Shown here: positions 1 to 64,000 of the stretch, one piece after another | How the letters are laid out: every line of letters starts with the position of its first letter | Numbering within the stretch: position 1 is the stretch's first letter | IMG/VR virus record: IMGVR_UViG_3300031857_000002 | Coordinates: 124,001 to 188,000 of that record | DNA length: 64,000 nt | Strand: one strand, 5' to 3' | Translations under genes and position numbers: made by a program | The notes under the pieces: generated by a model | Database searches by the model: none | What the model saw: the letters and a program-made list of their open reading frames with translations, nothing else | What the model was told of the DNA's origin: nothing

Positions 1-17
1 ATATCTAGTGGAGATTT

Positions 18-206
18 TTATTCAATCCCAAAATGTTTCAACACATAAGATCCTGCTGAATCATGTTGAAATTGATTTATTGTGGCAATATCCGCACATT
101 CTCTCACAATCAAATTGGCCAGTTGATCAATTTTATCAACTGCAATCCACTTACCGCTTACGTCGGTTCCTATTTGATTTACTAATTCCTGTAGTTTGGG
201 TTCCAT
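18..206 (-). CDS. small hypothetical phage protein
   Basis: ORF in a tightly packed minus-strand gene run. Confidence 0.5.
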   Translation of the reverse strand: MEPKLQELVNQIGTDVSGKWIAVDKIDQLANLIVRECADIATINQFQHDSAGSYVLKHFGIE

Positions 207-390
207 ACTTCTTTTCCATAACTGGTTTGATGTTGATATCGTATATCTGTTCCATCACACGCCACAATCCTCGGCGTTCAAGTGCGGTCATGCCACGTAC
301 CCAAGGTGGGTCAGTGGCTAATTTTGGCACTTCATAATCTTCTCTGTACATCACACACATTGAGTGAATGATCTCTTCTCGAGTTTTCAC
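151..390 (-). CDS. hypothetical phage protein
   Basis: ORF with ATGA-type overlap to the upstream gene. Confidence 0.55.
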   Translation of the reverse strand: MKTREEIIHSMCVMYREDYEVPKLATDPPWVRGMTALERRGLWRVMEQIYDINIKPVMEKKYGTQTTGISKSNRNRRKR

Positions 391-626
391 TTGTATTCCT
401 TGATGTCCTTGTGCGTGACCACAATGATGTAATGCACTTGGCCATTGTATTTGATAGGCAAATCCAAATGCACAGTAATGCGTGGACCCTCAATGTGATT
501 GATCACTGTATCGTTACCTACTGTACCTACAAAGGGAATCTTGTTCCAATGTCCGAACACACGATCCCCTAAGTACCATATAGGGTAGTAACCGATACGT
601 TCAAAGTAATCGGTTTGATTACCCAT
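387..626 (-). CDS. hypothetical phage protein
   Basis: ORF translationally coupled to 151..390. Confidence 0.6.
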   Translation of the reverse strand: MGNQTDYFERIGYYPIWYLGDRVFGHWNKIPFVGTVGNDTVINHIEGPRITVHLDLPIKYNGQVHYIIVVTHKDIKEYK

Positions 627-801
627 TACAATTTCATCTTATGTTTATTGAGAAAGTAGTTAACGGCAGCAATGGCAAAATTAAATGCGGCACTAACATA
701 GTTTCCAACCGCTAGCGAACTCAATCCTGCCATAACACAGATACCAATGATGAACCAAGTAATAGCATCTTGGTGTGTAATATACCACGTTCTAAAAGCA
801 C

Positions 802-999
802 TCATGTTAGTTTCCTTTCGTGTACAAGAGTTTCAAACTGTTCAAACAGTTCTTCAAACTTATGATGATAAACAGCAGACAATGCCTCAAAATCGGCACT
901 CTCTGCATTCCGCTTGGCCAACAACTTAACGTCATCAACCATGCCCCAGCAACTCATAATCTGTTGCTCAAAATCAAAACGGTCTGTCATTGCTTCCAT
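802..999 (-). CDS. hypothetical phage protein
   Basis: ORF on the dominant coding strand. Confidence 0.55.
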   Translation of the reverse strand: MEAMTDRFDFEQQIMSCWGMVDDVKLLAKRNAESADFEALSAVYHHKFEELFEQFETLVHERKLT

Positions 1000-1120
1000 T
1001 CCTGTCTGGCCTTAAGGGCCTCTGTAAAAATCTTCTTAGCTATTTCCCAAATTGGATGCCAACAGTATCCTACTGCGGCACCCGCTACAAACCAATTTAA
1101 TGCATTAAGAAAGTCTTGCA

Positions 1121-2401
1121 TTAGTGAGACTTCTCCTCGTCATAGTAAGCATATTGACCCCATGGTGGCTCAATAGTTGTGGTACCGTGCAAGATCCAAA
1201 CTGTATCTGCATAGTTCTCATCACCCCAGCTACCGAATGGGTATCCGTCTGTAAACACTACAAGACGCTTGGGCTCAATCTCGTTCTCTTTTAAGTAACT
1301 GTAGATGGCGTCAAAGTCTGTGCCGCCGCCACCTTTGACCTCGTAGTCGCAAATGTCATCTAAGTTGTCACTGTCGTATTGTGCAGGGTTATATGCTTCT
1401 GTGTCAAAAGTAAACACATGGATCTTGTACGCAGGGAACGAGTCCATGATACCTTGAATCTCACCCAAGAAGTCTTTTAGCATGGTCTCGCTAATTGAAC
1501 CAGAAGCGTCCAGTGCCACAGCAATGTCAATCATGGGATCCACCTTCATGCCGGGCATGACAGCATCCATGTGCCAGCCTTTGCGGCTTGCTCTCATCCA
1601 TGTGTAGTCACTTTTAATTGTAGATTCCAATTGCATACGGAGCAGTTCACGCCAGTTCATCTGGGGCTCTGTGAGCTCTTGTATAAGACGCTTGACACCT
1701 GCGGGCAAGTTACCTGCGCCATCCACTGTAGCGGCAGCCGCCAACATGGCTTCTTTAATCTCATCCTTAATTTGCTGACGCTCTTCTGCTGTGAGCTTGG
1801 GACGACCCTTGCCTTCTTTCTCGTTGCCATCGCCATCTTGTTCCTCATCGCCTTCGCCATCTAAGTGCTCGTCGATCATCTGGTCCAGCAATTTGCCAAT
1901 GTCAAGTTTTTCTGCTTTCTCGTACAAGATATCGTAGATCTCTTCCGAGCTCATGCCGTCATACTTGGGATTGTGCAAACACGGCACTGTGGTGATCTTC
2001 TCGCCCACACGGTGCTTAATTAAATCTGCGTTGACACAATAGTCATTGGCAATGTTAAACAACTGGTGGTCCCGCTCACCTCGGCGCCCAAAGTGGTCAT
2101 ATACACAATGCAGGACCTCGTGCCCAAACAAGAATTCGATTTCTTTGGGACGCAACATTTTAATGAAGCGGCTATTGTAATAGAAGTTTCTGCCATCTGT
2201 TGCGGCAGTAGAGCACCACTCGTCTGCGTTTACTAGTTTCAACCGTGTTGCCAAGTTACCAAAGAAACTGGCCTTGAGCAACAGGCCCACACGAGCAGTG
2301 ATCAGCATCTCGCGTACTTCTCTGTCAAGTTTGGGATCTGTTTTGCCCAGAAGGTTGGCAAACTTTTTCTTGTCGTCTTTTGTTGCAGTAGTGGATGTCA
2401 T
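1121..2401 (-). CDS. DUF2201-type metallopeptidase fused to a VWA domain
   Basis: TAATDG and HEVLH zincin motif in the N-terminal half; DASGS MIDAS, GGGGTDF and FTDG in the C-terminal half; adjacent to a MoxR ATPase. Confidence 0.85.
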   Translation of the reverse strand: MTSTTATKDDKKKFANLLGKTDPKLDREVREMLITARVGLLLKASFFGNLATRLKLVNADEWCSTAATDGRNFYYNSRFIKMLRPKEIEFLFGHEVLHCVYDHFGRRGERDHQLFNIANDYCVNADLIKHRVGEKITTVPCLHNPKYDGMSSEEIYDILYEKAEKLDIGKLLDQMIDEHLDGEGDEEQDGDGNEKEGKGRPKLTAEERQQIKDEIKEAMLAAAATVDGAGNLPAGVKRLIQELTEPQMNWRELLRMQLESTIKSDYTWMRASRKGWHMDAVMPGMKVDPMIDIAVALDASGSISETMLKDFLGEIQGIMDSFPAYKIHVFTFDTEAYNPAQYDSDNLDDICDYEVKGGGGTDFDAIYSYLKENEIEPKRLVVFTDGYPFGSWGDENYADTVWILHGTTTIEPPWGQYAYYDEEKSH

Positions 2402-2427
2402 ATATGCCTTTCTAATTTGTATAACGT

Positions 2428-2456
2428 ATTATAGCAAAGAGCAATTTACTGGTCAA
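2428..2456 (-). promoter_or_regulatory. sigma70-type promoter
   Basis: TTGACC-N17-TATAAT with extended -10 TG. Confidence 0.8.
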
Positions 2457-2516
2457 GTTAAAGAGGAGGGCAGTGCGACACAGCCCTGTGTTTTTGAACA
2501 CCACCCTCCTAATTAA

Positions 2517-3599
2517 TTAAGCGGATGCCTGCAAAATGTACTTACCAAAGCGTTGATGGAACTCATCAAAGTTCTTGAGCTTGGTGGGCAAGAACGGCAA
2601 GTCGTATGTGGTCAATGCAATACGAGCACCCATAACTGTCAACTCTGTCTCAAAGTTCTTCATCATGTAGCCCAGGAAGTTGTCTGCCATGTCGTGGAAC
2701 TCTTTGTCTGCTGTCTTGTTCTCCACAGCGGCCTTGAGCTCGTAGCACATGGAGATCACCAAGCTGTACATGGCACTGACCTCTTTGACGTTCAAGTCCT
2801 TGACCTTGCCCTTAAGGATGTCTAACGGGTTGGGCATCTTGCTGGCAACCTTGCGGTGAGCCATAAACTTAACAGCAAGACCTTCACCTACTGTACCAGC
2901 AATTAAGTTGGTAAGAGTATCGTTGTCGCACTCGTCGTCTAAGAGCTCACTTACAAAACTCCATGAACGAGGAGTAGCAAAGGCACGACTGGCACTCTTG
3001 GCATCGAAGTCGTATAAGTCTTGCTTGGCAAAACTCAAATAACCTACCACGTCTTTGTGGATCTTGTTTAGAACAGCCCACTCTTGCCAAGACGCAAAAT
3101 CCACTTTCATCTCTTGGTGAATGAAACGATTGGCAAGCGGAGTAGGCATACGATAGGTAACGCCTTTGTCGCTTTCTCGGTTGCCTGCGGCTACCATAAC
3201 AACATTGTCGGGCAATTTGTATTTGCCAATACGACGATTCAAAATAAGTTGATAAGCGGCACTCTGAACACTGGGTGCGGCACTGTTCAACTCGTCTAGG
3301 AACAGGACCACAACAGGATACTGGCTGGCCAGTTCGTCATCGGGCAGTTCTACTGGGGGAGCCCAATCCATCTTGCCAGAGTCCTTGTTATAGAACGGGA
3401 TACCACGAATGTCTGTGGGCTCCATCTGACCCAACCGTAGGTCGATCATGTAGCCACCGAGATCCTTAGTAATGTTCTCAACAAGCTCGGATTTACCGAT
3501 GCCTGGAGGACCCCACAAGAACAAAGGACGTTGAACTTTAAATGCTTTGAGTAGGGATTTACGAGCCTGTACGGCTGTGACTGTGCGGGTATCTGACAT
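2517..3599 (-). CDS. MoxR-family AAA+ ATPase
   Basis: Walker A GPPGIGKS, Walker B LFLDE, AAGN sensor 1, LANRF arginine finger, ATPRSW. Confidence 0.9.
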   Translation of the reverse strand: MSDTRTVTAVQARKSLLKAFKVQRPLFLWGPPGIGKSELVENITKDLGGYMIDLRLGQMEPTDIRGIPFYNKDSGKMDWAPPVELPDDELASQYPVVVLFLDELNSAAPSVQSAAYQLILNRRIGKYKLPDNVVMVAAGNRESDKGVTYRMPTPLANRFIHQEMKVDFASWQEWAVLNKIHKDVVGYLSFAKQDLYDFDAKSASRAFATPRSWSFVSELLDDECDNDTLTNLIAGTVGEGLAVKFMAHRKVASKMPNPLDILKGKVKDLNVKEVSAMYSLVISMCYELKAAVENKTADKEFHDMADNFLGYMMKNFETELTVMGARIALTTYDLPFLPTKLKNFDEFHQRFGKYILQASA

Positions 3600-3644
3600 G
3601 GGCTGTGCCTTTCTAGGGTTGAAAAATTAACTAACTAAGCTTCT

Positions 3645-3673
3645 ATTGTAGCAAAACACGATTTTCGTGTCAA
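3645..3673 (-). promoter_or_regulatory. sigma70-type promoter
   Basis: TTGACA-N17-TACAAT. Confidence 0.75.
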
Positions 3674-3855
3674 CTGTTGACTGTTGCAAAAGGGCTACAG
3701 TCTTCATGTTCCTGGTTGACAGGATTTTCTGAAGGATCTGCAACTTCGTACACCCAGTTGATGGGCACATCAAGAAGTCGGGCAATAGTAACAGGCAAAT
3801 AGCCCTCAACTAACATGCCGTCAATTTCCACGGCGAGATTGCTCATAGCACTCAT
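3670..3855 (-). CDS. small hypothetical protein
   Basis: AAGGAG RBS and its own promoter. Confidence 0.6.
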   Translation of the reverse strand: MSAMSNLAVEIDGMLVEGYLPVTIARLLDVPINWVYEVADPSENPVNQEHEDCSPFATVNS

Positions 3856-3885
3856 AACTAACTCCTTTTTAACTACAATACACGT

Positions 3886-3914
3886 ATTATAGCAAAAAGC
3901 AATTTAATGGTCAA
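3886..3914 (-). promoter_or_regulatory. sigma70-type promoter
   Basis: TTGACC-N17-TATAAT. Confidence 0.8.
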
Positions 3915-3933
3915 CCTGGGCAACCGCCACAAT

Positions 3934-5079
3934 CTATGCGGGTGCTGTGGGGGTAAAGTCTTTGATATAGATGGCCGAACTCATACACGTATTAAATCCT
4001 GTAATAGGGTTCCAAATCTCAGCATGATTGTTGTTTAGGTATTGTAACCCTTGCACCCAGTGGTTATAAATTTTTGAGTTGGTTTTTTCTGCTAGGTCTT
4101 TGAGTACTGCACTGTCGTAATTGGTTGTACTGCTGATACCGTTTTCTGATTTGGTGTCATAGTAATATTTGTTAAAACCTGAGGCTGCAACAGCATCAAA
4201 CACGTTGCTACGCCCAAAACTTTTGTTCCAATCAGCATACAGATCACCTCGTTCGCGCAAACTGCGATTGGTTGATTTTCCCTGAACCTCGTGAACAAAA
4301 TCATGACTGCACTCTGGATGACTTTCCATCCAGGCAATACTCATCCATACTTGTTTTATATAAAGTCTAGTAGCGTCCGGGCACAGATAAAACAAATGCC
4401 TAGGACCACCAAGATGATGGTACAATGCAGAATCTGGCATCTGTGCGTACCACTTTCCGTCACGTAAGTTAACTCTGGGTTTCTCTACGCCAGTGATGTC
4501 ACATCTACCTACAATTTGATCTAGTCCAACAAGATCTTTGTGATACCTTGCTGTATTGTATCTAGAAGTTTTAGTAAAATTATGAAAATTTCCTGGCCCG
4601 TGATAGATCCAATCAGCACCGTATTCCTGATAGAATTTAAATGTGGTATCTTGATCGTACTCAACTTGCCTAATTTTTAACCAAGGTTGGAGATGAGTCT
4701 TGATATGATATGCTTGCTTGAGTGCAATCAAGTGTTCAAAATTGTCCGACGTATTGATATAAGGTCGACTGTATATCAGTATTTCGTCTAGTCTTGTGTT
4801 AGTGCGTAAAATACTATCTAGAATAGTATGGCTATCATATCCTGCACTGTACCACAACGCCAAATACTGATGTTGCTCTCTTAGATCTCTAACACGTTGA
4901 TCTATGAGTGCGTGTATTGATTCTTCTGGTTCAAGGGTCCAGTTATGCTGGCGGTGCTCATCATCTGCAAAATAAAAATGCACACGATTCATGTCACCGC
5001 CAGCAGCCTCTACTGCCAACAGTTTGTTGATGGTTTTATAATCGCCTACTTGATAGTAAAGGTACTGATCAGAATTCAT
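3934..5079 (-). CDS. PP-loop (adenine nucleotide alpha hydrolase / asparagine synthetase-like) protein
   Basis: LWYSAGYDSH PP-loop motif; no QueC-type C-terminal Cys cluster. Confidence 0.6.
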   Translation of the reverse strand: MNSDQYLYYQVGDYKTINKLLAVEAAGGDMNRVHFYFADDEHRQHNWTLEPEESIHALIDQRVRDLREQHQYLALWYSAGYDSHTILDSILRTNTRLDEILIYSRPYINTSDNFEHLIALKQAYHIKTHLQPWLKIRQVEYDQDTTFKFYQEYGADWIYHGPGNFHNFTKTSRYNTARYHKDLVGLDQIVGRCDITGVEKPRVNLRDGKWYAQMPDSALYHHLGGPRHLFYLCPDATRLYIKQVWMSIAWMESHPECSHDFVHEVQGKSTNRSLRERGDLYADWNKSFGRSNVFDAVAASGFNKYYYDTKSENGISSTTNYDSAVLKDLAEKTNSKIYNHWVQGLQYLNNNHAEIWNPITGFNTCMSSAIYIKDFTPTAPA

Positions 5080-5990
5080 AGATCAATGTTTTGTATGCTT
5101 GTTTTAAGTTGGTTGATAAATTGTAGGTACGATTGGGAACCATGCCCAATGCTGAACTGATTTCGCTTGGCAAGGCTTTCTTGTACTACAGGGTCTTTTA
5201 TAGCGTTGAGTATGTCCTGATGCAGTTGTCTAGCCTCGGTTGAATCCATCTTTGGACTTGACGCAATTAGTACTCCTCCTGTGACCTGTGCAACCCCTAA
5301 CTGTTTACTAACTGACGGCACAGACTGTCCAGCAATTTGCAAAGACTGCTCAGTAGTATTACCTAAGATACGAAGTTTACCAGCTTTGACATGTTCTTCC
5401 ACAACAGGAGTATAAGACACAATGGATACTTCTATATCGTTGGCCAATAACGCTGTAAGAATTTCCGCTGTGCCTTTGTACTTGATTGGTTCAACACTTT
5501 TTGGTCTCCACTTGAAGTGTTGGGCCAGTATATGTAAATTGGCAACCTCAACTGGGTTGGCATACCCTACAAAGTTTTTAGAATTGGTTGGTAATGTTTT
5601 GACCAAATCGCCCATGGTTTTATACGGGCTGTCGGCTCTTACTACCCAGGTAATTGGACTTAGAGCAATTGGACTGATCGGAACAAAATCATCTTCGCTA
5701 TAGGGCAAGTCTTTCATAGACTTGGGATTGAATGCCAACAGGCTGGTAGTGGTCAAAATCAGCCCAGGTTTTGCCATATTTTTAAAACGTACTGCTCCTG
5801 GAATCTGATTGCCACCACCAACACTTTCAATAATCAGTGTGTTACCAGTTTGTCTAGTGTACGCTTCGGCAATTGCCCTTGCAGTAACTTCGCTTGAAGA
5901 CCCAGGTGCATTGGGATTGATCAACACATACTCTTTGGCCGTGGCCACGTTAATAAACATTGCAAAAAGCAATGAAACAATAAATTTCAT
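5076..5990 (-). CDS. Bug/TctC-like tripartite tricarboxylate transporter substrate-binding protein
   Basis: Signal peptide; motifs PNAPGSSSEVTAR, VESVGGG-like, DFVPI, IKYKGTAE, VKAGKLRILG. Confidence 0.8.
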   Translation of the reverse strand: MKFIVSLLFAMFINVATAKEYVLINPNAPGSSSEVTARAIAEAYTRQTGNTLIIESVGGGNQIPGAVRFKNMAKPGLILTTTSLLAFNPKSMKDLPYSEDDFVPISPIALSPITWVVRADSPYKTMGDLVKTLPTNSKNFVGYANPVEVANLHILAQHFKWRPKSVEPIKYKGTAEILTALLANDIEVSIVSYTPVVEEHVKAGKLRILGNTTEQSLQIAGQSVPSVSKQLGVAQVTGGVLIASSPKMDSTEARQLHQDILNAIKDPVVQESLAKRNQFSIGHGSQSYLQFINQLKTSIQNIDL

Positions 5991-6129
5991 AATTTCCTCG
6001 ATAAGTTTAAAAAGTACTAGTAGATGAATTCTACGTACGGAAGGCGTTCTGTAGTATATTCTACAGTAAAGACATCTCTATGTCAAGCGTCAAATTGATC
6101 CGACGTCGGCCCTTGCCGGCGCTGTATAA

Positions 6130-6744
6130 TTATTTAGTATTCATGTCATGCACTGACGTTTTAATATGCTTTAGGTCTTCGTACCCTAAACTAACTTGAA
6201 GAACTATTCGCGGAGATTGCAAATTTTCCACACTATGCATGATTCGAGTATTCAGCAAATACCATGTGCGCGGCCGGAATCTTACCTTGGCATATTCTTT
6301 TAGATTGTTATAGGTGTCCAACCACTTGCCTCGAGATTCACTGACCAAGGGCTCATTGAGCACTTCCCAAAACACAGTATCCACATCTGGCCCGCCGGTG
6401 TCATATATCCACATAATGGTAACATCTCTAGACCCGTCAACATGAGGACCATGTGTGTCAGTAACATTCCCGGGGTCAGATACTGATATGGCAGCATGAA
6501 TAAATTCAGAACAAATATTAGTTTGCACCCACTCTTCTAATTCCTTGCTAATTTTTAATCTACTGTAATTTATATTTGATACACTAGTCCCATCAGGCTT
6601 GGTGATTGTACGAGTAGATTCAGCCCATTTTAGAAACAGAGGTTGGGTCAGATATTCGTTGAATTGCTGCTCGAATTGTGGCGGCAACGATGGCAGTTCG
6701 TGCAATTCTTCCCAGCACCACGGAGTTACAGTAGTATCAGTCAT
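6130..6744 (-). CDS. putative 2OG-Fe(II) oxygenase-like protein
   Basis: GPHVD...MHSVEN...PRI (HxD...H...R pattern). Confidence 0.55.
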   Translation of the reverse strand: MTDTTVTPWCWEELHELPSLPPQFEQQFNEYLTQPLFLKWAESTRTITKPDGTSVSNINYSRLKISKELEEWVQTNICSEFIHAAISVSDPGNVTDTHGPHVDGSRDVTIMWIYDTGGPDVDTVFWEVLNEPLVSESRGKWLDTYNNLKEYAKVRFRPRTWYLLNTRIMHSVENLQSPRIVLQVSLGYEDLKHIKTSVHDMNTK

Positions 6745-7817
6745 TTTATAAAACAATCATTGATAATTTTTTTATTTACACGTAGCCCCAATGCATATCG
6801 AGTCTGGGTACTGGCATTGATCACGCTATGTGTAAATGTATCATTGTTAATAACCAATGTTTCCTCGTCCATTGGCAATATTCCAGCCCCGGCGATTTTA
6901 ATAAAATTTCCCGCAGGCCATACCAATGGAACATAAAGTTGTGTACATCCTTGATAATTTTGATACTCGGGATTTGACTTACTTTGGTTATCCACATGAG
7001 GATATATAAAATCTCCCGGGGATAATTTTCCTATAAACACAGACCAACAGTCAAGGTCTAGTAGATCTATTATTTTTTGAACATGCGGGTAATCATCGGC
7101 ACAGGGCAATCTTTTACCATACTTGTACAACCAGGTAACGTCCCAGTTTGAATTGAACTTGTCTCTAAATTCTTTCTGATTTTCCGCTAGATGAGCAGAA
7201 GAGTTGGTTGTCTCGCCGATGTTTTTTATTGCTTCCTGGCCAGCAAGTTCTACTAGTGAATGTGGAATACTTTTTTTATACCACATATAAGGTATTTGCT
7301 CTGCAGTTGTTGTTTCTTTTGGAACTACTGTATAGTTAAAATTATGCAGGAAAAAATCTCTAATAATATTAGGAAACTTCTCTGAATCAACAGTCATGCT
7401 ATCAGGATAGTAAATCCAGTATTTTTCATATAGATTTGTTCCCAGCTCTCCAGGAGAAAATTTATTTTCAGCAAGCTCAAGCCAATAGCTGACAGGATAA
7501 CCAAAAGGTAAATGCCAGGTTTGTCCTGCTTCCCACAACACTGTTCCTGGTTGAAATTTTTGATGATCTGAATTTTTAATCCAGCTCATGTACAATAGTT
7601 TTCTTAGGCTAGACCCGTTTACAAATACTTGTAAAATTTCCAATCTGATAGGGTTGACACTGGTCAACGTCAATTTGTGTAGACCAAAGGTGCAATCTGT
7701 ATGGATAGAAATGCCAGCTTCGCTTGTTGTAAAGTCAACAGCTTGGCCGTTTATCTCAATACATATATCACTTTGGCTTATTTGTCCGGTTGTTTCAATA
7801 AAAATAAATGGTAACAT
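6741..7817 (-). CDS. protein with C-terminal Asp/Asn beta-hydroxylase-like 2OG-Fe(II) domain
   Basis: LSPGDFIYPHVD...FTHSVIN...TRY. Confidence 0.6.
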   Translation of the reverse strand: MLPFIFIETTGQISQSDICIEINGQAVDFTTSEAGISIHTDCTFGLHKLTLTSVNPIRLEILQVFVNGSSLRKLLYMSWIKNSDHQKFQPGTVLWEAGQTWHLPFGYPVSYWLELAENKFSPGELGTNLYEKYWIYYPDSMTVDSEKFPNIIRDFFLHNFNYTVVPKETTTAEQIPYMWYKKSIPHSLVELAGQEAIKNIGETTNSSAHLAENQKEFRDKFNSNWDVTWLYKYGKRLPCADDYPHVQKIIDLLDLDCWSVFIGKLSPGDFIYPHVDNQSKSNPEYQNYQGCTQLYVPLVWPAGNFIKIAGAGILPMDEETLVINNDTFTHSVINASTQTRYALGLRVNKKIINDCFIK

Positions 7818-7831
7818 CTTGCTATTACTAT

Positions 7832-8422
7832 TTACATAGCAGGTCCGTTACCATTTTTAAACCCTACTGAACCGCCTTCTGCTTCAATACGTTTGATAAC
7901 GTCTTCAAACAAGATAGGTGCGAAGTCAGTTTGTTCCACACATACGCAATGGTAGCGAGGATCAATTACGGGGATACCATACTTACCCACGGGTTCCATC
8001 TTTACACGACTGGCATGCAAATGACCATGAATGTTAACGCCAAACCGTCCCAATGATTCGGGATGTATCGGAATATGACTCAAGATCATTCCGTTCATCA
8101 CATGGTATGCTCTCAACTCACGAAAGTACTCGCGGTATTCAACATCGGGAAAGATATCGTGGTTGCCACGGATCAACACTTTGTCGCCGTTCAATCGATG
8201 CAATGTTTTCAAAGCCTTGCGGTTGATAACAACATCGCCCAAATGGTACACCTTGTCGCTAGGACGCACACGGTCGTTCCAACGTCGAATCATTTCTTCG
8301 TCCATCTCATCGGCATTGTCCCAAGGACGCAATTTAACGTCAGGGTCATCCGGGTGCGTGAAGCGACAGACACCGGCGTGTCCAAAGTGTGTGTCACTGA
8401 CCAAAAATACTGCTGGCATCAT
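7832..8422 (-). CDS. calcineurin-like metallophosphoesterase
   Basis: SDTHFGH, HLGD, GNHD, SH and HGHLH motifs. Confidence 0.9.
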   Translation of the reverse strand: MMPAVFLVSDTHFGHAGVCRFTHPDDPDVKLRPWDNADEMDEEMIRRWNDRVRPSDKVYHLGDVVINRKALKTLHRLNGDKVLIRGNHDIFPDVEYREYFRELRAYHVMNGMILSHIPIHPESLGRFGVNIHGHLHASRVKMEPVGKYGIPVIDPRYHCVCVEQTDFAPILFEDVIKRIEAEGGSVGFKNGNGPAM

Positions 8423-8444
8423 GTGCTCCTTTCTTTAATAAAGT

Positions 8445-8473
8445 ATTATAGCACAGATGCCTTTTGAGGTCAA
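8445..8473 (-). promoter_or_regulatory. sigma70-type promoter
   Basis: TTGACC-N17-TATAAT. Confidence 0.75.
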
Positions 8474-8751
8474 CGGCTATAAGTTTGTTGTTGTTTCTGA
8501 CGATGTCGGTCTTCTGCTGTTTCTTTTAACAAATAGTTGTTGCCTACAAGACCTTCTTCAATCTCTAAAATGGCAGTAACCATGGGTCCGTATTTGGTAG
8601 CAATCTTGGGAGCATGACCTCGACGGAGTTCTCTCACTCGCTGACTTGCAACCAACACCAAGTCATATCTATTGCCCAGGGCTTCAACTGCATGCTCACT
8701 TGTAAGGCCAGCAGTTCTACCACGTACATCATGTTTAATTTTCATCTTCAT
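8470..8751 (-). CDS. rpoZ: RNA polymerase omega subunit homolog
   Basis: GNRYDLVLVASQRVREL and AILEIEEG match the omega signature. Confidence 0.85.
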   Translation of the reverse strand: MKMKIKHDVRGRTAGLTSEHAVEALGNRYDLVLVASQRVRELRRGHAPKIATKYGPMVTAILEIEEGLVGNNYLLKETAEDRHRQKQQQTYSR

Positions 8752-9046
8752 CTTTCGTTGTTAAACCATTTGAATGTTTGTCTGTGACTTGTTCTAAGTC
8801 CTGGAACAAACGCTTTTCTTGAGCTGTGAGTCGATCCTTGTGAGTCTTGCGTGGATTACCACACAAGTAACAGCCTGGGTTTCCACAATCCATCACATGG
8901 TGTTTGGCAGTACGATGAGGTTGTTTTATTACCTGATCATGAAACCCTAACCCATGTGCTTTGGCAATTTTTACTTGCCTAGCAATCTTGACATCGGTTT
9001 TGTGCCGACGTCTTGAATTCATAAATTTGGCTAATTCGTTACTCAC
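8735..9046 (-). CDS. basic hypothetical protein with a CGNPGCYLCGNPR Cys cluster
   Basis: ORF with GGAG RBS; possible Zn-binding motif. Confidence 0.65.
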   Translation of the reverse strand: MSNELAKFMNSRRRHKTDVKIARQVKIAKAHGLGFHDQVIKQPHRTAKHHVMDCGNPGCYLCGNPRKTHKDRLTAQEKRLFQDLEQVTDKHSNGLTTKDEDEN

Positions 9047-9065
9047 AATGTCTCCGTTTCAATGT

Positions 9066-9094
9066 ATTATACAACAACCCAACATTATTGTCAA
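9066..9094 (-). promoter_or_regulatory. sigma70-type promoter
   Basis: TTGACA-N17-TATAAT (perfect consensus). Confidence 0.8.
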
Positions 9095-9867
9095 CTTGCT
9101 ATTGCCCGATCTGTGCGGGTCATGTCTGCACACGTATAAGTTTGGTAACTCTGCTTTAGGTGTTCGGGCATGGGTATTTCATCTATAGGTACACCAAATT
9201 GTTCTGCAACTTCATAAAAACTTTGGGTCCGGCCTGTACCTACATTGAACACGCCTGACTGTTTGATGTGTAAGAAGGCCAAGTGGGTATCAACGATTTG
9301 ACTTACAGGCACAAAATCTCTGCGGTACTCTCTACTGCCCTCAAACACACGTATGCGTCCTGTTTCTCTAGCTTGTTTTTCAAACTGATGATACGGGCTG
9401 GCTTGCCCGCCTTTGTGAGCTTCACCAGAGCCATACACATTAAAATACCGAAATCCTTGTATGCGATCGCCAACCTGGTCAGCAAACTCTTGACGCTTGA
9501 GTGCATAGCGTTCAAACATGTATTTTGACCAAGCATAAGGTGTGCGTGGATCTACAGGTGAGTCTTCACGGAATTCTTGATTCAAACCATACACGCTGGC
9601 ACTACTGGAATACTGAAAATGTGTGCCAGTGTTCATGCAACGATCCAACAAGCGACAACTGAAGTCATAGTTTTGACGCATGACTTTGTCTACATCACGT
9701 TCGGTGGTGCTGGATATGCCACCAATGTGAATACACACATCTCGATCTCTAGTATCTAGCTTGTCTTCGTCTTCGCCCCAGTCGTATGTTCTAACATCAT
9801 GTCCTGACAGCGCCTTTAGCATGTTTGATCCAATAAAGCCTCGGTGGCCTGTGAGTAAAATTTTCAT
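9091..9867 (-). CDS. hldD: ADP-L-glycero-D-manno-heptose 6-epimerase
   Basis: TGHRGFIG, SSTTE, SSASVYG, YAWSK, RYFNVYG, RDFV; start taken at MKILLTG. Confidence 0.8.
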   Translation of the reverse strand: MKILLTGHRGFIGSNMLKALSGHDVRTYDWGEDEDKLDTRDRDVCIHIGGISSTTERDVDKVMRQNYDFSCRLLDRCMNTGTHFQYSSSASVYGLNQEFREDSPVDPRTPYAWSKYMFERYALKRQEFADQVGDRIQGFRYFNVYGSGEAHKGGQASPYHQFEKQARETGRIRVFEGSREYRRDFVPVSQIVDTHLAFLHIKQSGVFNVGTGRTQSFYEVAEQFGVPIDEIPMPEHLKQSYQTYTCADMTRTDRAIAS

Positions 9868-10220
9868 TGTTGACTGTCTCCTTTGCCCACACGATAGTTG
9901 TCTTCTACAGAGTCTGGTGTAGATACTTCGCAAATCATGCCTGGCTCTATGCAAATCAACTGATGTGGCGACAGTGGAGGATTGTGCCATACATCGCCGG
10001 GCACTAGCTCACGTTCTTCAACTTCTGCAGTGGCAGTATCGATCACACGCACAACAAAGCGGCCCATGATCACATACCAAGTTTCATCCTTTTCGGCGTG
10101 AAAATGCATTGAAAACTTTGCACCTGCTTTGAAGTTCAACATCTTGCCACAGTACTTGTCGGTGCTGGCCCAGATGTTTTCAGAGCCCCATCCTTTTTCT
10201 ACAAAGCCATTTAATCTCAT
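9864..10220 (-). CDS. cupin (mannose-6-phosphate isomerase-like)
   Basis: KGWG, SMHFHAEKDETW and EVST motifs. Confidence 0.75.
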   Translation of the reverse strand: MRLNGFVEKGWGSENIWASTDKYCGKMLNFKAGAKFSMHFHAEKDETWYVIMGRFVVRVIDTATAEVEERELVPGDVWHNPPLSPHQLICIEPGMICEVSTPDSVEDNYRVGKGDSQQ

Positions 10221-10975
10221 GTGATTTCCTCTAATGTAGGAGCATACACTCCTATGTGTTGTACGGTAACTGCGCTGGCTCGAATTGCAAACTCTATAGC
10301 CTGATCCATGTGTTGTGATTTTAAATATTCATAACACAAGGCAGCAAGAAATGTGTCACCTGCACCACACACATCTGTCACTGCTATTTCCACAGCAGGA
10401 TATGTTTGGTCTTTGTAACGAGCACCTTGACGACCTTGTGTGACAATGAGATCTTCGCACACGGTCTTGGCATCGTTGTATTCTTTGTTGTTGATTTTTA
10501 CAATACATCCTGCAAGTCTTGCCAGGTCAGTTTTCTTTGTGTCTACAAAGATAGGGCCTGTGTATGCTCGACGCAGATTCTCAATAAGTTCGTAGGTAAC
10601 ATTGCCTTTGTTGTAATCACTAACAACTACAGCATCGCATACACTGAGATTAACCCCACTGAGTTGATACGGCTGATTGATATAGTCGTTGTCTATGCGA
10701 ACAATCTGTTGTCGGCTACGTTCGTCAATAAGTCGAGTTTTTGATCCAGGTTGTCCACTAGCTACTACAACTTCACAACCTAGTGCCACAAGATTAGCTG
10801 CCACATTAGCAGCCATGCCATTGCGACTTTCTTCTCTTGTGGGGACAAACACAGGAACAGGTGCCTCGGGGCTGATACGATCAACTATACCATACTGGTA
10901 GTTGTCCACGCACACATCACCTACTACTAATATCCTGAATGGCTCGGGTGGTTGAGTATGGTTCAATTCTGTCAT
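10217..10975 (-). CDS. D-glycero-beta-D-manno-heptose-7-phosphate kinase (HldE/RfaE kinase domain, PfkB family)
   Basis: RISPEAPVPV, SDYNKG, DVCGAGDTF. Confidence 0.85.
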   Translation of the reverse strand: MTELNHTQPPEPFRILVVGDVCVDNYQYGIVDRISPEAPVPVFVPTREESRNGMAANVAANLVALGCEVVVASGQPGSKTRLIDERSRQQIVRIDNDYINQPYQLSGVNLSVCDAVVVSDYNKGNVTYELIENLRRAYTGPIFVDTKKTDLARLAGCIVKINNKEYNDAKTVCEDLIVTQGRQGARYKDQTYPAVEIAVTDVCGAGDTFLAALCYEYLKSQHMDQAIEFAIRASAVTVQHIGVYAPTLEEIT

Positions 10976-11312
10976 AAAACACTATTTCTTTACAGTACTG
11001 TTGGCCTATAATGTGCCGATCCTGATAGTCTGATCCTTTGACCATGACAGGATTGTACAATCTACAGATATCCTCGAGCTCTTGGTCACTGTTAAAAATC
11101 CAAACGCTGTCTACACTGCGTAGGCTTTCTAACATGAGCTTGCGGTCATCTTCAGAGTTTATAGGACGGCTGGCGCCTTTGAGTTCTCGAACACGTTGAT
11201 CGCTGTCAATTGCGACAATTAAAGAATCACCCAGGCTCCGTGCATAATTTAGCAATTGTACATGGCCTGGGTGTAAGATGTCAAATGTTCCGTTGACGAA
11301 TATGGTTTTCAT
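10917..11312 (-). CDS. heptose-1-phosphate adenylyltransferase (HldE/RfaE nucleotidyltransferase domain)
   Basis: NGTFDILHPGH, KGASRP, KGSDY, YSTT. Confidence 0.85.
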   Translation of the reverse strand: MKTIFVNGTFDILHPGHVQLLNYARSLGDSLIVAIDSDQRVRELKGASRPINSEDDRKLMLESLRSVDSVWIFNSDQELEDICRLYNPVMVKGSDYQDRHIIGQQYCKEIVFYDRIEPYSTTRAIQDISSR

Positions 11313-11827
11313 TAACTGTTTAGGACTCTGGCTACACTAGTAATTACCGCCGCAATGCGACCAATGTCACGTAATTGCTCTACTGTGTATCCTTCCTTTT
11401 TCAGTGTCTCATAATGTGCTTTGACGCAGAAGTGGCACTTGCCCACAATGCTGGCTGCCAAACTATAGGCTTCAAATCTAGCTTTAGTTGTGCCACCATG
11501 GCTGGCAATAGCATTCATGCGTAACTGCGCTGGTAACCCTTTTAGATTCTCGTCATCGGCCATTTCAACATAAGGATACCAGATGTTGTTTTGTGCCATG
11601 ATTGATCCGGCAGTCAGTGCGGCATCACGCTCAGTAGTGTTTGCAATATTACTCGAAATAAACGTAATCAGCTTACCATTTCCTGTAGCAAAAGCTGCCG
11701 CTAGTGCAACAGCTTCTGCTTGTTCTGGGTCAATGGCACTACGCTTGATCACAGCATCCAAGTTCAGTTTAGTGTCTTTGGCATACTCTGGCAAGCCTTC
11801 TTTGAGTTGATCAACCCAGGCGGTCAT
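11312..11827 (-). CDS. ahpD: alkyl hydroperoxide reductase AhpD
   Basis: LPEYAKDTKLNL, MAQNNIWY, KCHFCVKAH (CxxC); follows ahpC. Confidence 0.9.
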   Translation of the reverse strand: MTAWVDQLKEGLPEYAKDTKLNLDAVIKRSAIDPEQAEAVALAAAFATGNGKLITFISSNIANTTERDAALTAGSIMAQNNIWYPYVEMADDENLKGLPAQLRMNAIASHGGTTKARFEAYSLAASIVGKCHFCVKAHYETLKKEGYTVEQLRDIGRIAAVITSVARVLNS

Positions 11828-12396
11828 TATAGAGTCTCTCCGCCAACTGTACGATTGCAAGCACACAGTTCGCCTGTTTGCAATGCATCCAACACACGAA
11901 GTGTTTCTTCCGGGCTACGACCAACATTCAAGTTGTTCACAGTAACGTGTTGAATTTCGTTGTTAGGGTCAACAATGAATGTTGCACGAAGTGCGGCACC
12001 AGCTGGCACATAAAACACACCCAACTGCTCAATCAAGCTGAGATTAGTGATGCTGTTGGTCACAGGATCATACTTAGCACGTTGTGTGTCAGCAAATTGT
12101 GTGTGAGTGATCTTCTTCAAATCGGCATGTGCATTTTGCCAAGCTACTTTGCAGAACTCATTGTCTGTTGAACCTGTGAGCAACACTGCATCGCGGTCAG
12201 CAAAGTCCTGTGCCAACTTGTCGTATGCCACAATCTCTGTTGGGCAAACGAATGTAAAGTCCTTGGGGTAGTACACAATGACTTTCCACTTGCCTTCGAA
12301 ACTTTTCTCTGTGATGTCAAAGAATGCATCTTCGGGTTGTCCTGGACGCACACCTGTTACCACAAATGGTTGTATTTTATCGCCTACTGTTTTCAT
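11827..12396 (-). CDS. ahpC: peroxiredoxin AhpC
   Basis: YPKDFTFVCPTE, GRSPEETLRVLDALQTGELC. Confidence 0.95.
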   Translation of the reverse strand: MKTVGDKIQPFVVTGVRPGQPEDAFFDITEKSFEGKWKVIVYYPKDFTFVCPTEIVAYDKLAQDFADRDAVLLTGSTDNEFCKVAWQNAHADLKKITHTQFADTQRAKYDPVTNSITNLSLIEQLGVFYVPAGAALRATFIVDPNNEIQHVTVNNLNVGRSPEETLRVLDALQTGELCACNRTVGGETL

Positions 12397-12444
12397 ATTT
12401 TCTCCTAGTAAAAATTAGTACATCAGTGTTTGTACTGAGTGTTT

Positions 12445-12473
12445 ATTGTACTAGTATATAGTCTCGAAGTCAA
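12445..12473 (-). promoter_or_regulatory. sigma70-type promoter of ahpCD
   Basis: TTGACT-N17-TACAAT. Confidence 0.7.
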
Positions 12474-12493
12474 GCAAAATTTGTGATTTTTGC

Positions 12494-12530
12494 CAAAAAT
12501 GTTTCTATGACTGTAATAGGAAAAATCAAT
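12494..12530. promoter_or_regulatory. putative OxyR binding site
   Basis: Minus strand ATTG-N7-CTAT-N7-ATAG-N7-TTTG, upstream of the ahpC -35. Confidence 0.6.
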
Positions 12531-12532
12531 AG

Positions 12533-12685
12533 TTAACTGGGAATCATTTTGGGAAGATACGGCACTGCTCTGGGTCCGTAACGTTGTTGCAGAAGAAATC
12601 GGGCCGCTTGTGCTGTATCTGCGCCCACACGGTCTTTGAATTCGCGACCGTCGGGTGTGCGTATGGTTGCTTCAAAAAGTTTCAT
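12533..12685 (-). CDS. 50-aa hypothetical protein (MKLFEATIRTPDGREFKDRVGADTAQAARFLLQQRYG...), not in the ORF track
   Basis: Translated by hand; preceded by TATAAATA; resembles ORF 59528..59752. Confidence 0.6.
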   Translation of the reverse strand: MKLFEATIRTPDGREFKDRVGADTAQAARFLLQQRYGPRAVPYLPKMIPS

Positions 12686-12697
12686 ATGGTATTTATA

Positions 12698-12772
12698 TGG
12701 CCGGTCCGGAGAGATTCGAACTCCCGACAGCTGGTTTCGAAGACCAGAACTCTTCCACTGAGCTACGGACCG
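12698..12772 (-). tRNA. tRNA-Arg(TCG)
   Basis: Cloverleaf, loop CT-TCG-AA, encoded CCA. Confidence 0.9.
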
Positions 12773-12783
12773 TTAAATAGTTT

Positions 12784-13962
12784 ATGCTTAAATCTAAAAC
12801 TTCTTGTGTGATGCCTTACATGGGTCTAGCAATTCAAAATGACGGAGACTTTTGTGCTTGTAATAGAAACAATTGGAGTTATACCAATCGACAACAAGAA
12901 GTTTTGTTTGCCAATAAAAACACACTAGAAGAAGCATGGGCAAGCCCCACTAGAAAAATGTTGGCTGCTGGATTGGATTATGGAAAATCAATACCAAGTT
13001 GCAGTCCATGCACTAACTTAGAAGCCAGTGGCAAAATCAGTGCAAGACAAACGTTCAATAACCAATTTGGTCATCTTGCTCCGTTGCCTACTCAACCACG
13101 TGTGTTGATCATGAAACCAGGCAATGTTTGTAATCTGTCCTGTAGGATGTGCAATCCAGCAACCAGCACCACATGGTATCAGGATGGGTATAAATTAGCA
13201 AAGGCACATGACAATTTTGTTGGCACTCAAAAAGAATACACTGCACAATTTGAAACTATACGTTCGGCATTCAATCAAGAAAATCCCATATGGGATACCA
13301 TGGAACAGTGGCTGCCCAGTTTGGAATTTTTTGACATCTACGGAGGAGAACCATTCCTAGCTCCTGGTTTGTTTAAAGCCCTAACAGCAGTGGCCAAAGC
13401 AGACAAAAGTTCAACAGTGAGCTTGCAATTGCATACCAATGGTACGATATGGAATCCTGATTACTTGAATACATTGTCCAAGTACAAACACGTAAGAATA
13501 GGCATCAGCATTGACAGTGATGTAACCAGTCAGCTTGAGTACATTCGTTATCCACTGGAAGCTGACGTTGTTTGGCAAAATCTCAGCAGGTACAAAGACT
13601 GGGCAAGCAATCATTCCAACATAGAACTTTATATTTGTGTTACCCTTACGCCTCTTAATATATTTTACTTTGATTCAATTGACAAAAATTTAAGCAGGCA
13701 TTCATTACCAGTTGGCCACAATATTGTTTATAGCCCAACCGAATACGATGTGCGACACATACCAGTATCAGTGAGAAAAATTATTGCTGAGAAATTAAAA
13801 CATTATCCCACCCTGGCAAACTTTTTAATGCAGACCATACCAGGATGCGATGTTGCTTGGCCTAAGTTTTGGAAAATTACAAAAGAATTAGACAACATAC
13901 GCAATCAATCATTTGAATCAACGTTTCCTGAGTTTTATGAATTGATCAAGATGTATGTATGA
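12784..13962 (+). CDS. radical SAM protein with N-terminal SPASM/twitch-like Cys motif
   Basis: CNLSCRMC, GGEP, HTNGT, SID; preceded by TAAATA. Confidence 0.85.
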   Translation: MLKSKTSCVMPYMGLAIQNDGDFCACNRNNWSYTNRQQEVLFANKNTLEEAWASPTRKMLAAGLDYGKSIPSCSPCTNLEASGKISARQTFNNQFGHLAPLPTQPRVLIMKPGNVCNLSCRMCNPATSTTWYQDGYKLAKAHDNFVGTQKEYTAQFETIRSAFNQENPIWDTMEQWLPSLEFFDIYGGEPFLAPGLFKALTAVAKADKSSTVSLQLHTNGTIWNPDYLNTLSKYKHVRIGISIDSDVTSQLEYIRYPLEADVVWQNLSRYKDWASNHSNIELYICVTLTPLNIFYFDSIDKNLSRHSLPVGHNIVYSPTEYDVRHIPVSVRKIIAEKLKHYPTLANFLMQTIPGCDVAWPKFWKITKELDNIRNQSFESTFPEFYELIKMYV

Positions 13963-13963
13963 T

Positions 13964-14039
<76 letters not shown>

Positions 14040-14043
14040 AATT

Positions 14044-14118
14044 TGGAGCAGGATATCGGGTTCGAACCGATGACATTTTCGTTGGCAACGAAACATTCTA
14101 CCACTGAATTAATCCTGC
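14044..14118 (-). tRNA. tRNA-Gly(GCC)
   Basis: Cloverleaf, U73 + CCA. Confidence 0.92.
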
Positions 14119-14130
14119 AATCCGTTACTA

Positions 14131-14601
14131 TTAGGCAGCTCGAAGACTTTTAAATCTATCTGCCGCGTATGATGCCGCAAATGCTTCAGGCTTCACAAAT
14201 GGTACTACATTGCATACACCTTTGATGTAGCCAATAGCCTGGCTAATAACACAGCTTGAGCCGTACATTTCGTCAGGGTTGATGTCCAAATGAACTTCAA
14301 CATTGCGTCCTTCAAGTACTTCTGCTAATTTTAAATACAGCTCAGCTACTTTGTAGACTTCGGTCATCAGACGCATGGCAGGCTTGGATTCTTTTTGGTC
14401 GTACACACGTTCACGGTGCACCTCGCCAAATAGTTTACAGCCGTTGTTGCCATTGATGTGTACTACAACCGCTAACACATAGTCCGCATGCCACACACCG
14501 TCAATTCTGATTCTTTCACTGTCACACCCGAGATAAATTTTGGTCTCTGGAGTCTGATCCTTGATAAATTTTGATACCTCTGCCAGATTTAGTTTTTTCA
14601 T
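14131..14601 (-). CDS. RNase H-like YkuK-family protein
   Basis: IYLGCDS, RLMTEV, EVHLDIN, KPEAFAASYAAD. Confidence 0.75.
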   Translation of the reverse strand: MKKLNLAEVSKFIKDQTPETKIYLGCDSERIRIDGVWHADYVLAVVVHINGNNGCKLFGEVHRERVYDQKESKPAMRLMTEVYKVAELYLKLAEVLEGRNVEVHLDINPDEMYGSSCVISQAIGYIKGVCNVVPFVKPEAFAASYAADRFKSLRAA

Positions 14602-14605
14602 GATA

Positions 14606-15772
14606 CTATTTTTGTTTAGTGGATTGATACACCTGATTGATTTCTTCTAAACTAAGTGATTGCCAATTGAGATGTAAAATATCTGTGTTAGCAGGACTTG
14701 ATACATTCAATTGGTATCCGTGCTGATGAATAATTTCATCTTGTATATCCTTGGGTAATGTATAAAAATTGTTTTCATCAGATATCATGGGCCATGATGG
14801 ATCTTTGATTTTGGTATAAAACTCTGTCCAATTCGACTGTTGAACGTGTATATTACTATTCTTAAAGATTCTTGTCAGAACATGTGCTTCTATCCCACAA
14901 TGACTGGTAAGGTAAGAATCTAACACTCCAGTGGCCTCCCACTTGTTTATAGATTCAAACCACTGGAGATTGGATTGCGAGTTGATATAATTATCTTGAT
15001 AATTTGTTACATGGTCGCAGTTGTATGCATCACTTACCCCGCTGTTATTCATAAAATTTTCTAGCCACTGTGGAAAATAATTGGATGCAATGTCGGCACA
15101 TGAAATATCAAAAACTCTATTGTCTAACGCAAAATTGGTAACATAAGTTGACTCATTTACTTCGTGTGGCTGTAGTCTATTTCTTGTTTGATACCAGTTC
15201 ACTCCTCTTTGAATCTCGTTTTTCAATTCGTTGTAATCAGGTTTCTCCATGTGTTCAAAGAAGGCAGAATGATGTTTAACAATAAAATTTCTGTAGGCTT
15301 TACTTGATTCATGGAAACTAAAATCTTCTTCCCGTGGATCTGTGGGCAATAGTTGAAGTTTTGCATCACCGTATGAAGGCCACTTAGTAACACAATTAAT
15401 AGTGCCATAGGCGTCAACGTCAACGTCAGAATTGTTATGAACAATAACAAATACTCCAGTTGGATCCGATTGCATTATGATCCTAACTGATTGATACACG
15501 GTCGGAGTACCTTCATTGATAATGTATATTTTTTTATCTGTTGGTCGGTTGTAGATAACCCATGACAAGTGCCACAAAATACCCTGATGCGTAGGAACTC
15601 TCACATGCTTGTGTGAGGTGCCAGCACCTCCGAATTGAGCACTAGTTGATGTATTAATTGGTGACTTTACAGTGGTGTTGTAAAGATCGTTGTCACTGAT
15701 GTGAATAGCCCAATTGAGATAACTTCCGCTGTATCCAGCTGGATACAGTATGTATATGTTTTTTGTAAGCAT
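14606..15772 (-). CDS. hypothetical protein, possibly P-loop/sulfotransferase-like
   Basis: N-terminal YPAGYSGSYL loop; AT-rich accessory gene. Confidence 0.45.
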   Translation of the reverse strand: MLTKNIYILYPAGYSGSYLNWAIHISDNDLYNTTVKSPINTSTSAQFGGAGTSHKHVRVPTHQGILWHLSWVIYNRPTDKKIYIINEGTPTVYQSVRIIMQSDPTGVFVIVHNNSDVDVDAYGTINCVTKWPSYGDAKLQLLPTDPREEDFSFHESSKAYRNFIVKHHSAFFEHMEKPDYNELKNEIQRGVNWYQTRNRLQPHEVNESTYVTNFALDNRVFDISCADIASNYFPQWLENFMNNSGVSDAYNCDHVTNYQDNYINSQSNLQWFESINKWEATGVLDSYLTSHCGIEAHVLTRIFKNSNIHVQQSNWTEFYTKIKDPSWPMISDENNFYTLPKDIQDEIIHQHGYQLNVSSPANTDILHLNWQSLSLEEINQVYQSTKQK

Positions 15773-15811
15773 TAATTAATGATGCAATGATGTTGCACCA
15801 CTCAAAAATAA

Positions 15812-16084
15812 TTATTCAGGCGGTGCGTCTGTTATTGAGGTTGATACAATGTTACAATTATAAATTTCTGCCTGTGCCGTGACGAAGGAAATAAACTCTT
15901 CGGCGGCAGCTAAATCTCTCCAGTATCTTTTGGTAGTAACTTCGTCAACCGCTTCCCAGCGACCATTAGTTTTTCCATCAGTTTGCATCTCTTCAAGTTT
16001 TGGTGCGCGAACTTCGGTCAGTCGTGTTTCATTCTGGTGGTCTGCAGATCCCCAGATAATTGTAGTAATTTTAGTCATTGACAT
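15812..16084 (-). CDS. hypothetical protein
   Basis: AAGGA RBS and TATAAATA upstream. Confidence 0.6.
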   Translation of the reverse strand: MSMTKITTIIWGSADHQNETRLTEVRAPKLEEMQTDGKTNGRWEAVDEVTTKRYWRDLAAAEEFISFVTAQAEIYNCNIVSTSITDAPPE

Positions 16085-16158
16085 AATAGCGTTTCCTTTG
16101 TGCTTATTTATAGGCAAGCAGTAACATCTCCAAGAGATTATCTAACATACAATATGAA

Positions 16159-16330
16159 TTTGCAAACAAACCGGTTTCGCTAGGGCGGGAATTTGTACAC
16201 CAATCGTTAATAGATTAGCTCTACACCGGCAACAATCAAGGACCTCTCATCCTGACAACTGGTCCGACAGATACGCATCACTGCGCAGAGCCATCGGGGT
16301 TTACCCCTAAACGTTTTTTTTGTTTGCAAA
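16159..16330 (-). ncRNA. unassigned structured RNA, copy 1 (paralog of 20219..20376)
   Basis: 12-bp terminal inverted repeat TTTGCAAACAAA; internal hairpins; shared motifs AGGTCC, TGCC, AGAGCTA, ACAAAT. Confidence 0.65.
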
Positions 16331-16333
16331 ACT

Positions 16334-16418
16334 TGGTGCCCTAGGTCGGACTCGAACCGACACATATTTCTACGCCAGAACCTAAATCTGGTGCGTCTAC
16401 CAATTTCGCCACCAGGGC
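16334..16418 (-). tRNA. tRNA-Leu(TAG)
   Basis: Cloverleaf with long variable arm, encoded CCA. Confidence 0.92.
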
Positions 16419-16592
16419 TTATACTTCTACAACTTCTTGTAAACTGTCTTTGCGCATGAGAACTTTTCTTTCTTCTCCTACGCGGCGAACACTTAGGTAC
16501 TCAATCCCATCTAGTCGACGTACCATTCGTATGTTGTCACAGATGTAACGTTCAAGTGTGATTTTGTTTTCAAAAGTTTTAGTTTTTGTCAT
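16419..16592 (-). CDS. 57-aa hypothetical protein (MTKTKTFENKITLERYICDN...), not in the ORF track
   Basis: AGGAG RBS; translated by hand. Confidence 0.6.
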   Translation of the reverse strand: MTKTKTFENKITLERYICDNIRMVRRLDGIEYLSVRRVGEERKVLMRKDSLQEVVEV

Positions 16593-16622
16593 AGTGGTCT
16601 CCTATTAGATGTTGTACTTATC

Positions 16623-16714
16623 TGGCGGAAGACGGAGGAGTCGAACCCCATCCCATTTCTGAGAACCTGGTTTTCAAGGCCAGTCGCGGCACCAACGCCA
16701 CTGCATCATCTTCC
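16623..16714 (-). tRNA. tRNA-Ser(TGA)
   Basis: Long variable arm, G73 + CCA. Confidence 0.88.
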
Positions 16715-16721
16715 AAAAAGG

Positions 16722-16798
16722 TGGTCGGAATAGTAGGATTCGAACCTACGACCTCCTGGTCCCAAACCAGGCGCACTACCAGGCTGTGCTACACTCCG
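16722..16798 (-). tRNA. tRNA-Pro(TGG)
   Basis: Cloverleaf, encoded CCA. Confidence 0.92.
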
Positions 16799-16804
16799 AA
16801 TGTG

Positions 16805-16879
16805 TGGTACCTGGACACGGTTTCGAACCGCGGACCCTCTCCGTGTAAAGGAGACGCTCTACCCCTGAGCTATCCAGGC
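16805..16879 (-). tRNA. tRNA-Val(TAC)
   Basis: Cloverleaf, encoded CCA. Confidence 0.92.
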
Positions 16880-16887
16880 AAATTGTG

Positions 16888-16961
16888 TGGAGCGGAGTAG
16901 GGGAATCGAACCCCTCGCTTTAGCTTGGAAGGCTAAGGTATTACCACTATACGAACTCCGC
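16888..16961 (-). tRNA. tRNA-Gly(TCC)
   Basis: Cloverleaf, encoded CCA. Confidence 0.92.
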
Positions 16962-17010
16962 GTGTTGATACTTATAATAGTGTAACATGTACACTATAAA
17001 TAGTCAATCT

Positions 17011-18171
17011 ATGAACTTCCCAACCAACTACTGTGCATTGCCGTTTAGAGGCATGCAACTCGAATGTGATGGTGAGATTAAATCTTGCTGTCTGTACAAA
17101 CCACATCTTGATCAATCAATTACTCAATATCATATGACCAATTATGATCACTGGTGGAACAAATCTCTTGACCGAATACAAAATCATGTGATCAACAACA
17201 CCGTTGATCCTGGCTGCTCTTATTGTCTAGAGCCAACTATTCTTCCGCATCCTATGCGAACAGGCGCCAATGACTTTTTCAAACATGATCCACAATACAC
17301 ACCAGGTGACTCGCCTGAGTGGTTGGACATACGATTTGGCAACTTCTGCAATCTCAAATGTATGATGTGTACTCCTCTAAATAGTAGTCAAATTGAACTG
17401 GAATACAAAAACAATACCGCAGCCTACAATGCACAAGGAATTGCACACAGCAGTGGATGGAAACGATTCAGCATCGAAGACCAAGCGGCCAGCAAAGAAA
17501 ACTGGTGGGACAATTCTGAAACGTTTGCCAAGGTAGTCCAAATAGTAAATCGTGCTAGATATGTGAACTTCTCAGGAGGTGAACCTCTAATGATGCCACA
17601 ATTGTATGATCTCATGGATGCTATGAATCCCAACTGCATCATTACATTCAATACCAACTTGACCAGACTCACTGATCGCACTATGCAAGCATTGAAAAAA
17701 TTTAAAGATGTTAACTTGCAAGTCAGTTTAGACGGTGTTGGCGCACATCAAGAGTGGATACGTTGGAACAGCAACTGGCCTGAACTTGATCGCAACATTC
17801 AAACAGTTTGTAACACACCTAACATTAGAGTTACATTTAGTTATTTGTTACAACACACCACAATCTACACATGGCCAGCACTTTGGAAATATCTTGAACC
17901 ATTGAACTGTCAAATACTTGCAATGCCAGTGTACGCAGACACTATTGGCAAAGGTGTGTTAACACAACATTCGGCTGTGTCTACGGATGTTGAACGGTTT
18001 GTAGATTGGATCAAAGCCAACCCCAGTTCATGCAATCAAGAAATTGAACACTGGATTAGCAGTTATCAATTTGATCCTGTACTACACAAACAGTTTAGGG
18101 ACTATGTTGGTATGCTTGACAACATACGTGGTGGCAATTTCCGTGCCACGTTTGATCCTGCTTGGGACTAA
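17011..18171 (+). CDS. radical SAM protein with N-terminal SPASM/twitch-like Cys motif
   Basis: CALPF..DGEIKSCC; CNLKCMMC; SGGEP; TATAAATA just upstream. Confidence 0.85.
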   Translation: MNFPTNYCALPFRGMQLECDGEIKSCCLYKPHLDQSITQYHMTNYDHWWNKSLDRIQNHVINNTVDPGCSYCLEPTILPHPMRTGANDFFKHDPQYTPGDSPEWLDIRFGNFCNLKCMMCTPLNSSQIELEYKNNTAAYNAQGIAHSSGWKRFSIEDQAASKENWWDNSETFAKVVQIVNRARYVNFSGGEPLMMPQLYDLMDAMNPNCIITFNTNLTRLTDRTMQALKKFKDVNLQVSLDGVGAHQEWIRWNSNWPELDRNIQTVCNTPNIRVTFSYLLQHTTIYTWPALWKYLEPLNCQILAMPVYADTIGKGVLTQHSAVSTDVERFVDWIKANPSSCNQEIEHWISSYQFDPVLHKQFRDYVGMLDNIRGGNFRATFDPAWD

Positions 18172-18524
18172 TCCCAATACATTTCATTGTGGCACTGGTA
18201 GTAATACTCACGCTCTAAGGCAATCATGTCCTCATAGTCAACTCTGTAGTTGAACATGGGATTGCCCCCAATGGAAATTCTAACATAACTTGCCGGCGCC
18301 CACTCGGGACCTGGCGTTTGTTTTTTGTACTGGATGAACCAGGCATTGTTGTTGTGCTGGAACGAATGGCCTCGTTGGTTACGCCAGTTTGCCACAATGT
18401 CCGCAAACACTGCCTGAGGCAAACTCCATGTGTGTGCATGTGCATCACTCACACGTATGCTCAAGTCTATTGACTCGCGATCCTTGAACACATATAATTT
18501 TAATGGTTTGGTAAATTCTAACAT
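18168..18524 (-). CDS. hypothetical protein
   Basis: ORF between tRNA-Gln and the radical SAM gene. Confidence 0.55.
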   Translation of the reverse strand: MLEFTKPLKLYVFKDRESIDLSIRVSDAHAHTWSLPQAVFADIVANWRNQRGHSFQHNNNAWFIQYKKQTPGPEWAPASYVRISIGGNPMFNYRVDYEDMIALEREYYYQCHNEMYWD

Positions 18525-18538
18525 ACACTACTTATTGG

Positions 18539-18615
18539 TGGCAGGAGATATAGGATTCGAACCTATGCGTGTCGGAATCAAAATCCGATGCCTTGACCAA
18601 CTTGGCGAATCTCCA
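18539..18615 (-). tRNA. tRNA-Gln(TTG)
   Basis: Cloverleaf, unpaired 1:72, encoded CCA. Confidence 0.9.
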
Positions 18616-18626
18616 GTAAAACTACA

Positions 18627-18701
18627 TGGTGGATGAGAGTAGAGTCGAACTACTACTTGACTCCGTATGAAGGAGGCGCACTACCATTATGCTACTCATC
18701 C
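18627..18701 (-). tRNA. tRNA-Met(CAT), probably elongator
   Basis: G1-C72 paired, loop TT-CAT-AC, encoded CCA. Confidence 0.8.
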
Positions 18702-18778
18702 TGGGGTGCATGATGGGGGTCGAACCCACGCATATCGGAATCACAATCCGAGGTCTTAACCACTTGACGACACGCACC
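18702..18778 (-). tRNA. tRNA-His(GTG)
   Basis: Encoded G-1 and C73, encoded CCA. Confidence 0.92.
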
Positions 18779-18894
18779 ATATAGGAGCACTCTCAACAGC
18801 AGGCCTAGAAGGCAATCTGGTTGCTGAAACTTTTGCATCTGCAGATACTAGGTTTCTTCTTCCGCTTTGACTTACGCCAAGAATGCTTTTATAT
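18779..18894 (-). ncRNA. unassigned stem-capped RNA between tRNA-Lys and tRNA-His
   Basis: Terminal stem AUAUAAAAGCAUUCU / AGAGUGCUCCUAUAU fills the entire spacer. Confidence 0.5.
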
Positions 18895-18967
18895 GGTAGG
18901 GGTGTTCGGGAACGATCCGAATTTTACTGGTTAAAAGCCAGTTACTTCACCTTAAAGTTTCACCCCC
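18894..18967 (-). tRNA. tRNA-Lys(TTT) with atypical T-loop
   Basis: Anticodon arm ACTGG-CTTTTAA-CCAGT; T-loop ATCGTTC; encoded CCA. Confidence 0.85.
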
Positions 18968-19017
18968 GTAGGTTTGGGTATCTTATCACTGTCCATCGGG
19001 ACTCTCCTTTAAAAATC

Positions 19018-19091
19018 TGGTAGCCTGTAGAGGTTACGATCCTCTGTCGCTCGATTATCAGTCGAGTGCTCTTCCATTGAGCTAACGGGCT
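19018..19091 (-). tRNA. tRNA-Ile(GAT)
   Basis: Cloverleaf; T-loop ATCGTAA; encoded CCA. Confidence 0.85.
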
Positions 19092-19095
19092 GTAT

Positions 19096-19170
19096 TGGTA
19101 CCGCCATATGGAATCGAACCACAATTTCCAGGTTCGTAGCCTGGAGTATTATCCATTATACTATAGCGAT
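19096..19170 (-). tRNA. tRNA-Arg(ACG)
   Basis: Cloverleaf, encoded CCA. Confidence 0.9.
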
Positions 19171-19175
19171 GTTGT

Positions 19176-19250
19176 TGGTGCCGACTATCGGATTCGAACT
19201 GATGACCTATCGCTTACAAGGCGATTGCACTACCACTGTGCTAAGTCGGC
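19176..19250 (-). tRNA. tRNA-Thr(TGT)
   Basis: Cloverleaf, encoded CCA. Confidence 0.92.
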
Positions 19251-19254
19251 TAAT

Positions 19255-19330
19255 TGGCTCCCCAACGTGGGCTCGAACCACGGACCAACAGATTAACAGT
19301 CTGCTACTCTACCGACTGAGCTATTGGGGA
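19255..19330 (-). tRNA. tRNA-Asn(GTT)
   Basis: Cloverleaf, encoded CCA. Confidence 0.92.
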
Positions 19331-19340
19331 ATGATTGATA

Positions 19341-19430
19341 TGGCCGAGAGCCTGGGAGTCGAACCCAGTGACCGTATTACTACGGTCTACGGATTAGCAA
19401 TCCGCTGCATTACCGTCCTGCCCGCTCTCG
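19341..19430 (-). tRNA. tRNA-Ser(GCT)
   Basis: Long variable arm, encoded CCA. Confidence 0.9.
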
Positions 19431-19470
19431 ACAATCTACTTAGTAGGCACTCAAGCCTTCTACAAAAATC

Positions 19471-19545
19471 TGGTGGACCGTCCCGGGATCGAACCGGGGA
19501 CTGAAGCTTGCAAAGCTACTGTGTTCCCATCTATACCAACAGCCC
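19471..19545 (-). tRNA. tRNA-Ala(TGC)
   Basis: G3:U70 pair, encoded CCA. Confidence 0.92.
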
Positions 19546-19550
19546 ATGTG

Positions 19551-19624
19551 TGGCGTACCTCCAAGGACTCGAACCTTGACTGACGGTTTTGGAGACCGCG
19601 GTGCTGCCATTACACCAGAGATAC
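19551..19624 (-). tRNA. tRNA-Trp(CCA)
   Basis: Loop CT-CCA-AA, encoded CCA end. Confidence 0.9.
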
Positions 19625-19794
19625 CTAACACACTCTTTGGAATGTGTGTATTAAAGCACTCTAAAATACTTAGGCTGCCTGTTCTTAAAGAATGCTTTAA
19701 TACGCTGTAATTTTTTGTTCTACAAGAAGAACTCTATCCTACAGGCCGCCCATTTGCAGTTTTGAGTGATGCAGGCTCTCGTTGCCATTGCACT

Positions 19795-19829
19795 AAAAGA
19801 AAAACCCTAGAGTGTTTAGTTCCAGGGTC
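19795..19829 (-). terminator. intrinsic terminator of the putative attenuator
   Basis: Stem GACCCUGGA / UCUAGGGUU followed by UUUCUUUU. Confidence 0.8.
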
Positions 19830-19853
19830 CTTTGGGTAGAATACTAATGTACT

Positions 19854-19970
19854 TTACACGGACCCCGGGTCTCCTGGAATGCTATTCACGCGACCGTTCG
19901 CATGCGTCCAGGCCGATGGCTGGATAAACATGGATGTCTTTGACAGTGAATAGAATTTTGTTTTCATCAT
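19854..19970 (-). CDS. putative 38-aa attenuator leader peptide MMKTKFYSLSKTSMFIQPSAWTHANGRVNSIPGDPGSV
   Basis: ATG lies 6 nt after the -10 hexamer (leaderless); last codons form the antiterminator arm. Confidence 0.7.
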   Translation of the reverse strand: MMKTKFYSLSKTSMFIQPSAWTHANGRVNSIPGDPGSV

Positions 19971-19976
19971 GTACCT

Positions 19977-20005
19977 ATTATAGTTTATTTATGGTTGACA
20001 GTCAA
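19977..20005 (-). promoter_or_regulatory. sigma70 promoter of the leader/tRNA operon
   Basis: TTGACT-N17-TATAAT; palindrome GGTTGAC-N-GTCAACC overlaps the -35. Confidence 0.8.
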
Positions 20006-20042
20006 CCTGTTTTTGAACTTTTATTTATCAAGTTCACCAAAT

Positions 20043-20118
20043 TGGTTGCGGGAGGAGGAATCGAACCTTCCATCTGTGAGCTTATGAGACTCACGTGCGA
20101 CCACTACACTTTCCCGCG
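20043..20118 (-). tRNA. initiator tRNA-fMet(CAT)
   Basis: C1:A72 mismatch, 5' CGCGGG, ends AACCA. Confidence 0.85.
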
Positions 20119-20137
20119 GTAATACTTATACAAAAAT

Positions 20138-20215
20138 TGGAACACAGGGTGAGATTTGAACTCACGACTTTACGGATTTGCAATCCGTTGCATTTGACCG
20201 CTCTGCCACCTGTGC
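20138..20215 (-). tRNA. tRNA-Cys(GCA)
   Basis: U73 + CCA. Confidence 0.9.
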
Positions 20216-20218
20216 ATA

Positions 20219-20376
20219 TTTTTATAGTCAAGCACCGAGAGATGCCGATTTGTCAACAAAGTAGCTAGCTCTGACAAGCGAATGGCAGTTATGTCAGGAC
20301 CTGTTCCTCGCACAGTTAGGCCCGAATAGTGACAGCGTCCCGTCACGATACCTTTATCGATGCTTGACTATAAAAA
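20219..20376 (-). ncRNA. unassigned structured RNA, copy 2 (paralog of 16159..16330)
   Basis: Perfect 16-bp terminal inverted repeat TTTTTATAGTCAAGCA; internal hairpins; shared motifs with copy 1. Confidence 0.7.
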
Positions 20377-20459
20377 CATATTGAAACACACTAACTACCT
20401 TGGTATGTACTCAAGTTCATTGAACCGCTACGACCCTATCTTTAATGTGCTTCAATATG
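20377..20459 (-). ncRNA. unassigned stem-capped RNA
   Basis: Terminal stem CATATTGAAGCACA / TGTGTTTCAATATG. Confidence 0.5.
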
Positions 20460-20658
20460 CTCTGCATCCCCCGGCGGTAATTGTAGTACAGAAAGATACG
20501 ACGCTATCGTACCCATCACACGTACCTTCCACCCGCTTCCCGACAGGGACCGTTCTCGCATTGCTAGCGGCCTTTAGGTTCGAAGACTACCACCCGTAGT
20601 TGTCACACTACTTCTCATCCTGTGGGTCACAGTATCCAGAGACTAATCTGGAACGTTC
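20460..20658 (-). ncRNA. unassigned GC-rich structured RNA directly 3' of tRNA-Tyr
   Basis: No credible ORF; hairpins such as TCCAGA/TCTGGA, CTGTG/CACAG, GTAGT/ACTAC, TACGA/TCGTA. Confidence 0.55.
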
Positions 20659-20743
20659 TGGTGGAGATGATAGGGATCGAACCTATCGTGACCGAAGTCG
20701 GAGGAGTTACAGTCCCCTGCCACACCATTGCGGCGGCATCTCC
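20659..20743 (-). tRNA. tRNA-Tyr(GTA)
   Basis: Long variable arm, encoded CCA. Confidence 0.9.
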
Positions 20744-20748
20744 ATGTG

Positions 20749-20823
20749 TGGTACTCGATAGCGGAGTCGAACCGCTCTTGCCTGGATGAAAACCAGATGT
20801 CCTAACCGATAGACGAATCGAGC
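20749..20823 (-). tRNA. tRNA-Glu(TTC)
   Basis: Cloverleaf, encoded CCA. Confidence 0.9.
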
Positions 20824-20831
20824 AAATAAGG

Positions 20832-20896
20832 GAGAGCCACGGTTGCAGGACCTAGTGCTTCGTTACCGAAGGAAGTGTCCAGGCGATGTGACTCTC
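20832..20896 (-). ncRNA. unassigned 65-nt structured RNA
   Basis: Stems GAGAGTCAC/GTGGCTCTC, CCTGG/CTAGG and CTTCG-GTAA-CGAAG (GNRA loop). Confidence 0.55.
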
Positions 20897-20902
20897 AAAA
20901 CT

Positions 20903-20977
20903 TGGCGGTCTGTGGGGGAATCGAACCCCCGTAAGTGGATAGACAATCCACAGTAATAACCTCTATACGAACAGACC
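20903..20977 (-). tRNA. tRNA-Asp(GTC)
   Basis: Cloverleaf, G73 + CCA. Confidence 0.9.
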
Positions 20978-20985
20978 AAAATCTA

Positions 20986-21200
20986 CTATATTAAAAAATA
21001 CTAAAGGAACCATTGTGCATCTATGTCTACCTATAGGACCGTCTCCTATAGACCTGCACGGTCATTACTGCCTACATGCTCCGCCGCTTTTCTGGACATT
21101 TCTGCCCGGTTTCATAGACCTAGCTTGAGCGTGGGCGGCCCCACTGTCCTCGCCTTAGATCCCTAACGGTGTAGGTAACCTTTAATACATTTTAATATAG
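20986..21200 (-). ncRNA. unassigned ~215-nt structured RNA, first element after the tandem promoters
   Basis: ~20-bp AU-rich terminal stem (CTATATTAAAA...TAAAGG / CCTTTA...TTTTAATATAG) enclosing a GC-rich multi-hairpin core. Confidence 0.6.
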
Positions 21201-21233
21201 CAACCCTTGCGGGCTACTACAAGCAAACTTAAC

Positions 21234-21266
21234 TTTTTAAAGAACATCTAGTTAATTTCTAACTAG
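21234..21266 (-). promoter_or_regulatory. boxB-like hairpin plus boxA antitermination signal
   Basis: CTAGTTA-GAAAT-TAACTAG hairpin followed by TGTTCTTTAAAAA (rrn boxA: TGCTCTTTAACA). Confidence 0.65.
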
Positions 21267-21271
21267 TCTCT

Positions 21272-21300
21272 AGTATAACACAATAGCTATATCTAGTCAA
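21272..21300 (-). promoter_or_regulatory. tRNA/ncRNA operon promoter P2
   Basis: TTGACT-N17-TATACT. Confidence 0.75.
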
Positions 21301-21368
21301 CTTGTTTTTGCAAGTCCCTTCATTTTGGAAGGATTCTGCTAAGAACACTTGTTTCTTAACTTGTTTCT

Positions 21369-21397
21369 ATTGTAGCAAATTGCAAATATTGCGTCAA
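21369..21397 (-). promoter_or_regulatory. tRNA/ncRNA operon promoter P1
   Basis: TTGACG-N17-TACAAT. Confidence 0.7.
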
Positions 21398-21405
21398 CCA
21401 CCAAT

Positions 21406-21431
21406 AAAAAACCCGCTTAGTGCGGGTTTTT
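21406..21431. terminator. intrinsic terminator
   Basis: AAAAAACCCGC-TTAGT-GCGGGTTTTT. Confidence 0.85.
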
Positions 21432-21457
21432 ATAAATGTAATACTTTTGTTTACATT

Positions 21458-22357
21458 TTATGCAACGAACGGAGTATACTCAATTCCTGTTGTTGCTAAC
21501 CCTACTAATCCAATTGTGGTTTCAAACGCTGCCAACTCACTTGCGGCTACTAACACATCTGCTTGGCTCAAATTGCTACTGGTCATCCAAGCTGTGTAGT
21601 CAGTGACTTGTGTCAATGTAGCATCTGTACCAAATACGTTTTTGTAAACGTGCTTGATGAATGTTTCATTGCTGACACCACCTGCATCAGTTTTGTAAGC
21701 ATCGGTGGCCAACAATGCTGTGGCTAGTTCTTTGTTTGTCCACCCTGCATCGGCAAGATAGATACCAATGCCTTTGTATGCGTTGGTTACGTCTGTGGTA
21801 CCCAATGCGGCTGCCAACAATGCGTAAACATCACCAGCACGACCTGCGGCATCATAGGCAATGGCCTTGTCTGTGAATACCACACGCTCGTGGTCAGCAA
21901 GATTGAATTCCATGTTGCTGACCAATGTGCTGGCTAAGGTAACTTTAGCGGCAGTTTTGGTTGTGGTGAATTCTGTGCTGGCACCACCCATGGTGTAGGT
22001 GTCAACGCCTGTGGTGCCTGTAACATCCACAACGACATCAACTGTGCCATCACCTGCACGACCTGTGCCCACTACACCAAAGGTGGCAACTTTACCTAGT
22101 GTGCCAACAGTAGCCACTGTAACGATCAAGTTGTTGGCTACTGTACCACCCAATGCTGTTCCAGCAAGAGTGATAGTGTCTCCTGCCACATAGCCGCGAC
22201 CTGCACTTGCGGCAAGACTATCTAATACAACGGAATAAACACCGTTGGTCTTTGTAACATCAAATGCGGCTTCAACACCTGCACCGCCCGTTAACCCTGT
22301 AACGTTTTGGTATGTGGCATTGACTGCTTTGTCTTTGATTGTGATTGTTGTTGTCAT
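21458..22357 (-). CDS. Thr/Ala/Gly-rich S-layer-like protein with C-terminal DUF4214-like domain
   Basis: ERVVFTDKAIAYD, VSNETFIKHVYKNVFG; strongly biased composition. Confidence 0.65.
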   Translation of the reverse strand: MTTTITIKDKAVNATYQNVTGLTGGAGVEAAFDVTKTNGVYSVVLDSLAASAGRGYVAGDTITLAGTALGGTVANNLIVTVATVGTLGKVATFGVVGTGRAGDGTVDVVVDVTGTTGVDTYTMGGASTEFTTTKTAAKVTLASTLVSNMEFNLADHERVVFTDKAIAYDAAGRAGDVYALLAAALGTTDVTNAYKGIGIYLADAGWTNKELATALLATDAYKTDAGGVSNETFIKHVYKNVFGTDATLTQVTDYTAWMTSSNLSQADVLVAASELAAFETTIGLVGLATTGIEYTPFVA

Positions 22358-22485
22358 AATTTTCCTTTAAAATAAAAATGATCTATAAACTTAATTAGTG
22401 GTTTATACTAGTAGTATACATGAATTTTCTAACAAAACTTGTGCGTGTGCGCACATGATTGGTACGAAAGTTTGAAATTATTGCC

Positions 22486-22512
22486 AAAAGAAAACCCGCC
22501 GGAGCGGGTTTT
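22486..22512. terminator. intrinsic terminator ending the tmRNA coding piece
   Basis: AAAACCCGC-CGGA-GCGGGTTTT. Confidence 0.85.
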
Positions 22513-22694
22513 GGTGGTTTCTGTTACGAGGTATTTCCTACCCTAGGCTGCGTTTAGGCTGCCAAAGCGAACTGTTCGTCGTTTGCATTTACGGTTTTTG
22601 TGTCTTCGACCAGGTTACCCCAATCCTAACGGCTTCTACCTTGCCGGACTGTCCATGTTGTTACTCTTGACCCAATCGATCCTGTGTCAGGCCC
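22495..22694 (-). ncRNA. ssrA: two-piece (permuted) tmRNA, coding piece; tag ANDEQFALAA* at 22554..22586
   Basis: 5' GGGCCTG acceptor strand, GGATCGA D-region, GTAAAT-GCA resume context, typical proteolysis tag. Confidence 0.9.
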
Positions 22695-22695
22695 A

Positions 22696-22905
22696 TCATA
22701 ACGATTTTCGTCCCCAATTAATAATGTTCCATACTCTTTCATGAATATAATACAATATTGTATTCACTATTAATTGTGTTATAGCAATAGGTCCTGCAAT
22801 TGATAAGTTACCTGAAATTAACAAGACTATGAGGAATGTTGCACCCGATCCTGTTAATCTCCAACTTATAGTTTTTACAATGCTTCTCAAATTGCTATCG
22901 TTCAT
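22696..22905 (-). CDS. DUF2061-like small membrane protein inside the tmRNA intervening segment
   Basis: RSIVKTISWR...YYIHERVW..I.WG; AAGGA RBS immediately after the tmRNA CCA. Confidence 0.8.
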   Translation of the reverse strand: MNDSNLRSIVKTISWRLTGSGATFLIVLLISGNLSIAGPIAITQLIVNTILYYIHERVWNIINWGRKSL

Positions 22906-22914
22906 AAATCCTTA

Positions 22915-22978
22915 TGGTGGACCTGGCGGGCACTGCCCCCGCGTCTTGAATCCTTTTCTCTCTACTTCATACAGTCTT
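22915..22978 (-). ncRNA. ssrA: two-piece tmRNA, acceptor piece
   Basis: T-arm GCGGG-GGCAGTG-CCCGC; CAGGTCC-A-CCA pairs with GGGCCTG giving G3:U70. Confidence 0.88.
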
Positions 22979-23156
22979 AAACTTGCTCCACTATCTGAAT
23001 ATCCAGTCTTAACGGCTGATCCCAGTTGACCCAGGGTATGGTGCCGGCTTCTCTGGCACTCTCAATATCATCCAATATTTCGGTGACATTGTAGCCAGGC
23101 CCAGGAATGTCTCGTTCCTGCCATAGTTGATTTTGCATTGAGATAGTGATTTTCAT
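22977..23156 (-). CDS. 59-aa hypothetical protein (MKITISMQNQLWQERD...), not in the ORF track
   Basis: Translated by hand; TAAATA upstream. Confidence 0.5.
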   Translation of the reverse strand: MKITISMQNQLWQERDIPGPGYNVTEILDDIESAREAGTIPWVNWDQPLRLDIQIVEQV

Positions 23157-23167
23157 AACGATATTTA

Positions 23168-23722
23168 TTAGTCAACATCAATATCATCGTCTAGCACAAC
23201 CCATCCCAATCGAAACAAATCTTCACGAATTTCATCAGTGATCACGCTTTCAGGCACATAATTTTTTTTAGCTAGAATCTCTGCCTCTATTTCTGGACTA
23301 GATTCACTACCTCCGCCAATTACACCGCCAATGCCTGAACAATACCAATCCATGTAATCACCTTGTACTCGCATGTCTGCAATGATACCGCCAGCATACC
23401 GCCAGCTACAACTCCAGGTTTGATTCTTAAGAGTGGCCCAGACTTCGTTTTTTTGAAAGGTACGATTGCACATGGCCGCATAGAGATTCTGCGAATAGGA
23501 CTTGCTAGAACGAACTTTGGCCAACATGAAATCAGAGGTACGAAGATCGTACTCCATGTTGTTTTGTTGCCATTCGGTATCTTGTTCTTTGGCCATCTTG
23601 TTAATATTTGCTTGTTCAAACATTTTGATGTAGGCTTTATTGAGTTTTTTGCCGTTTTCTGCACATCGTTTGATGTAGTTTTCTTTTTGGAAAGTATTAC
23701 GACTAGGACTACAACTGATCAT
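23168..23722 (-). CDS. hypothetical phage protein
   Basis: GGAG RBS; conserved-looking motifs QNLYAAMCN and SWRYAGG. Confidence 0.65.
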   Translation of the reverse strand: MISCSPSRNTFQKENYIKRCAENGKKLNKAYIKMFEQANINKMAKEQDTEWQQNNMEYDLRTSDFMLAKVRSSKSYSQNLYAAMCNRTFQKNEVWATLKNQTWSCSWRYAGGIIADMRVQGDYMDWYCSGIGGVIGGGSESSPEIEAEILAKKNYVPESVITDEIREDLFRLGWVVLDDDIDVD

Positions 23723-23735
23723 TGTTACTCCAAAA

Positions 23736-23819
23736 TGGTACGAGTAGCCGGAGTCGAACCGGCACGCATTAAGCGGCGGATTTTAAGTCCGCTGGGTCTA
23801 CCGATTCCCCCATACTCGT
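23736..23819 (-). tRNA. tRNA-Leu(TAA)
   Basis: Long variable arm, encoded CCA. Confidence 0.9.
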
Positions 23820-23826
23820 ATGTTGT

Positions 23827-23988
23827 TTATCCGCCTCGGCCAGTGACCTTTTTAACAGGTTTACCCACTGGTGCAGGTGCTGTTGTTTTTTTAACTGACT
23901 TGGAACCTTTGGTAGGTTTTGCATCAGGATGTTGCGCGGCATGTTTTTTCTCTAATGCCGATTTTACTGCTGTGATAAATGAAGCCAT
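23827..23988 (-). CDS. 53-aa Lys-rich basic protein (MASFITAVKSALEKK...KKVTGRGG), not in the ORF track
   Basis: AGGAG RBS; translated by hand. Confidence 0.6.
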   Translation of the reverse strand: MASFITAVKSALEKKHAAQHPDAKPTKGSKSVKKTTAPAPVGKPVKKVTGRGG

Positions 23989-23997
23989 AGTGTTCTC

Positions 23998-24198
23998 CTA
24001 GTACTTGTTATTTAACGCGGCCCAGGTCATCCAGGCACGAAAAGCATTATATACTGTGAGGGCTTCGTTTTCGTCTACAGGAACTTTGACACCACGAACA
24101 TAAAATCCATCTGCAGTGACTCGCAACATTTCATCATCGCTACCTGCATGAAGTATGATTTTGGGTTTGCTATCTGATTGATGTAGCGTGTATGTCAT
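23998..24198 (-). CDS. hypothetical protein
   Basis: AAGGA RBS after the tRNA-Arg CCA. Confidence 0.55.
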   Translation of the reverse strand: MTYTLHQSDSKPKIILHAGSDDEMLRVTADGFYVRGVKVPVDENEALTVYNAFRAWMTWAALNNKY

Positions 24199-24207
24199 AA
24201 TATTCCT

Positions 24208-24282
24208 TGGTCCGGCCACTAGGAATCGAACCTAGATTGATAGCTTAGAAGGCTACTGTATTATCCATTATACTATGGCCAG
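24208..24282 (-). tRNA. tRNA-Arg(TCT)
   Basis: Cloverleaf, encoded CCA. Confidence 0.9.
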
Positions 24283-24288
24283 AGAGTT

Positions 24289-24365
24289 TGGTGCGCCCAC
24301 AAGGACTTGAACCTTGGACCAAAGGATTATGAGTCCTCTGCTCTGACCAACTGAGCTATAGGCGC
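24289..24365 (-). tRNA. tRNA(CAT), probably Ile2 (lysidine)
   Basis: GACTCATAATC anticodon arm and GGTTCAAGTCC T-arm resemble bacterial Ile2. Confidence 0.8.
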
Positions 24366-24373
24366 ATTGTTTT

Positions 24374-24402
24374 ATTGTACAAGGAAAACTATTTATAGTC
24401 AA
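24374..24402 (-). promoter_or_regulatory. sigma70-type promoter for the tRNA pair
   Basis: TTGACT-N17-TACAAT; spacer contains TATAAATA. Confidence 0.7.
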
Positions 24403-24639
24403 CCCATCTGGCGGATCTCTACCACCTGATACCGGCTGTATGGGTAGCGTTCCTGTAGCCACTCCAGCAGGCCTTCTTCCCAAGGTAGTACCACAGTCTC
24501 GGCTGAATTTACAATCACTCTCATAGTAGGGACTTGATGTAGGCAATCACAGCCTGGGCTTCTGTGAAGTCTGTGATTTCGGGTGCAAGTGCCTCATATC
24601 TATAAGATGTCCACCCTAGTTGGCTAAAGTCTGCTCGTT

Positions 24640-24954
24640 TCATGCTGTCATCCATTTTACTTCTCCTTTTATTTCGATACTTTCAGCACCGTCGTATTCG
24701 TTGATTTGAAATTCAGTGCCCACAGGAAGCCAGGCTATGGCCAAGTCTTTCATGCCACCTGTGTAGAGTCCTGGATACTTGAGTGCGACATAAGTTTCCA
24801 TTTCTGCCCACTGGTCAGTTTCCACGAACTTTACAATGGCCGGATCAAACACAAGTTCTGGCACTTCCTTGTTCCAGGTCGACCAACCTGCACCGAACCC
24901 TGGCGAGTATAGCACAGCCACTTTGCCGTTGTCAATCAACTTGTTCATTACCAT
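24640..24954 (-). CDS. hypothetical phage protein
   Basis: VAVLYSPGFGAGWSTW and EYDGAES motifs. Confidence 0.7.
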   Translation of the reverse strand: MVMNKLIDNGKVAVLYSPGFGAGWSTWNKEVPELVFDPAIVKFVETDQWAEMETYVALKYPGLYTGGMKDLAIAWLPVGTEFQINEYDGAESIEIKGEVKWMTA

Positions 24955-25178
24955 TCTTTCTTGTCGCCATTGGCTTCGTTGTCACGATAGCCGGCTGTGT
25001 AGGCCGCAAGCTCGGCTGGGGTCATCTGATCCATGTCAATGCGAGGACTTTTGTGAGTGTCTCTCACAAAGTAATGGGGCCAGTAGTCACGACCGTAGTA
25101 GCTGTCACAGACGCCACGATCGTAAGGACCACCATGTCGTTGGTCGTGATAACCAGATTGTGTTTGTTCTTTAATCAT
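24948..25178 (-). CDS. hypothetical phage protein
   Basis: RHGGPYDRG..DSYY motif; coupled overlaps. Confidence 0.65.
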   Translation of the reverse strand: MIKEQTQSGYHDQRHGGPYDRGVCDSYYGRDYWPHYFVRDTHKSPRIDMDQMTPAELAAYTAGYRDNEANGDKKEW

Positions 25179-25378
25179 ATTGTTTCCTTTGGTGCCATCA
25201 TTTTGCGTCCTGCCGCTATAAACATACGATAGGCCACTCGCTCTTCTTTCTCAAGATCGTCGTAGCATTCTTCCATGCTCTTAAGACCTTCTAAAACGTT
25301 GCCTTCGCAGTAGAGTTCTGCGTATTCCTGCACAATACGGCAAGCATCGCCGAGTTCCATGTATAGTGGTGTTCCCAT
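25175..25378 (-). CDS. hypothetical protein
   Basis: AGGAG RBS before MGTPLY. Confidence 0.6.
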   Translation of the reverse strand: MGTPLYMELGDACRIVQEYAELYCEGNVLEGLKSMEECYDDLEKEERVAYRMFIAAGRKMMAPKETI

Positions 25379-25388
25379 TGTGTTCTCC

Positions 25389-25766
25389 TTAAGCCGCTTT
25401 GCGGAAGTATTGATAGGGCAAGCCCAGGGTCCAAGCAAGGTAATCATTGTCGCCTTGGGTGCCTTCGGCTTCGTGGATCCAACGCATGGCCATGTCCTGA
25501 TCCTTGGCACCAATGCTGATTAACTCAGCAACACGGCGCTCAAACTTTTCTAGGTTGATAGCCTCTGCGGCCTTACGAGCGATTTCTTCACGCTCGATAA
25601 TTTCTTCCAACTGCTTGAACTCAGCAACATAGTCTGCCTCTGTCCAAGCAGAAGTGTCAATGCCACGTGGGCGGATACCAAACGCATCTTTGTACATATC
25701 CCAATAGGTGCAGGCATACTGCTCAAGAGTTGTCATCTGTTCCCAAGTTGTAAATTCTGTAGTCAT
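25389..25766 (-). CDS. hypothetical phage protein
   Basis: DMYKDAFGIRPR motif; AGGAG RBS; own promoter. Confidence 0.65.
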   Translation of the reverse strand: MTTEFTTWEQMTTLEQYACTYWDMYKDAFGIRPRGIDTSAWTEADYVAEFKQLEEIIEREEIARKAAEAINLEKFERRVAELISIGAKDQDMAMRWIHEAEGTQGDNDYLAWTLGLPYQYFRKAA

Positions 25767-25796
25767 CTGTGGCTCCTTATTTCTTACTATGTTCAT

Positions 25797-25825
25797 ATTA
25801 TAGCAAATTGGTAATTATTGGTCAA
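25797..25825 (-). promoter_or_regulatory. sigma70-type promoter
   Basis: TTGACC-N17-TATAAT. Confidence 0.8.
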
Positions 25826-25844
25826 CCAAAATGCAGTGTTGTAA

Positions 25845-26183
25845 TTAAACAACACCACGCACATCTGTGTTTAAATTGGGTTTGTGCTCACGGATCAATT
25901 CACGCTCTAATTTATGAGCGTCAGTTTTGCCGCGCACAACGTCCACAACCACCAAGTTAAATGTGTCAACACCACGCTCACGCATGCACTCATATAGTGC
26001 CCAGGATTTGTCTTCTGAACGTGAGCGATATACGTGTTTGTTAAAACGCACTTGAGCACTCTTGTTAACAGTGCTTTCAGTCTTGGCTGTGACACCAATG
26101 TAGAAGTCAGCACCACTTTGCAACATATAGATGATATGTGTACGATCGGTGCGCTTTTTACGTGATTGCTTTTTAAGTTCCAT
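25845..26183 (-). CDS. GIY-YIG nuclease-family protein (apparently leaderless)
   Basis: IIY...FYIGVT, RF..H, E..LI, PNLN; ATG 6 nt after TATAAT. Confidence 0.7.
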   Translation of the reverse strand: MELKKQSRKKRTDRTHIIYMLQSGADFYIGVTAKTESTVNKSAQVRFNKHVYRSRSEDKSWALYECMRERGVDTFNLVVVDVVRGKTDAHKLERELIREHKPNLNTDVRGVV

Positions 26184-26189
26184 ACAAGT

Positions 26190-26218
26190 ATTATAGCAAA
26201 TCGGGCATTTCTGGTCAA
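26190..26218 (-). promoter_or_regulatory. sigma70-type promoter
   Basis: TTGACC-N17-TATAAT. Confidence 0.8.
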
Positions 26219-26273
26219 CCAAAATAATGTGGCAAAAAAGCCACAAAAATACGGTAATACTTGAGTATTACCC

Positions 26274-26360
26274 GGATAATCCAATAATATTATCGATAAT
26301 CCCTGATAATATTATAGTGGATTATAGTGAATTATAGTCAATCTAATAGATTGGGATTAT
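26274..26360. repeat. AT-rich short repeat cluster
   Basis: GATAATCC..ATAATATTAT x2 and ATTATAGT x3 at a divergent strand switch. Confidence 0.55.
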
Positions 26361-26393
26361 TTGGTCAACTGTTTTGTGTTTATAAGTATTTCC

Positions 26394-27455
26394 ATGAACT
26401 TTGATCCTTACACACAAGAGCCCATCCATCGCAAAGGAATTTGGAACAGTGGGTGCTTGTCACAAGAGCAAGCTACTTTAGATTATTTTGAAACCACGCT
26501 AACTAATCTTGGCTGGCAAAGAGATGATCAGCAACGACGCAATTGGCATCGTGGAGATAAAAAAGTTGTGCTATGTCTAGTTGACGACATACGTGATTGT
26601 GCCGACAACTATCATGTGGATGTACCTTACATGTTTGATCGCAACACCACAGTTATCACCGACAACTATATTGGATGCCCAACACAATATCGAGTTTGGC
26701 AGTTGCCTCCTAGCTTTTACGGAATCTACAGTCACAATGAACTCATGCCAGAATGGCAACCAGATCGACAGTTTTGTTTCAGTGTGAACAGGATTGACCC
26801 TCGACGACTCAAACTCGTGTTAGAGTTGGCCAAACGTGTACATCTACACAAAGGTTATGTAAACTTCAACTGTCAAGATCAATTTGATGGTGACACATTT
26901 GGTGGCACTGATCGTTTGCCTGCAGTATTTGAAAAATACTGGAACAATGAGTTGTCTGATGACGACAAGGCACTATGGCAAGCCAGTTATAAACTATTAG
27001 CACCACAAATGCCACTGAAAAATTATGACATTGCACATCATGAAATATACACTCGCAGTTGGTTAACTATTGAATGTGAAACCTACAGTAGCGATAACAC
27101 AGTAGCACTCAGTGAAAAAATCTTTAGACTGCTTACGTTACCTGTGCCATGGACAGTATACATGGGACGTTATGGAGTGGCGTACTTAGAAAGTCTTGGG
27201 TTTGATTGTATGAGTGATATGATTGATCACAATCATTATGACAAACTCAAAGTTGTAGAAAACAGAATAGGTATTTTTGTGTGGAAAAGCATTAGTGATA
27301 CATCAAAAGTGCTAATGAATGGAAATCAAGATCAAATACGTGCCCGATGTTTAAAAGCAGCCACTTACAACAGAGAACTACTCAAGCTCTACAAAAACAA
27401 CTGGGACGCAGAATTTGAGCAATGGAAACAGGCCTATTTGTCTCACCTGGCATAG
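26394..27455 (+). CDS. putative glycosyltransferase (GT10/GT-B-like)
   Basis: ECET...LSEKIFR..LESLGFD..DH..YD motif; paralog of 28113..29087. Confidence 0.5.
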   Translation: MNFDPYTQEPIHRKGIWNSGCLSQEQATLDYFETTLTNLGWQRDDQQRRNWHRGDKKVVLCLVDDIRDCADNYHVDVPYMFDRNTTVITDNYIGCPTQYRVWQLPPSFYGIYSHNELMPEWQPDRQFCFSVNRIDPRRLKLVLELAKRVHLHKGYVNFNCQDQFDGDTFGGTDRLPAVFEKYWNNELSDDDKALWQASYKLLAPQMPLKNYDIAHHEIYTRSWLTIECETYSSDNTVALSEKIFRLLTLPVPWTVYMGRYGVAYLESLGFDCMSDMIDHNHYDKLKVVENRIGIFVWKSISDTSKVLMNGNQDQIRARCLKAATYNRELLKLYKNNWDAEFEQWKQAYLSHLA

Positions 27456-28084
27456 ATGTCCCAATTAATATGGTTTCTAGCCCAGTCAACTGAAAACTCA
27501 AAGGTATCTTCCTGTGTGTCAACATAGCGTTGCATCATAGCAATACGTTGATCAACATCATGCAAATGATGTGCAGTGGTATGGTCACCAATTTCTAACC
27601 ATTCAATCCTACCAGCATCGTTGACTCGTAATGCAATATCAGCGCCGCGTCCAAATCCTGTAACCCGCATAAGATCTCGATTGGTATGTATTTGACGCCA
27701 ATCAGAATACTCCCCAGCTTGGGAAATTGGCACAACAACCATCACACTTACTGTACCCGGGTCCGGCAACAAATTCAAGCTCATTAGCCTAGTGTCACCA
27801 CAATCTACTACCAGCTGTTCGTTGTGTTTGTGTACCAGCACCGGCTTGCGTATGGGTTCAGCACCTAGTCGTTGATACATCCAGTTGACCCATAGCAGCC
27901 TGGCTATTTCATCTTGATGCGCATACTTCCATTGACTTAGATCACGCACACTTTGCAGTTGTTGATTTACTGTGCGCACACTTTGTTCTAGTGTGCAAAC
28001 TGGCTGTAGATCTTCCACAGGCCATTGTGAGTGATAAAACATAGCCCATTGATCGCCCAGTGCTTGTTCAATTGTTAGTTCCAT
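27443..28084 (-). CDS. hypothetical protein, possibly ParB/Srx-like
   Basis: PIRKPVLV...VVDCGDTRL. Confidence 0.4.
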   Translation of the reverse strand: MELTIEQALGDQWAMFYHSQWPVEDLQPVCTLEQSVRTVNQQLQSVRDLSQWKYAHQDEIARLLWVNWMYQRLGAEPIRKPVLVHKHNEQLVVDCGDTRLMSLNLLPDPGTVSVMVVVPISQAGEYSDWRQIHTNRDLMRVTGFGRGADIALRVNDAGRIEWLEIGDHTTAHHLHDVDQRIAMMQRYVDTQEDTFEFSVDWARNHINWDIYAR

Positions 28085-28112
28085 GCAGTATTTACAGGTT
28101 AAATAGATCACT

Positions 28113-29087
28113 ATGAATTTTGGACAATTTTTTAATAAAACACTAGGCCCAATGGGGTTTGACATAACTCCAAATCGGTACCATGCTTACCGGGGAGAGT
28201 TTGATGCTGAGAATGGCTGGGACTTGTGGCTAGACAACATTGAGTTCACTCCTAAAACATTGGCAGTGGTACACTTTCCTGATTTTGTAAAAATGAATGG
28301 TAGTCGTGTGTTAGAACTAGAAAAAGTTGAACAGTTTTATGGCGCCAACTCAAATCAAGTTCTTGTCACATACTGGACCAGTGACATGGATCAGTACTAC
28401 ACAGGTCCCTTGAACTTGATCAAATTTAGCAATCACAACTATGACATGTGTAATGCACTGGCACAAGGGTTTGATCAATGGAAAGATATTCTAGGCAAAC
28501 CACGTACACATGCCTGGCAATGTTTGAATGGCAGAATTACTCCTCACAGATGTCAAGTTGCTTATATGTTAAAAAACTGGCACAATGGTTGGGTGAGTCT
28601 CGGACAAGAAATACCTTTGCCAGAGTGGGACTACAGCAGATATTTTGGTTGCGATAACTTTCCTAACTTTCTAGCACTGAAATATGTGTACGGATCAGCG
28701 GCTGTTAATGTTGTGACAGAAACACAATACACAGAAGCCACAGGTATTGTTACAGAAAAAACACTGCTGGCCATGGCAGCAGAACAGATACCCATTGTGA
28801 TTGGTCATCGAGGCATTGTGGATCAGTGTCGTCGTATGGGGTTTGACATGTTCGACGACCTAGTAGATAACAGTTACGACACCATGCCAAATGAATCTCG
28901 AGCAGAGATGGCACTGCGTCTAAATCAAGATGTTATCTGTGGCAAGATTAATCTTGAACCTTATCGTGACAGACTTGAACGTCAACGTGAGTATGTGTTG
29001 TGGGGCTTGCCTGATCGCATGGAGCGTGAATTTGTAATACAGGCTCGGGCACTAGCCGACAGATTACTGCCGGCTTATGCCCCTTAG
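28113..29087 (+). CDS. putative glycosyltransferase (GT10/GT-B-like)
   Basis: NVVTET..VTEKT..GFDMFDDLVDNSYD. Confidence 0.5.
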   Translation: MNFGQFFNKTLGPMGFDITPNRYHAYRGEFDAENGWDLWLDNIEFTPKTLAVVHFPDFVKMNGSRVLELEKVEQFYGANSNQVLVTYWTSDMDQYYTGPLNLIKFSNHNYDMCNALAQGFDQWKDILGKPRTHAWQCLNGRITPHRCQVAYMLKNWHNGWVSLGQEIPLPEWDYSRYFGCDNFPNFLALKYVYGSAAVNVVTETQYTEATGIVTEKTLLAMAAEQIPIVIGHRGIVDQCRRMGFDMFDDLVDNSYDTMPNESRAEMALRLNQDVICGKINLEPYRDRLERQREYVLWGLPDRMEREFVIQARALADRLLPAYAP

Positions 29088-29429
29088 GAACTTTTCAAGA
29101 TCTCCGTACAAGGAATACATTGTGGCTTCCTTGCTGCCAAATAATAATAGTTTGGGTTTCTTGCCAAGAAAGATGTAGTAAGGACATGTGAGCTTGCGAT
29201 CAAGTGTTAGTAATTGCCCAGGCTTTGCTGGCATACTTGCAGGAACGTCAAACTCGTAATGTGCAATTTCCAATTGACTAAAAACAAAAAAGCCCTCGGC
29301 AGTTAAGCGTAGGCCTGCATGTTCGTCGGGGTTTTTCCACCACTCTTGTAGTGCTTGATCTAGCGTGGGTTTGATCTCCCACTTGAGTTGATCTAATATC
29401 TGTTGAGTTAGAAAGATCTTATTGGGCAT
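29064..29429 (-). CDS. hypothetical phage protein
   Basis: GLRLT..G and LDRKLTCPYY; in core-like operon. Confidence 0.65.
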   Translation of the reverse strand: MPNKIFLTQQILDQLKWEIKPTLDQALQEWWKNPDEHAGLRLTAEGFFVFSQLEIAHYEFDVPASMPAKPGQLLTLDRKLTCPYYIFLGKKPKLLLFGSKEATMYSLYGDLEKFLRGISRQ

Positions 29430-29715
29430 TGGGGAACACTTGCGCCCCTTGCGTTAACAGTACCACACTAAATTTGTCTGTTTTAAACTGCGTGTTGAGT
29501 TTGCGAGCCAAGTTGATTGCGTGGCCAGGATTTGAAAAACTGACCTTTTTGTACTTGGGTCCAGGATACTGTGTCAGCATGTTGCTGGTCTTTAGGTTGA
29601 TAGGTTTTGAGTCATAGAACACAGCCCACACTCCTTCCGACGCTAGCACTTGCTCGGTCTTGTAAGTTTGTTTGTTTGTGTGCTCTATTAACACACTGGG
29701 TTTAGGTCTGCTCAT
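29419..29715 (-). CDS. hypothetical phage protein
   Basis: MSRPKP...GPKYKKVSFSNPGHA; AGGAG RBS and TAAATA upstream. Confidence 0.7.
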   Translation of the reverse strand: MSRPKPSVLIEHTNKQTYKTEQVLASEGVWAVFYDSKPINLKTSNMLTQYPGPKYKKVSFSNPGHAINLARKLNTQFKTDKFSVVLLTQGAQVFPNAQ

Positions 29716-29756
29716 TGATAAACTCCTAGCATTATTTATGCTAAAAACTGGGTACT

Positions 29757-29960
29757 TTAAAAAGTACCTCCGGTCAATTCAACCTTTACTACCTCATCAA
29801 CTTTGCTCTGATCTTCACGAAGTTTCTCAAGTGTTAGCAATAACTTGGTAATATCTGCGTGTAGATCCTTGGCGTCTTTGAGCGGTAATGTAACATCTCT
29901 GCCGCCGCGGCTTTCTTGTGCTTTAATTAAATCAATAAAGCGATTTATATGTAAACTCAT
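29757..29960 (-). CDS. hypothetical phage protein
   Basis: Translationally coupled ORF. Confidence 0.6.
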   Translation of the reverse strand: MSLHINRFIDLIKAQESRGGRDVTLPLKDAKDLHADITKLLLTLEKLREDQSKVDEVVKVELTGGTF

Positions 29961-30367
29961 TTGTTTTCCTGTTCAAGTTCGGCCATTTTGGCATGGTACC
30001 GATCCCAGTAACTGTGATACACAGCATGATTCTCTTGGCTAATGGTGTTCATCCACTTCACGTGAACTTCCTGATTGCGCCATTTGATCTGCACATTATA
30101 CTGATCAGTTCGATCATGAAAGCAATCACCAGCGGCAATGGCAGCGTGTACCGCTTCCTCGTGTATGCGATCCTGCTCCAGCCATTCGGCATTTTCTTCA
30201 GGAGTGAGGTATTTTTCTCCCCACTCATTGATAGTAATCTTGCCATGCTTGACTGTGATTACTTTGTCGTAATCAGGATCGTCGCCAAATGTGGTATCAA
30301 CTTTTGTGGTCACTAGCTTCTTCTTTAGAGTGGAAAGGTCCTTGATACTTGTAGCGTTCAAGTACAA
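29957..30367 (-). CDS. hypothetical protein (true start probably near 30313)
   Basis: ORF overlapping the upstream gene. Confidence 0.5.
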   Translation of the reverse strand: MYLNATSIKDLSTLKKKLVTTKVDTTFGDDPDYDKVITVKHGKITINEWGEKYLTPEENAEWLEQDRIHEEAVHAAIAAGDCFHDRTDQYNVQIKWRNQEVHVKWMNTISQENHAVYHSYWDRYHAKMAELEQENK

Positions 30368-30743
30368 TTAGTTTGGGGTTTTGTACCGGTTTCCAGTTGC
30401 GATGTTGTTTGATCATGTACCATCCAGCGGCGTACCATGATTTACTTTTGGTGTCTTTGGTAAACAATGGTAATTTGTGCTTGACGTCCCAGATAGGATT
30501 GTGTGCTCTGCATCCAGTGGGATATCCATGAACCACATCCATGGCCGGCTTGGTTGTTTTCTCTGCTGGCTCGAATTCCACATTCTCACGTTTGCGCAAC
30601 ATGGGAATGGTTTTGTACAATCCTGTTTTGTTCTCAATGGTTATTTGATAACCATCATTGACTGCTTGAATATTGCCAACTTTTTGGTCGTCTTTTTTCA
30701 AGATCCAATATTCGTTATCAACTACTGGTTTGGCGTGTATCAT
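30297..30743 (-). CDS. hypothetical phage protein
   Basis: LPLFTK..KSKSWYAAGWY..PKLI.LERY.YQGPF. Confidence 0.65.
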   Translation of the reverse strand: MIHAKPVVDNEYWILKKDDQKVGNIQAVNDGYQITIENKTGLYKTIPMLRKRENVEFEPAEKTTKPAMDVVHGYPTGCRAHNPIWDVKHKLPLFTKDTKSKSWYAAGWYMIKQHRNWKPVQNPKLIVLERYKYQGPFHSKEEASDHKS

Positions 30744-31737
30744 TTAATACTCCTTTGTATGTTTCATTGAGCCATCGACTGATTGTATCAGCTTGGTCAC
30801 TGAGCTTGGTCAGCTCGTACTTGCCACAAAACTTCATGAAATGTGCGCCTACCATGCCCACATCTTTGTGACTAAGTTGTTCACGGATTGCGGCATCTAC
30901 AGTTGCCTTGACCGCATCCGGTTGTGCGTTGAGATCGATCAATGTACAGTTACGTTCATAATCGTCCAACACTCTGTGCTCTTCGCCGTTGTGGTCGGTC
31001 CAGCGTTGAAGCATCATGTTGTTCCACGAGTATCCTCGCTTGTCTCTGTCGGCAAAGGCCTCACGGAGACCAACTTTATTCTTTGTCCCTTTTTCACGTA
31101 CTCCCGGATAAGCAGAGAAGACATTGTCGGAGGTGTCGCCACGCATGCACTTCTCAAATAATAGCCAGGACGGATCCGGGATGGTTTTTGGTTGTTTAGT
31201 TTTTTTATCTGTAACAGGCTTACCCTTGGCATCAAATATGCCCTCCAGTGTGATCAATTCATCTGTGATGCCATTGTATTGTGTGACGTTAGGTGCCACC
31301 AACTGTACAAAGTCTGTATCTGAACTAACTACTACGTGATCGTCTTGGGGGTGTAATGATATCCAACGTGCAATGATGTCATCTGCTTCGGCTGTTGCGC
31401 AACGGATCACACTGCAATTGGTTCGGTCTGACAAGTATTTAGTCAGATTGTCATAGGTTTCCCAAAACAGTTTATCTTCGTCTGCTTCGTCCTCGGTCAT
31501 TTTACCACGTGCTACAGCGCGATTCTTTTTGTAGGGTTCGTAGTAGTCCTTGCGCCACGAGCGACCTTCTAGTGCGAAAATCACGTGATCTGCTTGAAAA
31601 CGCTTGGCTACTTTGTTGGCAGCCATCATTGTAACGTGTAGCGCAAAGCCCAGTTTAGTCCAAGTGTCACTGGCTCTGTGGGCACCGTGACGTGCTCGGA
31701 AAAACATGTTGGCTGTATCAATAAGTAGGTATTTCAT
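30718..31737 (-). CDS. rnh: T4 RNase H-like 5'-3' exonuclease/flap endonuclease
   Basis: LIDTAN, SWRK..Y..YK.NR, EADD, SSDTDFVQL, GDTSDN. Confidence 0.88.
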   Translation of the reverse strand: MKYLLIDTANMFFRARHGAHRASDTWTKLGFALHVTMMAANKVAKRFQADHVIFALEGRSWRKDYYEPYKKNRAVARGKMTEDEADEDKLFWETYDNLTKYLSDRTNCSVIRCATAEADDIIARWISLHPQDDHVVVSSDTDFVQLVAPNVTQYNGITDELITLEGIFDAKGKPVTDKKTKQPKTIPDPSWLLFEKCMRGDTSDNVFSAYPGVREKGTKNKVGLREAFADRDKRGYSWNNMMLQRWTDHNGEEHRVLDDYERNCTLIDLNAQPDAVKATVDAAIREQLSHKDVGMVGAHFMKFCGKYELTKLSDQADTISRWLNETYKGVLNDTRQTSS

Positions 31738-32446
31738 TTGGACTCAATAGTTGGTTGCGTTTAATGTATTGTAACACATATTCCGCCCAATAGCAATGGG
31801 CATCTGGCCCAAAATGCCAACTATTTGGATTAACCGTTTTGAATCCTTGCCGCTTTAGTACCGAATTGTAAGTCATTTCGTCATCATATGGATGCATGTA
31901 GCTAGCACCCCAGGCTCTTTGGTCAGTAATACCACCAAAATGGCTATTGCCATTAAACATAACATGGCGTATGCCCAAATCATCTAGCTCTCGGTGGAAT
32001 GCCCAAATCTCTCGGTGGGCACGTTGCCTGCACTCTTCCCAATTTACATCAATGACAAATTGTTTGTAGCGTTGGTGTAGTTCGTCAGGAACGTCGTCAA
32101 TGCCACTGGCATTAACTTGAAAGTCATGCCCTTCGTGCCACCACTCTTCTCGTTCCCACGTAGTCCATTGGATGACCATGAAGCAATCTTTGACTGCATC
32201 AGGATTGGCCTTGATCCATTCTCTTGTGGTACGCATGATACGTGTGTTTGAACAACCGGCTTGTGCATCCAGATACAAGATAGCACGTAGCCAATTGGCT
32301 AATTCACAACCAAAACTCACACGTTCATTGTCAGGATGTGGTTGTCGACCCAGTCCATAAAACAATCCATCATCCTGTGCCCAGGCATGTGGATTTACTG
32401 CTTCAGCAGCGGCAGCATGACTATCACCGTTTACATATAGAATCAT
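31718..32446 (-). CDS. SGNH/GDSL-like protein
   Basis: NGDSH, G.SN..I.R, C-terminal HFGPDAH. Confidence 0.6.
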   Translation of the reverse strand: MILYVNGDSHAAAAEAVNPHAWAQDDGLFYGLGRQPHPDNERVSFGCELANWLRAILYLDAQAGCSNTRIMRTTREWIKANPDAVKDCFMVIQWTTWEREEWWHEGHDFQVNASGIDDVPDELHQRYKQFVIDVNWEECRQRAHREIWAFHRELDDLGIRHVMFNGNSHFGGITDQRAWGASYMHPYDDEMTYNSVLKRQGFKTVNPNSWHFGPDAHCYWAEYVLQYIKRNQLLSPNEIPTY

Positions 32447-33092
32447 AGACTTGTCGTTGGTTCATGTAATCAACTAAGGTCTGTGCCCAGGCGGCATGCG
32501 CATCTTCATTGTAGTGTTGCCAGCCAGGTGTGATTTCTTCAAACTCATGTTCCACACAGTAGTTGATATAGCAAAGATTTTGCTGGTAAGGATGGAAAAA
32601 GCATTCGTCCCAGTCCAGTTGTTCGGCTGTGTTAGCAACCTGGAACGCATTGAACGCATTGAAAAACAAGTGCGGAATGCCACGCTCTTTGAGAATCAAG
32701 TGCAGGTTATAGATCTTGTTGTGCCAGTAGTAGCCCATCACACGATGCCACTCGCCTTCTTTCTGAATGTGATTTTTCCAGAACTGATATCGTCGGCGAA
32801 ACTCTTCAGGAATACGCTGACCAACATCCAACTGATTGATCTCGTGGAAAGCACCTTCAAAATACCATTGCTCACGACCATGCTCAGTCCACCCAATCAC
32901 CACAAGGTCCGGCTTGTTATCTTTAAGATACTCAAGTGTGGAATTGTAGATCAAGTCGTTGCTAGCACCACTCACTGATAGGTTAGTGCCTGTTCCGCCA
33001 AGATGTCTTGATATCTCACCAATCATGCTACGGCTGCGGTCTTGCAACTCCTCGCCATTCATGTTGGAGTCACCGTTAAACAGTATGTTCAT
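32424..33092 (-). CDS. SGNH/GDSL-like protein (tandem paralog)
   Basis: NGDSN, SGASN, HYNEDAH. Confidence 0.6.
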   Translation of the reverse strand: MNILFNGDSNMNGEELQDRSRSMIGEISRHLGGTGTNLSVSGASNDLIYNSTLEYLKDNKPDLVVIGWTEHGREQWYFEGAFHEINQLDVGQRIPEEFRRRYQFWKNHIQKEGEWHRVMGYYWHNKIYNLHLILKERGIPHLFFNAFNAFQVANTAEQLDWDECFFHPYQQNLCYINYCVEHEFEEITPGWQHYNEDAHAAWAQTLVDYMNQRQVYDSICKR

Positions 33093-33561
33093 TTTTAAGT
33101 ACCTTTAGAGTTTCAGCATGTGCCACACGCTTACGCAGGCTTGAGCTAGAGAAAGAGTGATCTCGACCATTGAATACTAGTTCAATTCCACGCTCACTAC
33201 CTTCCCATCTTCCAGTAAACTCTTTGTCAGCATATTCTACTCCTAGAATTCGAACGTCCAATGGTAGAATTAGCAAGAGGTCAATAAGGTCTTGTTCAGT
33301 TTGGTACACCACAACTTCGTCCACATAGCGACAGGCTGCAAGTTGAATCTGTCGTTCTACAATACTTTGTATAGGTTTGTTCTTGGTATCAGGTCTATCA
33401 ATTGTGGGATCAGTTTGTAGTCCACAGATCAAGTAATCGCAGTGATTTTTAGCTTCGCTTAACATGGCAACATGGCCAGCATGCAACATGTCAAAGGTTG
33501 AGAATGTGATGCCGATCTTTTTGCCTTGTGCTTTTAGTTCTTTGATGTGATTGAAAATCAT
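33076..33561 (-). CDS. cytidylyltransferase-family protein (TagD-like)
   Basis: STFDMLHAGH (HxGH), YVDEV, R.H.FSSS. Confidence 0.8.
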   Translation of the reverse strand: MIFNHIKELKAQGKKIGITFSTFDMLHAGHVAMLSEAKNHCDYLICGLQTDPTIDRPDTKNKPIQSIVERQIQLAACRYVDEVVVYQTEQDLIDLLLILPLDVRILGVEYADKEFTGRWEGSERGIELVFNGRDHSFSSSSLRKRVAHAETLKVLKNEHTV

Positions 33562-33953
33562 GACACTTCACTCCTGCCGTTGCCAATGTCTTTACTCTGC
33601 ACCCAGATACCCGAGTTCTTGATCGCTTGCTCTTGTTCCCAAGTTTCCATAACAACGTGCCTGCACACATTCTGAAACCACTGGTCCACAATGTCTGCAT
33701 CTACTTTGCCTTGGTAGCCGGCCTTGATCAATCTAGCAACAAAGATATCATTCCAGTCTAGTTCAAACGCACCTTGATGTAGATTATTAAGATCCACATC
33801 CATGCCCAGCACAGCCACATACGGCTCGCCAGCTTCAGTAGCCAATTGCTTGGCTGTTTTTTCAGGAGCCTTGACTTTGGGAGTAGATGGCGTCTTGGCT
33901 TCTACAGGCTTTGCTTCCTTCTTGGGCTTTAAGAATCTATCAAACAAGCCCAT
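33558..33953 (-). CDS. hypothetical phage protein
   Basis: GEPYV..FELDWN..IVDQWF. Confidence 0.65.
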   Translation of the reverse strand: MGLFDRFLKPKKEAKPVEAKTPSTPKVKAPEKTAKQLATEAGEPYVAVLGMDVDLNNLHQGAFELDWNDIFVARLIKAGYQGKVDADIVDQWFQNVCRHVVMETWEQEQAIKNSGIWVQSKDIGNGRSEVS

Positions 33954-34798
33954 TATTTGCCCCAGCCATTGCCCCAAAGATCAACGTGTAATCTTGGGCT
34001 ATACCAGTAACCACGCTTGAGTGCTTCGTCTGCAACATTAATACGATTGCCATCGTACACACTGACAACACCACCTACGGGCATTACAAACACAGGACCT
34101 GCAAACTGTGCGAGTCTATATTCATCCACTGCACGATCCAGCTCGTCAAAGTCTTGAACTTTCTCAACCACAAACTTGAGATAAGTTATGCCATATGTTT
34201 CGAGATCAAAAATAATCTCTGGCTTGATTGCCTCTTCCCACTTCTCGCCCGACACACTTAGCTTGGGACTTACTGAGAATGTGATCTCACCGTGCCAGTT
34301 GCTCAGGTACAGTTTGAAGTCTCTTGATAGTTCTTGAGTACCATTGGTCTCAAATGTAATGTGACGCAGGCCACGTTCATGCAGTTTGTCCAGCAATGCA
34401 GGATACGCACGTTGCCACCCCAACAAAGGCTCACCGCCTGTGATAACCAAGTGTACAGGATTGCCATTGGGTTGTTGCCAGTTACCGTTGGGCAATAGTG
34501 CTGCCATCTTTTCCACTAGTTCATCTTCTGTGTAGGTAGGGCTGAGTTCTTTAAATGCAGGATGCCATGACGCATAGCTGTCACAGCCTGTGCTAACAAG
34601 AGGCAGCTCTTCAAATGTCTTGTAGAGATGCACACTCTTGGCAACTTCATCTGCTTCCAACGATGCCTCGCCTGGCTTGCAACCAAACCCCGAGCAGGTA
34701 AAGTTGCAACCAAACATGCGAAGGAACACGCTGGGAACACCAACGTAACGACCTTCGCCTTGTGCTGAATAGAATAGTTCTGATACTTTAAATTTCAT
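33953..34798 (-). CDS. queE: 7-carboxy-7-deazaguanine synthase (radical SAM)
   Basis: ELFYSAQGEG..GVPSVFLR..GCN, CDS, TGGEP, ETNGT, SPKL, RLH. Confidence 0.9.
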   Translation of the reverse strand: MKFKVSELFYSAQGEGRYVGVPSVFLRMFGCNFTCSGFGCKPGEASLEADEVAKSVHLYKTFEELPLVSTGCDSYASWHPAFKELSPTYTEDELVEKMAALLPNGNWQQPNGNPVHLVITGGEPLLGWQRAYPALLDKLHERGLRHITFETNGTQELSRDFKLYLSNWHGEITFSVSPKLSVSGEKWEEAIKPEIIFDLETYGITYLKFVVEKVQDFDELDRAVDEYRLAQFAGPVFVMPVGGVVSVYDGNRINVADEALKRGYWYSPRLHVDLWGNGWGK

Positions 34799-35463
34799 AA
34801 TCTTGTTACCTTTGTCATTCCTGTACGGTTAGGATCTTTATTTAGATTGATACTCTGCTCGTGCATTATAACACGAGTGTTTTGTTTTGTCACCCATCCC
34901 GGCAACACAACATCTAAATAGGCTAAATGCTCTGCAGGCGTAGGATGCGGATCTTGTCGATCAGGCCACCCTTCGGGATGCAATACCTTTTGGTAGCTGG
35001 GCAGAACACTATCAATTACATCTTGATACAAATCAATCACGTCTGAGTCACCGTCAAAGTTTGCCATGCTCATGAATTTCCATCTGATGTTGCGATGTTC
35101 TAGCAATGTTTTTATTGATTTAATATATGCTAGGTCTCTTATAAGGTACCCACGAGAGTCAACATGTGTTGTAAGATACTCTTTATCATAGATAGGACAA
35201 GTAAACATGTTGCCTAGCGTGTGCCATCTACCTTGTGCATATCGATCATCTCTGTGTACTGTAGTCCAACAAACAACTACAGTATCATTTGGACCAAATT
35301 GTGTTCGCTGATCGGCCTCTATAATACTGTTAAAGATGTAGCTGTTGCCAGCACCACTTTGTCCCCAATTTTCAACTGTGTCAAACTCAGGTTCTAAACA
35401 GTCAACCCAGGTACTCCAACGATAGTTAGTAAAACTACATCCAAATGCAAACAGTCTACTCAA
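34795..35463 (-). CDS. SGNH-like protein
   Basis: FGCSFT, GAGN, DPHPTPAEH. Confidence 0.55.
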   Translation of the reverse strand: MSRLFAFGCSFTNYRWSTWVDCLEPEFDTVENWGQSGAGNSYIFNSIIEADQRTQFGPNDTVVVCWTTVHRDDRYAQGRWHTLGNMFTCPIYDKEYLTTHVDSRGYLIRDLAYIKSIKTLLEHRNIRWKFMSMANFDGDSDVIDLYQDVIDSVLPSYQKVLHPEGWPDRQDPHPTPAEHLAYLDVVLPGWVTKQNTRVIMHEQSINLNKDPNRTGMTKVTRL

Positions 35464-36248
35464 ATTTTTCTTGCTTTAACTAACAAATGCCAGCCCAGAT
35501 ATTCTCTCACAGCCTGTCGATGTGACTCTGTCATGGCTTCAAACCAAGGTTCTAACTCGTAACGGCCTTCTTTGTACGCATCTACATTATACATAAAGCA
35601 ATGATCCTGACGGAGGCGTTCGATGTACCAGCCGTTGTCGCTGTTCATCAATTGGTGGATTTCATCTTTGCTGAATGCCTGTGCGTATGGACACCCTGCT
35701 TGTGCTTCAAATTGGTCAAGACCCTTTTGAATCATGGCATACTTCCAGGAGTTCTTGGCGTATACCATGTATCGGAATTCGCCACCATGCTTGACCACCT
35801 CATGTACATTGTCAATGATTTTGTCAATGCCTGGAAAGTGATGGATTACACCATAACTGTACACAAGATCAAACTCACCTAGTTTGGCAAGTGCTACTCC
35901 ATCAGTTGCATCTACATTGTAGAACTCGCCTTCAAGGCCTAGTGTTTCGAATCGTTGCTTGCTTAGTGCAATACTTTGATCGCTGAGATCAATGCCCACA
36001 TACTCAGCACCGTGTTTGGCAAACTCTTCGGCATCCGAACCAATCCCGCAGCCAATTTCCAACACACGTTTACCAGCCCACAAGTGAAACCCCGCAAACT
36101 CAGCAATGTGCGGCTCTACACGATAACGACGTTCGCTTACTTCTCGAAAGAACTCGGGTGTGCCTATGTCGCTTTGACCGTGCTTGATGTTGCACGGCTG
36201 TGTGTTCCAGTAGCGTTTAATACGCTCTTCAAGACTTAGTTGTTGCAT
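35460..36248 (-). CDS. class I SAM-dependent methyltransferase
   Basis: VLEIGCGIG, GIDLS, FDLVYSYGVIHH. Confidence 0.85.
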   Translation of the reverse strand: MQQLSLEERIKRYWNTQPCNIKHGQSDIGTPEFFREVSERRYRVEPHIAEFAGFHLWAGKRVLEIGCGIGSDAEEFAKHGAEYVGIDLSDQSIALSKQRFETLGLEGEFYNVDATDGVALAKLGEFDLVYSYGVIHHFPGIDKIIDNVHEVVKHGGEFRYMVYAKNSWKYAMIQKGLDQFEAQAGCPYAQAFSKDEIHQLMNSDNGWYIERLRQDHCFMYNVDAYKEGRYELEPWFEAMTESHRQAVREYLGWHLLVKARKI

Positions 36249-37116
36249 TTTGTTTTTCTGCTTCCTGTTGACGTGCCTTTTCAGCAAAGTGGCTGTGAGG
36301 ATTTTTAAACTGCACCATTTGTTTGTTGACATCATTCAATGCCAACTTTTCCCAAGGATCTTGTGTGCCACGGAAGATGTTGGCAAAGAAACTCATATCT
36401 TGACCAAGTTCTGTTTCAAGATACTGTGCTATTTTTGCACAGTCTGTGTGACGAACATCCATTTGCTGTACACTGTGAAAGTCTCGGGGATCTCGGGGAT
36501 TGCCTTCTAACATGGGACGATTTTGGAATGTTTCGTCTCCATTGTTGCCTGTAAGGTCATGGCGGTCATGCAATACATTAACTGGAATACGTTCCCAGAT
36601 GTCCAGCATGTAAGCCTGTTGACTTAACCATGCATCAGAGATTTGATGCGGGCTCAAGTATCCCAACAAGTCCAACCACTTGCGAGGCACAATAGGGAAG
36701 ATACTATAAGGATGATCATTGTGTGTATGAAAGGCCAACAGCTTGAACTCACCTTCGTGAATCATGATCTCTTGATCCCAGGCACCTGTTTCCATCACAG
36801 CATCATCGTTCCAGAATACCAACCAACGGGCATCACTTTTGCGAGCTAGTTCATTCACATATTCATTGAGACGAATGTATCCTAGTGGATTGAACGTCAT
36901 AGCAGTGTAGTTTACCTTGTGTTCGTCCAACCAAGGCTGTAGCTCATCAACGAAACATTGTGTGCCCACATCATCGTCGTTGTCAAACCCAAACATGATT
37001 TGAATACGACTTGGGTCAGCCGCTAGTTCAATCACGCTTTTTACACTGCGTTCCAGTGAGTCTGATCGCCCACGAGTGGGCAACAAGATTGCAATATCAA
37101 ATTCAGGTGTTGTCAT
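36229..37116 (-). CDS. GT2 (GT-A) glycosyltransferase
   Basis: ILLPTRGR, FDNDD, WNDD. Confidence 0.75.
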   Translation of the reverse strand: MTTPEFDIAILLPTRGRSDSLERSVKSVIELAADPSRIQIMFGFDNDDDVGTQCFVDELQPWLDEHKVNYTAMTFNPLGYIRLNEYVNELARKSDARWLVFWNDDAVMETGAWDQEIMIHEGEFKLLAFHTHNDHPYSIFPIVPRKWLDLLGYLSPHQISDAWLSQQAYMLDIWERIPVNVLHDRHDLTGNNGDETFQNRPMLEGNPRDPRDFHSVQQMDVRHTDCAKIAQYLETELGQDMSFFANIFRGTQDPWEKLALNDVNKQMVQFKNPHSHFAEKARQQEAEKQNATTKS

Positions 37117-37667
37117 TCAAATAAATCCTCATTCCATTCTCTGTGGCCTTCTCTAAACGCCATGTTTGCTTGTGTTTCACGTACTTCCACTCGGTAGCAC
37201 CACAGGCGTTGTGCTTCGCCCTCGCCCCAAAAGTCTGGAATGTAAACACCGTTCACATACTTGTACAGCATGTCAGCAAGTGATTCACATCCTACTCTGG
37301 GCAAGATTGTAAGTTTGGCCAGTTTGCGACGTTCCATCTCTTTGTAAAATTCAAGTTCAGGATCATCGGCGCTGACCAGGGTTGTGTGATCAAATTGATC
37401 TTCTAAAATTTTCTTGAGTTCTTTCAAGCCGCCATAGTCAGCGGCCCAGTTGCGAACATCAAGGTCGTTTGTACCAAAGTAAAACTTCATTGAGAAACTG
37501 TAACCATGATTCAAGTTACAATGACTGTCGGCCCTCCATTGACGATAAGCACAAGGAAATGCGTCAATGTACTCTTTGGTACTGGTAAACTTGTATTGAA
37601 CAGGTCCGCGATATGGAAGGTTTTGCTCCATGTGTTTAATTAGATCCTGAGTTGATGATAGTGCCAT
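37113..37667 (-). CDS. queD: 6-carboxy-5,6,7,8-tetrahydropterin synthase
   Basis: SHCNLNHGY, DYGGLK, QFDH, GCE, VRET. Confidence 0.85.
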   Translation of the reverse strand: MALSSTQDLIKHMEQNLPYRGPVQYKFTSTKEYIDAFPCAYRQWRADSHCNLNHGYSFSMKFYFGTNDLDVRNWAADYGGLKELKKILEDQFDHTTLVSADDPELEFYKEMERRKLAKLTILPRVGCESLADMLYKYVNGVYIPDFWGEGEAQRLWCYRVEVRETQANMAFREGHREWNEDLFE

Positions 37668-37674
37668 TATTATT

Positions 37675-37745
37675 CTCCTATGTTAAATGTTAGCATAGGC
37701 TTGCAGAATTTATATAGCGGGATGAATGCTCTAAAGGCCGCTGAG
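37675..37745 (-). promoter_or_regulatory. candidate preQ1-I-like riboswitch in the queD leader
   Basis: P1 AGCGG/CCGCU, A-rich tail, loop-tail pseudoknot, RBS-sequestering hairpin. Confidence 0.45.
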
Positions 37746-37753
37746 ATCATTAC

Positions 37754-38155
37754 TTATGCTGGCTTTGTGTAACCACTAGCTTTATAGTTGGCCTGTCCGT
37801 GGATCACGCCTCGAACACCGCCAATGGGATTGGCACAATCTCCTACCCGTCGTGGAATCAAGTGTATGTGTGGATACATCACAGTTTGACCTGCTGCCTC
37901 GCCGCAGTTGATACCCACGTTGTAGGCTTCCCACTCGCCGGTTACCACTTTGTGATGACCAAAACGGAAAGCATACTTCAAGGCTTCTTCGATAATTTCA
38001 TTCTTGTTCCACCGTGGCACAAACAACAAATGTCCCTTGGCCACTGGGTAAGCATCACGGAACACAGCCACATGATAGTCTGAATGCTCTGTGGCCTCAT
38101 CTGACCATGGTGCGGCACCTGCTGCCGCTGCCTCTTCTAGTGTTTCATATCTCAT
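37754..38155 (-). CDS. HIT-family hydrolase
   Basis: DAYPVAKGH, AAGQTV..PHIHLIPR. Confidence 0.9.
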   Translation of the reverse strand: MRYETLEEAAAAGAAPWSDEATEHSDYHVAVFRDAYPVAKGHLLFVPRWNKNEIIEEALKYAFRFGHHKVVTGEWEAYNVGINCGEAAGQTVMYPHIHLIPRRVGDCANPIGGVRGVIHGQANYKASGYTKPA

Positions 38156-38964
38156 CTTGGGGCAAACTCCTGTTGTAATTTAATGTTGTCAAAAAACTCT
38201 TTCTTCACAGACGGATCAGTCTTAAAAGCACCTTTGAGCACTGTGGTCTGTGTGAGACTAGAGTGTGCCATAATGCCGCGATTCTCACAACATCCATGTG
38301 TGGCCTGAATGTACACTGCTACGTTTTCGGAGTCAGTAGCTTTACTAATCTCACGGGCAATGTCGTTACAAAGTTCCTCCTGGAGAGTTCCTCGTCTAGC
38401 GCACCATTGAGCGATTCGGGTATACTTACTAAGACCAATAAGTGTATTGGCAGCAATAATGCCAATATAAGCAACGCCAGCCACAGGTTGGTGATGATGG
38501 CTACACATACTGCGCAACTCACTACGTACAACCAACATACCCTCATAACGATCCGCCGAATCATTTGGAAACGCTGTGGCGTCAGGTCCTGGTTCATATC
38601 TACCCTCCATAATTTCATTGAAGTACATTTTAGCAAGTCGTCTTGCTGTGCCATGCGAGTTTGGATCTGTTTCTCGATCAATTAGCAAGCGGTCAAGCAC
38701 CAGTTCAAACGCTTCAGTTGCTTCATCTATAAGGGTATGTTTCATCTCTTCCGAAACATAATCACTAATGTTGTCGCCTGCCCAAAAACGTTTGTTATCA
38801 CGTTTCATCTTGGTACGAATGGCATCTGCTAGATACCCTTCTTTGTAGCCCTTGTCGCTCATGTCCTTGCCGGCTTTTTCAATTGCGCTTTGATGGGCAT
38901 GGGGGATAAATGTGTTTTTTGAATCCGTATGTATAACAGGATCTGGAATAAAGTCTTTTGTCAA
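38152..38964 (-). CDS. folE: GTP cyclohydrolase I
   Basis: SMCSHH, GLSKYTR, LQE, HGCCENRG. Confidence 0.92.
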   Translation of the reverse strand: MTKDFIPDPVIHTDSKNTFIPHAHQSAIEKAGKDMSDKGYKEGYLADAIRTKMKRDNKRFWAGDNISDYVSEEMKHTLIDEATEAFELVLDRLLIDRETDPNSHGTARRLAKMYFNEIMEGRYEPGPDATAFPNDSADRYEGMLVVRSELRSMCSHHHQPVAGVAYIGIIAANTLIGLSKYTRIAQWCARRGTLQEELCNDIAREISKATDSENVAVYIQATHGCCENRGIMAHSSLTQTTVLKGAFKTDPSVKKEFFDNIKLQQEFAPR

Positions 38965-39003
38965 TTTAGTTCTCCGAGTTAATGACGTGGATGTCTTTGT
39001 GCT

Positions 39004-39032
39004 ATTGTATTGTATTTAGATCGCTGTGTCAA
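39004..39032 (-). promoter_or_regulatory. promoter of folE-HIT-queD
   Basis: TTGACA-N17-TACAAT; spacer contains TAAATA. Confidence 0.7.
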
Positions 39033-39036
39033 CTGT

Positions 39037-39810
39037 TTAGAAAATTTTACTAACAAAATTTTTTTCTAGTAGACAAGGAATTAAAATTTCTTGGGTCCAT
39101 TGACAATGACATTCAGGGGTAGGATGACTGTCATTTGGTATCCATTGGTTTGTTGTTCTCATAAAGTTGCCTAATGTAAGTTCATCTTCAATGTCAAAGT
39201 ATTGAGTAACTTTTTTAGTCAGTGGTGTTTGTATTAGATCAAATTCCCAGTTTGGGTAGTAAAAATTTGTAAACACATACGAGAAGTTTTTTTCAATAAG
39301 ATATGATCGAAGTGCTAGTATTTTAAGAATGCTCTCGTATACCTGTGCTGTAGGTGATACCACTCGTTTATAAATTTTACATAAATCTTCTTGTAACTTT
39401 CCACGCCGTGATTCCAATGGCTGGTTGAAAATACTTAATGTTGAAAAAGTGTTATCAAAATTATAGTTTGATGACCAATGATAATCTTTGGTCATGTCTG
39501 TGGTGGCAATAACGTCAGTTCTTTGCAGCGAGCTCCACATGATAACCACCAGCGTCGATTCACTGTTGATGTTTTCGTTGAGTTCAATCTCATTGATAAT
39601 GCTGTTAAAAATATGATTTGTTCCGGCACCTGATTGAGACGTATCGTATACTTCTTCAAACCCGCAAAGATCTCTAAGATAGTATGGCCAGGTCTGTTGT
39701 TCATTATTGTCGGGATTAAAAGTAAAACTGCAACCGCCAACAAGTACATTTTTAAATCTCGATAGGTGAGTAGCCGGCAGATGTCTACTAATATTTCTGG
39801 TATGACTCAT
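39037..39810 (-). CDS. SGNH-like protein (AT-rich)
   Basis: GGCSFT, SGAGT, DSHPTPECH. Confidence 0.55.
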   Translation of the reverse strand: MSHTRNISRHLPATHLSRFKNVLVGGCSFTFNPDNNEQQTWPYYLRDLCGFEEVYDTSQSGAGTNHIFNSIINEIELNENINSESTLVVIMWSSLQRTDVIATTDMTKDYHWSSNYNFDNTFSTLSIFNQPLESRRGKLQEDLCKIYKRVVSPTAQVYESILKILALRSYLIEKNFSYVFTNFYYPNWEFDLIQTPLTKKVTQYFDIEDELTLGNFMRTTNQWIPNDSHPTPECHCQWTQEILIPCLLEKNFVSKIF

Positions 39811-40400
39811 ATGATAGTTATTTTTCTGCAATCTGGATAATCAACATGTATTGGCTTTGGCCGATTTACCTTCACCCCTTCTAGCAAGGCAAGTCCTTGA
39901 ATGGCTTCTTCGATGGTGGGTTTGTAGTGGTAACCAACTCGGAACACCTGTTGTGATTCCCATGGCTTGATGGTTAAATCTCTGCCGTCGTAGCGTTGAG
40001 CCAACATGGTATCGTATGCTTCGACATCATCTAACAAGATGGCACCACCACGCCCGATATGTAATGGCTTGCCATGGCCAAAACTCAAACAGGTCAATGT
40101 ATCTGGACGATACATATCTTGTTCGAGTCTGCGAGCACTATCCCAAATGCGAGTTTCAAGTATGGGATATTCGCCAACCCAACGTTGCCAGGCATGATCA
40201 AGATATTCATACTCAATGCCCAACTTGTGCATGGTCATTGGTATACTTAAATACGTGTAAGGTTGCATCTTGCAGTGTTTGACCTGATCATATCGCAAAC
40301 ACAGCTCAATGGCATGAGTACAGCAATCAGTCATGATTGCATATGGTGCACCGGTAAACTCTGCTAGAGCTCGTTCAAACTGCAGGATTTTATCGAACAT
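39807..40400 (-). CDS. short DegT/DnrJ/EryC1/StrS-family PLP aminotransferase
   Basis: FERALAEFTGA, CTHAIEL, DSA, SFGHGKPL..GRGG. Confidence 0.75.
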   Translation of the reverse strand: MFDKILQFERALAEFTGAPYAIMTDCCTHAIELCLRYDQVKHCKMQPYTYLSIPMTMHKLGIEYEYLDHAWQRWVGEYPILETRIWDSARRLEQDMYRPDTLTCLSFGHGKPLHIGRGGAILLDDVEAYDTMLAQRYDGRDLTIKPWESQQVFRVGYHYKPTIEEAIQGLALLEGVKVNRPKPIHVDYPDCRKITII

Positions 40401-41337
40401 ACCATTTCCAGGCATGAGTGATCATGTCGTCTAGCGTGTACTTTTGCCAGTCTTTGTATACTTGTCCAAACTTGTCTGCGCTAGCAGTTAACACAGCCGG
40501 ATCGCCAACACGCTTGTTGCCAACTACTACTTTTAACTGACGTCCTGTAATGCGTGTGGCTGCCTTGATAATCTCTGCATTGCTAGTGCCTTGGTTGGTT
40601 CCAAGATTGTACACACCGGGCGCAAGATTATCGTACAACGCACTCACGTGCGCATCGGCAATGTCTTGTACGTGAACATAATCACGTACACAGGTACCAT
40701 CTTCGGTGGCATAGTCAGTGCCATACAATGTAAATGGGGTGTTGTCTCGCAAACTTTCTAGTACTCGAGCAATAATATGTGTAGCACCTGGCTCTTGTCC
40801 ATGTCGAGCTTGCATGTCTGCACCACACGCATTAAAGTATCGGAATGCCACGTAGTCTAAGTTGTATGCTTTATGATAACTTTCCAACATCATCTCAACC
40901 ATGAGCTTGCTTTCTCCGTAAGGACTAACAGGCTCAGTGGGATCAACTTCGTGACAAGGAGGCATAATTGGTTCACCATACACAGCCGCTGAGGAACTGA
41001 AAATAAATCTAACTTTAGGCAAGGCCTGCACAATAAAGTTCAGCAAGTTCATGGTCTTGGCCACGTTGTTACCGTAGTATTCTGATGGCTTCTTGATGCT
41101 AGGACCAACCAAGCTAGTACCTGCACAATGCACAATGGCGTTGGGCTGGGTGTCTAACAATTTCTTGTAGGCAATATCGCTGTCAAAGTCGGCTTGAAGA
41201 AAGTTATCAAGTTGTCCTACTTGATGCTTTTGCAAAGGTCTACGGTCAATACCTATAACAGTATGTCCTGCGCCTTTTAACTGCAAGGCAATTTGTCCGC
41301 CAATGTAGCCGGCGACGCCTGTGACTATTACATTCAT
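40390..41337 (-). CDS. galE: UDP-glucose 4-epimerase
   Basis: TGVAGYIG, SSSAAVYG, YGESK, RYFNACG, DGTCVRDYVHV. Confidence 0.9.
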   Translation of the reverse strand: MNVIVTGVAGYIGGQIALQLKGAGHTVIGIDRRPLQKHQVGQLDNFLQADFDSDIAYKKLLDTQPNAIVHCAGTSLVGPSIKKPSEYYGNNVAKTMNLLNFIVQALPKVRFIFSSSAAVYGEPIMPPCHEVDPTEPVSPYGESKLMVEMMLESYHKAYNLDYVAFRYFNACGADMQARHGQEPGATHIIARVLESLRDNTPFTLYGTDYATEDGTCVRDYVHVQDIADAHVSALYDNLAPGVYNLGTNQGTSNAEIIKAATRITGRQLKVVVGNKRVGDPAVLTASADKFGQVYKDWQKYTLDDMITHAWKWYVR

Positions 41338-42536
41338 TCTTCAATCTTTACAACTTGATATTTCTCATGCGCAACATGATCACGATAGCGATTGCCTGCA
41401 CGATTCCACTGCTCGCCTTGACCAGTCATGATATCGATCACACGATCAATAGTGCCGTTGTTCCAGTCTGAGATAAGTCCCATGTTGTGATGTGGCTTGT
41501 GCAACATGTTTTGCATTTTGTGATAGGCATCATCAATTGACCAAGGCACATACAAGCGTTCTGGATCATTGGCAAAAGTCTCTGGGAAACTTCTGTAAGC
41601 AGGGAACACCACGTTTGCACCAAGTGTATCTGCTTCGCTTACAGTATTGCTTACCCAGTCTTGTAGCGCACAGTTGAACAACACACGGGTGTCATTGAGC
41701 AGAGCATAATAATCGTTCTTGCTGAGGTTTTCGTAGATCTTGAGCTTGCCTTCTCGTTCCAGTTGTCTAGCACGAGTAATGAACTCTGGATTGTTGCTAC
41801 GCAACGGGCCGCCTTGGAAAATAGCAAATTCACATGGTTGGTTAGTCAATTGCCCATACATCTCAATCAAGTCCATGAAGAAACCTGGCTGCTTTTCTTG
41901 ATCAAACCGTGCGGCAAATCCCACACGACGTGGACGTTGATCAAATGGCTTTATGTTCTCCGCACCGCCAATGCGTTCTAACACTTCTTCCTTGCCAAAT
42001 GCTAAGCCACTAATATTATATATAGGAGCACGCCATCCAGCAATGCGCATATGAGCAACCATCTCTTCGTTTGTGGCAAGAACTCCATCCACGAACTCAT
42101 TAACCATTTGTTCGTAGAGTCCCATCCATTTTGCCATACCCCATACGTGTACGAAGTCATCAGGATCAATGGACTGAGCAAGACAGCGCACATACACGCA
42201 AGGACGTTGATCAGCAGGAACCTGATTAAGGATATAGGGTAAACTCTCAATACCGGGTTGAAACATGTCTTCAAAGTAGATAACATCCGCACTTGTGATC
42301 TCTCCGTTCTTCATCATCTGAACTAGATTCATCATCTGGCTCATGCTAAAATAACTGCGTCCATGTGCGTCCAGCACCTGTCCTACTGAAATAGCTTGGC
42401 TATTGTCAATAGTGGTTCCGGGAACATACACAACGTCAAGACCTCTACGGTCAAACACACGCCGATTCCACTCAGTGAGCTGTAGTGTGTAACGGGCTTC
42501 ATAGCTCTCTAAGCCCATGTAAAACAGCTTTCTCAT
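41334..42536 (-). CDS. GT-B (GT4-like) glycosyltransferase
   Basis: FAARFDQEKQP, QDWVSNTVSEA, YRSFPE. Confidence 0.7.
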   Translation of the reverse strand: MRKLFYMGLESYEARYTLQLTEWNRRVFDRRGLDVVYVPGTTIDNSQAISVGQVLDAHGRSYFSMSQMMNLVQMMKNGEITSADVIYFEDMFQPGIESLPYILNQVPADQRPCVYVRCLAQSIDPDDFVHVWGMAKWMGLYEQMVNEFVDGVLATNEEMVAHMRIAGWRAPIYNISGLAFGKEEVLERIGGAENIKPFDQRPRRVGFAARFDQEKQPGFFMDLIEMYGQLTNQPCEFAIFQGGPLRSNNPEFITRARQLEREGKLKIYENLSKNDYYALLNDTRVLFNCALQDWVSNTVSEADTLGANVVFPAYRSFPETFANDPERLYVPWSIDDAYHKMQNMLHKPHHNMGLISDWNNGTIDRVIDIMTGQGEQWNRAGNRYRDHVAHEKYQVVKIEE

Positions 42537-42760
42537 GCTGGGCGATATCCTGCGAAGCGTCGAGCATCTTCCCACCACATGTTCTTGGCATTCTTGCCCA
42601 GCATCCATTTGTTGAACTGCTGGAATGCATAACTTTTAAAGTTATACAAGTCCGCTTCATTATAGCGGTAACCAAAGTCTTGGCAGAACTCCAAGTACTT
42701 TTCGAGGTCCTCGTAGATCTCAGTCACACGTGGATTGGATTTAATTGTAGGCTTGGCCAT
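42533..42760 (-). CDS. hypothetical phage protein
   Basis: AAGGA RBS; ATGA overlap with the glycosyltransferase. Confidence 0.65.
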   Translation of the reverse strand: MAKPTIKSNPRVTEIYEDLEKYLEFCQDFGYRYNEADLYNFKSYAFQQFNKWMLGKNAKNMWWEDARRFAGYRPA

Positions 42761-42770
42761 ACTTTTCCTT

Positions 42771-43214
42771 TTAATTTACAATTGATAAACTTGGACGAGA
42801 AATTTCATATTTAATCAAAGCGCCGTTCTCGCCATCCTCGGCCACTTCAATCCAGACCGCACGGTCAGGATACCTTTGAGCAATCTGTAGATACAGATCG
42901 TCAGAGATCATTTCACAACTTTTGAAGTTGAGTTCTAGTGTTCCACCAGCATAGAGTTTTTCTAACCAGCGTTTGAACTGAATAAATTCAATGTCTCGAT
43001 CATTATGAAACACGTCAATCCACACACGGAAATGAAAGATGTGTCTATGCGGCACACCAAGAAAACTCACGTCATACTCATCGCCTGTTGCTAGTGCAGG
43101 ATCAGTTGCGGCAGCAGGGTATTTGTGTATGCCTTCTTTGCGGAATGTAACCCAGATTTTTCTATCTGCATATTGTTTAATTCTGTTAATTTTTTCTCGT
43201 TGCTCTTGATTCAT
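42771..43214 (-). CDS. dpdL: DpdL-like T-fold protein (putative CDG decarboxylase)
   Basis: LGVPHRHIF fits the LxxxHRHxF motif as I recall it for DpdL; DRDIEF, SCEM, EDGENG; in the folE/queD/queE/dpdA cluster. Confidence 0.65.
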   Translation of the reverse strand: MNQEQREKINRIKQYADRKIWVTFRKEGIHKYPAAATDPALATGDEYDVSFLGVPHRHIFHFRVWIDVFHNDRDIEFIQFKRWLEKLYAGGTLELNFKSCEMISDDLYLQIAQRYPDRAVWIEVAEDGENGALIKYEISRPSLSIVN

Positions 43215-43257
43215 GTGTTACCTTTGGTTAGAACATAGTGTATAATACTACAAATAA

Positions 43258-44436
43258 TCATGTTTGTCTATGGGTGTATATGTCCGAAAACACTGTGCGA
43301 CTATCCAGATGCCTGCGTTGGTCAAGTTCTGCCAGTCGATTAAACAGACTGTGATACCCGTTGTCTACTACAGGCACATCCAAACAGTCTAGAACAAACT
43401 GTAGTTCTTGATCAAATCTAGTACCTGTGGGTTTTCTGGCAGCAATAATCTCTTTGACTTCTGCAATGTACGAAGCTGGCAGTGCCCTGGCATCACACCA
43501 GATAAACTGATGCCCGTTGTTGATATAGGCAAGATTTAGATGATCGTAATCACGTGCATGGCCGTTGTCTAGCAAGAAATCAACATAGTTCCAAATGGTC
43601 TTGGCATTGAGTGCAGAGAACACCATGTTGAATTTGACCTTGTGTGTTACAGGGATTGTGGACTTGAGTATGTCTAAGTTTTCAGCAAATACTGACCAAT
43701 CGCCTGGATAGCGAATATAATTGTATCTGTCGCCCATGTCTTCGGCACTAACCAACCAATCTACATTGGGAAACTTGGTCAGTAGCTCAAAGATTCTATT
43801 GCCGCGAATCATGCTGAGATTGGTGTTTACAATAAGATGACAATGTGGATTAATCTCAAGTAACTTTTCTAATATCACTTGATTTTCTTTGATCAACAGT
43901 GGCTCACCTCCGGCCATGTAGATCTTGCGCAGATCGGCTGCATTGTCCACAAAGTACTGCGTGACATCTGCAATAGCACTTTCGTCAATTTTGACAAACT
44001 GCTTTAGTTCGCTGGCCCAGGTTGAACTTAGATCAGGACCGCAATAAACACAGCCATAGTTACAAGTATTTCTAAATCTCAAGTCAGCATACTGTAGTTT
44101 AAAGTTTTTGGGTTGATCAAAAAATGCTTTGTCTGGTTGCCATGTATCAAACTCAACCAATTGATTGTCTCTATGATACTTACGACCTTCGTCAACGTTG
44201 TCTCCGGGTGCATAACAAACCTTACAGCCTTGAGCTCGTTGGCCAGACAGCATCTCTTGTTTGATCTGAATATTCTTGTTGCCGCCTACAATATTTTGTA
44301 GTTTGGTCTCGTGCAAATTACCAAGATTGTTATGAGCAATACAACAACTGTCTACCCTGCCGTCAGTTTCTACATAGATACTGCCCCAAGGTAGTGGGCA
44401 AAATGCATCATTGTTCCAGTATTGCTCTTGGTTCAA
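43258..44436 (-). CDS. radical SAM protein with N-terminal SPASM/twitch-like Cys motif
   Basis: CPLPW..DGRVDSCC; CNYGCVYC; AGGEP; NTNLS. Confidence 0.85.
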   Translation of the reverse strand: MNQEQYWNNDAFCPLPWGSIYVETDGRVDSCCIAHNNLGNLHETKLQNIVGGNKNIQIKQEMLSGQRAQGCKVCYAPGDNVDEGRKYHRDNQLVEFDTWQPDKAFFDQPKNFKLQYADLRFRNTCNYGCVYCGPDLSSTWASELKQFVKIDESAIADVTQYFVDNAADLRKIYMAGGEPLLIKENQVILEKLLEINPHCHLIVNTNLSMIRGNRIFELLTKFPNVDWLVSAEDMGDRYNYIRYPGDWSVFAENLDILKSTIPVTHKVKFNMVFSALNAKTIWNYVDFLLDNGHARDYDHLNLAYINNGHQFIWCDARALPASYIAEVKEIIAARKPTGTRFDQELQFVLDCLDVPVVDNGYHSLFNRLAELDQRRHLDSRTVFSDIYTHRQT

Positions 44437-44942
44437 AGTGTTTGGTCCTTGGTGTATTTAGACCAATCAGTAAACACTGAACGTTTTTGTAATGTGTGTA
44501 GACTATGGCACCACACACCGGGATTGGTTGCCGCAAAGTCTTTGTCATCTATTTTAATAGTGGCATTGTACCCTAGTTGTCGTATGTAAGGTATTTTGAC
44601 AGAAATCATGGGAATAAAATTATTGTGTTCACACAGCCCAGATTCTAACAGTCCTTCCACTTGAGAAACATCAATGTCAAAGGTACACCAATAGCCTGCA
44701 TCCAACCATTGTTGAATCATTTGTTCCCAAGGTGTCCAGAACACACTATCGTTGGTGCGTATACTTGACGGAAAGCTCATGTTGGCACCAAAGTAAATGT
44801 GCTCACAATCGGCTAGTTGATTTTTTATGTCTGTTGCGGATTGTAATCCTACTACAAATAACGTTTTTATACCAAATGCCGGAGTATGTTCTACTTCTGT
44901 TCCGGTAAAGAACTTGACGTTGTTATGGCCTTCTCTATTCAT
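44433..44942 (-). CDS. hypothetical protein coupled to dpdA
   Basis: FFTGTEVEHTPA, HIYFGAN, KIDD..F.ATNPGVW; overlaps the dpdA stop. Confidence 0.65.
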   Translation of the reverse strand: MNREGHNNVKFFTGTEVEHTPAFGIKTLFVVGLQSATDIKNQLADCEHIYFGANMSFPSSIRTNDSVFWTPWEQMIQQWLDAGYWCTFDIDVSQVEGLLESGLCEHNNFIPMISVKIPYIRQLGYNATIKIDDKDFAATNPGVWCHSLHTLQKRSVFTDWSKYTKDQTL

Positions 44943-46513
44943 AGCTGTTCCTGTTCCAGTTGATCTAATGCTGTGGTGTCTAATTGTACACTATCATCGG
45001 ATTCAGTGTCAACTTCTGGCTCATCAAAACTGAACAATGCTTTGAACTGTGTACGAGCATTCTTGGCTTTTTTGCCTTTGAAGCCACGAGTGCCCACAAT
45101 CTCCATCCAGTATGAATCATACTGTTCAATTATGGCTTCAGCAGTGTCTCGATCTGGTGCCGCAAAGATTGCTTCCACAATGTCCTCAAACTTGGCATAG
45201 TCTCCACCTTGACGTTGCATCATGGCAGGACGAGATCCTGCATCAAAGCGTCGATTGGCTTCTTGTACCGCAGTCAAGTGCATCCAAACATTGTGACCCA
45301 TAAGCAAAGCATATGAGAATGAATCCCAAGATGTTTTGCCTTCTTTGCCAATTTTATTAAGGTCACCTGGTTTGTAGATGCAGATGTCTTTCATCTTGAA
45401 CAAGTTGCTTAGTGGACTGTCTTCCCAGCGTGGATACACCCCGTCGGCTATTACTCCGTCACTCCACTTGCGTGTGTCTGTGGCGTATTTTTTGTCGTCG
45501 GCTGAAGGAGCCATGCGATACGACCACTTGGAGTCGTGTTCGTAGACATTTTCAAAATACACTTGTCCGTTGGCGGTTGCAAGGAACGGACTGGCGCAGT
45601 CAAACGAGATAGTGAATTGCGGGTTGACATATTTTCTTACGGCTCTCTGGATTACAGTTAATAAAACGGCCCACTCCAACTTGGAGGTGCCCAAGAAGTG
45701 CATCCAATCATGGCGGCCCTCTTGTAGTAGATTGTCGTAGCGCAAGGCTACCAGGCGCCGGAGCACCAAGTGTACATCGCACATGTTTTGTCCGCCCATG
45801 CCCCAGCCATCAAAGTGACGATCTGGGTACACAGCAGGGTCGCAGAAGTGTTTCATTTGCTGATACCATTCTTCTGCTGACGTATGGTTATCACCTTGTA
45901 GCACATTTAAGAAACGTGCGCCACCTTGATCTTTGCCCTTGCGGTGCTTGATAAAGTATTCATTGTTGAACTTGGTGGCTGCCACTGCTTCGTCTAGTGT
46001 TTTGATCTGACAAGCATCCGATGCTTTCTTGTCATGGATAACCCATGTGGGAATATCCAGGCCCATGCCATAGTTAGAAATAGTGTCCAACCAAGTCAAC
46101 ACAGATTCACGTTTCTTTTGTGCTTTGGCGCAACCTGAGTTGGCTTTCCAGTCACCTTCCCACAAGCCCTTGGCAATCTGGAATCCACCAGAGTCACCAA
46201 GCATGATAGTGTTGGGATCACGATTACGAACCATGTCCTCTGACCAGTCCGGCTTGGTCAAGTCCAAGTTAGCATGACCACCAGAATACAGTGACCATTT
46301 GTATGGGAACAATGCTTTCTGACTGTTGAGCCAGTTCATTTGTTCCATGTCTGTAAGACCTTGCGGCAATCTAGCAGGATCTACATATGGTCCATTTACA
46401 GGATCACGTTGCTTGCCCACAAACGTGGCGTAGAAGCCAGAGATAGCCGGAAGGAACACAGCATAGTCGTTCTGCTTGGCAGTTAAGTTGTCTTGAACTA
46501 CAGTCTCGGTCAT
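44939..46513 (-). CDS. dpdA: TGT-like DNA transglycosylase DpdA (7-deazaguanine insertion)
   Basis: GDSGGFQ, LDIP, NVLQG, HFLG, SFDCAS, HN motifs of the TGT/DpdA fold. Confidence 0.8.
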   Translation of the reverse strand: MTETVVQDNLTAKQNDYAVFLPAISGFYATFVGKQRDPVNGPYVDPARLPQGLTDMEQMNWLNSQKALFPYKWSLYSGGHANLDLTKPDWSEDMVRNRDPNTIMLGDSGGFQIAKGLWEGDWKANSGCAKAQKKRESVLTWLDTISNYGMGLDIPTWVIHDKKASDACQIKTLDEAVAATKFNNEYFIKHRKGKDQGGARFLNVLQGDNHTSAEEWYQQMKHFCDPAVYPDRHFDGWGMGGQNMCDVHLVLRRLVALRYDNLLQEGRHDWMHFLGTSKLEWAVLLTVIQRAVRKYVNPQFTISFDCASPFLATANGQVYFENVYEHDSKWSYRMAPSADDKKYATDTRKWSDGVIADGVYPRWEDSPLSNLFKMKDICIYKPGDLNKIGKEGKTSWDSFSYALLMGHNVWMHLTAVQEANRRFDAGSRPAMMQRQGGDYAKFEDIVEAIFAAPDRDTAEAIIEQYDSYWMEIVGTRGFKGKKAKNARTQFKALFSFDEPEVDTESDDSVQLDTTALDQLEQEQL

Positions 46514-47235
46514 TACTTGCTTTGTGCTGGTAAGAGATAGTTGTAAACAGCAACCCCTGAGTCTACTGTGATTTGTGCAACGCCATCATCGCTAATGCGA
46601 ATTGTTTTGTCACCAACCAAGTCCATGATGCTGGCAAATTGTTTGGCTGGATAACTCCACGCACGTTTTAATTGACCTGTAATGTCTGATTGAAACACAA
46701 AGTTGCCAGCGTGTGTAGAGTGATCACCAAAGTAAAACTTCAAGTCTGTGCCATCAGTTTTGACTTGAAAGTTTGGCTCTTCTGCGTTGGCACTCATTTG
46801 CATTTTCAGTCTCATGATGCTGGCAACTGCAGGCTCGAACTCAATGTGCCATGGCACAGATTTCATTCTAGCAGTTTTTAATTTCTCGCTAACAACACCC
46901 GATGTCATAAATCGATAGTTGTTTTTAAAGTCGCCTGTTTTGTTCACAAAGTCAATGCCATCTGGCTCTGTGGGTGTTTTGCGTGTGATAGTAAGTTTGG
47001 CATCTTCTTTATACTCTTGCAAGTTAAGCAAGGTTTTGAGTTTGCTCAAGTTGGGCATACCAAATGTACCAACAAAGTCGGGCACTGGATTTTTGTATTC
47101 GCCTTTGACGATCACGCTCAAATCTTCTGCCAGGCCCTCAATTTGTGTAGTGTTCTCATCGCCTACAATCTTGATCAGGTCAATGCAACCAAGATCATAT
47201 GTGTGTTGTACCAAGTCTAATAGACAGTCTCTCAT
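46513..47235 (-). CDS. probable sliding clamp (gp45-like)
   Basis: ~240 aa, FGMPNL.KL motif, beta-rich C-terminus; next to the DNA polymerase. Confidence 0.55.
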   Translation of the reverse strand: MRDCLLDLVQHTYDLGCIDLIKIVGDENTTQIEGLAEDLSVIVKGEYKNPVPDFVGTFGMPNLSKLKTLLNLQEYKEDAKLTITRKTPTEPDGIDFVNKTGDFKNNYRFMTSGVVSEKLKTARMKSVPWHIEFEPAVASIMRLKMQMSANAEEPNFQVKTDGTDLKFYFGDHSTHAGNFVFQSDITGQLKRAWSYPAKQFASIMDLVGDKTIRISDDGVAQITVDSGVAVYNYLLPAQSK

Positions 47236-47255
47236 AAGTTTCTCCTAAGTGTTTA

Positions 47256-47284
47256 AGTATACAGGGTTTATTTAGATCGCGCAA
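47256..47284 (-). promoter_or_regulatory. promoter of the clamp-dpdA operon
   Basis: TTGCGC-N17-TATACT; spacer shares GATCTAAATA with the folE promoter. Confidence 0.55.
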
Positions 47285-48209
47285 CTATTTTGGCTAAAGT
47301 TTGTCCGCCTCTTAACGAACTAATTTGACCAGGACGTTGCAGTTCCAACCATGACAAATCACCAAGACCTGTGTGTTGATATACAATATCAAACCCTGCT
47401 GATTCGGCTGCCTGGACAATTGCTCGACCAGGTGTATAGCACATGAATTTTTGTTCAGCTAACTCTACGTTGTGCGCACGATCACAATCGTTGATGGTCA
47501 TGATAACCATGCCACCTGGCCGCATTTTTTTGTACATCTCTACGAGATAGCGTGTGATCAATTCCATAGGACGGAAATTGAAATAGTTGTAGGCAAAGAT
47601 CAATCCAAACTGGTCATTGGGCAACGCAGCCAGTATATGTTCGTCTGTTTCGTTGATCACATAAGGTCTTAGTCTTGCTCGATATGTGTCATTGAATTCG
47701 CTTAGTGCAGGATCTATTAGATCCTGATGTTGATCCACAATATACAAAGGATCCAATGGCACAAGTTCTTGAATGAATGTTTCACGGCTAGGTCTGATAA
47801 TCATACCAGGCACACGCCAATCAGTATAACTGCGAAGACGATTTCGCAGGATCAAGTTGCTCTCATCGTCAATTGCCAACTTTCTATTCAGCAGGTACTC
47901 GTTACTTTCCCAACACATTTCATCTTGATAGAATCGTGTGCTTTCTTTATAGTAGGCAACTTCTTGCTTTTTGATCTGTAGGTCAAGATCGCTTTTGAGG
48001 CCAGAGAATACTTTGTCAAACTGGTCAAACGAATCCTTTACAGCAGAGAACCGTTTTTCAATACGATGTTTGTAAAATCCAATATCTGACTCGTTGTTAG
48101 CAACCACATGATTTATAGCAGACAACTCGTGTTCAGCCTGTCCACGTATGGCGTCAAGACTCATACTTTCAAGTTGATTACGATAGGCAATAATGCTACT
48201 GAGTTTCAT
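47268..48209 (-). CDS. coiled-coil plus SAM methyltransferase-like protein
   Basis: LPNDQFGLI..FN, MRPGG motif. Confidence 0.5.
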   Translation of the reverse strand: MKLSSIIAYRNQLESMSLDAIRGQAEHELSAINHVVANNESDIGFYKHRIEKRFSAVKDSFDQFDKVFSGLKSDLDLQIKKQEVAYYKESTRFYQDEMCWESNEYLLNRKLAIDDESNLILRNRLRSYTDWRVPGMIIRPSRETFIQELVPLDPLYIVDQHQDLIDPALSEFNDTYRARLRPYVINETDEHILAALPNDQFGLIFAYNYFNFRPMELITRYLVEMYKKMRPGGMVIMTINDCDRAHNVELAEQKFMCYTPGRAIVQAAESAGFDIVYQHTGLGDLSWLELQRPGQISSLRGGQTLAKIVARSK

Positions 48210-50866
48210 TCAAATGCAAATAAACTTGTAAATGTGTTTTCTGTGTTGGTTGCTGACGCTAAGTTCCATTCCAACACACCTAGCAAGTTGTCAACCTTTT
48301 GGTCCACAACAGTTGCTTCCATCAGTCCGTCATCAAACGGCAATTCCTTAAACCATTCTGGTAGGCGTTGTTCATCAGTGGGATAGCCGATGCTGGTCCA
48401 GCCAAGTGCATTTGACTTGAGCTTGCACACAATAGTTTTCATACCATCCACAATCTGCATTGAGTAGTTGTCACCATTCATCCTACGCATTTGATTCCAG
48501 TTCATTGCGGCCCTGACGTGCCCTGGCATGTTGGCTTTGCCAAGGCGGGCCTCTTCTGCCGCATACTTGGTCAAGTTATTCACACGCTTGGGCGAACCTT
48601 TTTCCCACCCTGGCCGTTCCATAAACTCATACTTGAATTCACGAATACGTTCGATGATTGCTTCACGTGTGGCACCATGCAATGTACTATTTAGAATTTC
48701 CAACAAGAAGTCTTGAATTACCTTGGGCGTATCACTACGCTTCAAGTCTAGGCCCATGGCTTTGGTTTTGCCTTTCTTGCCGTCCACATCTAGTCTCTTG
48801 CCCTCAAGGTCAATGATGTTTACAGCATAACGTTTCTTTGTGATAAACAATCCGCGATCTGCTACCAGTTCTCGACCTGCCGCAATCAGCGCACCCATCT
48901 CTCTTGGGCAGTGAAATGCCTGTTCCATAAAGCCCGGAAAACTCTCATTCACTTGTTCAGCAATGGAGTCATACAGTTGGATGCAAGTTTCCTTGTTCCA
49001 CTCCATGCGACCTTCTGCTACTTCCTTCTTTAACACTGGCCAAGCAGTAAAGTAACAGGAGTCTGTGTCACCATAAATGATAGCTTCGCCTGTGTGATCA
49101 TATATGCCAGTGATACACTCATTAATATGTGCATCCATGTGCCGAGCAATGGCACGACCAGTCAAGGTAGTTGACTGACCAATTCTGTGATCAAAGAATC
49201 TGCAACCTGAATTCAAAATAGCACCATATAACGAGTTCAAGTTAATCTTCTTGACCAACTGCCTCTTGTCCCAGAATGCTTCTTCTTTTTTGTCCTTGGC
49301 TGTTTTCTTTTTGGCCTGCAGTTCTTTACGTTCCGAATACCAGCGTTCCAACAAACCCGGGATGATACCCTTCTTCTCATATGTAAGGATAGTTCCGTTA
49401 GCACTCATGATCCAAGGCTGGTTGCTGTCAAACATAATGGTCCAGATCTCTGCGGCACTGTGTGTGCTTTCTGTGCCATCCTGCCAGTCAATGGTGATCT
49501 CTGTACCACGTTGCTGTTCCATCACCGCAGTGTATTCTAAACTGCCAAACAAGCCCTCCCAGGCCGCCGCAAAACTTGCACCCTTGGCAATCTTTTCTTT
49601 GATATACTGGTCAGTCATGATAGGACGCAGTTGTCCCACCACAGTCTCTGGACCCATGTTCATGGCACGAATAGCCGAAGGATACAGACTGTTAATGTCA
49701 ACAGATCCAATCCAATCATGCAAGCCCTTCTTTGGATAAGCAACATACGCACCTGCGGCTTGTGTGTCATCATCTGTTAGGCGTTGCTTGCGATTGGGTA
49801 CAACCATGCCACGTTCATGTGCTTCATTGATAATGGCCTGCTCGGTCACTGCCACAGCACCCATTGTAGTTTGTAGCAACACAGTATTGGCATGTGCCAA
49901 TTCGCTTGCTAGAGCCAAAAATTGTAGTTTACGATCCAATTTGTGCAACAACAATGTATCTTGTCTGTTGTATTCAATAAACTTTTTGAAGTGTTGATTG
50001 TACAACTGATCCAAAGTGCCTTCGAACTGTGTCTTGCGCTCATTGAGTTCGTATTCGCCAATGGCATCTAAACTGTAACTATGACGTTCTTCATACGTGT
50101 ACTTGCGATACAATTGCATATAGTCCATATGCACACGACCAATCAAGTCATATGTTTGATTCTCGCTGCCAAAGCGTTCAAACATACGCATCTTGGGCAA
50201 TTGTCCCCACAAGCAGAACTTGCGTGTGTCGTCTTTGCTTAACACACGAGTGCAACGATTCACAGTGTATGGAATATCGTAACCCTCTGAGTTCCAGCCT
50301 GACAGCACATCTGCATCTTCAATCAAGTCTAGGAATGTTTTGATCATATCCTCTTCTCGTTCAAACAGCATGGTGTTTTCAAAGTCCTTTACAAGGTCTT
50401 GCGCAGTCTCCCAACTTAACCCACGAGGCGGAACTGCTAGTGTGACCAATTGATCTAACCAGTTTAGGTAGACTGAGATTGCAGTGATGGGATTGAATGG
50501 ATCACTCACTGGCGAGAAACCTCGCTCTTTGTCAAAGTCTACCTCAATGTCAAAAAATGCAACATTGAGTTCTGGGGCGTCTTGGTCTTTGTAGTTTTCT
50601 TCTAAACAACGAAAGATTGGGTTGATATCACTCTCGTACAATTGCTTGCTGGAGTGCATTTTGACTTCCTTGCGGAACTCTTTGTTGTTGCGGGTTGAGA
50701 AACGACTAACAGGTGTGCCGTAGATGCTTTGGAACTTGCCTCGGGCATCGTCATAGTAAAAGATGTAGTTGGCAGGATACTCTTGGTATTTCCTCACGCC
50801 GTCTCGGCGTTCTACAACATGAATGCGATCGTGTTCACGATCAAAAAGTGCGTCAATATAACTCAT
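48206..50866 (-). CDS. family B DNA polymerase (gp43-like)
   Basis: FDIE exonuclease I, DINSLYPS, KINLNSLYG, YGDTDS, KKRY. Confidence 0.97.
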   Translation of the reverse strand: MSYIDALFDREHDRIHVVERRDGVRKYQEYPANYIFYYDDARGKFQSIYGTPVSRFSTRNNKEFRKEVKMHSSKQLYESDINPIFRCLEENYKDQDAPELNVAFFDIEVDFDKERGFSPVSDPFNPITAISVYLNWLDQLVTLAVPPRGLSWETAQDLVKDFENTMLFEREEDMIKTFLDLIEDADVLSGWNSEGYDIPYTVNRCTRVLSKDDTRKFCLWGQLPKMRMFERFGSENQTYDLIGRVHMDYMQLYRKYTYEERHSYSLDAIGEYELNERKTQFEGTLDQLYNQHFKKFIEYNRQDTLLLHKLDRKLQFLALASELAHANTVLLQTTMGAVAVTEQAIINEAHERGMVVPNRKQRLTDDDTQAAGAYVAYPKKGLHDWIGSVDINSLYPSAIRAMNMGPETVVGQLRPIMTDQYIKEKIAKGASFAAAWEGLFGSLEYTAVMEQQRGTEITIDWQDGTESTHSAAEIWTIMFDSNQPWIMSANGTILTYEKKGIIPGLLERWYSERKELQAKKKTAKDKKEEAFWDKRQLVKKINLNSLYGAILNSGCRFFDHRIGQSTTLTGRAIARHMDAHINECITGIYDHTGEAIIYGDTDSCYFTAWPVLKKEVAEGRMEWNKETCIQLYDSIAEQVNESFPGFMEQAFHCPREMGALIAAGRELVADRGLFITKKRYAVNIIDLEGKRLDVDGKKGKTKAMGLDLKRSDTPKVIQDFLLEILNSTLHGATREAIIERIREFKYEFMERPGWEKGSPKRVNNLTKYAAEEARLGKANMPGHVRAAMNWNQMRRMNGDNYSMQIVDGMKTIVCKLKSNALGWTSIGYPTDEQRLPEWFKELPFDDGLMEATVVDQKVDNLLGVLEWNLASATNTENTFTSLFAFE

Positions 50867-50937
50867 AGTCTCCGTTTGTGGCCGGTAAGCCGTGATTCAT
50901 GCTCGTAACGTGAGCGACTCGCTGTTGAGACAGATAT

Positions 50938-51201
50938 TTATAGAGTTTTGCCAACGGTTTCTAAAATTGTTTCTAGTGTTTCGTGGTCTTGTTTCTCTTG
51001 ACCAAAGCTGGCTTTGTGTGCTAACTTGACTGCTTTTTTAAGAATAGCAGGTTTAACTTCAAGTTCTTCCGCAACAGCTTTGATGGTGTCATTGAGACCA
51101 CCTTGTAATGTATCAATTTCATGCATGACTTGCATGCCCTCGTTGATAATTTGCACGAGTTTGATCTTTTGATCGCCATTGAAAGTTTTGGGTTGTGACA
51201 T
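50938..51201 (-). CDS. T4 DsbA/GapR-like dsDNA-binding protein
   Basis: 87-aa helical protein, pattern DTIKAVAEELEVKPAILKKAVKLAHK. Confidence 0.6.
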   Translation of the reverse strand: MSQPKTFNGDQKIKLVQIINEGMQVMHEIDTLQGGLNDTIKAVAEELEVKPAILKKAVKLAHKASFGQEKQDHETLETILETVGKTL

Positions 51202-51220
51202 AAAATACTCCTTGTTTTCT

Positions 51221-51249
51221 ATTGTATACTTGTTCTAGAGCAAAGTCAA
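51221..51249 (-). promoter_or_regulatory. sigma70-type promoter
   Basis: TTGACT-N17-TACAAT. Confidence 0.7.
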
Positions 51250-51286
51250 ATAATGTTTGGCTCAATATAGCCAAATAAATATTTGT

Positions 51287-52168
51287 ATGCCAAAATTCCA
51301 CGTTGAGATAAACAATGAGGTTGATTTCTACATCAATCTCTATAACACAGAACTTGCTGAACGATTCTATCAAGCCCATGCCAATGTAAAACGAGAACAT
51401 CCTGACTGGGCGCAGGCCCGCCTTCAAGACTACAATCGATTCAACATCACATACTTTAAAGAACTGATTGCACAGGCGCAGGCACAAAACATTGTGAATT
51501 GGGCACATTATGAAATATTGCCAGGAGCAGAAAACTACGCTGCCAATCAAGTGGTGTTTAACCACATGCATCGAGACGTTGAAGTCTGCGCTGGAATCAA
51601 CCAGTATGCAGGTCTTGAAGATGATCAACGTCTGTTAGTTGATGAACTACACTGGTGCCTCCACAGCCTTGAGTCACCAGATGCTCCTAAAGATTACAAA
51701 TTTGTGCCAAGAGATATAGTACAGTTTACCTATCGTGGAGAACTATTACGTCCCAACATGTCCAAGGATACTGTGTTTAAAAAACAGTTGTTGCCTGGCG
51801 AAATCATGCTGGACTATCCTTATGTGGGCAAAGAACCACTTTACTGTATCATTCACGAAGACAACGACATGCTAGAACAAGCCTGTAAAATTATTGAACA
51901 TATCAGTTATAGTTGGAAACTGCATTTATCCCCAACAATAGCAACACAATGGGCTGGCGGCCCATGTTGGCCCAAGGATGTTGATGCCGCTCTTACTGCG
52001 TGGTATTATGCACACCAACCAACCCTTGATCGCATGGGCTACGGGCTTGATCTTATTTTAGCTAGATCTGGATTTTGTCCTGTTGGTATCATTGATGATG
52101 TTGCCAAACTTGATTACGTAAGAAACACACCAGTAATCAAACTTACCAACTACGAATTATTAGCATGA
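51287..52168 (+). CDS. hypothetical protein
   Basis: Long ORF with TAAATA upstream; ELHWCLHSLE and YPYVGK. Confidence 0.65.
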   Translation: MPKFHVEINNEVDFYINLYNTELAERFYQAHANVKREHPDWAQARLQDYNRFNITYFKELIAQAQAQNIVNWAHYEILPGAENYAANQVVFNHMHRDVEVCAGINQYAGLEDDQRLLVDELHWCLHSLESPDAPKDYKFVPRDIVQFTYRGELLRPNMSKDTVFKKQLLPGEIMLDYPYVGKEPLYCIIHEDNDMLEQACKIIEHISYSWKLHLSPTIATQWAGGPCWPKDVDAALTAWYYAHQPTLDRMGYGLDLILARSGFCPVGIIDDVAKLDYVRNTPVIKLTNYELLA

Positions 52169-53523
52169 AAAAAGACTTCCCAGAAATTGCCGTTGTCATG
52201 TACAACAATCTTCCTGAACGTTGTAAAGAAATCAGCGAAAACCTATGTGACCTAACTAGATTCAAGTTCAACGGACAATATCAATTTTCAATATACGAAA
52301 CTGATAGCATTACAGCTACTCTAAAAACCCTTATTGGTCAGCACAAATGGGCTGTGGTAGTATCTGCTGGCAATACCTTGCAAACACAGATGTTGATAGT
52401 GGACATTGTCGACCACGCACGCCGCGAAAAATCTCCTTTGAGTTGTCATATTTTAGATCGTGGAGGATATTATCACTTGCATTCGCAGTGCTTTGCTGTA
52501 GACCTTGATGTGTACCAAGAGATTGACTGTCCCGCATTTGAAGAAACGCCAGGGCCTGTACAACTTACAACATTGCATACTACTCGCAGTGAGGACAGCG
52601 TACACGACGATTATACCCCTTGGTGGTTGCATGCTGGCACAGATTCACAGGAATACACTAGCAACCAAGGATATTTTGGTATACAAGTAATTGCTGGCAT
52701 GATACGTGCAGGATATAACATTACCAATATACCTATAGAAATACGCCAACGCAAAAACTATTGTTATCCCGAATACAACCTAGATGAAATAAAGCGTATT
52801 ATTGCTGACCCTAAATACTTGCCTGTTAACGATGGCGGACCTGTGTGGTGGTTCTCGCATGAAATGCGCGATATGGTACAAGGACTCAGTAGAGGTTACT
52901 ATGTGTTGAATACAGAGCGATTGTATTTTGACACACGATTGGTCAGTCGTAAGTTTGATTGCTTTGTTGGTGTGGCCAGCGGAGTCAAGCCTGCTTGTTT
53001 AATCGGGCAATTGGACTTTGCTGATAACTCTCAAGTAATACTAGCAGATATCAGTCCTGCAGCACTAAAATGGCAGAGATATTTGTTTAATTCGTGGGAT
53101 GGTGATTTTAACAAGTTAGAATCGTTGTTGACCACATTCAAACACCAAAATCCTAATCTTAGTCCTATCTATTACCGGCGACAGACATTTGAAGAATTAA
53201 TCTCTTGGTTCTTTTCACACGTGAACATGGAACCTGCTGAGTTTCAACAATGCTGGAAAAAATACACCAGCATGAACGTACAATTTGTTGAGCTAAACTT
53301 TTTAGAACCTAGAGGGGTAGATTTTGTGGTTGATGTTATTAATCAGCACAGTCAAGGCGCTTATGTATGGACCAGCAACTTGTTCCACATGGACTACTTG
53401 AGTTTTTATAAAACAAATCGTTGGGCTGAGCAACGCCTCACAGAATTTAAGCAGGCATTACACACACGCTGTCAACTGCCAGTTACACTAGAAAATGGTT
53501 GGTCGTTTGATTTTTTTAGATAA
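52165..53523 (+). CDS. hypothetical protein (possible GT-A-like N-terminal and Rossmann-like C-terminal halves)
   Basis: 452-aa ORF coupled to the upstream gene. Confidence 0.55.
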   Translation: MKKDFPEIAVVMYNNLPERCKEISENLCDLTRFKFNGQYQFSIYETDSITATLKTLIGQHKWAVVVSAGNTLQTQMLIVDIVDHARREKSPLSCHILDRGGYYHLHSQCFAVDLDVYQEIDCPAFEETPGPVQLTTLHTTRSEDSVHDDYTPWWLHAGTDSQEYTSNQGYFGIQVIAGMIRAGYNITNIPIEIRQRKNYCYPEYNLDEIKRIIADPKYLPVNDGGPVWWFSHEMRDMVQGLSRGYYVLNTERLYFDTRLVSRKFDCFVGVASGVKPACLIGQLDFADNSQVILADISPAALKWQRYLFNSWDGDFNKLESLLTTFKHQNPNLSPIYYRRQTFEELISWFFSHVNMEPAEFQQCWKKYTSMNVQFVELNFLEPRGVDFVVDVINQHSQGAYVWTSNLFHMDYLSFYKTNRWAEQRLTEFKQALHTRCQLPVTLENGWSFDFFR

Positions 53524-54209
53524 CTGTTGACCAGCAACGGAGCCAGTCGTTCCATGTCTGCTTCGCCGTGTACAATAATGTGAAATCGATCAGTATTGCT
53601 GTCATTGTACACACAATGTGGATAGTGATTGTTAAAATAAAACATACTGCCTGAATCTTTAAATGGTAATGTGCCGTGTGTGTTAACTAGTTTACATCCA
53701 TCTGGTTGATTAAGGCTAATGTTTACGGCCCCACCAAGGAATGACGTGTGATGATCTTGGTGTGGCATAATAAATCCACCTGGTTCCAACAACATAAATC
53801 TCACTCTTGCATATCGACGATAAGGAAATTGTTCCTTAAAAAACTTCACAGTCACAGGACAATAATCCTGTATCTCAGTCCAGTCATACTTTGCAGTTTT
53901 AGAATCTAATCCATAGGTTTCGGCCACATTGGTTTTGGTGGCACTGATACCATGGATGGCCAAGCTACTCCATCCTTGATGCCCTCCTTCGTCGCTACGA
54001 TGACCTACAAACATTGATTTTAATGCCTGTGCTTCCGTCAACATCTCTTTGTAAGGTGCATCAATGCCTAGTATTTCCAACCAAGGTGCATGACTTTGAT
54101 TGAATATCCAACCAGCTTGCCATCGAGGATGCCCTGCTGGCAATGCGGTTAGTGGTGCAAGGTCAATATTACTGTGTTGATTGATAAAGTTGGTTAGTTC
54201 AGGGTTCAT
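53472..54209 (-). CDS. Asp/Asn beta-hydroxylase-like 2OG-Fe(II) oxygenase
   Basis: RFMLLEPGGFIMPHQD...HCVYN...DRFHIIVH. Confidence 0.75.
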   Translation of the reverse strand: MNPELTNFINQHSNIDLAPLTALPAGHPRWQAGWIFNQSHAPWLEILGIDAPYKEMLTEAQALKSMFVGHRSDEGGHQGWSSLAIHGISATKTNVAETYGLDSKTAKYDWTEIQDYCPVTVKFFKEQFPYRRYARVRFMLLEPGGFIMPHQDHHTSFLGGAVNISLNQPDGCKLVNTHGTLPFKDSGSMFYFNNHYPHCVYNDSNTDRFHIIVHGEADMERLAPLLVNSYLKKSNDQPFSSVTGS

Positions 54210-54240
54210 AGTTGTATATGCTAATAAGCAACATGAGATA

Positions 54241-54335
54241 TAGCTCACTTTTGGGTTCACGGTAGCGAATCGTTACATCAAGGCAGCAGCCGCCTCACAC
54301 TATCGGTAACAAGTTACCGGTCCTAAGGTGTGTTC
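54241..54335 (-). ncRNA. unassigned structured element
   Basis: CACAC/GUGUG stem, CGGUAA-CUUG-UUACCG and AGGC/GCCU hairpins, possible UUCGCU/AGUGAG pseudoknot. Confidence 0.45.
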
Positions 54336-54338
54336 AGG

Positions 54339-54581
54339 TTATGTAGATGCTGTGTGCCTTACATTTGCATACTCTTCCCATTCAGCAAACATAGCATTGG
54401 CTTCATCATTGGCGTTTGATGAATGTGCTGATGGATTGGCTTCTTGCCAGATTTTGTGCTTTGCAGCCGCTTCCCACCATGCCGCCTGGCGCTCTGTGTT
54501 GTCATTAATCCAGTCGTCAAATCCAAGTTTGTCGTCATCATATGTGCATTCGTGTCCACTGGCGCTTCGGTATATTGCCAT
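54339..54581 (-). CDS. hypothetical protein
   Basis: AAGGA RBS. Confidence 0.55.
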   Translation of the reverse strand: MAIYRSASGHECTYDDDKLGFDDWINDNTERQAAWWEAAAKHKIWQEANPSAHSSNANDEANAMFAEWEEYANVRHTAST

Positions 54582-54591
54582 AATATGTTCC

Positions 54592-57189
54592 TTATCTAGC
54601 TAATTGTTGGCTGTGTGTTCTTCTGCGCAATGCACCAATTCTAGTGACTTCGTTGAGCAAGCGACTGCGCTGTGCATCAGCAGATTCACTGAGTTGTCCA
54701 GAAAACTGACGATTGATGTATTTTTTAATAAACGCAACGTCATCTCGTGTCTGCACAGTTTCTAACATTTTCTTTACCTGCTTGATTGTTTCGGCAACTG
54801 GTTGTGCTTTGGCAGCGGCTGCAAGACGTTGTTGATACTTGGCCATCTCATCTGGGGTTGCACCACCTGATGTGACTTTGGGTGTCTTAGGTGTAGCGGG
54901 AGCCGCAGGAGCGCCAGGCGCTTTCAACCCTGGAATACCAGTCATGGGCTTGACGCTCATGGTCGTTTTGCCATAGCCGCCCTGTTGACCAAAGTTAGCA
55001 GTCTTTGCTGCCGGAGCAGTCTTGGCATACTTTTCCATGCCAGGCATTTGCATCACGTTGGTAGCATTAAACGACGTTGTGTTATTTGGTTGTGTAATCT
55101 TACCTGGGGCAGGAGTAGTACCAGTTGCTGGCGGCAATCCAGCAGTTGGGCCACCAGTAAGTGCAGGTTGTTGTGCTCCGTCCGCTGCCGAGATTTGTGA
55201 GGGTGTTGCTCCTGAGCCATACATTCGTGCCAGTTTTTCTTTTTCGTAAGGCTTGCCAGTTTCGGGATCAATAGCATAAATGTCACCAGTTTGAATGCCA
55301 GCGCCACGTTGCGGTGCAGGTGTACCATCGGGAACTGTTGCTGGTGCTGTGTAAGGAATACCCATCTTGCCGTATACATCAGTGATAACACCTTGTGGTA
55401 CACCTTGCTTGGCCAAGAAATCCGCAAGATAATCTGAATCAGTTTGGTGCCCTTGTTGTTCCCACTCTGTTTTGAGTTTGGCAGCAGTGACCTTGCGTGT
55501 GAAGTTTTGTGCTTGCTTGCTGAGATAACCGCCGACTTTGCCAGCAGCTTTGTCCAGCCAGTTAAGACCCTTGCCAATCATTCCAGGCTTTACTGCTCCG
55601 GCTTGTGGTGCATCGGGCATGTCTTGACGAGGCACAGCAGGTATATTTGTACGATTAGGACCCATTGCGTCAAGTTCTTTTAACAACGAACGACGATGAC
55701 GATCAACGTTTTCGATCACGGTCAACACACCTTTGTGTGTCAAGTGTATGTTACGAGCAGGTGCACGGCCTGTACTTTCGTTTAGAGCCCAGGCCATCAC
55801 AGTGAGCTTCTGATCAATCAACTGGTCGGCTGGCAAATGACGCAATTTTATTGCTGGTACCCAGCTTTCTTGCACTGGATTTGAAAATTCTGCAGGGTTA
55901 AAATTCTTAATGTAGGCTTTGTCGCCTCTGATATAAGCAGTTACGTCTTGGCCAGCATAGTTTACTTGAACTGTTTCGCCGCCTGGGCCAAGTCTTGGCT
56001 GAACACCGCCTTGTGGGAAAGCATAGGCCTGTACTTCTCTTCCATCTGGCAGTGTCAATGTACCACTGTTACCACCGTCGGGGAAAGACAATGAAGGTCC
56101 TGAAGGTGCTGTGGGCACTGCGGCGTCTACAGCGGCACCACCGCCTAACGGTTCTGGACTGGCTGCTGAGCCGCCTGCACCTGGCACTTTGTCCCCATAC
56201 ATGCCGCCCTTGTAATCTGCCCACAAGCTGCCTTGCCCTGGAGTACCTGCCGCAGGTAAATTAATTTCTTGGCCCTGCTGTAATGCCTTGGAGAAATCAA
56301 TATCTGGATTTGCCGCACGAATCAATTCAGGTGTGGTACCTTGAGCCTGGGCAATAAAGCCCAGTTGGTCACCTTTCATTATAGTATAGGTGCCACCACC
56401 TCCACCAGGTACAGGTGGGGGATTGCTAGGATCATTGTAAAAATCTGGATCTCCTGCAGGTAGCGGAGTGTCGTTGTAAAAATCTGGATCACCTTGTGGT
56501 AAAGGAGTGTCATTGTAAAAATCTGGATCGCCTATTGGACCACTTGGAGCAGACAATGCGGCAGCTACTTCTTGTGCACCAAGACCCATAAGTCCGGCGC
56601 CTACACCTTTTCCAATAATACTAGATAACTTCTCGCCTTTAATGGCAGCATCAATGGCAGCAGTAAGACCGGCAATAGCAACTGCACCAGCACCGCCGGT
56701 GGCCAGGCCAGCTAATCCAATCAGTGCTGTTTTAACAAACAACTGTGTTTTGGGATATTCTTTGGCCAACAATCGATACTTCTTGATTGCGTTCATAATC
56801 TTGCTGTCATTGCCAATTGCATCGCGTAGTGCGCCAGTGGCATCATTATAGGCAGCATCAACTCCGGCAACAGGAGTAGACTTAGTGATAGAACTTAAAA
56901 CACTGTTTATAGCATCCTTGGCAGACGTGTATGCTCCTGACACCGCATCTTTACCGCGACCCAATGCAGTACGATTTTGTCCTGTGGCATTGGCACCTGC
57001 TTCAATGGCCGCAAACAAGTCAAGAATTTCTTTCTCACTCATTCGACGTTCAACAATCATGCGACTTAGATTATGAAACTTGCGATAAGTTACATCTTCC
57101 TTCAACATTTTGTTGTGACGGCTCTCACTAAAAAACTGTCGGGTGTTACCAACTACAGTGTAGGTTGTGAATAATTGATCTACTATCAT
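54592..57189 (-). CDS. large Pro/Ala/Gly-rich protein with a LysM domain (probable virion protein)
   Basis: YTIMKGDQLGFIA...IRAANPDI...LQQGQEINLP LysM; Gly/Ala-rich hydrophobic segment. Confidence 0.7.
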   Translation of the reverse strand: MIVDQLFTTYTVVGNTRQFFSESRHNKMLKEDVTYRKFHNLSRMIVERRMSEKEILDLFAAIEAGANATGQNRTALGRGKDAVSGAYTSAKDAINSVLSSITKSTPVAGVDAAYNDATGALRDAIGNDSKIMNAIKKYRLLAKEYPKTQLFVKTALIGLAGLATGGAGAVAIAGLTAAIDAAIKGEKLSSIIGKGVGAGLMGLGAQEVAAALSAPSGPIGDPDFYNDTPLPQGDPDFYNDTPLPAGDPDFYNDPSNPPPVPGGGGGTYTIMKGDQLGFIAQAQGTTPELIRAANPDIDFSKALQQGQEINLPAAGTPGQGSLWADYKGGMYGDKVPGAGGSAASPEPLGGGAAVDAAVPTAPSGPSLSFPDGGNSGTLTLPDGREVQAYAFPQGGVQPRLGPGGETVQVNYAGQDVTAYIRGDKAYIKNFNPAEFSNPVQESWVPAIKLRHLPADQLIDQKLTVMAWALNESTGRAPARNIHLTHKGVLTVIENVDRHRRSLLKELDAMGPNRTNIPAVPRQDMPDAPQAGAVKPGMIGKGLNWLDKAAGKVGGYLSKQAQNFTRKVTAAKLKTEWEQQGHQTDSDYLADFLAKQGVPQGVITDVYGKMGIPYTAPATVPDGTPAPQRGAGIQTGDIYAIDPETGKPYEKEKLARMYGSGATPSQISAADGAQQPALTGGPTAGLPPATGTTPAPGKITQPNNTTSFNATNVMQMPGMEKYAKTAPAAKTANFGQQGGYGKTTMSVKPMTGIPGLKAPGAPAAPATPKTPKVTSGGATPDEMAKYQQRLAAAAKAQPVAETIKQVKKMLETVQTRDDVAFIKKYINRQFSGQLSESADAQRSRLLNEVTRIGALRRRTHSQQLAR
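56432..56532 (-). repeat. 39-bp coding tandem repeat (GDPDFYNDTPLPx, about 3 copies)
   Basis: TTGTAAAAATCTGGATC recurs at 39-bp period. Confidence 0.85.
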
Positions 57190-57190
57190 T

Positions 57191-57880
57191 TCAACGTTCT
57201 TCCAAATAATCTTGATTGCCTTGTGGCCGGCGGTTACGCTTCTGGAATATCTTTACTGCCATGTCGGCATCATTGACATTGCGGAAACGTGTGGGCAACT
57301 TACGCTCGCCTTGGCGAATTTCAAACCCTCTTTCTTCATCCCCGTAACACTCTAACATACTGCCATCTTCCATAGGGTAAGTTTTTACAGGTGCTTCGGC
57401 CATTACAGGTTCTTGTACCGGTGCTTGAGCAGGCACAATATCTAAATCTTGTTGTGTGGGATCTTCTTCAATCTCTTCATTTTCAGGATCTGGATCATTG
57501 GCGATGTCCAACTCGTCCTTGGCCTTGCGAACCAGGTGGCCATCAATTTTATTGTCGTCTTCCAGTCGCTCAAGATAATCCACAAAGGTACGTTTGACTT
57601 TGCTGAGCATGTCTTCTTCGACTTCTTGCATGGCTTCTTCTAACGGGCTCTTGGTAGGCTCAACTGAGTCACCAACCAGTTTGCCATCCATAGGATGCTT
57701 TTGGTAAGGCTTTTTGGTTAGTGTCGGTGAAATGTCCTTGGGCTTGAACAGCGCAGGCAACTGATCCACAGACTTCTGTTGTTTGTTTAGTCCGTGCTTG
57801 ACATTGACAGGAGTAAGTTTACCTTCCTCTACTGTGGCCAAGCGATCCAGTATTGATCTAATGTCTGCTGATGAACTCAT
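57191..57880 (-). CDS. acidic hypothetical protein (possible head-associated protein)
   Basis: ATGA overlap with dps; several xxE motifs. Confidence 0.6.
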   Translation of the reverse strand: MSSSADIRSILDRLATVEEGKLTPVNVKHGLNKQQKSVDQLPALFKPKDISPTLTKKPYQKHPMDGKLVGDSVEPTKSPLEEAMQEVEEDMLSKVKRTFVDYLERLEDDNKIDGHLVRKAKDELDIANDPDPENEEIEEDPTQQDLDIVPAQAPVQEPVMAEAPVKTYPMEDGSMLECYGDEERGFEIRQGERKLPTRFRNVNDADMAVKIFQKRNRRPQGNQDYLEER

Positions 57881-58317
57881 GCTCGTTGCTCTTTCAAATA
57901 ACTTCTCAACATCCAACCATGTTTCTGGTGGGCATCAATTCGTTCTGCAATGAAGTTAGCAATGCCTTGCTGGTTTTCATTGGTTGCTACTTGGAAAGTT
58001 TCGTTGAGAAGATCCAGCATCTGACCATTGTTGGCCAAGAGTTCTTCTAGCATGAGTCTAGCACGTGGGATCTTTGTTTGTCCCTGAATCTTTGTCAGTT
58101 CTATAAAGCGTTCAAATGAGCCAGGGGCATAGTCGCCCAGGGCACGAATGTATTCAGCAGTAGGGTCAGTAGCACCATACACATCATCGTGGATCGCGTC
58201 AAAGAAAGCATGTAGTTGACCAAAGTCTGGTCCTTCTACGTTCCAGTGAAACTGTTTGGCTTTTAGAGCAAAAGCCTCTTCAGTTGCCAGGAGAATTTTT
58301 AAAGCGTCCGCTAACAT
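57877..58317 (-). CDS. dps: Dps/ferritin-like DNA protection protein
   Basis: FHWNVEGPDFGQLH..F, D..AEYIRALG, KHGWMLRS. Confidence 0.9.
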   Translation of the reverse strand: MLADALKILLATEEAFALKAKQFHWNVEGPDFGQLHAFFDAIHDDVYGATDPTAEYIRALGDYAPGSFERFIELTKIQGQTKIPRARLMLEELLANNGQMLDLLNETFQVATNENQQGIANFIAERIDAHQKHGWMLRSYLKEQRA

Positions 58318-58498
58318 TCTTGTTCCTTTTGTATTCTTTAGGTGTGTTCGGCGTAGGATCAGCACCTGTTACATATTTACCTGCTAACAAAGATCCGCCA
58401 TTTCTTGACACAACACCCAGACTGCTTTGAACAGGGGCAATTGATCCTGCGCTTGTACCGCCTACGCTGGCGTTTTCCATGATTTCTTTAAATCGCAT
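58280..58498 (-). CDS. small protein with capsid-targeting-like N-terminus
   Basis: MRFKEIMEN-ASVGGTSAGSIA. Confidence 0.55.
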   Translation of the reverse strand: MRFKEIMENASVGGTSAGSIAPVQSSLGVVSRNGGSLLAGKYVTGADPTPNTPKEYKRNKNVSGRFKNSPGN

Positions 58499-58775
58499 TG
58501 TGGATCCTTAGGGTGTTGTGAGATATGAATTCTGCTGATCCGTGATTGACTCTGGGGTTGCTCACAACAAGATTGCCCTGGCCGATCAACTGATATTCTA
58601 TCGCATAATCACCAGGTGGTGCAGAGATAGGAATAACTTCTTCAAGACTTTGATCTTGCCAGATATAGGTACGTTCAGTAAACAATTCGTTGTTTACATA
58701 CAAACGATAGCTAGGCGGAGAGTTGTGCCACTCACAGCTTACATCGTATTCAATTTGAACGTCTTTTACAGGCAT
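58488..58775 (-). CDS. hypothetical phage protein
   Basis: YRLYVNNELFTERTY.W. Confidence 0.6.
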   Translation of the reverse strand: MPVKDVQIEYDVSCEWHNSPPSYRLYVNNELFTERTYIWQDQSLEEVIPISAPPGDYAIEYQLIGQGNLVVSNPRVNHGSAEFISHNTLRIHNAI

Positions 58776-58823
58776 AGTGTATTTAGCTATGGTTTTATCT
58801 GTGTTGATCCAAGTAAATAAACA

Positions 58824-59525
58824 ATGACTGAACTAATTTACACTCTAGTGGTCACACATATTACTATAATCTGTGTCACACTATTCTTACACCGTGGCCA
58901 AGCACATCGCGGTATCGTCTTTACTCCTGCACTAGAACATTTCATGCGAGCCTGGCTATGGCTTACCACAGGCATGGTCACTCGGCAATGGGTGGCCATA
59001 CATCGCAAACATCATAGATTCACAGAAGAACCTGAAGATCCGCACAGCCCGGTACACTACGGCATATGGCGTGTGTTATTTACAGGAGCGGGATTGTATC
59101 ACTCGGCCAGCAAAGATGCCGGGATGGTTGCACAATATGGCGTGGGCACACCCGACGACTGGGTTGAACGCAACATCTACACCAAGCACAGTCGCGTGGG
59201 TATTGCACTAATGTTGTTGATTGATATTGTGTTGTTTGGCGCCTGGGGTGTGTTGATATGGGGCATCCAAATGATATGGATTCCATTCTGGGCCGCAGGA
59301 GTTATCAACGGCATAGGACACTGGTGGGGATATCGTAATGGCCAAACTAAAGATCAAAGCAGGAACATTATGCCTTGGGGCATTATTATTGGCGGTGAAT
59401 GTCTGCACAATAATCATCATATTGAACCCGGCAATCCTCGTCTCAGTCGCCGCTGGTTTGAATTTGATATAGGCTGGATGTGGCTGAGCGTGTTTAGACT
59501 TGTGGGTCTTGCCAAGCTACGCTAG
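58824..59525 (+). CDS. membrane fatty-acid (acyl-CoA Delta9-type) desaturase
   Basis: His boxes HRGQAH, HRKHH, HNNHH; DPHSP; FEFDIGW. Confidence 0.9.
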   Translation: MTELIYTLVVTHITIICVTLFLHRGQAHRGIVFTPALEHFMRAWLWLTTGMVTRQWVAIHRKHHRFTEEPEDPHSPVHYGIWRVLFTGAGLYHSASKDAGMVAQYGVGTPDDWVERNIYTKHSRVGIALMLLIDIVLFGAWGVLIWGIQMIWIPFWAAGVINGIGHWWGYRNGQTKDQSRNIMPWGIIIGGECLHNNHHIEPGNPRLSRRWFEFDIGWMWLSVFRLVGLAKLR

Positions 59526-59527
59526 TG

Positions 59528-59752
59528 TTATGATATTTTTACCACGCCGCTGACCACAGAGTCTTTACCATATTGTCCTTGCAACAGCAGTTTGGCCATG
59601 GCTGGACTTTTGGCAAACACAGCCACATCAATGCTGGTACTGTAGTCGGGATTTTTTACCTTGACTCGAGCCTGATATACTTGAAATCCCGGTGCTATGG
59701 ATTCATTGAGATTGTACTGTGATCCTGTGACATTGGTTGCATACTGTTTCAT
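59528..59752 (-). CDS. hypothetical protein
   Basis: Coupled ORF; resembles 12533..12685. Confidence 0.6.
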   Translation of the reverse strand: MKQYATNVTGSQYNLNESIAPGFQVYQARVKVKNPDYSTSIDVAVFAKSPAMAKLLLQGQYGKDSVVSGVVKIS

Positions 59753-60360
59753 TTTTTACGTCCACTCTTCATGTTGGCACACCAGTGATACATCCGGGCC
59801 TTTTCGCCTGACGCATTTTTAGCACGTTGACGCAGATCAGTTACTGATCCTGAACAACTGGCACCTGCACGTTTCACACGTCCAGGACGGCTCTTGCCTT
59901 TGACCTTGCCGTCAGCAAAGTTTTCTGCCATAGTGGATTCCGCCGCAGTACCGATCAAATGCTTTGCATCGCCTGCCTTGTTCCAGGCCGCCCACATTGC
60001 TTGGCCTTGACTTGTTTGATTGTAACTGGGTCGAATATCATTGCCTAACATTTTGGCATACGCATACATTGTAGATGCCACACCTTTGTTTCTATATGCT
60101 GGATCAACCTCAGTGCCGCCGCTTTCTAAGTAATCCGCGGATGGATCTCTCTTCCCTCCTGGAGATCTTACAATTATTTCAAACAGAATATGACCTATTT
60201 CTCTATCGCCGTCATAGGCCTTGATCGACAATATCGGCTCACCCATAAACATTTCAACTGATGCTTTGTAAGTATAATCGCCAATCACTTGTTTGTGTCG
60301 GAATCTCTTGTTGAGAATACCTGTGTTTATTGTTTCTGTTATAAACTCTTGTGCTCTCAT
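59749..60360 (-). CDS. GNAT-like domain protein with capsid-targeting-like N-terminus
   Basis: MRAQEFITE; VDPAYRNKGVASTMY acetyl-CoA motif; QTSQGQAMW; basic C-terminal module after MAEN. Confidence 0.65.
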   Translation of the reverse strand: MRAQEFITETINTGILNKRFRHKQVIGDYTYKASVEMFMGEPILSIKAYDGDREIGHILFEIIVRSPGGKRDPSADYLESGGTEVDPAYRNKGVASTMYAYAKMLGNDIRPSYNQTSQGQAMWAAWNKAGDAKHLIGTAAESTMAENFADGKVKGKSRPGRVKRAGASCSGSVTDLRQRAKNASGEKARMYHWCANMKSGRKK

Positions 60361-63300
60361 AATTCATCCTTAAACAAGTACACTTGTATAGGAGTACCAG
60401 ATTTGTGTGCATCAGCAGATCTATGATGTCCGTCAAGTATGTACAGTTTGTTGTTTTTTTGTAGCACAACAGGATGTTGTTTCATTGTGGCAAATGGTGG
60501 CTTGCCTCCACCTTGTGTGCTCAGCCAATCTTGTGTGGCCAACAAGTGTCGTGGATTAACTTGTAGCAATGTGGGTTTGGTCCCTGCATCTAGTAAACTG
60601 TGTACACGATCTTTTAAATCGCCTGAGAACTTGAACTTGCTATCATACGGCTCATTGGTAGCAGGATGTGTTTTGCCACGATACTCGCTCATGCGCAATG
60701 GCATGGCGAAAAACTCTATGCCTTCCGCCACACCTTGCTTCTTATAGTAGAAACTATGAACATCTGTTTCTGGATCATACTTGACAACTAAATCACCAAC
60801 AGTAAATTCGTCACCGTGTTCTTCAACCATGTTAGCAAAGTTATTAACATCACCAAAAATATGTTCAATAACATCATCTTCTGTGCAATTACCTTGATAT
60901 GATAGATTGGAATCGGAGCCTTCTGCCACATCTTGATTGATACCTTCCGCCATGCCTTCAGCACCGTATTGTTGAATCTTTCCAGTCTTGTGCATGGATT
61001 GAACTTGGTTGAATACTTTGTTTAAGTTATGTGTGACACGCACAATCCATCCTTGGCTAGCAATGTATTGGAACGGGTCACTGATTTCAGTTTGTTTCAG
61101 TGGTGTCCCGGGGTTCTCACTAAAGTATTCCCCGGTTGGTAATTTTCTAAAGTTTGCGGCATCAAACACAGTAAGATAAGTTTTGCGGCCACGCATCTTG
61201 GGTAAATCTTTTTGATCAAAATACACAACAGGTTGTCCGTTTCGTGTAAATTCTACATAGCGTGTTTCATGAGCATTGCCAGTGGCATACAATGCTGTTC
61301 TATGTGGATCACCTGCAAACAATCCTTTAGTGGCATTGGTTTTAAGATTTTTCTTCTGCCAATAGGAGTCATCGCCAGTGTCGATGCCACTTTGTGACCA
61401 ATCATCTGTATGCTTGTAGTTCTTGAGATTAGAGCCAAAGTCTTTGATTTTTTGAGAATCTATTCGTGTGACTGTTTGTGGGCTGTTAGAGATGCCTTCG
61501 GCAATGCCTCGCTTGTGTAGATTTTGAGATGCGTTAGATGATTCCTTTTCGGCAGCATTCCACTTGTCGGCATAGTACTTGGCATCGCGTCTCAGGTCAG
61601 TAACGTCCACCACAAAGTCACCGTCCATAATGTGCCATACAGATTTTTCTACACCAGCCTTGGACATGGTGTAAGATTTTTTAATCGTGTATTTTTTATC
61701 TGCGCCTTCTGCAATGCTCTCACTCATGATTGGAACAACTTCAATCTCTGTGCCGTAGGCGTAGCCGTTGTTTTGAACCCATTGTGTGGCCACACGGTTA
61801 GCATCGCGTTGATCGTTACCTATACCAGAGAATCTATGCATCTCGTTGCCATCATTGTCTATGATCTTCCACGCACCTGTAAATGTGCCGGGTGTGGCTC
61901 GTTGCCGTGCTAGATCATTTGTGGATCCCGCAATATCGATCAGGCCACCTTGCTGTTGATCCGGTGTTGGTGCTGGTGCAGTGTCTTCCGCAGGTTCAAC
62001 TTGGTAGTTGCCATCAAAGTTGTTTTCTCTTGCCCACAAAGAGGCCAATTCATTGGCTTTTGCTCTAGTGTTCTCTGCAGGGCGGAAACGATATAATTCA
62101 CGATTTAATCCGTCAACTATTTTCCACTGTCCAGTTGGGCTTGTGGCAGCACGGCCTTGAGCCATTGGAATGTCTATGTCAACAAGTTCAAGGCCATCGG
62201 CAGTGCGCACACTATAAAAATCATCAGGATGATTGCGACGATACTGTTCAAGTCTGGCCAAAGCAGCTTCGTCATTGGGTGCTAGGAAGGCTACCGCTGT
62301 ATGTTGGCTACTTGGATCAAATATTTGATATTCTCTACCAGAGCTGGTGGCACGGCCTGCTGGTTCTTGCCTGCGCACAGGCCTAATGCTAAACATACGT
62401 GCGGCTTGAGTGGGTTGTAATCCGTGCGGCCCATGTTGGAAATAATCTTCAAGATGAGCAATTGCTTCTGCTTCATTGGTAACTCTGTCAGGTGCATTTT
62501 CTACTGAGTTACCAGTTTGTCTGTTGTAAATTTCATATTTGGTAGTTTGTTCAGTAGGTACGTCGCCAACACGTTCTGCTGACCAACCATTGGTGCTGAA
62601 AAATTCTTCCTCAGTGCGCCCACCTACGTTTAGATTCCATTTTTGTCTGGCTTTTTGCATTGCTTCGAATTCATCGGTAGCAACAACTTCTACACCCAGT
62701 CTTTGATAGGGAGAACTATTACTACCATAAACTTTCCAAATGGAGGGTTTAGATTTTTCATAATAAGGACTCAATGGTTTGGCACGTAGACTGCCACGGA
62801 ACTGTATAGCCTGCGGTGTGTTGGGTTCATCTGGCGCCCAATAGCTTTCGTTAAATGCTTTGTCAATGGCTTCTTCTTTGGTTGTGGCCACAACTTCCAC
62901 ACGACCATTACCCCAGGACACATTCCACCAGTAGCGTTGTCCACCAGTGTCGCCCTTCTTAAGTTTGTTAGCTAGATTCTTCTGCTGGAGTTCTTGAGCA
63001 GCTACTTTTCTAAAATCTTTAATGGCCTGTTGTGTTTCTTTGCTGAGTTTGCCGCCAGCCTCTTTCCCATCGCCCTGCAACGACGTCATGTACTTGGCAA
63101 ACTCTTCGATCATATCACCGTACTCGTCTTTGATGCCATCAGGGTTCAACAACTTATACAGTTTCTTCAAGTATTCTTCACGATACATTTCAGGATTTAT
63201 GGCCGCACTCATGGCCACTGTAAAGCGCAACAAGGTGTTTTCAATCTTGTCAAAGTTTTCATCCAGCCAATCGCCACCAGGTGAACGGAATTCAATGTGT

Positions 63301-63998
63301 CCGTCTTTGACGTTGATACTAGTGTACTTTGTGGTCACACCTGAGTGGATGGCCTTGCTGGCTGCTGTATCCAAGTGTGTTTTCATTTTTTCTAATGCTT
63401 GTTCTACTGCTTCAGGACGACTGCGAATGTTATCACGAATCATGCCCATGGCACTTTTGGCGTAGAAAGCACCAAGTCGACCAAAGCTGTCAGACACATA
63501 CTCGTCACCCATTAAGATAGCCAACTTAACAAAGTCCAAGTTTTCTCTGCTGTAGTCAGGCACTGAAACATTGATGTGCAATCCTGTTGAATCATTGGTG
63601 TAACACCCATATGATTTGGCCCATCGCTTGACCTTGTTTAGATCATTAAGAATCACATCAATGGGCAGGGGCGGGCTCACAAACTCCAGGCCTCTGTCTC
63701 CGTAGTCGTCGCCTTCTAAACTGCCATCAGGTTCAACCACATAGTGATGCGAACTTGTACTGGGTCTATCCACACTTCCTGCGTGATAATTGGTGCTGGC
63801 TTGAACATCTGTTCCTATAGCATCTTGGAAATCGTTAGCCACATCTTCTATGCTTCTATCACCACCACCCTGTGAATACCAGTGAGGCCAATTAATATCA
63901 TAATTGCTTTCAACGTCCTGCATGGTATTGATATTATTATCTTCCAGCCATTCTGATTCTAAATCTGCATTTTGATTAAAATCTTCTTGAGCGGATTC
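60357..63998 (-). CDS. 5'-truncated multidomain polyprotein: amidoligase-like domain, repeated small domains, C-terminal ParB-like domain
   Basis: DGSL, LEFVSPP, STGLHINV, IEFRS; C-terminal YILDGHHR; frame remains open to the window edge. Confidence 0.75.
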   Translation of the reverse strand, partial: ESAQEDFNQNADLESEWLEDNNINTMQDVESNYDINWPHWYSQGGGDRSIEDVANDFQDAIGTDVQASTNYHAGSVDRPSTSSHHYVVEPDGSLEGDDYGDRGLEFVSPPLPIDVILNDLNKVKRWAKSYGCYTNDSTGLHINVSVPDYSRENLDFVKLAILMGDEYVSDSFGRLGAFYAKSAMGMIRDNIRSRPEAVEQALEKMKTHLDTAASKAIHSGVTTKYTSINVKDGHIEFRSPGGDWLDENFDKIENTLLRFTVAMSAAINPEMYREEYLKKLYKLLNPDGIKDEYGDMIEEFAKYMTSLQGDGKEAGGKLSKETQQAIKDFRKVAAQELQQKNLANKLKKGDTGGQRYWWNVSWGNGRVEVVATTKEEAIDKAFNESYWAPDEPNTPQAIQFRGSLRAKPLSPYYEKSKPSIWKVYGSNSSPYQRLGVEVVATDEFEAMQKARQKWNLNVGGRTEEEFFSTNGWSAERVGDVPTEQTTKYEIYNRQTGNSVENAPDRVTNEAEAIAHLEDYFQHGPHGLQPTQAARMFSIRPVRRQEPAGRATSSGREYQIFDPSSQHTAVAFLAPNDEAALARLEQYRRNHPDDFYSVRTADGLELVDIDIPMAQGRAATSPTGQWKIVDGLNRELYRFRPAENTRAKANELASLWARENNFDGNYQVEPAEDTAPAPTPDQQQGGLIDIAGSTNDLARQRATPGTFTGAWKIIDNDGNEMHRFSGIGNDQRDANRVATQWVQNNGYAYGTEIEVVPIMSESIAEGADKKYTIKKSYTMSKAGVEKSVWHIMDGDFVVDVTDLRRDAKYYADKWNAAEKESSNASQNLHKRGIAEGISNSPQTVTRIDSQKIKDFGSNLKNYKHTDDWSQSGIDTGDDSYWQKKNLKTNATKGLFAGDPHRTALYATGNAHETRYVEFTRNGQPVVYFDQKDLPKMRGRKTYLTVFDAANFRKLPTGEYFSENPGTPLKQTEISDPFQYIASQGWIVRVTHNLNKVFNQVQSMHKTGKIQQYGAEGMAEGINQDVAEGSDSNLSYQGNCTEDDVIEHIFGDVNNFANMVEEHGDEFTVGDLVVKYDPETDVHSFYYKKQGVAEGIEFFAMPLRMSEYRGKTHPATNEPYDSKFKFSGDLKDRVHSLLDAGTKPTLLQVNPRHLLATQDWLSTQGGGKPPFATMKQHPVVLQKNNKLYILDGHHRSADAHKSGTPIQVYLFKDEL

Positions 63999-64000
63999 AC

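Follow-up and report, generated by a model that had tools for sequence, protein, structure and literature searches.

Two-piece, circularly permuted tmRNAs are known from Alphaproteobacteria (Rfam RF01849; general model RF04321). In these genes an acceptor piece precedes an intervening sequence and a coding piece, and the intervening sequence is absent from the mature tmRNA (PMC11915505). In the alpha model the consensus spacer is a few dozen non-coding bases. Unusual contents of tmRNA genes have been catalogued in the 2025 tmRNA database paper, which covers 11,946 permuted sequences and 79 phage sequences (PMC11915505). These include group I introns in the T-loop, some with LAGLIDADG homing endonuclease genes, one permuted gene with a tRNA-Ala gene in its intervening sequence, and one with a repetitive element there. 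That paper mentions no protein-coding spacer, and our full-text literature searches found no earlier description of one, although bacterial permuted tmRNAs could not be surveyed for coding spacers.

Here we analyzed a window of 64,000 nucleotides, bases 124001-188000 of the 320-kb virus record IMGVR_UViG_3300031857_000002, which CheckV rates 92% complete. The window encodes a family-B DNA polymerase, a FEN-type exonuclease, and other typical large-phage genes. Between 12.7 and 24.4 kb lies a minus-strand array of 26 tRNA genes with small ORFs packed between them. Inside this array, ARAGORN calls a permuted tmRNA at 22463-23007(-) with the tag ANDEQFALAA*. In agreement with this, Rfam gives RF04321 tmRNA_permuted at 104 bits (cut-off 47) at 22554-22976(-) and RF01849 alpha_tmRNA at 64.3 bits (cut-off 50) at 22510-23028(-). 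The features of the locus, all on the minus strand, are as follows.

22977-23156 (-): upstream 59-aa ORF whose TAA abuts the first base of the acceptor piece, part of the same tRNA/ORF array.
22915-22976 (-): tmRNA acceptor piece, with the 5' strands of the inter-piece helices, the T-arm GCGGG-GGCAGUG-CCCGC, the acceptor 3' strand CAGGUCC, discriminator A, and an encoded CCA.
22695-22914 (-): intervening sequence (spacer), 220 nt, GC 0.31.
22906-22914 (-): 5' arm of the spacer-closing helix (UAAGGAUUU), containing the Shine-Dalgarno-like AAGGA (22913-22909) 3 nt before the AUG.
22696-22905 (-): cargo gene for a 69-aa DUF2061 small membrane protein, with its TGA stop at 22698-22696 ending 1 nt before G1.
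22699-22707 (-): 3' arm of the closing helix (AAAUCGUUA), also the last codons (..K S L) of the ORF.
22695-22698 (-): conserved leader UGAU facing ACCA, which supplies the stop codon of the ORF and the base at -1 of the presumed RNase P site.
22513-22694 (-): tmRNA coding piece, with the acceptor 5' strand GGGCCUG, the 3' strands of the inter-piece helices, the tag frame, and the alpha-type tail AACAGAAACCACCA; the mature 3' end near 22513-22517 is inferred.
22554-22586 (-): tag reading frame GCA..TAA encoding ANDEQFALAA*.
22486-22512 (-): terminator-like hairpin AAAACCCGC-UCCG-GCGGGUUUU (22512-22491) followed by CUUUU.

The acceptor stem GGGCCUG/CAGGUCC contains the G3:U70 pair, and the inter-piece helices GACUGU/ACAGUC and GAUUCAA/UUGGGUC are paired in the covariance-model alignments. 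The locus also shares with the alphaproteobacterial two-piece tmRNAs the T-loop GGCnGUn, an AND...LAA-type tag, and the tail AACAGAAnCCnCCA. The inferred 3' end agrees with the end of conservation among relatives at ..CCACCAAAA and with adapter-tagged contig ends at 22515-22517 in an RNA run. The anatomy proposed in the first-pass annotation, from the permuted alpha-type tmRNA to the AT-rich spacer filled by a ribosome-binding site and a DUF2061-like ORF, is right in every detail that could be checked. That annotation also noted a resemblance of the T-loop GGCAGUG to alphaproteobacterial two-piece tmRNAs. The T-loop fits the alpha_tmRNA consensus GGCgGUA, but the exact 18-nt T-arm also occurs in one-piece tmRNAs of Patescibacteria. 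A genome scan with this T-arm returned 13 hits, mostly from such genomes and none from Alphaproteobacteria, and it therefore does not identify the host.

The spacer reads UAAGGAUUU, then ATG and 69 codons, then TGA, then U. The ORF matches Pfam DUF2061 (PF09834) over the whole profile (positions 1-52 of 52, E 3.5e-20, 72.6 bits, cut-off 23.1), contains hydrophobic segments, and is the only DUF2061 copy in the 320-kb genome. It has 400 homologues, with variants 91-99% identical in independent assemblies. A search of PHROGs gave nothing for the cargo or its neighbors, and blastn of the locus against 50,697 GenBank phage records gave no match. The GC content of the spacer, 0.31, compares with 0.57 and 0.51 for the two RNA pieces and is four standard deviations below that of the long genes of the window (0.438 ± 0.032, minimum 0.354). 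Among 1000 shuffles, none of the window's spacer gave an ORF as space-filling. The arrangement is not an assembly artefact, as 14 DNA runs from at least eight studies contain 62-85% of the sampled words of 22450-23050 and four independent ENA assemblies carry a 98%-identical spacer.

Only 9 nt separate CCA from the ATG and 1 nt separates the stop codon from G1. No terminator-like site lies between the two pieces, and promoter-like hits do not exceed shuffle expectation (6 against 5.1 expected). The ORF therefore has no room for expression signals of its own, in contrast to an autonomous phage cargo gene (moron) flanked by its own promoter and terminator. No intron family matched at E up to 1 in 22400-23100, and the insert lies between CCA and G1 rather than in the T-loop.

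To place the locus in context, we compared it with more than 230 environmental phage tmRNA loci (numbered here with the prefix L). ARAGORN found only a minority of these tmRNAs, and the halves were located by BLAST and exact motifs instead. The 31-nt T-arm-plus-acceptor sequence at 22945-22915 is unchanged in at least 119 IMG/VR contigs, several of them 230-350 kb long. In 116 loci that hold both pieces, the last 12 nt of the acceptor piece and the first 14 nt of the coding piece are identical, whereas the spacer ranges from 27 to 382 nt with 66 distinct sequences. The tag peptides occur in 24 variants, all open and almost all ending in AA, and keep the AND..(L/M/V)AA-type form whatever the spacer holds. 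A second scan with the alpha-consensus T-loop brought in 110 further permuted tmRNAs on phage contigs, with the same closing helix and UGAU leader, spacers of 5-224 nt, and again Shine-Dalgarno-led ORFs.

Interestingly, the variable spacers share a conserved frame. In 63 distinct spacers, bases 1-10 after CCA pair with bases -5 to -14 before G1 in 56-63 cases, with three to six different standard pair types at most of positions 4-10. The mean is 11.5 pairs, against 7.05 ± 2.5 when 5' and 3' ends of different spacers are combined. The last four bases are UGAU in 44 and UAAU in 17 of the 63 spacers, including spacers without an ORF. In the window, eight of nine positions of the two arms pair. 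Folding of the acceptor strand, spacer, and coding strand together places the acceptor stem stacked on this helix at -70.7 kcal/mol (shuffles -44.8, z -6.3), and the spacer alone gives z -3.8. This frame explains two oddities of the cargo proteins. Their C-termini are nearly always ..SL or ..FL, because these codons pair with the purine-rich Shine-Dalgarno region, and their stop codon is the pre-existing UGA or UAA of the leader.

About 60% of the distinct spacers are plain hairpins, and the remaining 26 or so of 63 hold a single ORF behind a Shine-Dalgarno sequence. These ORFs fall into at least 18 unrelated families of 20-123 aa. All 19 spacers of 138 nt or more are 82-99% filled by the ORF, against 34% in shuffles. 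Thirteen of 18 families stop exactly 1 nt before G1 (binomial p 8.5e-4 against 1/3), and two read on into the tmRNA itself (L058/L083 and L008). Another cargo is Pfam DUF6356, which occurs in both sets of loci, while the remaining cargos scanned match no Pfam or PHROGs family and none matched a nuclease or homing-endonuclease family. Eight of 14 cargos checked have a transmembrane-like segment. In nine cargo pairs compared, dN/dS is about 0.1 in the four most diverged, with 0.10 for DUF2061 (window against L031, dS 1.4) and 0.12-0.15 for two other well-diverged families. The other pairs differ too little to judge, three near-identical ones giving 0.44, 1.40, or no value from only 1-7 differences. 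Cargos of the second set gave dN/dS of 0.05-0.10.

Cargo and backbone have different histories. L009 is the closest relative of the window phage, with flanking proteins 92-98% identical and tmRNA halves 100% identical, but it carries an unrelated 72-aa ORF in a 232-nt spacer. In the alignment, similarity stops just after CCA-UAAGGA and resumes at CUUAUGAU-GGG. L058 is equally close and has a 99-nt spacer with a 40-aa hydrophobic mini-ORF. The upstream 59-aa ORF is 72-98% identical in L009, L058, L021, L040, and L061, and L009, L058, and L031 have different hairpin sequences, all self-complementary, at the place of the terminator-like hairpin. The reverse is also observed. The four ENA assemblies (L318-L321) carry the 98%-identical spacer inside a tmRNA whose halves are only 79-83% identical and whose T-arm is different, the block of near-identity running from CGCCAGGUCCACCA to UUAUGAU-GGGCCUG. 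Identities to the window for acceptor piece, spacer, and coding piece are 1.00, 0.61, and 1.00 in L009; 0.98, 0.77, and 0.92-0.97 in L031; 0.81, 0.98, and 0.83 in L318; and 0.76, 0.86, and 0.79 in L310. Further DUF2061 spacers, all 220 nt, sit in two more backbones (L310/L312 and L313/L314). A DUF2061 tree (67 columns) was too poorly resolved to decide between one capture and several. Related rearrangements exist, including an orphan acceptor piece followed by cargo-like genes in L071. In L316, a 97%-identical DUF2061 gene lies outside any spacer, its end overlapping a 26-nt copy of the acceptor piece's 5' start, and the gene thus does not need the slot.

In four metatranscriptomes from lakes, the two tmRNA pieces reach word depths of 100-1600, against 0-45 for flanking protein genes, and some contigs join an acceptor piece to a coding piece across other spacers. 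The tmRNA family is therefore expressed, and cargo does not correlate with decay. The window's own spacer had zero depth in these four runs, which contain relatives with other spacers, and only one RNA run contains 2 of its 16 sampled words; expression of this particular spacer is thus an inference. The phage genome has no SmpB gene, so that tmRNA function depends on the host protein.

Taken together, these observations are best explained by a functional, phage-encoded, alpha-type two-piece tmRNA gene whose intervening sequence has been taken over as a slot for a small promoterless gene, a reading to which we assign a probability of about 0.7. In this proposal, one transcript runs from an upstream promoter through the acceptor piece, the spacer, and the coding piece to the hairpin terminator. 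The halves pair through the acceptor stem and the two inter-piece helices, and the ends of the spacer form a closing helix of 9-13 bp stacked under the acceptor stem. Processing of the tRNA type, with RNase P at G1 and 3' maturation at the encoded CCA as expected from bacterial two-piece tmRNAs, would then separate the pieces and free a 220-nt RNA that runs from a Shine-Dalgarno sequence to one base past a stop codon. Translation may use the precursor, the excised RNA, or both. The Shine-Dalgarno sequence and AUG lie inside the predicted closing helix, and their spacing of 3 nt is shorter than the 5-6 nt most common in the genes of the window, suggesting that expression may be modest or regulated. 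The first-pass annotation had inferred a neutral cargo site and the release of a mini-mRNA. The cargo site is strongly supported by the comparative data, but "neutral" is too weak, since the slot imposes the closing helix and the stop codon and the more diverged ORFs show purifying selection; release of a translatable mini-mRNA remains inferred. The unit of acceptor stem plus spacer moves between tmRNA genes. The simplest mechanism, also inferred, is homologous recombination between co-infecting phages, with the conserved acceptor-stem sequences, or longer stretches of the halves when these are similar, as arms.

Other readings of the locus are less likely. The protein could be made only co-transcriptionally from the unprocessed precursor, with the excised spacer degraded like other tmRNA intervening sequences. 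This is a minority possibility but the strongest of the alternatives. Contigs that bridge the two pieces have about a tenth of the depth of the pieces; on the other hand, the excised RNA keeps both arms of the closing helix, and its paired 3' end could protect it. It is improbable that the ORF acts mainly in cis, its translation opening the closing helix and timing tmRNA folding or processing. A stop codon 1 nt before G1 would place a terminating ribosome on the acceptor 5' strand, and the Shine-Dalgarno sequence and last codons form the helix. However, the well-diverged cargos show purifying selection on the amino-acid sequence (dN/dS 0.05-0.15), two cargos belong to Pfam families widespread outside spacers, and the tmRNAs of the roughly 60% of spacers without an ORF are equally conserved.

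Equally doubtful is a tmRNA gene split or disabled by the insertion, with halves that are relics or are transcribed separately. A weak promoter-like match lies inside the ORF at 22773-22744 (9 of 12), and L071 and L316 show that pieces can become separated. In contrast, both halves are identical to those of cargo-free relatives and L009, the acceptor stem, tag frame, closing helix, and UGAU leader are all retained, and spacers of 27-60 nt leave no room for a second promoter, so co-transcription is the ancestral state. A chance open frame in an AT-rich, structured, non-coding spacer might agree with the folding of the spacer alone, but is effectively refuted by the Pfam match, the dN/dS of 0.10, and the shuffles.

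The locus meets the sequence criteria of a permuted alpha-type tmRNA and differs in being encoded by a 320-kb phage and in carrying an ordinary small protein gene in its non-religated spacer. Intervening sequences of some bacterial 23S rRNA genes probably offer the nearest analogue, being spacers that appear to be closed by a helix and cut out without religation and that may contain a conserved ORF. Those appear to carry one protein family, whereas at least 18 unrelated families rotate through the slot described here; the host RNA here is a tmRNA, and the Pfam scan returned only DUF2061. Integron gene cassettes are a functional analogy, as promoterless small ORFs are exchanged at a fixed site and expressed from an upstream promoter, but no integrase or attC-type sites are involved here and there is one cassette per site. 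A more far-reaching view is possible, although we consider it somewhat less likely than not. Phage two-piece tmRNA genes would work as a previously unrecognized gene-cassette system, in which processing of a highly expressed stable-RNA precursor liberates a self-paired ("panhandle") mini-mRNA and the conserved Ala acceptor-stem sequences serve as portable recombination arms, letting small, mostly membrane-targeted accessory genes hop between unrelated phage tmRNA genes without any dedicated recombinase.

The intervening sequence of a permuted tmRNA has been treated as disposable filler. Here it is a conserved and constrained slot for small protein genes that turns over rapidly, across hundreds of environmental phage genomes. 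If the inferred expression route is right, it gives a second example, after what appears to be the case in 23S rRNA intervening sequences, of protein genes riding inside stable-RNA genes, and it would be a natural design in which RNA processing, rather than a promoter and terminator, defines an mRNA. Both the tmRNAs and their cargo are being mis-annotated, since ARAGORN missed most family members and gene callers label these ORFs as ordinary hypothetical proteins, for example "uncharacterized membrane protein", with no record of the tmRNA around them. The cargos are enriched in tiny membrane proteins. They include DUF2061, whose bacterial homologues are induced by iron limitation in Caulobacter and carry Fur-related signals in Shewanella, the only functional lead for this protein. 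Together, the cargos form a defined and testable pool of candidate host-manipulation or superinfection-exclusion genes.

The tmRNA is located in a region of the window in which tRNA genes and small ORFs are closely packed. The features of this region are the following.

12698-24365, minus strand: 26 tRNA genes covering most amino acids, all on one strand, with small ORFs between them
24402-24374: promoter-like site
21458-22357, minus strand: gene just downstream of the tmRNA terminator, encoding a 299-aa Thr/Ala/Gly-rich protein with a C-terminal DUF4214 domain

One of the small ORFs starts 14 nt after tRNA-Leu (23736), and a 59-aa ORF has its stop codon abutting the first base of the tmRNA. 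With the promoter-like site, the array has the appearance of one long processed transcription unit. The protein with the DUF4214 domain is 81-96% identical in several related contigs.

At the 3' end of the tmRNA (window 22486-22520), an alignment with the related loci L009, L058, and L031 shows that sequence conservation of the coding piece ends at ..AACAGAAACCACCAAAA. The hairpin that follows differs in sequence in every relative but remains a hairpin. Furthermore, adapter-tagged contig ends in one RNA run fall at 22515-22517, suggesting that the terminator is trimmed off the mature coding piece.

Some spacer ORFs, as in the loci L058 (5893-6012, minus strand), L083, and L008, are out of frame with the UGA leader. 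These ORFs read 34-69 nt into the tmRNA coding piece, so that a protein C-terminus is encoded by the tRNA-like 5' end. The 40-aa L058/L083 pair is conserved and hydrophobic.

In addition to DUF2061, the small family DUF6356 is a second example of one cargo family in several backbones. It is observed as spacer cargo (L026:772-924, minus strand; L192:8744-8932, plus strand; L254) in two tmRNA lineages that differ in T-loop and acceptor stem. In the related contig L071 (oriented coordinates 2140-4464; Rfam hit at 7262-7651, minus strand), an orphan acceptor piece of the window type is followed by an SD-led 60-aa membrane ORF, which is a homologue of the cargo of another locus, L028, and by several larger genes. 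A complete permuted tmRNA with a different T-arm and its own 38-aa cargo lies about 1.9 kb downstream.

DUF2061 is also found outside the spacer. In the contigs L316 (3399-3721), L315, and L317, a DUF2061 gene 97% identical to that of the window lies outside any spacer, 15 nt after a second Asp/Arg-hydroxylase-like gene. Interestingly, its last codons overlap a 26-nt copy of the 5' start of the tmRNA acceptor piece, which then lacks a T-arm; all four assemblies break within about 110 nt downstream. In most other viral contigs with DUF2061 outside a tmRNA (L123-L173), the DUF2061 reading frame starts right at, or is fused to, the end of a gene that finishes ..ISATKIRKELGL, possibly a nucleotidyltransferase-type motif. 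This recurrent pairing may bear on the function of DUF2061.

ARAGORN failed to call the tmRNA in most of the related loci (L001-L175), including many with short spacers and identical halves. In contrast, Rfam RF04321 detects those that were tested. Phage permuted tmRNAs are probably under-annotated.

The exact 18-nt T-arm of this phage tmRNA (GCGGG-GGCAGUG-CCCGC) recurs in genome contigs (L177-L189) at the 3' end of ordinary one-piece tmRNA genes, in genomes labelled Gracilibacteria, Saccharibacteria, and other Patescibacteria, while it was found in no alphaproteobacterial genome. This recurrence may reflect convergence, mis-binned contigs, or a host clue, and it does not identify the host. 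The genes next to other cargo-bearing tmRNAs (L313/L314, L312, L205) include a ferredoxin-dependent bilin reductase (PF05996), ThyX, and a PAAR protein, and L205 (2150-2198) has a glutamine riboswitch 165 nt upstream of its tmRNA. These features appear to be typical of phages of cyanobacteria or marine oligotrophs, which hints that the hosts are diverse.

Follow-up and report, generated by a model that had tools for sequence, protein, structure and literature searches.

A 7-deazaguanine DNA-modification gene cluster with a dedicated glycosyltransferase gene in a freshwater jumbo phage

INTRODUCTION

Among the closest known systems to the locus described here is that of Cellulophaga phage phiST, which encodes FolE, QueD, QueE, DpdL, and DpdA3 next to its replication genes (Hutinet et al., NAR 2023, PMC10516641). 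FolE, QueD, and QueE make 7-carboxy-7-deazaguanine (CDG) from GTP, and DpdL, recognized by an LxxxHRHxF signature, is the proposed CDG decarboxylase that yields 7-deazaguanine (DG). The phiST pathway is QueC-less, and the DNA of phiST is plain dDG (100%). Acidovorax phage ACP17 dpdL plus dpdA alone gave no dDG in E. coli, and the authors suggested that other enzymes may be needed (PMC10516641), though the phiST dpdA/dpdL pair also failed in E. coli. The DNA of Pseudomonas jumbo phage PA5oct (Wroclawvirus) resists cleavage at G-containing restriction sites and carries a modified G that has not been identified (PMC12191111).

Sugars attached to modified bases are found in other settings. T4 α- and β-glucosyltransferases and the mammalian queuosine glycosyltransferases (QTMAN/GTDC1) are GT-B fold enzymes that place a sugar on an already modified base within a nucleic acid, though their acceptors carry a hydroxyl group, in hmC or in the cyclopentenediol of Q. 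In the secondary metabolites huimycin and dapiramicin (Kutzneria, Streptomyces), a FolE/QueD/QueE-type deazapurine pathway, proceeding through QueC and preQ0, is combined with a glycosyltransferase and a methyltransferase, and the sugar is N-linked to the 2-amino group of a 7-deazaguanine base (PMC7439116).

Here, we examine a window of 64,000 nucleotides (positions 124,001 to 188,000 of IMG/VR record IMGVR_UViG_3300031857_000002) from a freshwater jumbo phage. A sequence-only reading had noted a QueC-less deazaguanine cluster with a DpdL-like gene and interleaved sugar-transfer genes. It had inferred a possible new glycosylated deazaguanine or a second sugar-modified base, while allowing that the sugar genes could instead modify virion or cell-surface glycans.

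RESULTS

We first asked whether the genes of the proposed cluster were present. The observation held in full, with every named gene found on the minus strand at or near the expected position. The features of the region are as follows.

48206-50866 (-), family B DNA polymerase (PolB), right-hand border of the module
47268-48209 (-), 313-aa protein between polymerase and clamp, without assigned function
46513-47235 (-), sliding-clamp-like protein
44939-46513 (-), divergent DpdA/TGT-like DNA transglycosylase (524 aa)
44433-44942 (-), u169, an orphan α/β protein whose start overlaps the dpdA stop
43258-44436 (-), N-terminal-twitch radical SAM protein, an accessory insertion
42771-43214 (-), DpdL, a QueD paralog and proposed CDG decarboxylase
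41334-42536 (-), DpdL-associated GT4-type (GT-B fold) glycosyltransferase (GT)
40390-41337 (-), UDP-hexose 4-epimerase (GalE), whose start overlaps the GT stop
39807-40415 (-), short DegT/DnrJ-like PLP protein (202 aa), overlapping GalE
39037-39831 (-), SGNH/DUF6071-like paralog
38152-38964 (-), GTP cyclohydrolase I (FolE)
37754-38155 (-), HIT-family nucleotide hydrolase/transferase
37113-37667 (-), QueD (CPH4 synthase)
36229-37116 (-), GT2-like (GT-A) glycosyltransferase
35460-36335 (-), class I SAM methyltransferase
34795-35463 (-), SGNH-like paralog
33953-34798 (-), QueE (CDG synthase, radical SAM)
33558-33977 (-), 139-aa protein (u139) syntenic with QueE in jumbo relatives
33076-33561 (-), cytidylyl/adenylyltransferase (RfaE domain II/TagD-like)
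31718-33092 (-), two further SGNH/DUF6071-like paralogs (31718-32446 and 32424-33092), left edge of the inserted block
30718-31737 (-), 5′-3′ exonuclease/RNase H (FEN), left-hand replication border, as in PA5oct

The second radical SAM gene, the HIT gene, and the four SGNH/DUF6071-like paralogs had not been mentioned in the sequence-only reading.

Next, we examined the evidence for the deazaguanine pathway. FolE matched PF01227 above cut-off (1e-38), though NCBIfam FolE models matched below their cut-offs (best 1.2e-38). QueD matched PF01242 (1.7e-14) and a QueD-like PHROG (3e-35), and alignment placed it in the CxxxHGY subtype, as in phiST QueD. QueE matched the QueE-like phrog_2076 (1.5e-53) and was 47% identical to the BUCT-ZZ01 protein annotated as QueE, while hits to five NCBIfam QueE models were all below their cut-offs. 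DpdL reads LGVPHRHIF, which fits the published signature exactly, and was 57% identical to ACP17 DpdL and 33% identical to phiST DpdL, with tblastn also matching others. Alignment of DpdL with the QueDs showed Leu in place of the catalytic Cys. The DpdA-like protein carries GDSGGFQ and SFDCASP motifs and retains both catalytic-aspartate motifs. It was not recognized by Pfam TGT or DpdA models, but hhalign to the ACP17/X1/BUCT-ZZ01 DpdA family gave a probability of 83.6% (E 8e-6), that family in turn matched E. coli TGT at 87% (E 3.7e-6), and Atlas features pointed to viral TGT (0.93) and DpdA (0.88).

We then searched the whole 320-kb genome (CheckV 92% complete), not only the window, for further enzymes. 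QueC, QueF, ArcS/DUF5591, PAPS-reductase-type PP-loop enzymes, PRTase, and ThyA (thymidylate-synthase-type hydroxymethylase) were all missing. Outside the cluster, the genome has no separate glycan island and only one other GT2 gene.

The bordering genes were consistent with insertion into a replication block. PolB matched PF00136 (8.5e-34) and PF03104 (4e-19) and was 50% identical to PA5oct PolB. The clamp-like protein matched phrog_12062 (6e-30), was 33% identical to the PA5oct protein in the same position, and matched by psiblast the Phosso protein annotated as sliding clamp. The 313-aa protein between them gave only a weak Methyltransf_23 hit (0.0075) and is conserved in position within the clade but divergent (mean 47% identity). 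At the other border, the exonuclease matched PF02739 (2e-19). Homologs of u139 lie near QueE in PA5oct, two genes downstream, and in Phosso.

To define the sugar-related genes, we turned first to the GT-B gene, whose true start is M25 of the longer ORF, as the sequence-only reading had assumed. Its AF2 model (pLDDT 93.5) gave VIA Z scores of 25-27 to SPS, MshA, and BshA and a Foldseek E of 3e-12, and a profile search against PDB hit GT4 enzymes. The family, comprising 790 representative clusters, is phage-restricted, with a conserved R..EK donor-phosphate motif and a D-x7-E motif. T4 DNA glucosyltransferases were not among the top 50 structural matches, and we found neither sequence similarity nor preferential structural similarity to them or to the queuosine glycosyltransferases. 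The GT family is acidic, with a median pI of 5.9, though all proteins of this phage are acidic, including its polymerase.

Co-occurrence of this GT and of u169 with the deazaguanine genes had been set out beforehand as a test, and it came out positive for the GT and positive only in part for u169. The GT lies within a few kb of a DpdL gene in about 14 independent lineages. Among cultured phages, these include BUCT-ZZ01, ACP17, Xanthomonas phage X1/BUDD, PA5oct, Phosso, and BCSR5. Of the distant metagenomic representatives (29-32% identity), 7 of 7 with informative context had the GT next to DpdL, on different phage backbones, with three DpdA types and with either FolE or FolE2. The GT profile was specific, hitting PA5oct, Phosso, and BCSR5 but neither six GT-less DpdL phages, among them phiST, nor the GT-rich genome of Flavobacterium phage immuto_2-6A. 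u169 belongs to a family of roughly 150 aa (u150) that accompanies the GT, with homologs in ACP17, inside the cluster, and in PA5oct, 27 kb away. The shared motif G-x-E-V/A-E-G/H...TLF was found beside the GT in 7 lineages and in none of the 6 GT-less DpdL phages. The AF2 model of u169 (pLDDT 85) gave no informative fold match. In BCSR5, a PIG-L/LmbE-type deacetylase gene lies directly upstream of the u150 and GT genes, the same pairing as MshA/MshB and BshA/BshB.

The sugar genes are not all alike. GalE (TIGR01179, 299.7 bits against a cut-off of 262.3) was present downstream of the GT in 122 of 123 clade loci. The DegT-like gene (PF01041 at 1.4e-12, covering only part of the profile; SFGHGK lysine motif present) was present in 115 of 117. 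Both are translationally coupled to the GT by overlapping starts and stops. Outside the clade, however, the short DegT-like family recurs in ordinary phage glycan islands far from deazaguanine genes. One example is immuto_2-6A, where the only 7-deazaguanine derivative quantified in the DNA was fdPreQ1 and no sugar derivative was reported.

The GT2-like gene scored below cut-off for PF00535 (21 bits) but matched the glycosyltransferase phrog_14945 (6.6e-12). It was present in at least 59 of 79 clade loci, and its only GenBank phage homolog is in Pelagibacter phage HTVC008M. The HIT gene (PF01230, 9e-10) was present in 69 of 91 clade loci. Other genes were accessory. The methyltransferase (several Methyltransf Pfam families, 1e-17 to 1e-18) was present in 13 of 66 clade loci, and the radical SAM gene (NF033640, 233 bits against a cut-off of 170) in only 27 of 132, at varying positions and about 38% identity. 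The cytidylyltransferase (PF01467, 5e-12; TIGR02199, 9e-23, below cut-off; HxGH motif present) was likewise accessory. Of the SGNH-like paralogs, those at 39037-39831 and 34795-35463 carry GCSFT, SGAGN, and HPT motifs, seen directly; the former, with a weak DUF6071 hit, was found in 3 of 158 loci and the latter in 19 of 158.

We next compared the locus with its closest relatives. Against phiST, it shares the QueC-less CDG pathway, DpdL, a DNA transglycosylase, and the position next to replication genes. phiST has no member of the GT4 family and no u150 protein, its 259-aa DpdA3 shows no BLAST similarity to the 524-aa protein here, and its cluster instead carries an AAA_18 kinase-like gene and MazG. 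PA5oct has the same order of PolB, clamp, DpdA, GT, DpdL ... QueE, u139-like, and RNase H, with DpdA 35% and DpdL 54-56% identical. It lacks GalE and the DegT-like, GT2, methyltransferase, and cytidylyltransferase genes in the block, and has a purine PRTase and a truncated epimerase there. ACP17 has QueD, FolE, u150, DpdA, GT, DpdL, and QueE in one run, and the GT family, the u150 family, and DpdL are the same as here. ACP17 and X1 have T4-like backbones, a DpdA of another subfamily related to the one here only at the hhalign level, and no nucleotide-sugar genes in the run, and X1 adds a PP-loop PAPS-reductase-like enzyme.

DISCUSSION

Our analysis partly supports the interpretation offered by the sequence-only reading. 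A QueC-less DpdL-type cluster is supported, as is the evolutionary tie of one glycosyltransferase, together with the unknown protein next to dpdA, to DpdL across unrelated phages. Treating the whole sugar set as one unit is not supported, and a second sugar-modified pyrimidine is unlikely. What homology shows is the presence of FolE, QueD, and QueE, the absence of QueC from the genome, so that the preQ0 branch is closed, and the presence of DpdL and of a divergent TGT/DpdA-like transglycosylase. That DpdA swaps G in phage DNA for DG (or CDG), as in phiST, protecting the DNA from restriction, is an inference, as are the glycosylation chemistry and its acceptor.

We consider a dDG pathway extended by a glycosylation step the most likely reading, though our confidence in it is only about even. 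In this view, after DG is made or inserted, the GT would transfer a hexose or N-acetylhexosamine from a UDP-sugar onto the deazaguanine moiety, giving a sugar-bearing dDG. GalE would supply the 4-epimer of the donor in this clade, and the coupled short DegT-like protein would probably tailor it, while the GT2-like, HIT, cytidylyltransferase, methyltransferase, and SGNH genes would either elaborate the sugar further or serve a separate glycan function. The recurrence of the GT next to DpdL, the coupling of GalE and the DegT-like gene to the GT, the deacetylase gene beside the GT in BCSR5, the unidentified modification of PA5oct, the lack of dDG from ACP17 dpdL plus dpdA alone, and the natural occurrence of huimycin and dapiramicin favor this view, though failure of the phiST pair means that the E. 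coli result does not single out the GT. Against it, dDG has no obvious O or N nucleophile in the major groove, and a C-glycoside made by a retaining GT4 enzyme has no known precedent. In addition, phiST makes dDG without this GT, which is therefore not needed for DG itself, and the structural neighbors of the GT are generic GT4 enzymes, many of them acting on small molecules. DegT-like, GT2, and methyltransferase genes elsewhere sit in glycan islands that are not linked to DNA modification.

It remains possible, though less likely, that the cluster makes plain dDG as in phiST and that the sugar genes glycosylate virion proteins, host envelope, or a phage-made glycan, merely sharing an early or middle transcription unit with the modification genes. 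phiST has DpdL and 100% dDG without any GT. The generic GT4 fold would fit, as would the DegT-like, GT, methyltransferase, and epimerase islands of immuto_2-6A and S-SCSM2R, which are not linked to deazaguanine genes. This does not explain, however, why this particular GT family is found only beside DpdL, in about 14 lineages with different replication modules and DpdA types, nor why ACP17, PA5oct, and X1 carry the GT with no other glycan genes, and the genome examined here has no separate glycan island. A more doubtful alternative is that the GT acts on a free 7-deazaguanine or pterin intermediate, in the manner of HuiG on a preQ0 derivative or BGluT on tetrahydrobiopterin. The product would be either a soluble glycoside (a reservoir, a decoy, or an inhibitor of host TGT or of queuosine salvage, for example) or a bulky base that DpdA then inserts. 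Structural neighbors do include the small-molecule enzymes MshA, BshA, SenB, and LmbT and tetrahydrobiopterin glucosyltransferases (Z 23-27), and invariant acidic and aromatic residues in the acceptor domain (D90, D124, D127, F128, and W137) would, by inference, suit a guanine-like ligand. Purine PRTases in the PA5oct and BUCT-ZZ01 clusters show that some steps happen on free bases, and huimycin provides a precedent. Yet BGluT-type enzymes are not closer to this GT than other GT4 enzymes are, and the constant presence of QueE and DpdA argues against a purely pterin end product. Three different DpdA subfamilies would each have to accept a bulky glycosylated base, or else the product would never reach DNA, with no clear benefit to a lytic phage. 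A second, independent sugar-modified base, such as a glycosylated hydroxymethyl-pyrimidine as in T-even phages, is very unlikely. Only the presence of two GTs plus nucleotide-sugar genes next to replication genes favors it, whereas the genome has no thymidylate-synthase-family hydroxymethylase, T4 α- or β-glucosyltransferases were not among the top matches, and the GT tracks DpdL rather than pyrimidine-modification genes.

The region is best explained as a DNA guanine-replacement module inserted into the replication gene block of a freshwater jumbo phage. What is new here is that the adjacent GT4 glycosyltransferase, and with it a small α/β protein of roughly 150 aa, is a dedicated add-on to DpdL-type clusters in many unrelated phages, which points to an undescribed sugar-bearing form of 7-deazaguanine.

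Gene content and the deazaguanine core

We first examined the order of genes across the region. From 50866 down to 30718, a single minus-strand run of tightly packed genes was observed, with the following order (coordinates are those of the window, bases 124001-188000 of a 320-kb IMG/VR virus record).

PolB (-), at the 50866 end
313-aa protein of unknown function (-)
clamp-like protein (-)
44939-46513 (-), 524-aa DpdA-like protein
169-aa protein of unknown function (-), here u169
43258-44436 (-), N-twitch radical SAM protein
147-aa DpdL (-), a QueD paralog and proposed CDG decarboxylase
41334-42536 (-), predicted GT-B glycosyltransferase (GT)
GalE (-)
202-aa short DegT-like protein (-)
39037-39831 (-), SGNH-like protein
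FolE (-)
HIT protein (-)
QueD (-)
GT2-like protein (-)
methyltransferase (-)
34795-35463 (-), SGNH-like protein
QueE-like protein (-)
139-aa protein of unknown function (-)
cytidylyltransferase (-)
32424-33092 (-), SGNH-like protein
31718-32446 (-), SGNH-like protein
RNase H/FEN (-), at the 30718 end

The gene list of the sequence-only reading was correct, and its observation of a QueC-less deazaguanine cluster with interleaved sugar genes was confirmed. Across the whole 320-kb genome, rated 92% complete by CheckV, we found no QueC, QueF or ArcS, no PAPS-reductase-type PP-loop enzyme, no purine PRTase, and no ThyA-type hydroxymethylase. A scan of 32-51 kb for promoters and terminators gave counts that were not above those of shuffled controls, and we therefore claim no operon boundaries.

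We then assessed the individual members of the deazaguanine pathway. FolE and QueD pass their Pfam cut-offs. The QueE-like protein matched the PHROG QueE-like family at 1.5e-53 and is 47% identical to the BUCT-ZZ01 protein annotated as QueE, though all NCBIfam QueE equivalogs scored below cut-off and Pfam Radical_SAM was below its gathering score. QueD has CxxxHGY rather than CxxxHGH, a variant shared with the QueD of phage phiST, the DNA of which is proven to be dDG. The 147-aa protein reads LGVPHRHIF, aligned under the CxxxHG[HY] position of QueD where the catalytic Cys motif lies, and this is the published LxxxHRHxF signature of DpdL. It is 57% identical to ACP17 DpdL and 33% identical to phiST DpdL, and, as it has no Pfam PTPS hit, its kinship rests on these DpdL homologs. 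As expected for DpdL, it is encoded together with FolE, QueD, a QueE-like protein and a DpdA-like protein, without QueC. Decarboxylation of CDG to DG remains a proposed activity, as it has not been demonstrated even for the founding members of the family. In two DpdL phages without the GT, DpdL is annotated as the C-terminal part of a longer protein, of 383 aa in Vibrio phage Bakedbeans (gp176; locus L168, 9212-10363) and 293 aa in MA9V-3 (locus L171, 9431-10312). The N-terminal part of the MA9V-3 protein looks like an HNH endonuclease, and these are either true fusions or annotation artifacts.

The 524-aa protein was not recognized by the Pfam TGT (PF01702) or DpdA (PF23859) models, with no hit at E <= 1, and sequence and profile searches of PDB for both DpdA families returned nothing. 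It does, however, retain GDSGGFQ and SFDCASP, which are invariant in eight homologs and align in register with the two catalytic-Asp motifs of E. coli TGT and with ACP17/X1 DpdA. By hhalign, it matched the ACP17/X1/BUCT-ZZ01 DpdA family at 83.6% probability (E 8e-6), and that family in turn matched TGT at 87%. Language-model features also pointed to viral TGT and DpdA clusters. We therefore treat it as a divergent DpdA subfamily, shared with PA5oct and Phosso, rather than assigning it to DpdA1-4.

A glycosyltransferase family is associated with DpdL

Next, we examined the sugar genes, which fall into different classes. The longest ORF of the GT, 41334-42608 (-), begins 24 codons upstream of the start used by essentially all homologs (400 aa), and the real start is most likely at 42536, leaving a 235-nt gap after dpdL. 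The AlphaFold (AF2) model is confident, with pLDDT 93.5, and shows two Rossmann-like domains in a GT4-type GT-B fold, with VIA Z scores of 25-27 over 320-345 residues to sucrose-phosphate synthase (SPS), MshA, BshA and PglA. An R..EK motif and a D-x7-E motif are conserved, with R210, E214, K215 and D293 invariant and E301 nearly invariant across 46 sequences at 29-58% identity. By analogy with the basic R/K pair and E-x7-E-type motif of GT4 enzymes, we assign these residues to donor binding. Pfam Glycos_transf_1 reached only 16.8 bits against a cut-off of 26.4, and the family profile reached GT4 structures in PDB only at E 2e-4. The T4 AGT and BGT glucosyltransferases were not among the top 50 structural matches, and together with the absence of a ThyA-family gene this provides no support for a T4-type phage DNA glucosyltransferase. 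The net charge or pI of the GT was uninformative as an indicator of DNA binding, because the whole proteome is acidic.

The GT family is large and diverse, with 790 representative clusters at 50% identity. In GenBank phages, its homologs lie beside DpdL in BUCT-ZZ01 (67% identical to this GT), ACP17, X1/BUDD, PA5oct, Phosso and BCSR5. In PA5oct, we had considered the protein between dpdA and dpdL as a radical SAM homolog, but rejected this, as it is a GT homolog. We also drew nine distant metagenomic representatives at 29-32% identity, of which seven had usable context. All seven have a gene with the DpdL motif within 2 kb, and on the longer contigs QueD, QueE and FolE or FolE2 also lie close by. 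These loci sit on T4-like, jumbo and UDG-PolA backbones, with at least three DpdA types. In whole-genome scans, the family profile found the cluster GT in PA5oct, Phosso and BCSR5, but found nothing in phiST, RHph_I1_18, Bakedbeans, Ahp1, D479 or MA9V-3, which are DpdL phages without a GT, nor in immuto_2-6A, which has many other GTs. The association is therefore specific and cannot be explained by shared ancestry of the flanking genome. In three metagenomic loci (L172, L174 and L179), GT, DpdL, QueE and FolE clusters occur in phages whose PolA is fused to, or adjacent to, a UDG domain. As that polymerase type was recently linked to T-modified genomes, some phages may modify both G and T.

The second class is represented by u169, which belongs to a loosely conserved family of about 150 aa (u150) sharing the N-terminal motif G-x-E-V/A-E-G/H...TLF. 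This family lies beside the GT or DpdA in ACP17, X1, BCSR5, three metagenomic clusters and this window, and was not found in the six GT-less DpdL phages. The u169 model (pLDDT 85) has no informative structural relative, as fold searches returned only one unnamed AFDB cluster with no function attached. ESM Atlas gave only weak glycoside-hydrolase-like hints at a score of 0.85, which we did not trust. A complex prediction with residues 1-430 of the DpdA-like protein, the GT and u169 gave no verdict, and is not evidence either way.

GalE and the short DegT-like gene overlap the preceding genes and are present in 122 of 123 and 115 of 117 clade loci, respectively, which fits a role in supplying or tailoring the donor sugar. 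GalE exceeds its equivalog model (TIGR01179, 299.7 bits against 262.3). The DegT-like protein carries the lysine motif SFGHGK, but at 202 aa it matches only part of a profile that describes a fold-type-I PLP domain of about 360 aa, and short homologs of 195-215 aa exist in other phages. Outside the clade, the two genes are not part of DpdL clusters, and the DegT-like family turns up in glycan islands of immuto_2-6A and cyanophage S-SCSM2R. In immuto_2-6A, the only 7-deazaguanine derivative quantified in the DNA was fdPreQ1, and no sugar derivative was reported.

The methyltransferase, cytidylyltransferase, N-twitch radical SAM and SGNH paralogs are accessory or displaced within the clade. The radical SAM gene (NF033640, 233 bits) lies between u169 and dpdL, but only about a fifth of clade relatives have such a gene, at different positions and about 38% identical, so it behaves like a mobile accessory gene. 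A radical SAM gene also sits next to the DegT-like gene in S-SCSM2R. The four SGNH/DUF6071-like paralogs are scattered through the cluster, and their presence varies widely among relatives. Two have Cys where the GDS serine is expected (GCSFT), plus SGAGN and a C-terminal HPT motif.

Lineage-specific additions and distribution of the clade

Other carriers of the GT differ in the genes that surround it. PA5oct has a purine-type phosphoribosyltransferase (PF00156, 2e-11) and a truncated epimerase beside dpdL (PA5oct locus L001, 15425-16389), and BUCT-ZZ01 has an XGPRT between queE and queD and a second GT (PF13692) (BUCT-ZZ01 locus L162, 16303-16764). Some lineages may therefore route the deazaguanine base into the nucleotide pool. 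BCSR5 has a PIG-L/LmbE-family deacetylase immediately upstream of the u150 and GT genes, and a weak PP-loop (PAPS_reduct) protein (BCSR5 locus L167, 11261-13099), while X1 has a clear PAPS_reduct-like PP-loop protein in its cluster (X1 locus L163, 8091-8624). This suggests lineage-specific tailoring, such as HexNAc deacetylation or carboxylate activation.

We also examined how widely the clade is distributed. Using the DpdA-like and GT genes, we found it to be extremely abundant in lake and freshwater metagenomes, with more than 600 IMG/VR loci and at least 8000 candidate protein clusters, of which all 8000 scored were close relatives of the GT. The sequencing runs found were only freshwater DNA runs stored as contigs, with no raw long reads in which modification-induced miscalls might be seen. 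Megablast of the 15-kb region against GenBank phages gave no match, and no cultured member of the clade was found in that collection. A genome-collection scan with a narrow GT alignment found only MAG contigs and no isolate genomes. Copies of the GT at 76-84% identity lie on contigs (L189, L190 and L191) binned into a Haliscomenobacter sp. MAG (two contigs, 39 and 183 kb) and a Chitinophagales MAG, which is either a host hint (freshwater Bacteroidota) or reflects phage contigs binned by mistake.

A postulated glycosylated deazaguanine

From these data, we can postulate a pathway. Homology shows that genes for GTP-to-CDG synthesis are present, that there is no route to preQ0, and that DpdL, a DpdA-type enzyme and an apparently functional GT4 enzyme are encoded. 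It is inferred that DpdL decarboxylates CDG to give DG, that DpdA inserts DG into DNA after replication, and that the GT, perhaps with u169, adds a sugar to the deazaguanine moiety, at either the DNA or the base level. This last step is supported by the strict coupling between the GT and DpdL, by the PIG-L/LmbE-type deacetylase placed directly before the u150 and GT genes in BCSR5, which is the MshA/MshB logic, by the unidentified modified G of PA5oct, and by the failed reconstitution of ACP17 DpdL plus DpdA. Against it, dDG has no obvious acceptor atom in the major groove, the structural neighbors of the GT are generic, and phiST needs no GT to make dDG. Natural N2-glycosides of deazaguanine bases, huimycin and dapiramicin, nonetheless show that such chemistry exists.

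We are highly confident that this is a deazaguanine DNA-modification cluster, and consider it probable that the GT belongs functionally to it, whereas glycosylation of the final DNA base is only a tentative proposal. The interpretation of the sequence-only reading, possibly a new glycosylated deazaguanine or a second sugar-modified base, was supported in part. The system works like the phiST dDG system and is syntenic with PA5oct, but differs from the phiST system in having the GT/u150 add-on and, in this clade, coupled nucleotide-sugar genes. In the literature searched, we found no report of a glycosyltransferase linked to DpdL and none of a glycosylated deazaguanine in DNA.

Eight 7-deazaguanine derivatives are known in phage DNA, and none carries a sugar. 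A bolder possibility, which we hold as somewhat less likely than not, is that in this clade and in PA5oct, ACP17, X1, BCSR5, Phosso and BUCT-ZZ01, guanine in virion DNA is replaced by a 7-deazaguanine carrying a hexose or HexNAc/HexN, installed by a DpdL-locked GT4 enzyme working with a previously unnoticed roughly 150-aa protein. To our knowledge, this would be the first glycosylated purine in any DNA and a ninth or later natural deazaguanine DNA derivative, possibly with an N2- or C-glycosidic link. The DpdL branch is the least understood, as its decarboxylase has never been reconstituted and the authors of that work suspected that enzymes were missing (Hutinet 2023). A glycosyltransferase and a small partner protein locked to DpdL in many lineages provide concrete candidates for those missing components and predict a new base. 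Several carriers are cultured phages, including the therapeutic-candidate phage PA5oct, whose G modification is known to exist but has not been identified. The result also bears on which restriction, Type IV and glycosylase defenses such phages escape or trigger.

What the first reader, a model, noticed from the sequence alone, without database searches (positions are those of the whole stretch)
37668..37750. preQ1-I-like pseudoknot with an RBS-sequestering platform upstream of queD
Seen in sequence (RNA): AGCGG-CCUUUAGAGCAUUCAUC-CCGCU-AUAUAAAUUCUGC. This is a 5-bp P1 with an A-rich tail, and loop UAGAG can pair with tail UUCUG, matching preQ1-I topology although the loop is longer. It is followed by CCUAUG...CAUAGG, which hides the AGGAG RBS; loop AGCAU can alternatively pair with AUGCU in that hairpin. 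Inference: a phage riboswitch. With no QueC/QueF in view, the ligand may be CDG, 7-deazaguanine or another pathway intermediate rather than preQ1.
Basis: partly seen in the sequence, partly recalled or inferred. Interest (0 to 1): 0.68.

Follow-up and report, generated by a model that had tools for sequence, protein, structure and literature searches.

The report
Phage queD pseudoknot riboswitch candidate
A 45-base RNA pseudoknot just upstream of a large phage's queD gene is kept, with compensating mutations, in hundreds of related uncultured phages; it looks like a new relative of the preQ1-I riboswitch, probably one that turns translation on, and its ligand is unknown.

Summary
Alone it proves nothing. 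It folds no better than shuffles, and Rfam finds nothing even at E<=10.

Comparison settles it. The same leader sits directly 5' of QueD in about 150 IMG/VR loci, 4 MAG contigs and 76 of 76 assessable metagenome contigs.

The real P2 joins loop GCAUUCA to tail UGCAAGCC, and 6 of its 8 pairs covary.

The architecture resembles preQ1-I: an H-type pseudoknot, an invariant C before the P1 3' strand, and an A-rich L3. It fails the Rfam preQ1-I model, has a much longer P2 and L1, and has a separate expression platform.

In all three platform types the far end of the P2 3' strand is shared with a helix that hides the Shine-Dalgarno sequence or the AUG. Ligand-stabilised P2 should therefore open the ribosome site, making this an ON switch, unlike known preQ1 switches.

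The phages have FolE, QueD and QueE but no recognisable QueC or TGT/DpdA, so the ligand is open. This is a real, apparently undescribed riboswitch candidate.

The parts
37738..37742 (-). P1 5' strand (AGCGG)
   Evidence: Pairs with 37716-37720. 98.9% paired in 88 variants. Variants include ACCGG/CCGGU, UGCGG/CCGCA, AGAGG/CCUCU, AGUGG/CCACU and AUCGG/CCGAU.
37731..37737 (-). L1 (CCUUUAG); the C at 37736 and U at 37735 are invariant
   Evidence: C and U are present in 88 of 88 variants. The rest of L1 varies in length, roughly 3-9 nt.
37723..37730 (-). P2 5' strand (AGCAUUCA) inside the P1 loop
   Evidence: Pairs with 37698-37705. 6 of 8 pairs covary. The A-U pair next to L2 becomes G-C in 12 variants with none unpaired. 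The U.C mismatch (37725 with 37703) is invariant.
37721..37722 (-). L2 (UC); C37721 is the invariant unpaired C directly 5' of the P1 3' strand
   Evidence: C in 88 of 88. L2 is UC in 62, AC in 9, CC in 7, and UUC or CUC in 10. This is the same position as the specificity C of preQ1-I (review PMC11625349).
37716..37720 (-). P1 3' strand (CCGCU)
   Evidence: See the P1 5' strand.
37706..37715 (-). L3, the A-rich tail (AUAUAAAUUC)
   Evidence: Always 10 nt. A37713, A37711, A37709, U37707 and C37706 are invariant in 88 variants.
37698..37705 (-). P2 3' strand (UGCAAGCC); its last two C (37699-37698) are also the first two bases of the anti-Shine-Dalgarno arm
   Evidence: Covariation with 37723-37730. 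The overlap with CCUAUG is read directly from the sequence.
37677..37699 (-). Type A expression-platform hairpin: CCUAUG, an 11-nt loop, then CAUAGG, covering AGG of the AGGAG Shine-Dalgarno (37675-37679)
   Evidence: Both arms are invariant in the type A leaders (79 scored; sequences listed). The Shine-Dalgarno sequence is predicted unpaired with median probability 0.36 when the P2 3' strand is free and 0.82 when it is engaged.
37690..37695 (-). UGCUAA, which can pair with the start region AUGGCA (37662-37667)
   Evidence: In relatives UGCUAU pairs with AUGGCA. Where codon 2 differs, UAUGCU pairs with AGCAUG. Compensated forms are UGAUAU/AUGUCA (two lineages) and UAUGUU/AACAUG. Its role is unresolved.
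37113..37667 (-). Regulated gene: QueD-like 6-pyruvoyl-tetrahydropterin synthase family protein (184 aa)
   Evidence: Pfam PTPS 1.7e-14. PHROG QueD-like 3.2e-35. NCBIfam QueD reaches only 32.5 bits against a cut-off of 89.
37754..38155 (-). Upstream HIT-domain ORF (133 aa); its stop codon lies 12 nt before P1
   Evidence: Pfam HIT 9e-10.
38152..38964 (-). GTP cyclohydrolase I (FolE), first gene of the likely transcript
   Evidence: Pfam 1e-38. A promoter-like site, TTGACA-17-TACAAT, lies at 39032-39004.

Best explanation
Window 37742-37698 (minus strand) encodes a 45-nt H-type RNA pseudoknot in the queD leader.

**Structure (shown by covariation)**
- A 5-bp P1.
- An 8-bp P2 (7-10 bp in relatives) formed between the P1 loop and the 3' tail.
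- A 10-nt A-rich L3.
- An invariant unpaired C at the P1/P2 junction.

**Interpretation (inferred)**
- It is most likely the aptamer of a metabolite-sensing riboswitch built like preQ1-I.
- The ligand would sit between P1 and P2 and pair with the invariant C.
- The ligand is probably a compound with a guanine-like edge: a 7-deazaguanine such as preQ0, preQ1 or CDG; a pterin intermediate such as dihydroneopterin triphosphate; or guanine.

**Mechanism (inferred from sequence overlap, compensated changes in the start-codon helices and folding calculations)**
- Control is at translation initiation.
- The far end of the P2 3' strand is shared with a helix that hides the ribosome site.
- In type A, as in the window, that helix is CCUAUG:CAUAGG over the Shine-Dalgarno sequence.
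- In types B and C, UGYC... pairs with ...GGCA over the start codon.
- Ligand-stabilised P2 and the sequestering helix therefore exclude each other, so ligand should switch queD translation ON.
For: **Conservation and linkage to QueD**
- The element is found 5' of QueD in 76 of 80 loci of one QueD clade and 74 of 80 of a second clade that is about 57% identical.
- It is also in 4 MAG contigs.
- In a metagenome pattern scan that did not ask for QueD, 75 of 80 hits have QueD downstream, 4 are too short to judge and 1 has a truncated QueD.
- A 524-kb phage carries two motif+QueD modules in different neighbourhoods.
- There is only one instance per genome otherwise.

**Structure**
- P1 is 98.9% paired and 3 of 5 pairs are compensatory. 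In P2, 6 of 8 pairs are compensatory. Covariation is 0.359 against 0.122 in shuffles and at most 0.10 when partners are slid.
- The same result holds on a structure-blind MAFFT alignment.
- G.U pairs in P2 fit only the queD-sense strand.
- Sixteen positions are invariant in 88 variants; eight of them lie outside canonical pairs (six in the loops plus the U.C mismatch in P2).

**preQ1-I likeness**
- UC or AC before the P1 3' strand, a G-C pair on top of P1, and an A-rich L3.
- A sub-threshold RF00522 alignment in the same register in relative L061.

**Switch**
- The shared nucleotides are read from the sequence.
- The start-codon helices show compensated changes.
- The cost of unfolding the ribosome site falls when the aptamer is engaged: 7.6 to 4.4 kcal/mol in type A (75 of 79 leaders), 10.2 to 5.0 in type C (4 of 4), and 9.1 to 7.4 in type B (16 of 27).
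- There is no terminator in the region.
Against: - No ligand has been tested.
- Rfam's preQ1 models do not recognise the window or most relatives.
- The window's own P2 is weak: 5 Watson-Crick pairs of 8.
- An ON switch on a biosynthetic gene is unusual. All known preQ1 switches are OFF.
- In type A, a second conserved helix (UGCUAU with AUGGCA) could hide the AUG once the Shine-Dalgarno hairpin opens, so the direction is less secure there.
- The type A loop reads TGCTATAAT, an extended -10 look-alike, so part of the platform's conservation might be promoter-related.
- Pseudoknot energies were not modelled. The bound state was imitated by blocking nucleotides.
Confidence: 0.68

Rival explanations
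1. It is an ordinary, if divergent, member of the preQ1-I class. It binds preQ1 (or preQ0) and switches queD OFF as feedback on the first committed step of the pathway.
For: - Same topology, the same position of the invariant C, UC/AC before the P1 3' strand, an A-rich L3, and association with a queuosine-pathway gene.
- A weak RF00522 alignment in the correct register in L061: 12.8 bits, E = 1.6.
- QueD is the first committed step after FolE, where end-product feedback would be expected (established pathway knowledge).
Against: - The window, L059 and 7 other instances give no RF00522 hit at E<=10. The best score is far below the threshold of 39 bits.
- P2 is 7-10 bp rather than 3-4, L1 is roughly 3-9 nt, and L3 carries three extra invariant or near-invariant nucleotides (YUC).
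- The Shine-Dalgarno sequence is not part of P2.
- Overlaps in all three platform types predict ON, not OFF.
- The phages lack recognisable QueC, and the one genome searched for QueF shows none in the window region examined, so preQ1 is not obviously their product.
Confidence: 0.12
2. It is a structured translational operator or enhancer without a small-molecule ligand. Either a protein (QueD itself or a phage translational regulator) recognises it, or it is a fixed fold that sets the basal translation rate of queD.
For: - Covariation proves structure, not ligand binding.
- Phages use protein-RNA translational repression (established knowledge).
- Strict co-inheritance with QueD, including the duplicated module in G003, would also fit autoregulation.
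Against: - The invariant nucleotides sit in loops and at the helix junction, in the pattern of a small ligand pocket known from preQ1-I.
- Alternative, mutually exclusive helices are conserved in three different platform designs, as expected for a switch.
- No candidate RNA-binding protein is co-conserved. The upstream neighbours differ: HIT, a radical SAM enzyme, ClpP, or an unknown ORF.
Confidence: 0.16
3. The conservation is at the DNA level: a promoter and operator for queD, with P1 and the CCTATG...CATAGG repeat serving as protein-binding palindromes.
For: - -10-like boxes lie 7-10 nt upstream of P1 in many relatives.
- TGCTATAAT lies in the type A loop.
Against: - P2 is not a palindrome. 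It is a pseudoknot pairing with compensatory changes and G.U pairs that are meaningful only in RNA of one strand.
- The spacing between the CCTATG and CATAGG arms varies from 6 to 11 nt.
- P1 covaries while its sequence changes, which a sequence-specific DNA-binding protein would not tolerate.
Confidence: 0.03
4. It is a chance arrangement of short hairpins in an AT-rich intergenic spacer.
For: The single-sequence fold is no more stable than shuffles, and there is no Rfam hit.
Against: Hundreds of homologous copies with compensatory substitutions, invariant loop residues and strict placement before QueD.
Confidence: 0.01

Closest known systems
preQ1-I riboswitch (Rfam RF00522; types I-III)
   Same: - H-type pseudoknot with a 5-bp P1 topped by a G-C pair.
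- An invariant unpaired C directly 5' of the P1 3' strand, preceded mostly by U or A.
- An A-rich L3 beginning AUA.
- Association with a queuosine/7-deazaguanine pathway gene.
- Translational control.
   Different: - It fails the Rfam model.
- P2 is 7-10 bp with an invariant U.C mismatch, against 3-4 bp.
- L1 is roughly 3-9 nt and carries an invariant CU, instead of a UU or UC directly on top of P1.
- L2 is only 2-3 nt.
- L3 has an extra YUC.
- The Shine-Dalgarno sequence lies outside P2, in a separate platform.
- The predicted direction is ON.
- So far it is found only in large uncultured phages.
preQ1-II (RF01054) and preQ1-III (RF02680) riboswitches
   Same: Pseudoknotted leaders of queuosine-related genes that act on Shine-Dalgarno accessibility.
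   Different: - They have a different (HLout) topology and are much larger.
- The only Rfam signal here, preQ1-II at 17.7-18.1 bits, aligns just the model's flanks (a promoter-like UAUGCUAUA and AGGAGAAAAUAUG), with the 69-nt core deleted.
THF-II riboswitch (folE motif)
   Same: A small leader RNA in the GTP cyclohydrolase/pterin neighbourhood whose ligand has a guanine-like edge (own knowledge, not tested here).
   Different: - It is a hairpin with an internal loop rather than an H-type pseudoknot.
- No Rfam family matches the window, even at E<=10.
- The element here precedes queD, not folE.
Translational ON purine riboswitches (for example the Vibrio vulnificus add adenine riboswitch)
   Same: The proposed logic: a strand of an aptamer helix doubles as part of the anti-Shine-Dalgarno or anti-start helix, so ligand binding frees the ribosome site (own knowledge).
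   Different: An unrelated fold (a three-way junction), and a different ligand and gene context.

Membership tests
preQ1-I riboswitch (RF00522) | H-type pseudoknot: the P1 hairpin loop pairs with the 3' tail | tested here: met
   P1 and P2 are both supported by compensatory changes in 88 variants and on a structure-blind alignment.
preQ1-I riboswitch (RF00522) | Specificity C directly before the P1 3' strand, preceded by U (type I) or A (types II and III) | tested here: met
   C in 88 of 88. Preceded by U in 72, A in 9 and C in 7. The feature is as described in PMC11625349.
preQ1-I riboswitch (RF00522) | A-rich L3 lying in the P1 minor groove | tested here: inconclusive
   L3 is a fixed 10 nt with three invariant and one near-invariant A, interrupted by pyrimidines and ending in an invariant UC. 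Groove contacts cannot be tested in silico.
preQ1-I riboswitch (RF00522) | Conserved U or UU directly on top of the P1 5' strand (L1) | tested here: not met
   The first L1 base varies (U 38, C 38, A 12). The invariant bases are the next two, C and U.
preQ1-I riboswitch (RF00522) | Score at or above the Rfam gathering threshold (39 bits) | tested here: not met
   No hit at E<=10 for the window, for L059 or for 7 genome instances. L061 reaches 12.8 bits, E = 1.6.
preQ1-I riboswitch (RF00522) | Short P2 (3-4 bp) that contains the first Shine-Dalgarno bases, or a terminator; an OFF switch | tested here: not met
   P2 is 7-10 bp. The Shine-Dalgarno sequence lies 19 nt or more downstream in a separate hairpin. 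The overlaps predict ON. There is no terminator.
preQ1-I riboswitch (RF00522) | Binds preQ1 or preQ0 selectively | not testable with these tools
   Needs in-line probing, ITC or reporters.
Riboswitch (general) | A conserved aptamer, a variable expression platform with mutually exclusive pairings, and a consistent gene association | tested here: met
   One aptamer with three platform designs (A, B, C). All share nucleotides with P2 and all precede QueD.
preQ1-II / preQ1-III | Match to the family covariance model across the aptamer core | tested here: not met
   Only flank-only preQ1-II alignments with the core deleted. No preQ1-III hit.

The most novel reading that the evidence does not exclude
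This is a new riboswitch class or subclass confined to large uncultured phages. It reuses the preQ1-I pseudoknot scaffold but works as a translational ON switch. Its ligand is not preQ1 but a precursor or intermediate with a guanine-like edge, for example FolE's product dihydroneopterin triphosphate, CDG, or guanine. QueD, the first committed step of a non-canonical 7-deazapurine or pterin pathway (no QueC, no DpdA), would then be made only when substrate is available or at the right time in infection.
Probability: 0.3. Interest if true: 0.9.

Novelty: new variant of a known kind. Interest (0 to 1): 0.78.

Why it matters
- Few riboswitch classes are known from phages. None is reported for the phage 7-deazaguanine gene clusters in the papers searched; the phage 7-deazaguanine papers do not mention riboswitches at all.
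- This is an abundant, well-supported RNA, with hundreds of copies and roughly 90 distinct aptamer sequences. It looks like preQ1-I rebuilt with a long P2 and an opposite, ON-type platform.
- It would show how a minimal aptamer scaffold is re-wired. It could also reveal a new ligand specificity.
- It gives a handle on an uncharacterised FolE-HIT-QueD-glycosyltransferase-methyltransferase-QueE pathway in large uncultured phages (contigs of 228-525 kb) that lack QueC and DpdA.
- The aptamer is only 36-47 nt long, so binding tests are cheap and would be decisive.

Tried and rejected
- **Rfam at gathering thresholds** over the whole window: only tRNAs and a tmRNA.
- **Rfam at E<=10** on the region and on nine relatives: one sub-threshold preQ1-I alignment, plus flank-only preQ1-II alignments, which I take as promoter and Shine-Dalgarno look-alikes.
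- **Single-sequence folding**: not informative.
rejected.
neither supported nor excluded. The AUGCU segment shows better evidence for pairing with the start-codon region.
- **Extra copies in the genome that would define a regulon**: none. Two weak covariance-model hits are only a small hairpin followed by UUUAAAAAUUCU.
- **Cultured phages**: no aptamer in 50,697 records by blastn, and none in the QueD regions of Rhizobium phage RHph_X3_2 or Sinorhizobium phage Phosso.
- **Bacterial and archaeal genomes**: the pattern hits only 4 MAG contigs that look like phage DNA, plus one chance match in a Desulfobacteraceae contig.
- **Transcription attenuation**: no terminator-like site in 36900-39200.
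- **DpdA search with phage-specific models**: not done. Only Pfam TGT was used, and it may miss divergent DpdA.
- **The large protein searches, structure prediction and complex prediction** were not needed.

Full report
**What is in the window.** All genes here run on the minus strand. The finding lies in the 86-nt gap (37753-37668) between a 133-aa HIT-domain ORF (37754-38155) and a 184-aa PTPS/QueD-like ORF (37113-37667). GTP cyclohydrolase I (FolE, 38152-38964) sits just upstream.

The RNA reads, 5' to 3':
- AGCGG (37742-37738)
- a 17-nt loop
- CCGCU (37720-37716)
- AUAUAAAUUC
- UGCAAGCC
- then CCUAUG, an 11-nt loop and CAUAGG, overlapping the AGGAG Shine-Dalgarno sequence
- then AUG at 37667

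**The single sequence proves nothing.**
- It folds no better than shuffles: -14.6 against -17.4 +/- 2.9 kcal/mol, z = +0.96. The MFE does not even use P1.
- Rfam 15 finds nothing here at gathering thresholds or at E<=10 on 37500-37900.

**Comparison decides it.**
- The window is part of a 320-kb IMG/VR virus record, 92% complete by CheckV.
- QueD has at least 593 close relatives in IMG/VR. I fetched 80.
- In many of them, the only part of a 221-nt query that still aligns at the DNA level is the leader itself.
- MAFFT shows obvious compensating changes.
- A covariance model finds the element once per locus, directly 5' of QueD, in 76 of 80 loci.
- It finds it in 74 of 80 loci of a second QueD clade, only about 57% identical. 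There the upstream neighbour is a radical SAM enzyme or ClpP instead of HIT.
- A DNA pattern for the aptamer, not conditioned on QueD, hit 5 genome contigs. Four are real, all before QueD, in MAGs labelled Haliscomenobacter, Chitinophagales or Bacteroidetes. One is a chance match.
- The same pattern hit more than 120 metagenome contigs. Of the 80 returned, 75 have QueD downstream, 4 end too soon, and 1 has a QueD cut after 22 residues.
- One 524-kb phage has two motif+QueD modules in unrelated neighbourhoods.
- No cultured phage has the element, and no second copy exists in the window's genome.

**Structure.**
- On a structure-blind alignment of 37 distinct aptamers, P1 is 100% paired and 3 of 5 pairs change on both sides.
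- On 88 distinct aptamers aligned to a model, P1 is 98.9% paired. Pair 2 is G-C in 68, C-G in 15 and U-A in 3.
- The true P2 pairs the 3' half of the loop (window 37730-37723) with the tail (37705-37698). It is anchored at its inner end and is 7 to 10 bp long.
- Six of its 8 modelled pairs covary. Examples are GGUG/CACC, GGCG/CGCC, GGGC/GUCC, GACGC/GCGUGUC, and ACGNCAUUCA/UGCAUGUCGU.
- The innermost A-U pair becomes G-C in 12 variants with none unpaired. A U.C mismatch is invariant.
- The whole-structure covariation score is 0.359. Shuffles give 0.122 +/- 0.009 (0 of 500 reach it), and sliding the partners gives 0.03-0.10.
- G.U pairs fit only the queD-sense strand.
- Sixteen positions are invariant in all 88 variants. 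Besides G-C pairs at the top of P1 and base of P2, they include a CU in L1, the unpaired C before the P1 3' strand, three A and a UC in L3, and the U.C mismatch inside P2.

**What it resembles.**
- The 2024 review of the preQ1 family (PMC11625349) defines preQ1-I as follows:
  - an H-type pseudoknot
  - a specificity C directly before the P1 3' strand, preceded by U (type I) or A (types II and III)
  - a G-C pair on top of P1
  - an A-rich L3 in the P1 minor groove
  - the ligand stacked between P1 and P2
- The phage element has all the features that can be read from sequence. L2 is UC in 62, AC in 9 and CC in 7 variants.
- In one relative with a short loop (L061), RF00522 aligns in exactly this register, but at 12.8 bits against a threshold of 39. 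This is not significant on its own.
- Nine other instances give nothing.
- Differences: a long P2, a long L1 carrying invariant CU rather than UU, a 2-3-nt L2, three extra L3 bases, and a Shine-Dalgarno sequence that is not part of P2.
- I therefore describe it as working like preQ1-I, not as a member.

**Expression platform and direction.** Three designs follow the same aptamer.
- *Type A* (the window; 79 leaders scored). P2 ends in CC. These two C begin CCUAUG, which pairs with CAUAGG and covers AGG of the Shine-Dalgarno sequence.
- *Type B.* The distal P2 bases UGUC continue as UGUCRUC, which pairs with GAUGGCA across the start codon.
- *Type C.* UGYCAUUG pairs with CAAUGGCA.
- Between B and C, the bases before the AUG and their partners change together.
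- In every design, a formed P2 and the sequestering helix compete for the same bases.
- I imitated the bound state by blocking the aptamer nucleotides:
  - In type A the Shine-Dalgarno sequence opens, from median unpaired probability 0.36 to 0.82, in 78 of 78 leaders.
  - In types B and C the AUG opens, from 0.01 to 0.36 and from 0.00 to 0.41.
  - The cost of unfolding positions -15 to +13 drops from 7.6 to 4.4 kcal/mol (A), 9.1 to 7.4 (B) and 10.2 to 5.0 (C).
- No terminator is present.
- The inferred direction is ON. This is an inference: pseudoknot energies were not modelled.
- Type A also has a further conserved helix whose role I cannot place. UGCUAU pairs with AUGGCA, or UAUGCU with AGCAUG, with compensated UGAUAU/AUGUCA in two lineages.

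**Ligand.** It is unknown.
- The cluster encodes FolE, HIT, QueD-like, a family-2 glycosyltransferase, a SAM methyltransferase, an unknown ORF, a QueE-like radical SAM enzyme and a cytidylyltransferase-like protein, next to sugar-nucleotide enzymes.
- Pfam QueC and TGT (the DpdA superfamily) find nothing convincing in this genome or in five related near-complete genomes. These phages therefore do not run the canonical preQ0/DpdA DNA-modification route.
- QueD is the first committed step after FolE.
- An ON switch fits a substrate or timing signal (dihydroneopterin triphosphate, guanine or GTP-derived) at least as well as an end product. A 7-deazaguanine remains the simplest guess from the fold.
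- All of this paragraph beyond the gene calls is inference.

**Novelty.**
- Five full-text literature searches found no description of a queD-associated pseudoknot or of any riboswitch in phage 7-deazaguanine clusters.
- Rfam 15 has no model that recognises it.
- I rate it a new variant of a known kind: real, abundant and cheap to test.

**Limits.**
- Habitat is inferred only from contig names, such as a TBL hypolimnion label and 'marine metagenome' titles.
- The host is unknown.

Noticed in passing
window 12698-24365 (minus strand): An array of 26 tRNA genes includes all four queuosine-substrate tRNAs: His-GUG, Asn-GUU, Tyr-GUA and Asp-GUC. A permuted (two-piece) tmRNA lies at 22463-23007 with tag peptide ANDEQFALAA.
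   Followed up: partly
window 33076-41337 (minus strand); G000-G005: The gene cluster reads: epimerase/dehydratase, DegT-like, FolE, HIT, QueD-like, GT2, SAM-methyltransferase, unknown, QueE-like rSAM, cytidylyltransferase-like. No QueC or TGT/DpdA is detectable in six related phage genomes. This suggests an uncharacterised 7-deazapurine or pterin pathway.
   Followed up: partly
type A platform loop, e.g. L094:4381-4434 (minus strand) and downstream; window 37693-37683 is a degenerate form: The loop of the Shine-Dalgarno-sequestering hairpin reads TGCTATAAT in most relatives, a perfect extended -10 look-alike. The flanks of Rfam's preQ1-II model align to it. It may be a second promoter inside the platform, or an RNA-level constraint.
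   Followed up: partly
G003 (record behind L164): 29502-29553 and 500079-500129; L186: A 524-kb phage contig carries two aptamer+QueD modules. The second lies between an APS-kinase-like/nucleotidyltransferase ORF and a PsiE-family ORF.
   Followed up: yes
L127:2281-3480, L128, L110; L240; L156:2521-3480: QueD is interrupted or displaced in some relatives.
- In L127, L128 and L110 a 196-aa ORF with no Pfam match sits behind a duplicated QueD start (MAKKY, then a stop).
- In L240 QueD is cut after 22 residues.
- In L156 a DenV-like pyrimidine-dimer glycosylase ORF sits between the aptamer and QueD.

   Followed up: partly
L114:1438-1465, L126:2310-2337, L131:2310-2337, L159:2022-2049: An extra partial copy of the aptamer (P1 plus loop only, 29 bits) lies about 620 nt upstream of the complete one.
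   Followed up: no
window 58279-58315 (minus strand); G000:75009-75043: Weak covariance-model hits consist of a small GC hairpin followed by UUUAAAAAUUCU. They share the L3-like tail but lack the loop and P2. This may be a recurrent phage signal of another kind.
   Followed up: no
L094, L096, L097, L098 (MAG contigs): Contigs binned as Haliscomenobacter (two), Chitinophagales and 'Bacteroidetes' carry the phage-type module. They are probably phage DNA inside bins. The strong AGGAG Shine-Dalgarno sequences and the tmRNA type argue against taking this as host evidence.
   Followed up: partly
window 39004-39032 (minus strand): A near-consensus sigma-70-like promoter (TTGACA, 17 nt, TACAAT) lies upstream of folE. 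In the window the aptamer is therefore probably intercistronic, on a folE-HIT-queD transcript. In many relatives a -10-like box sits 7-10 nt before P1 instead.
   Followed up: partly
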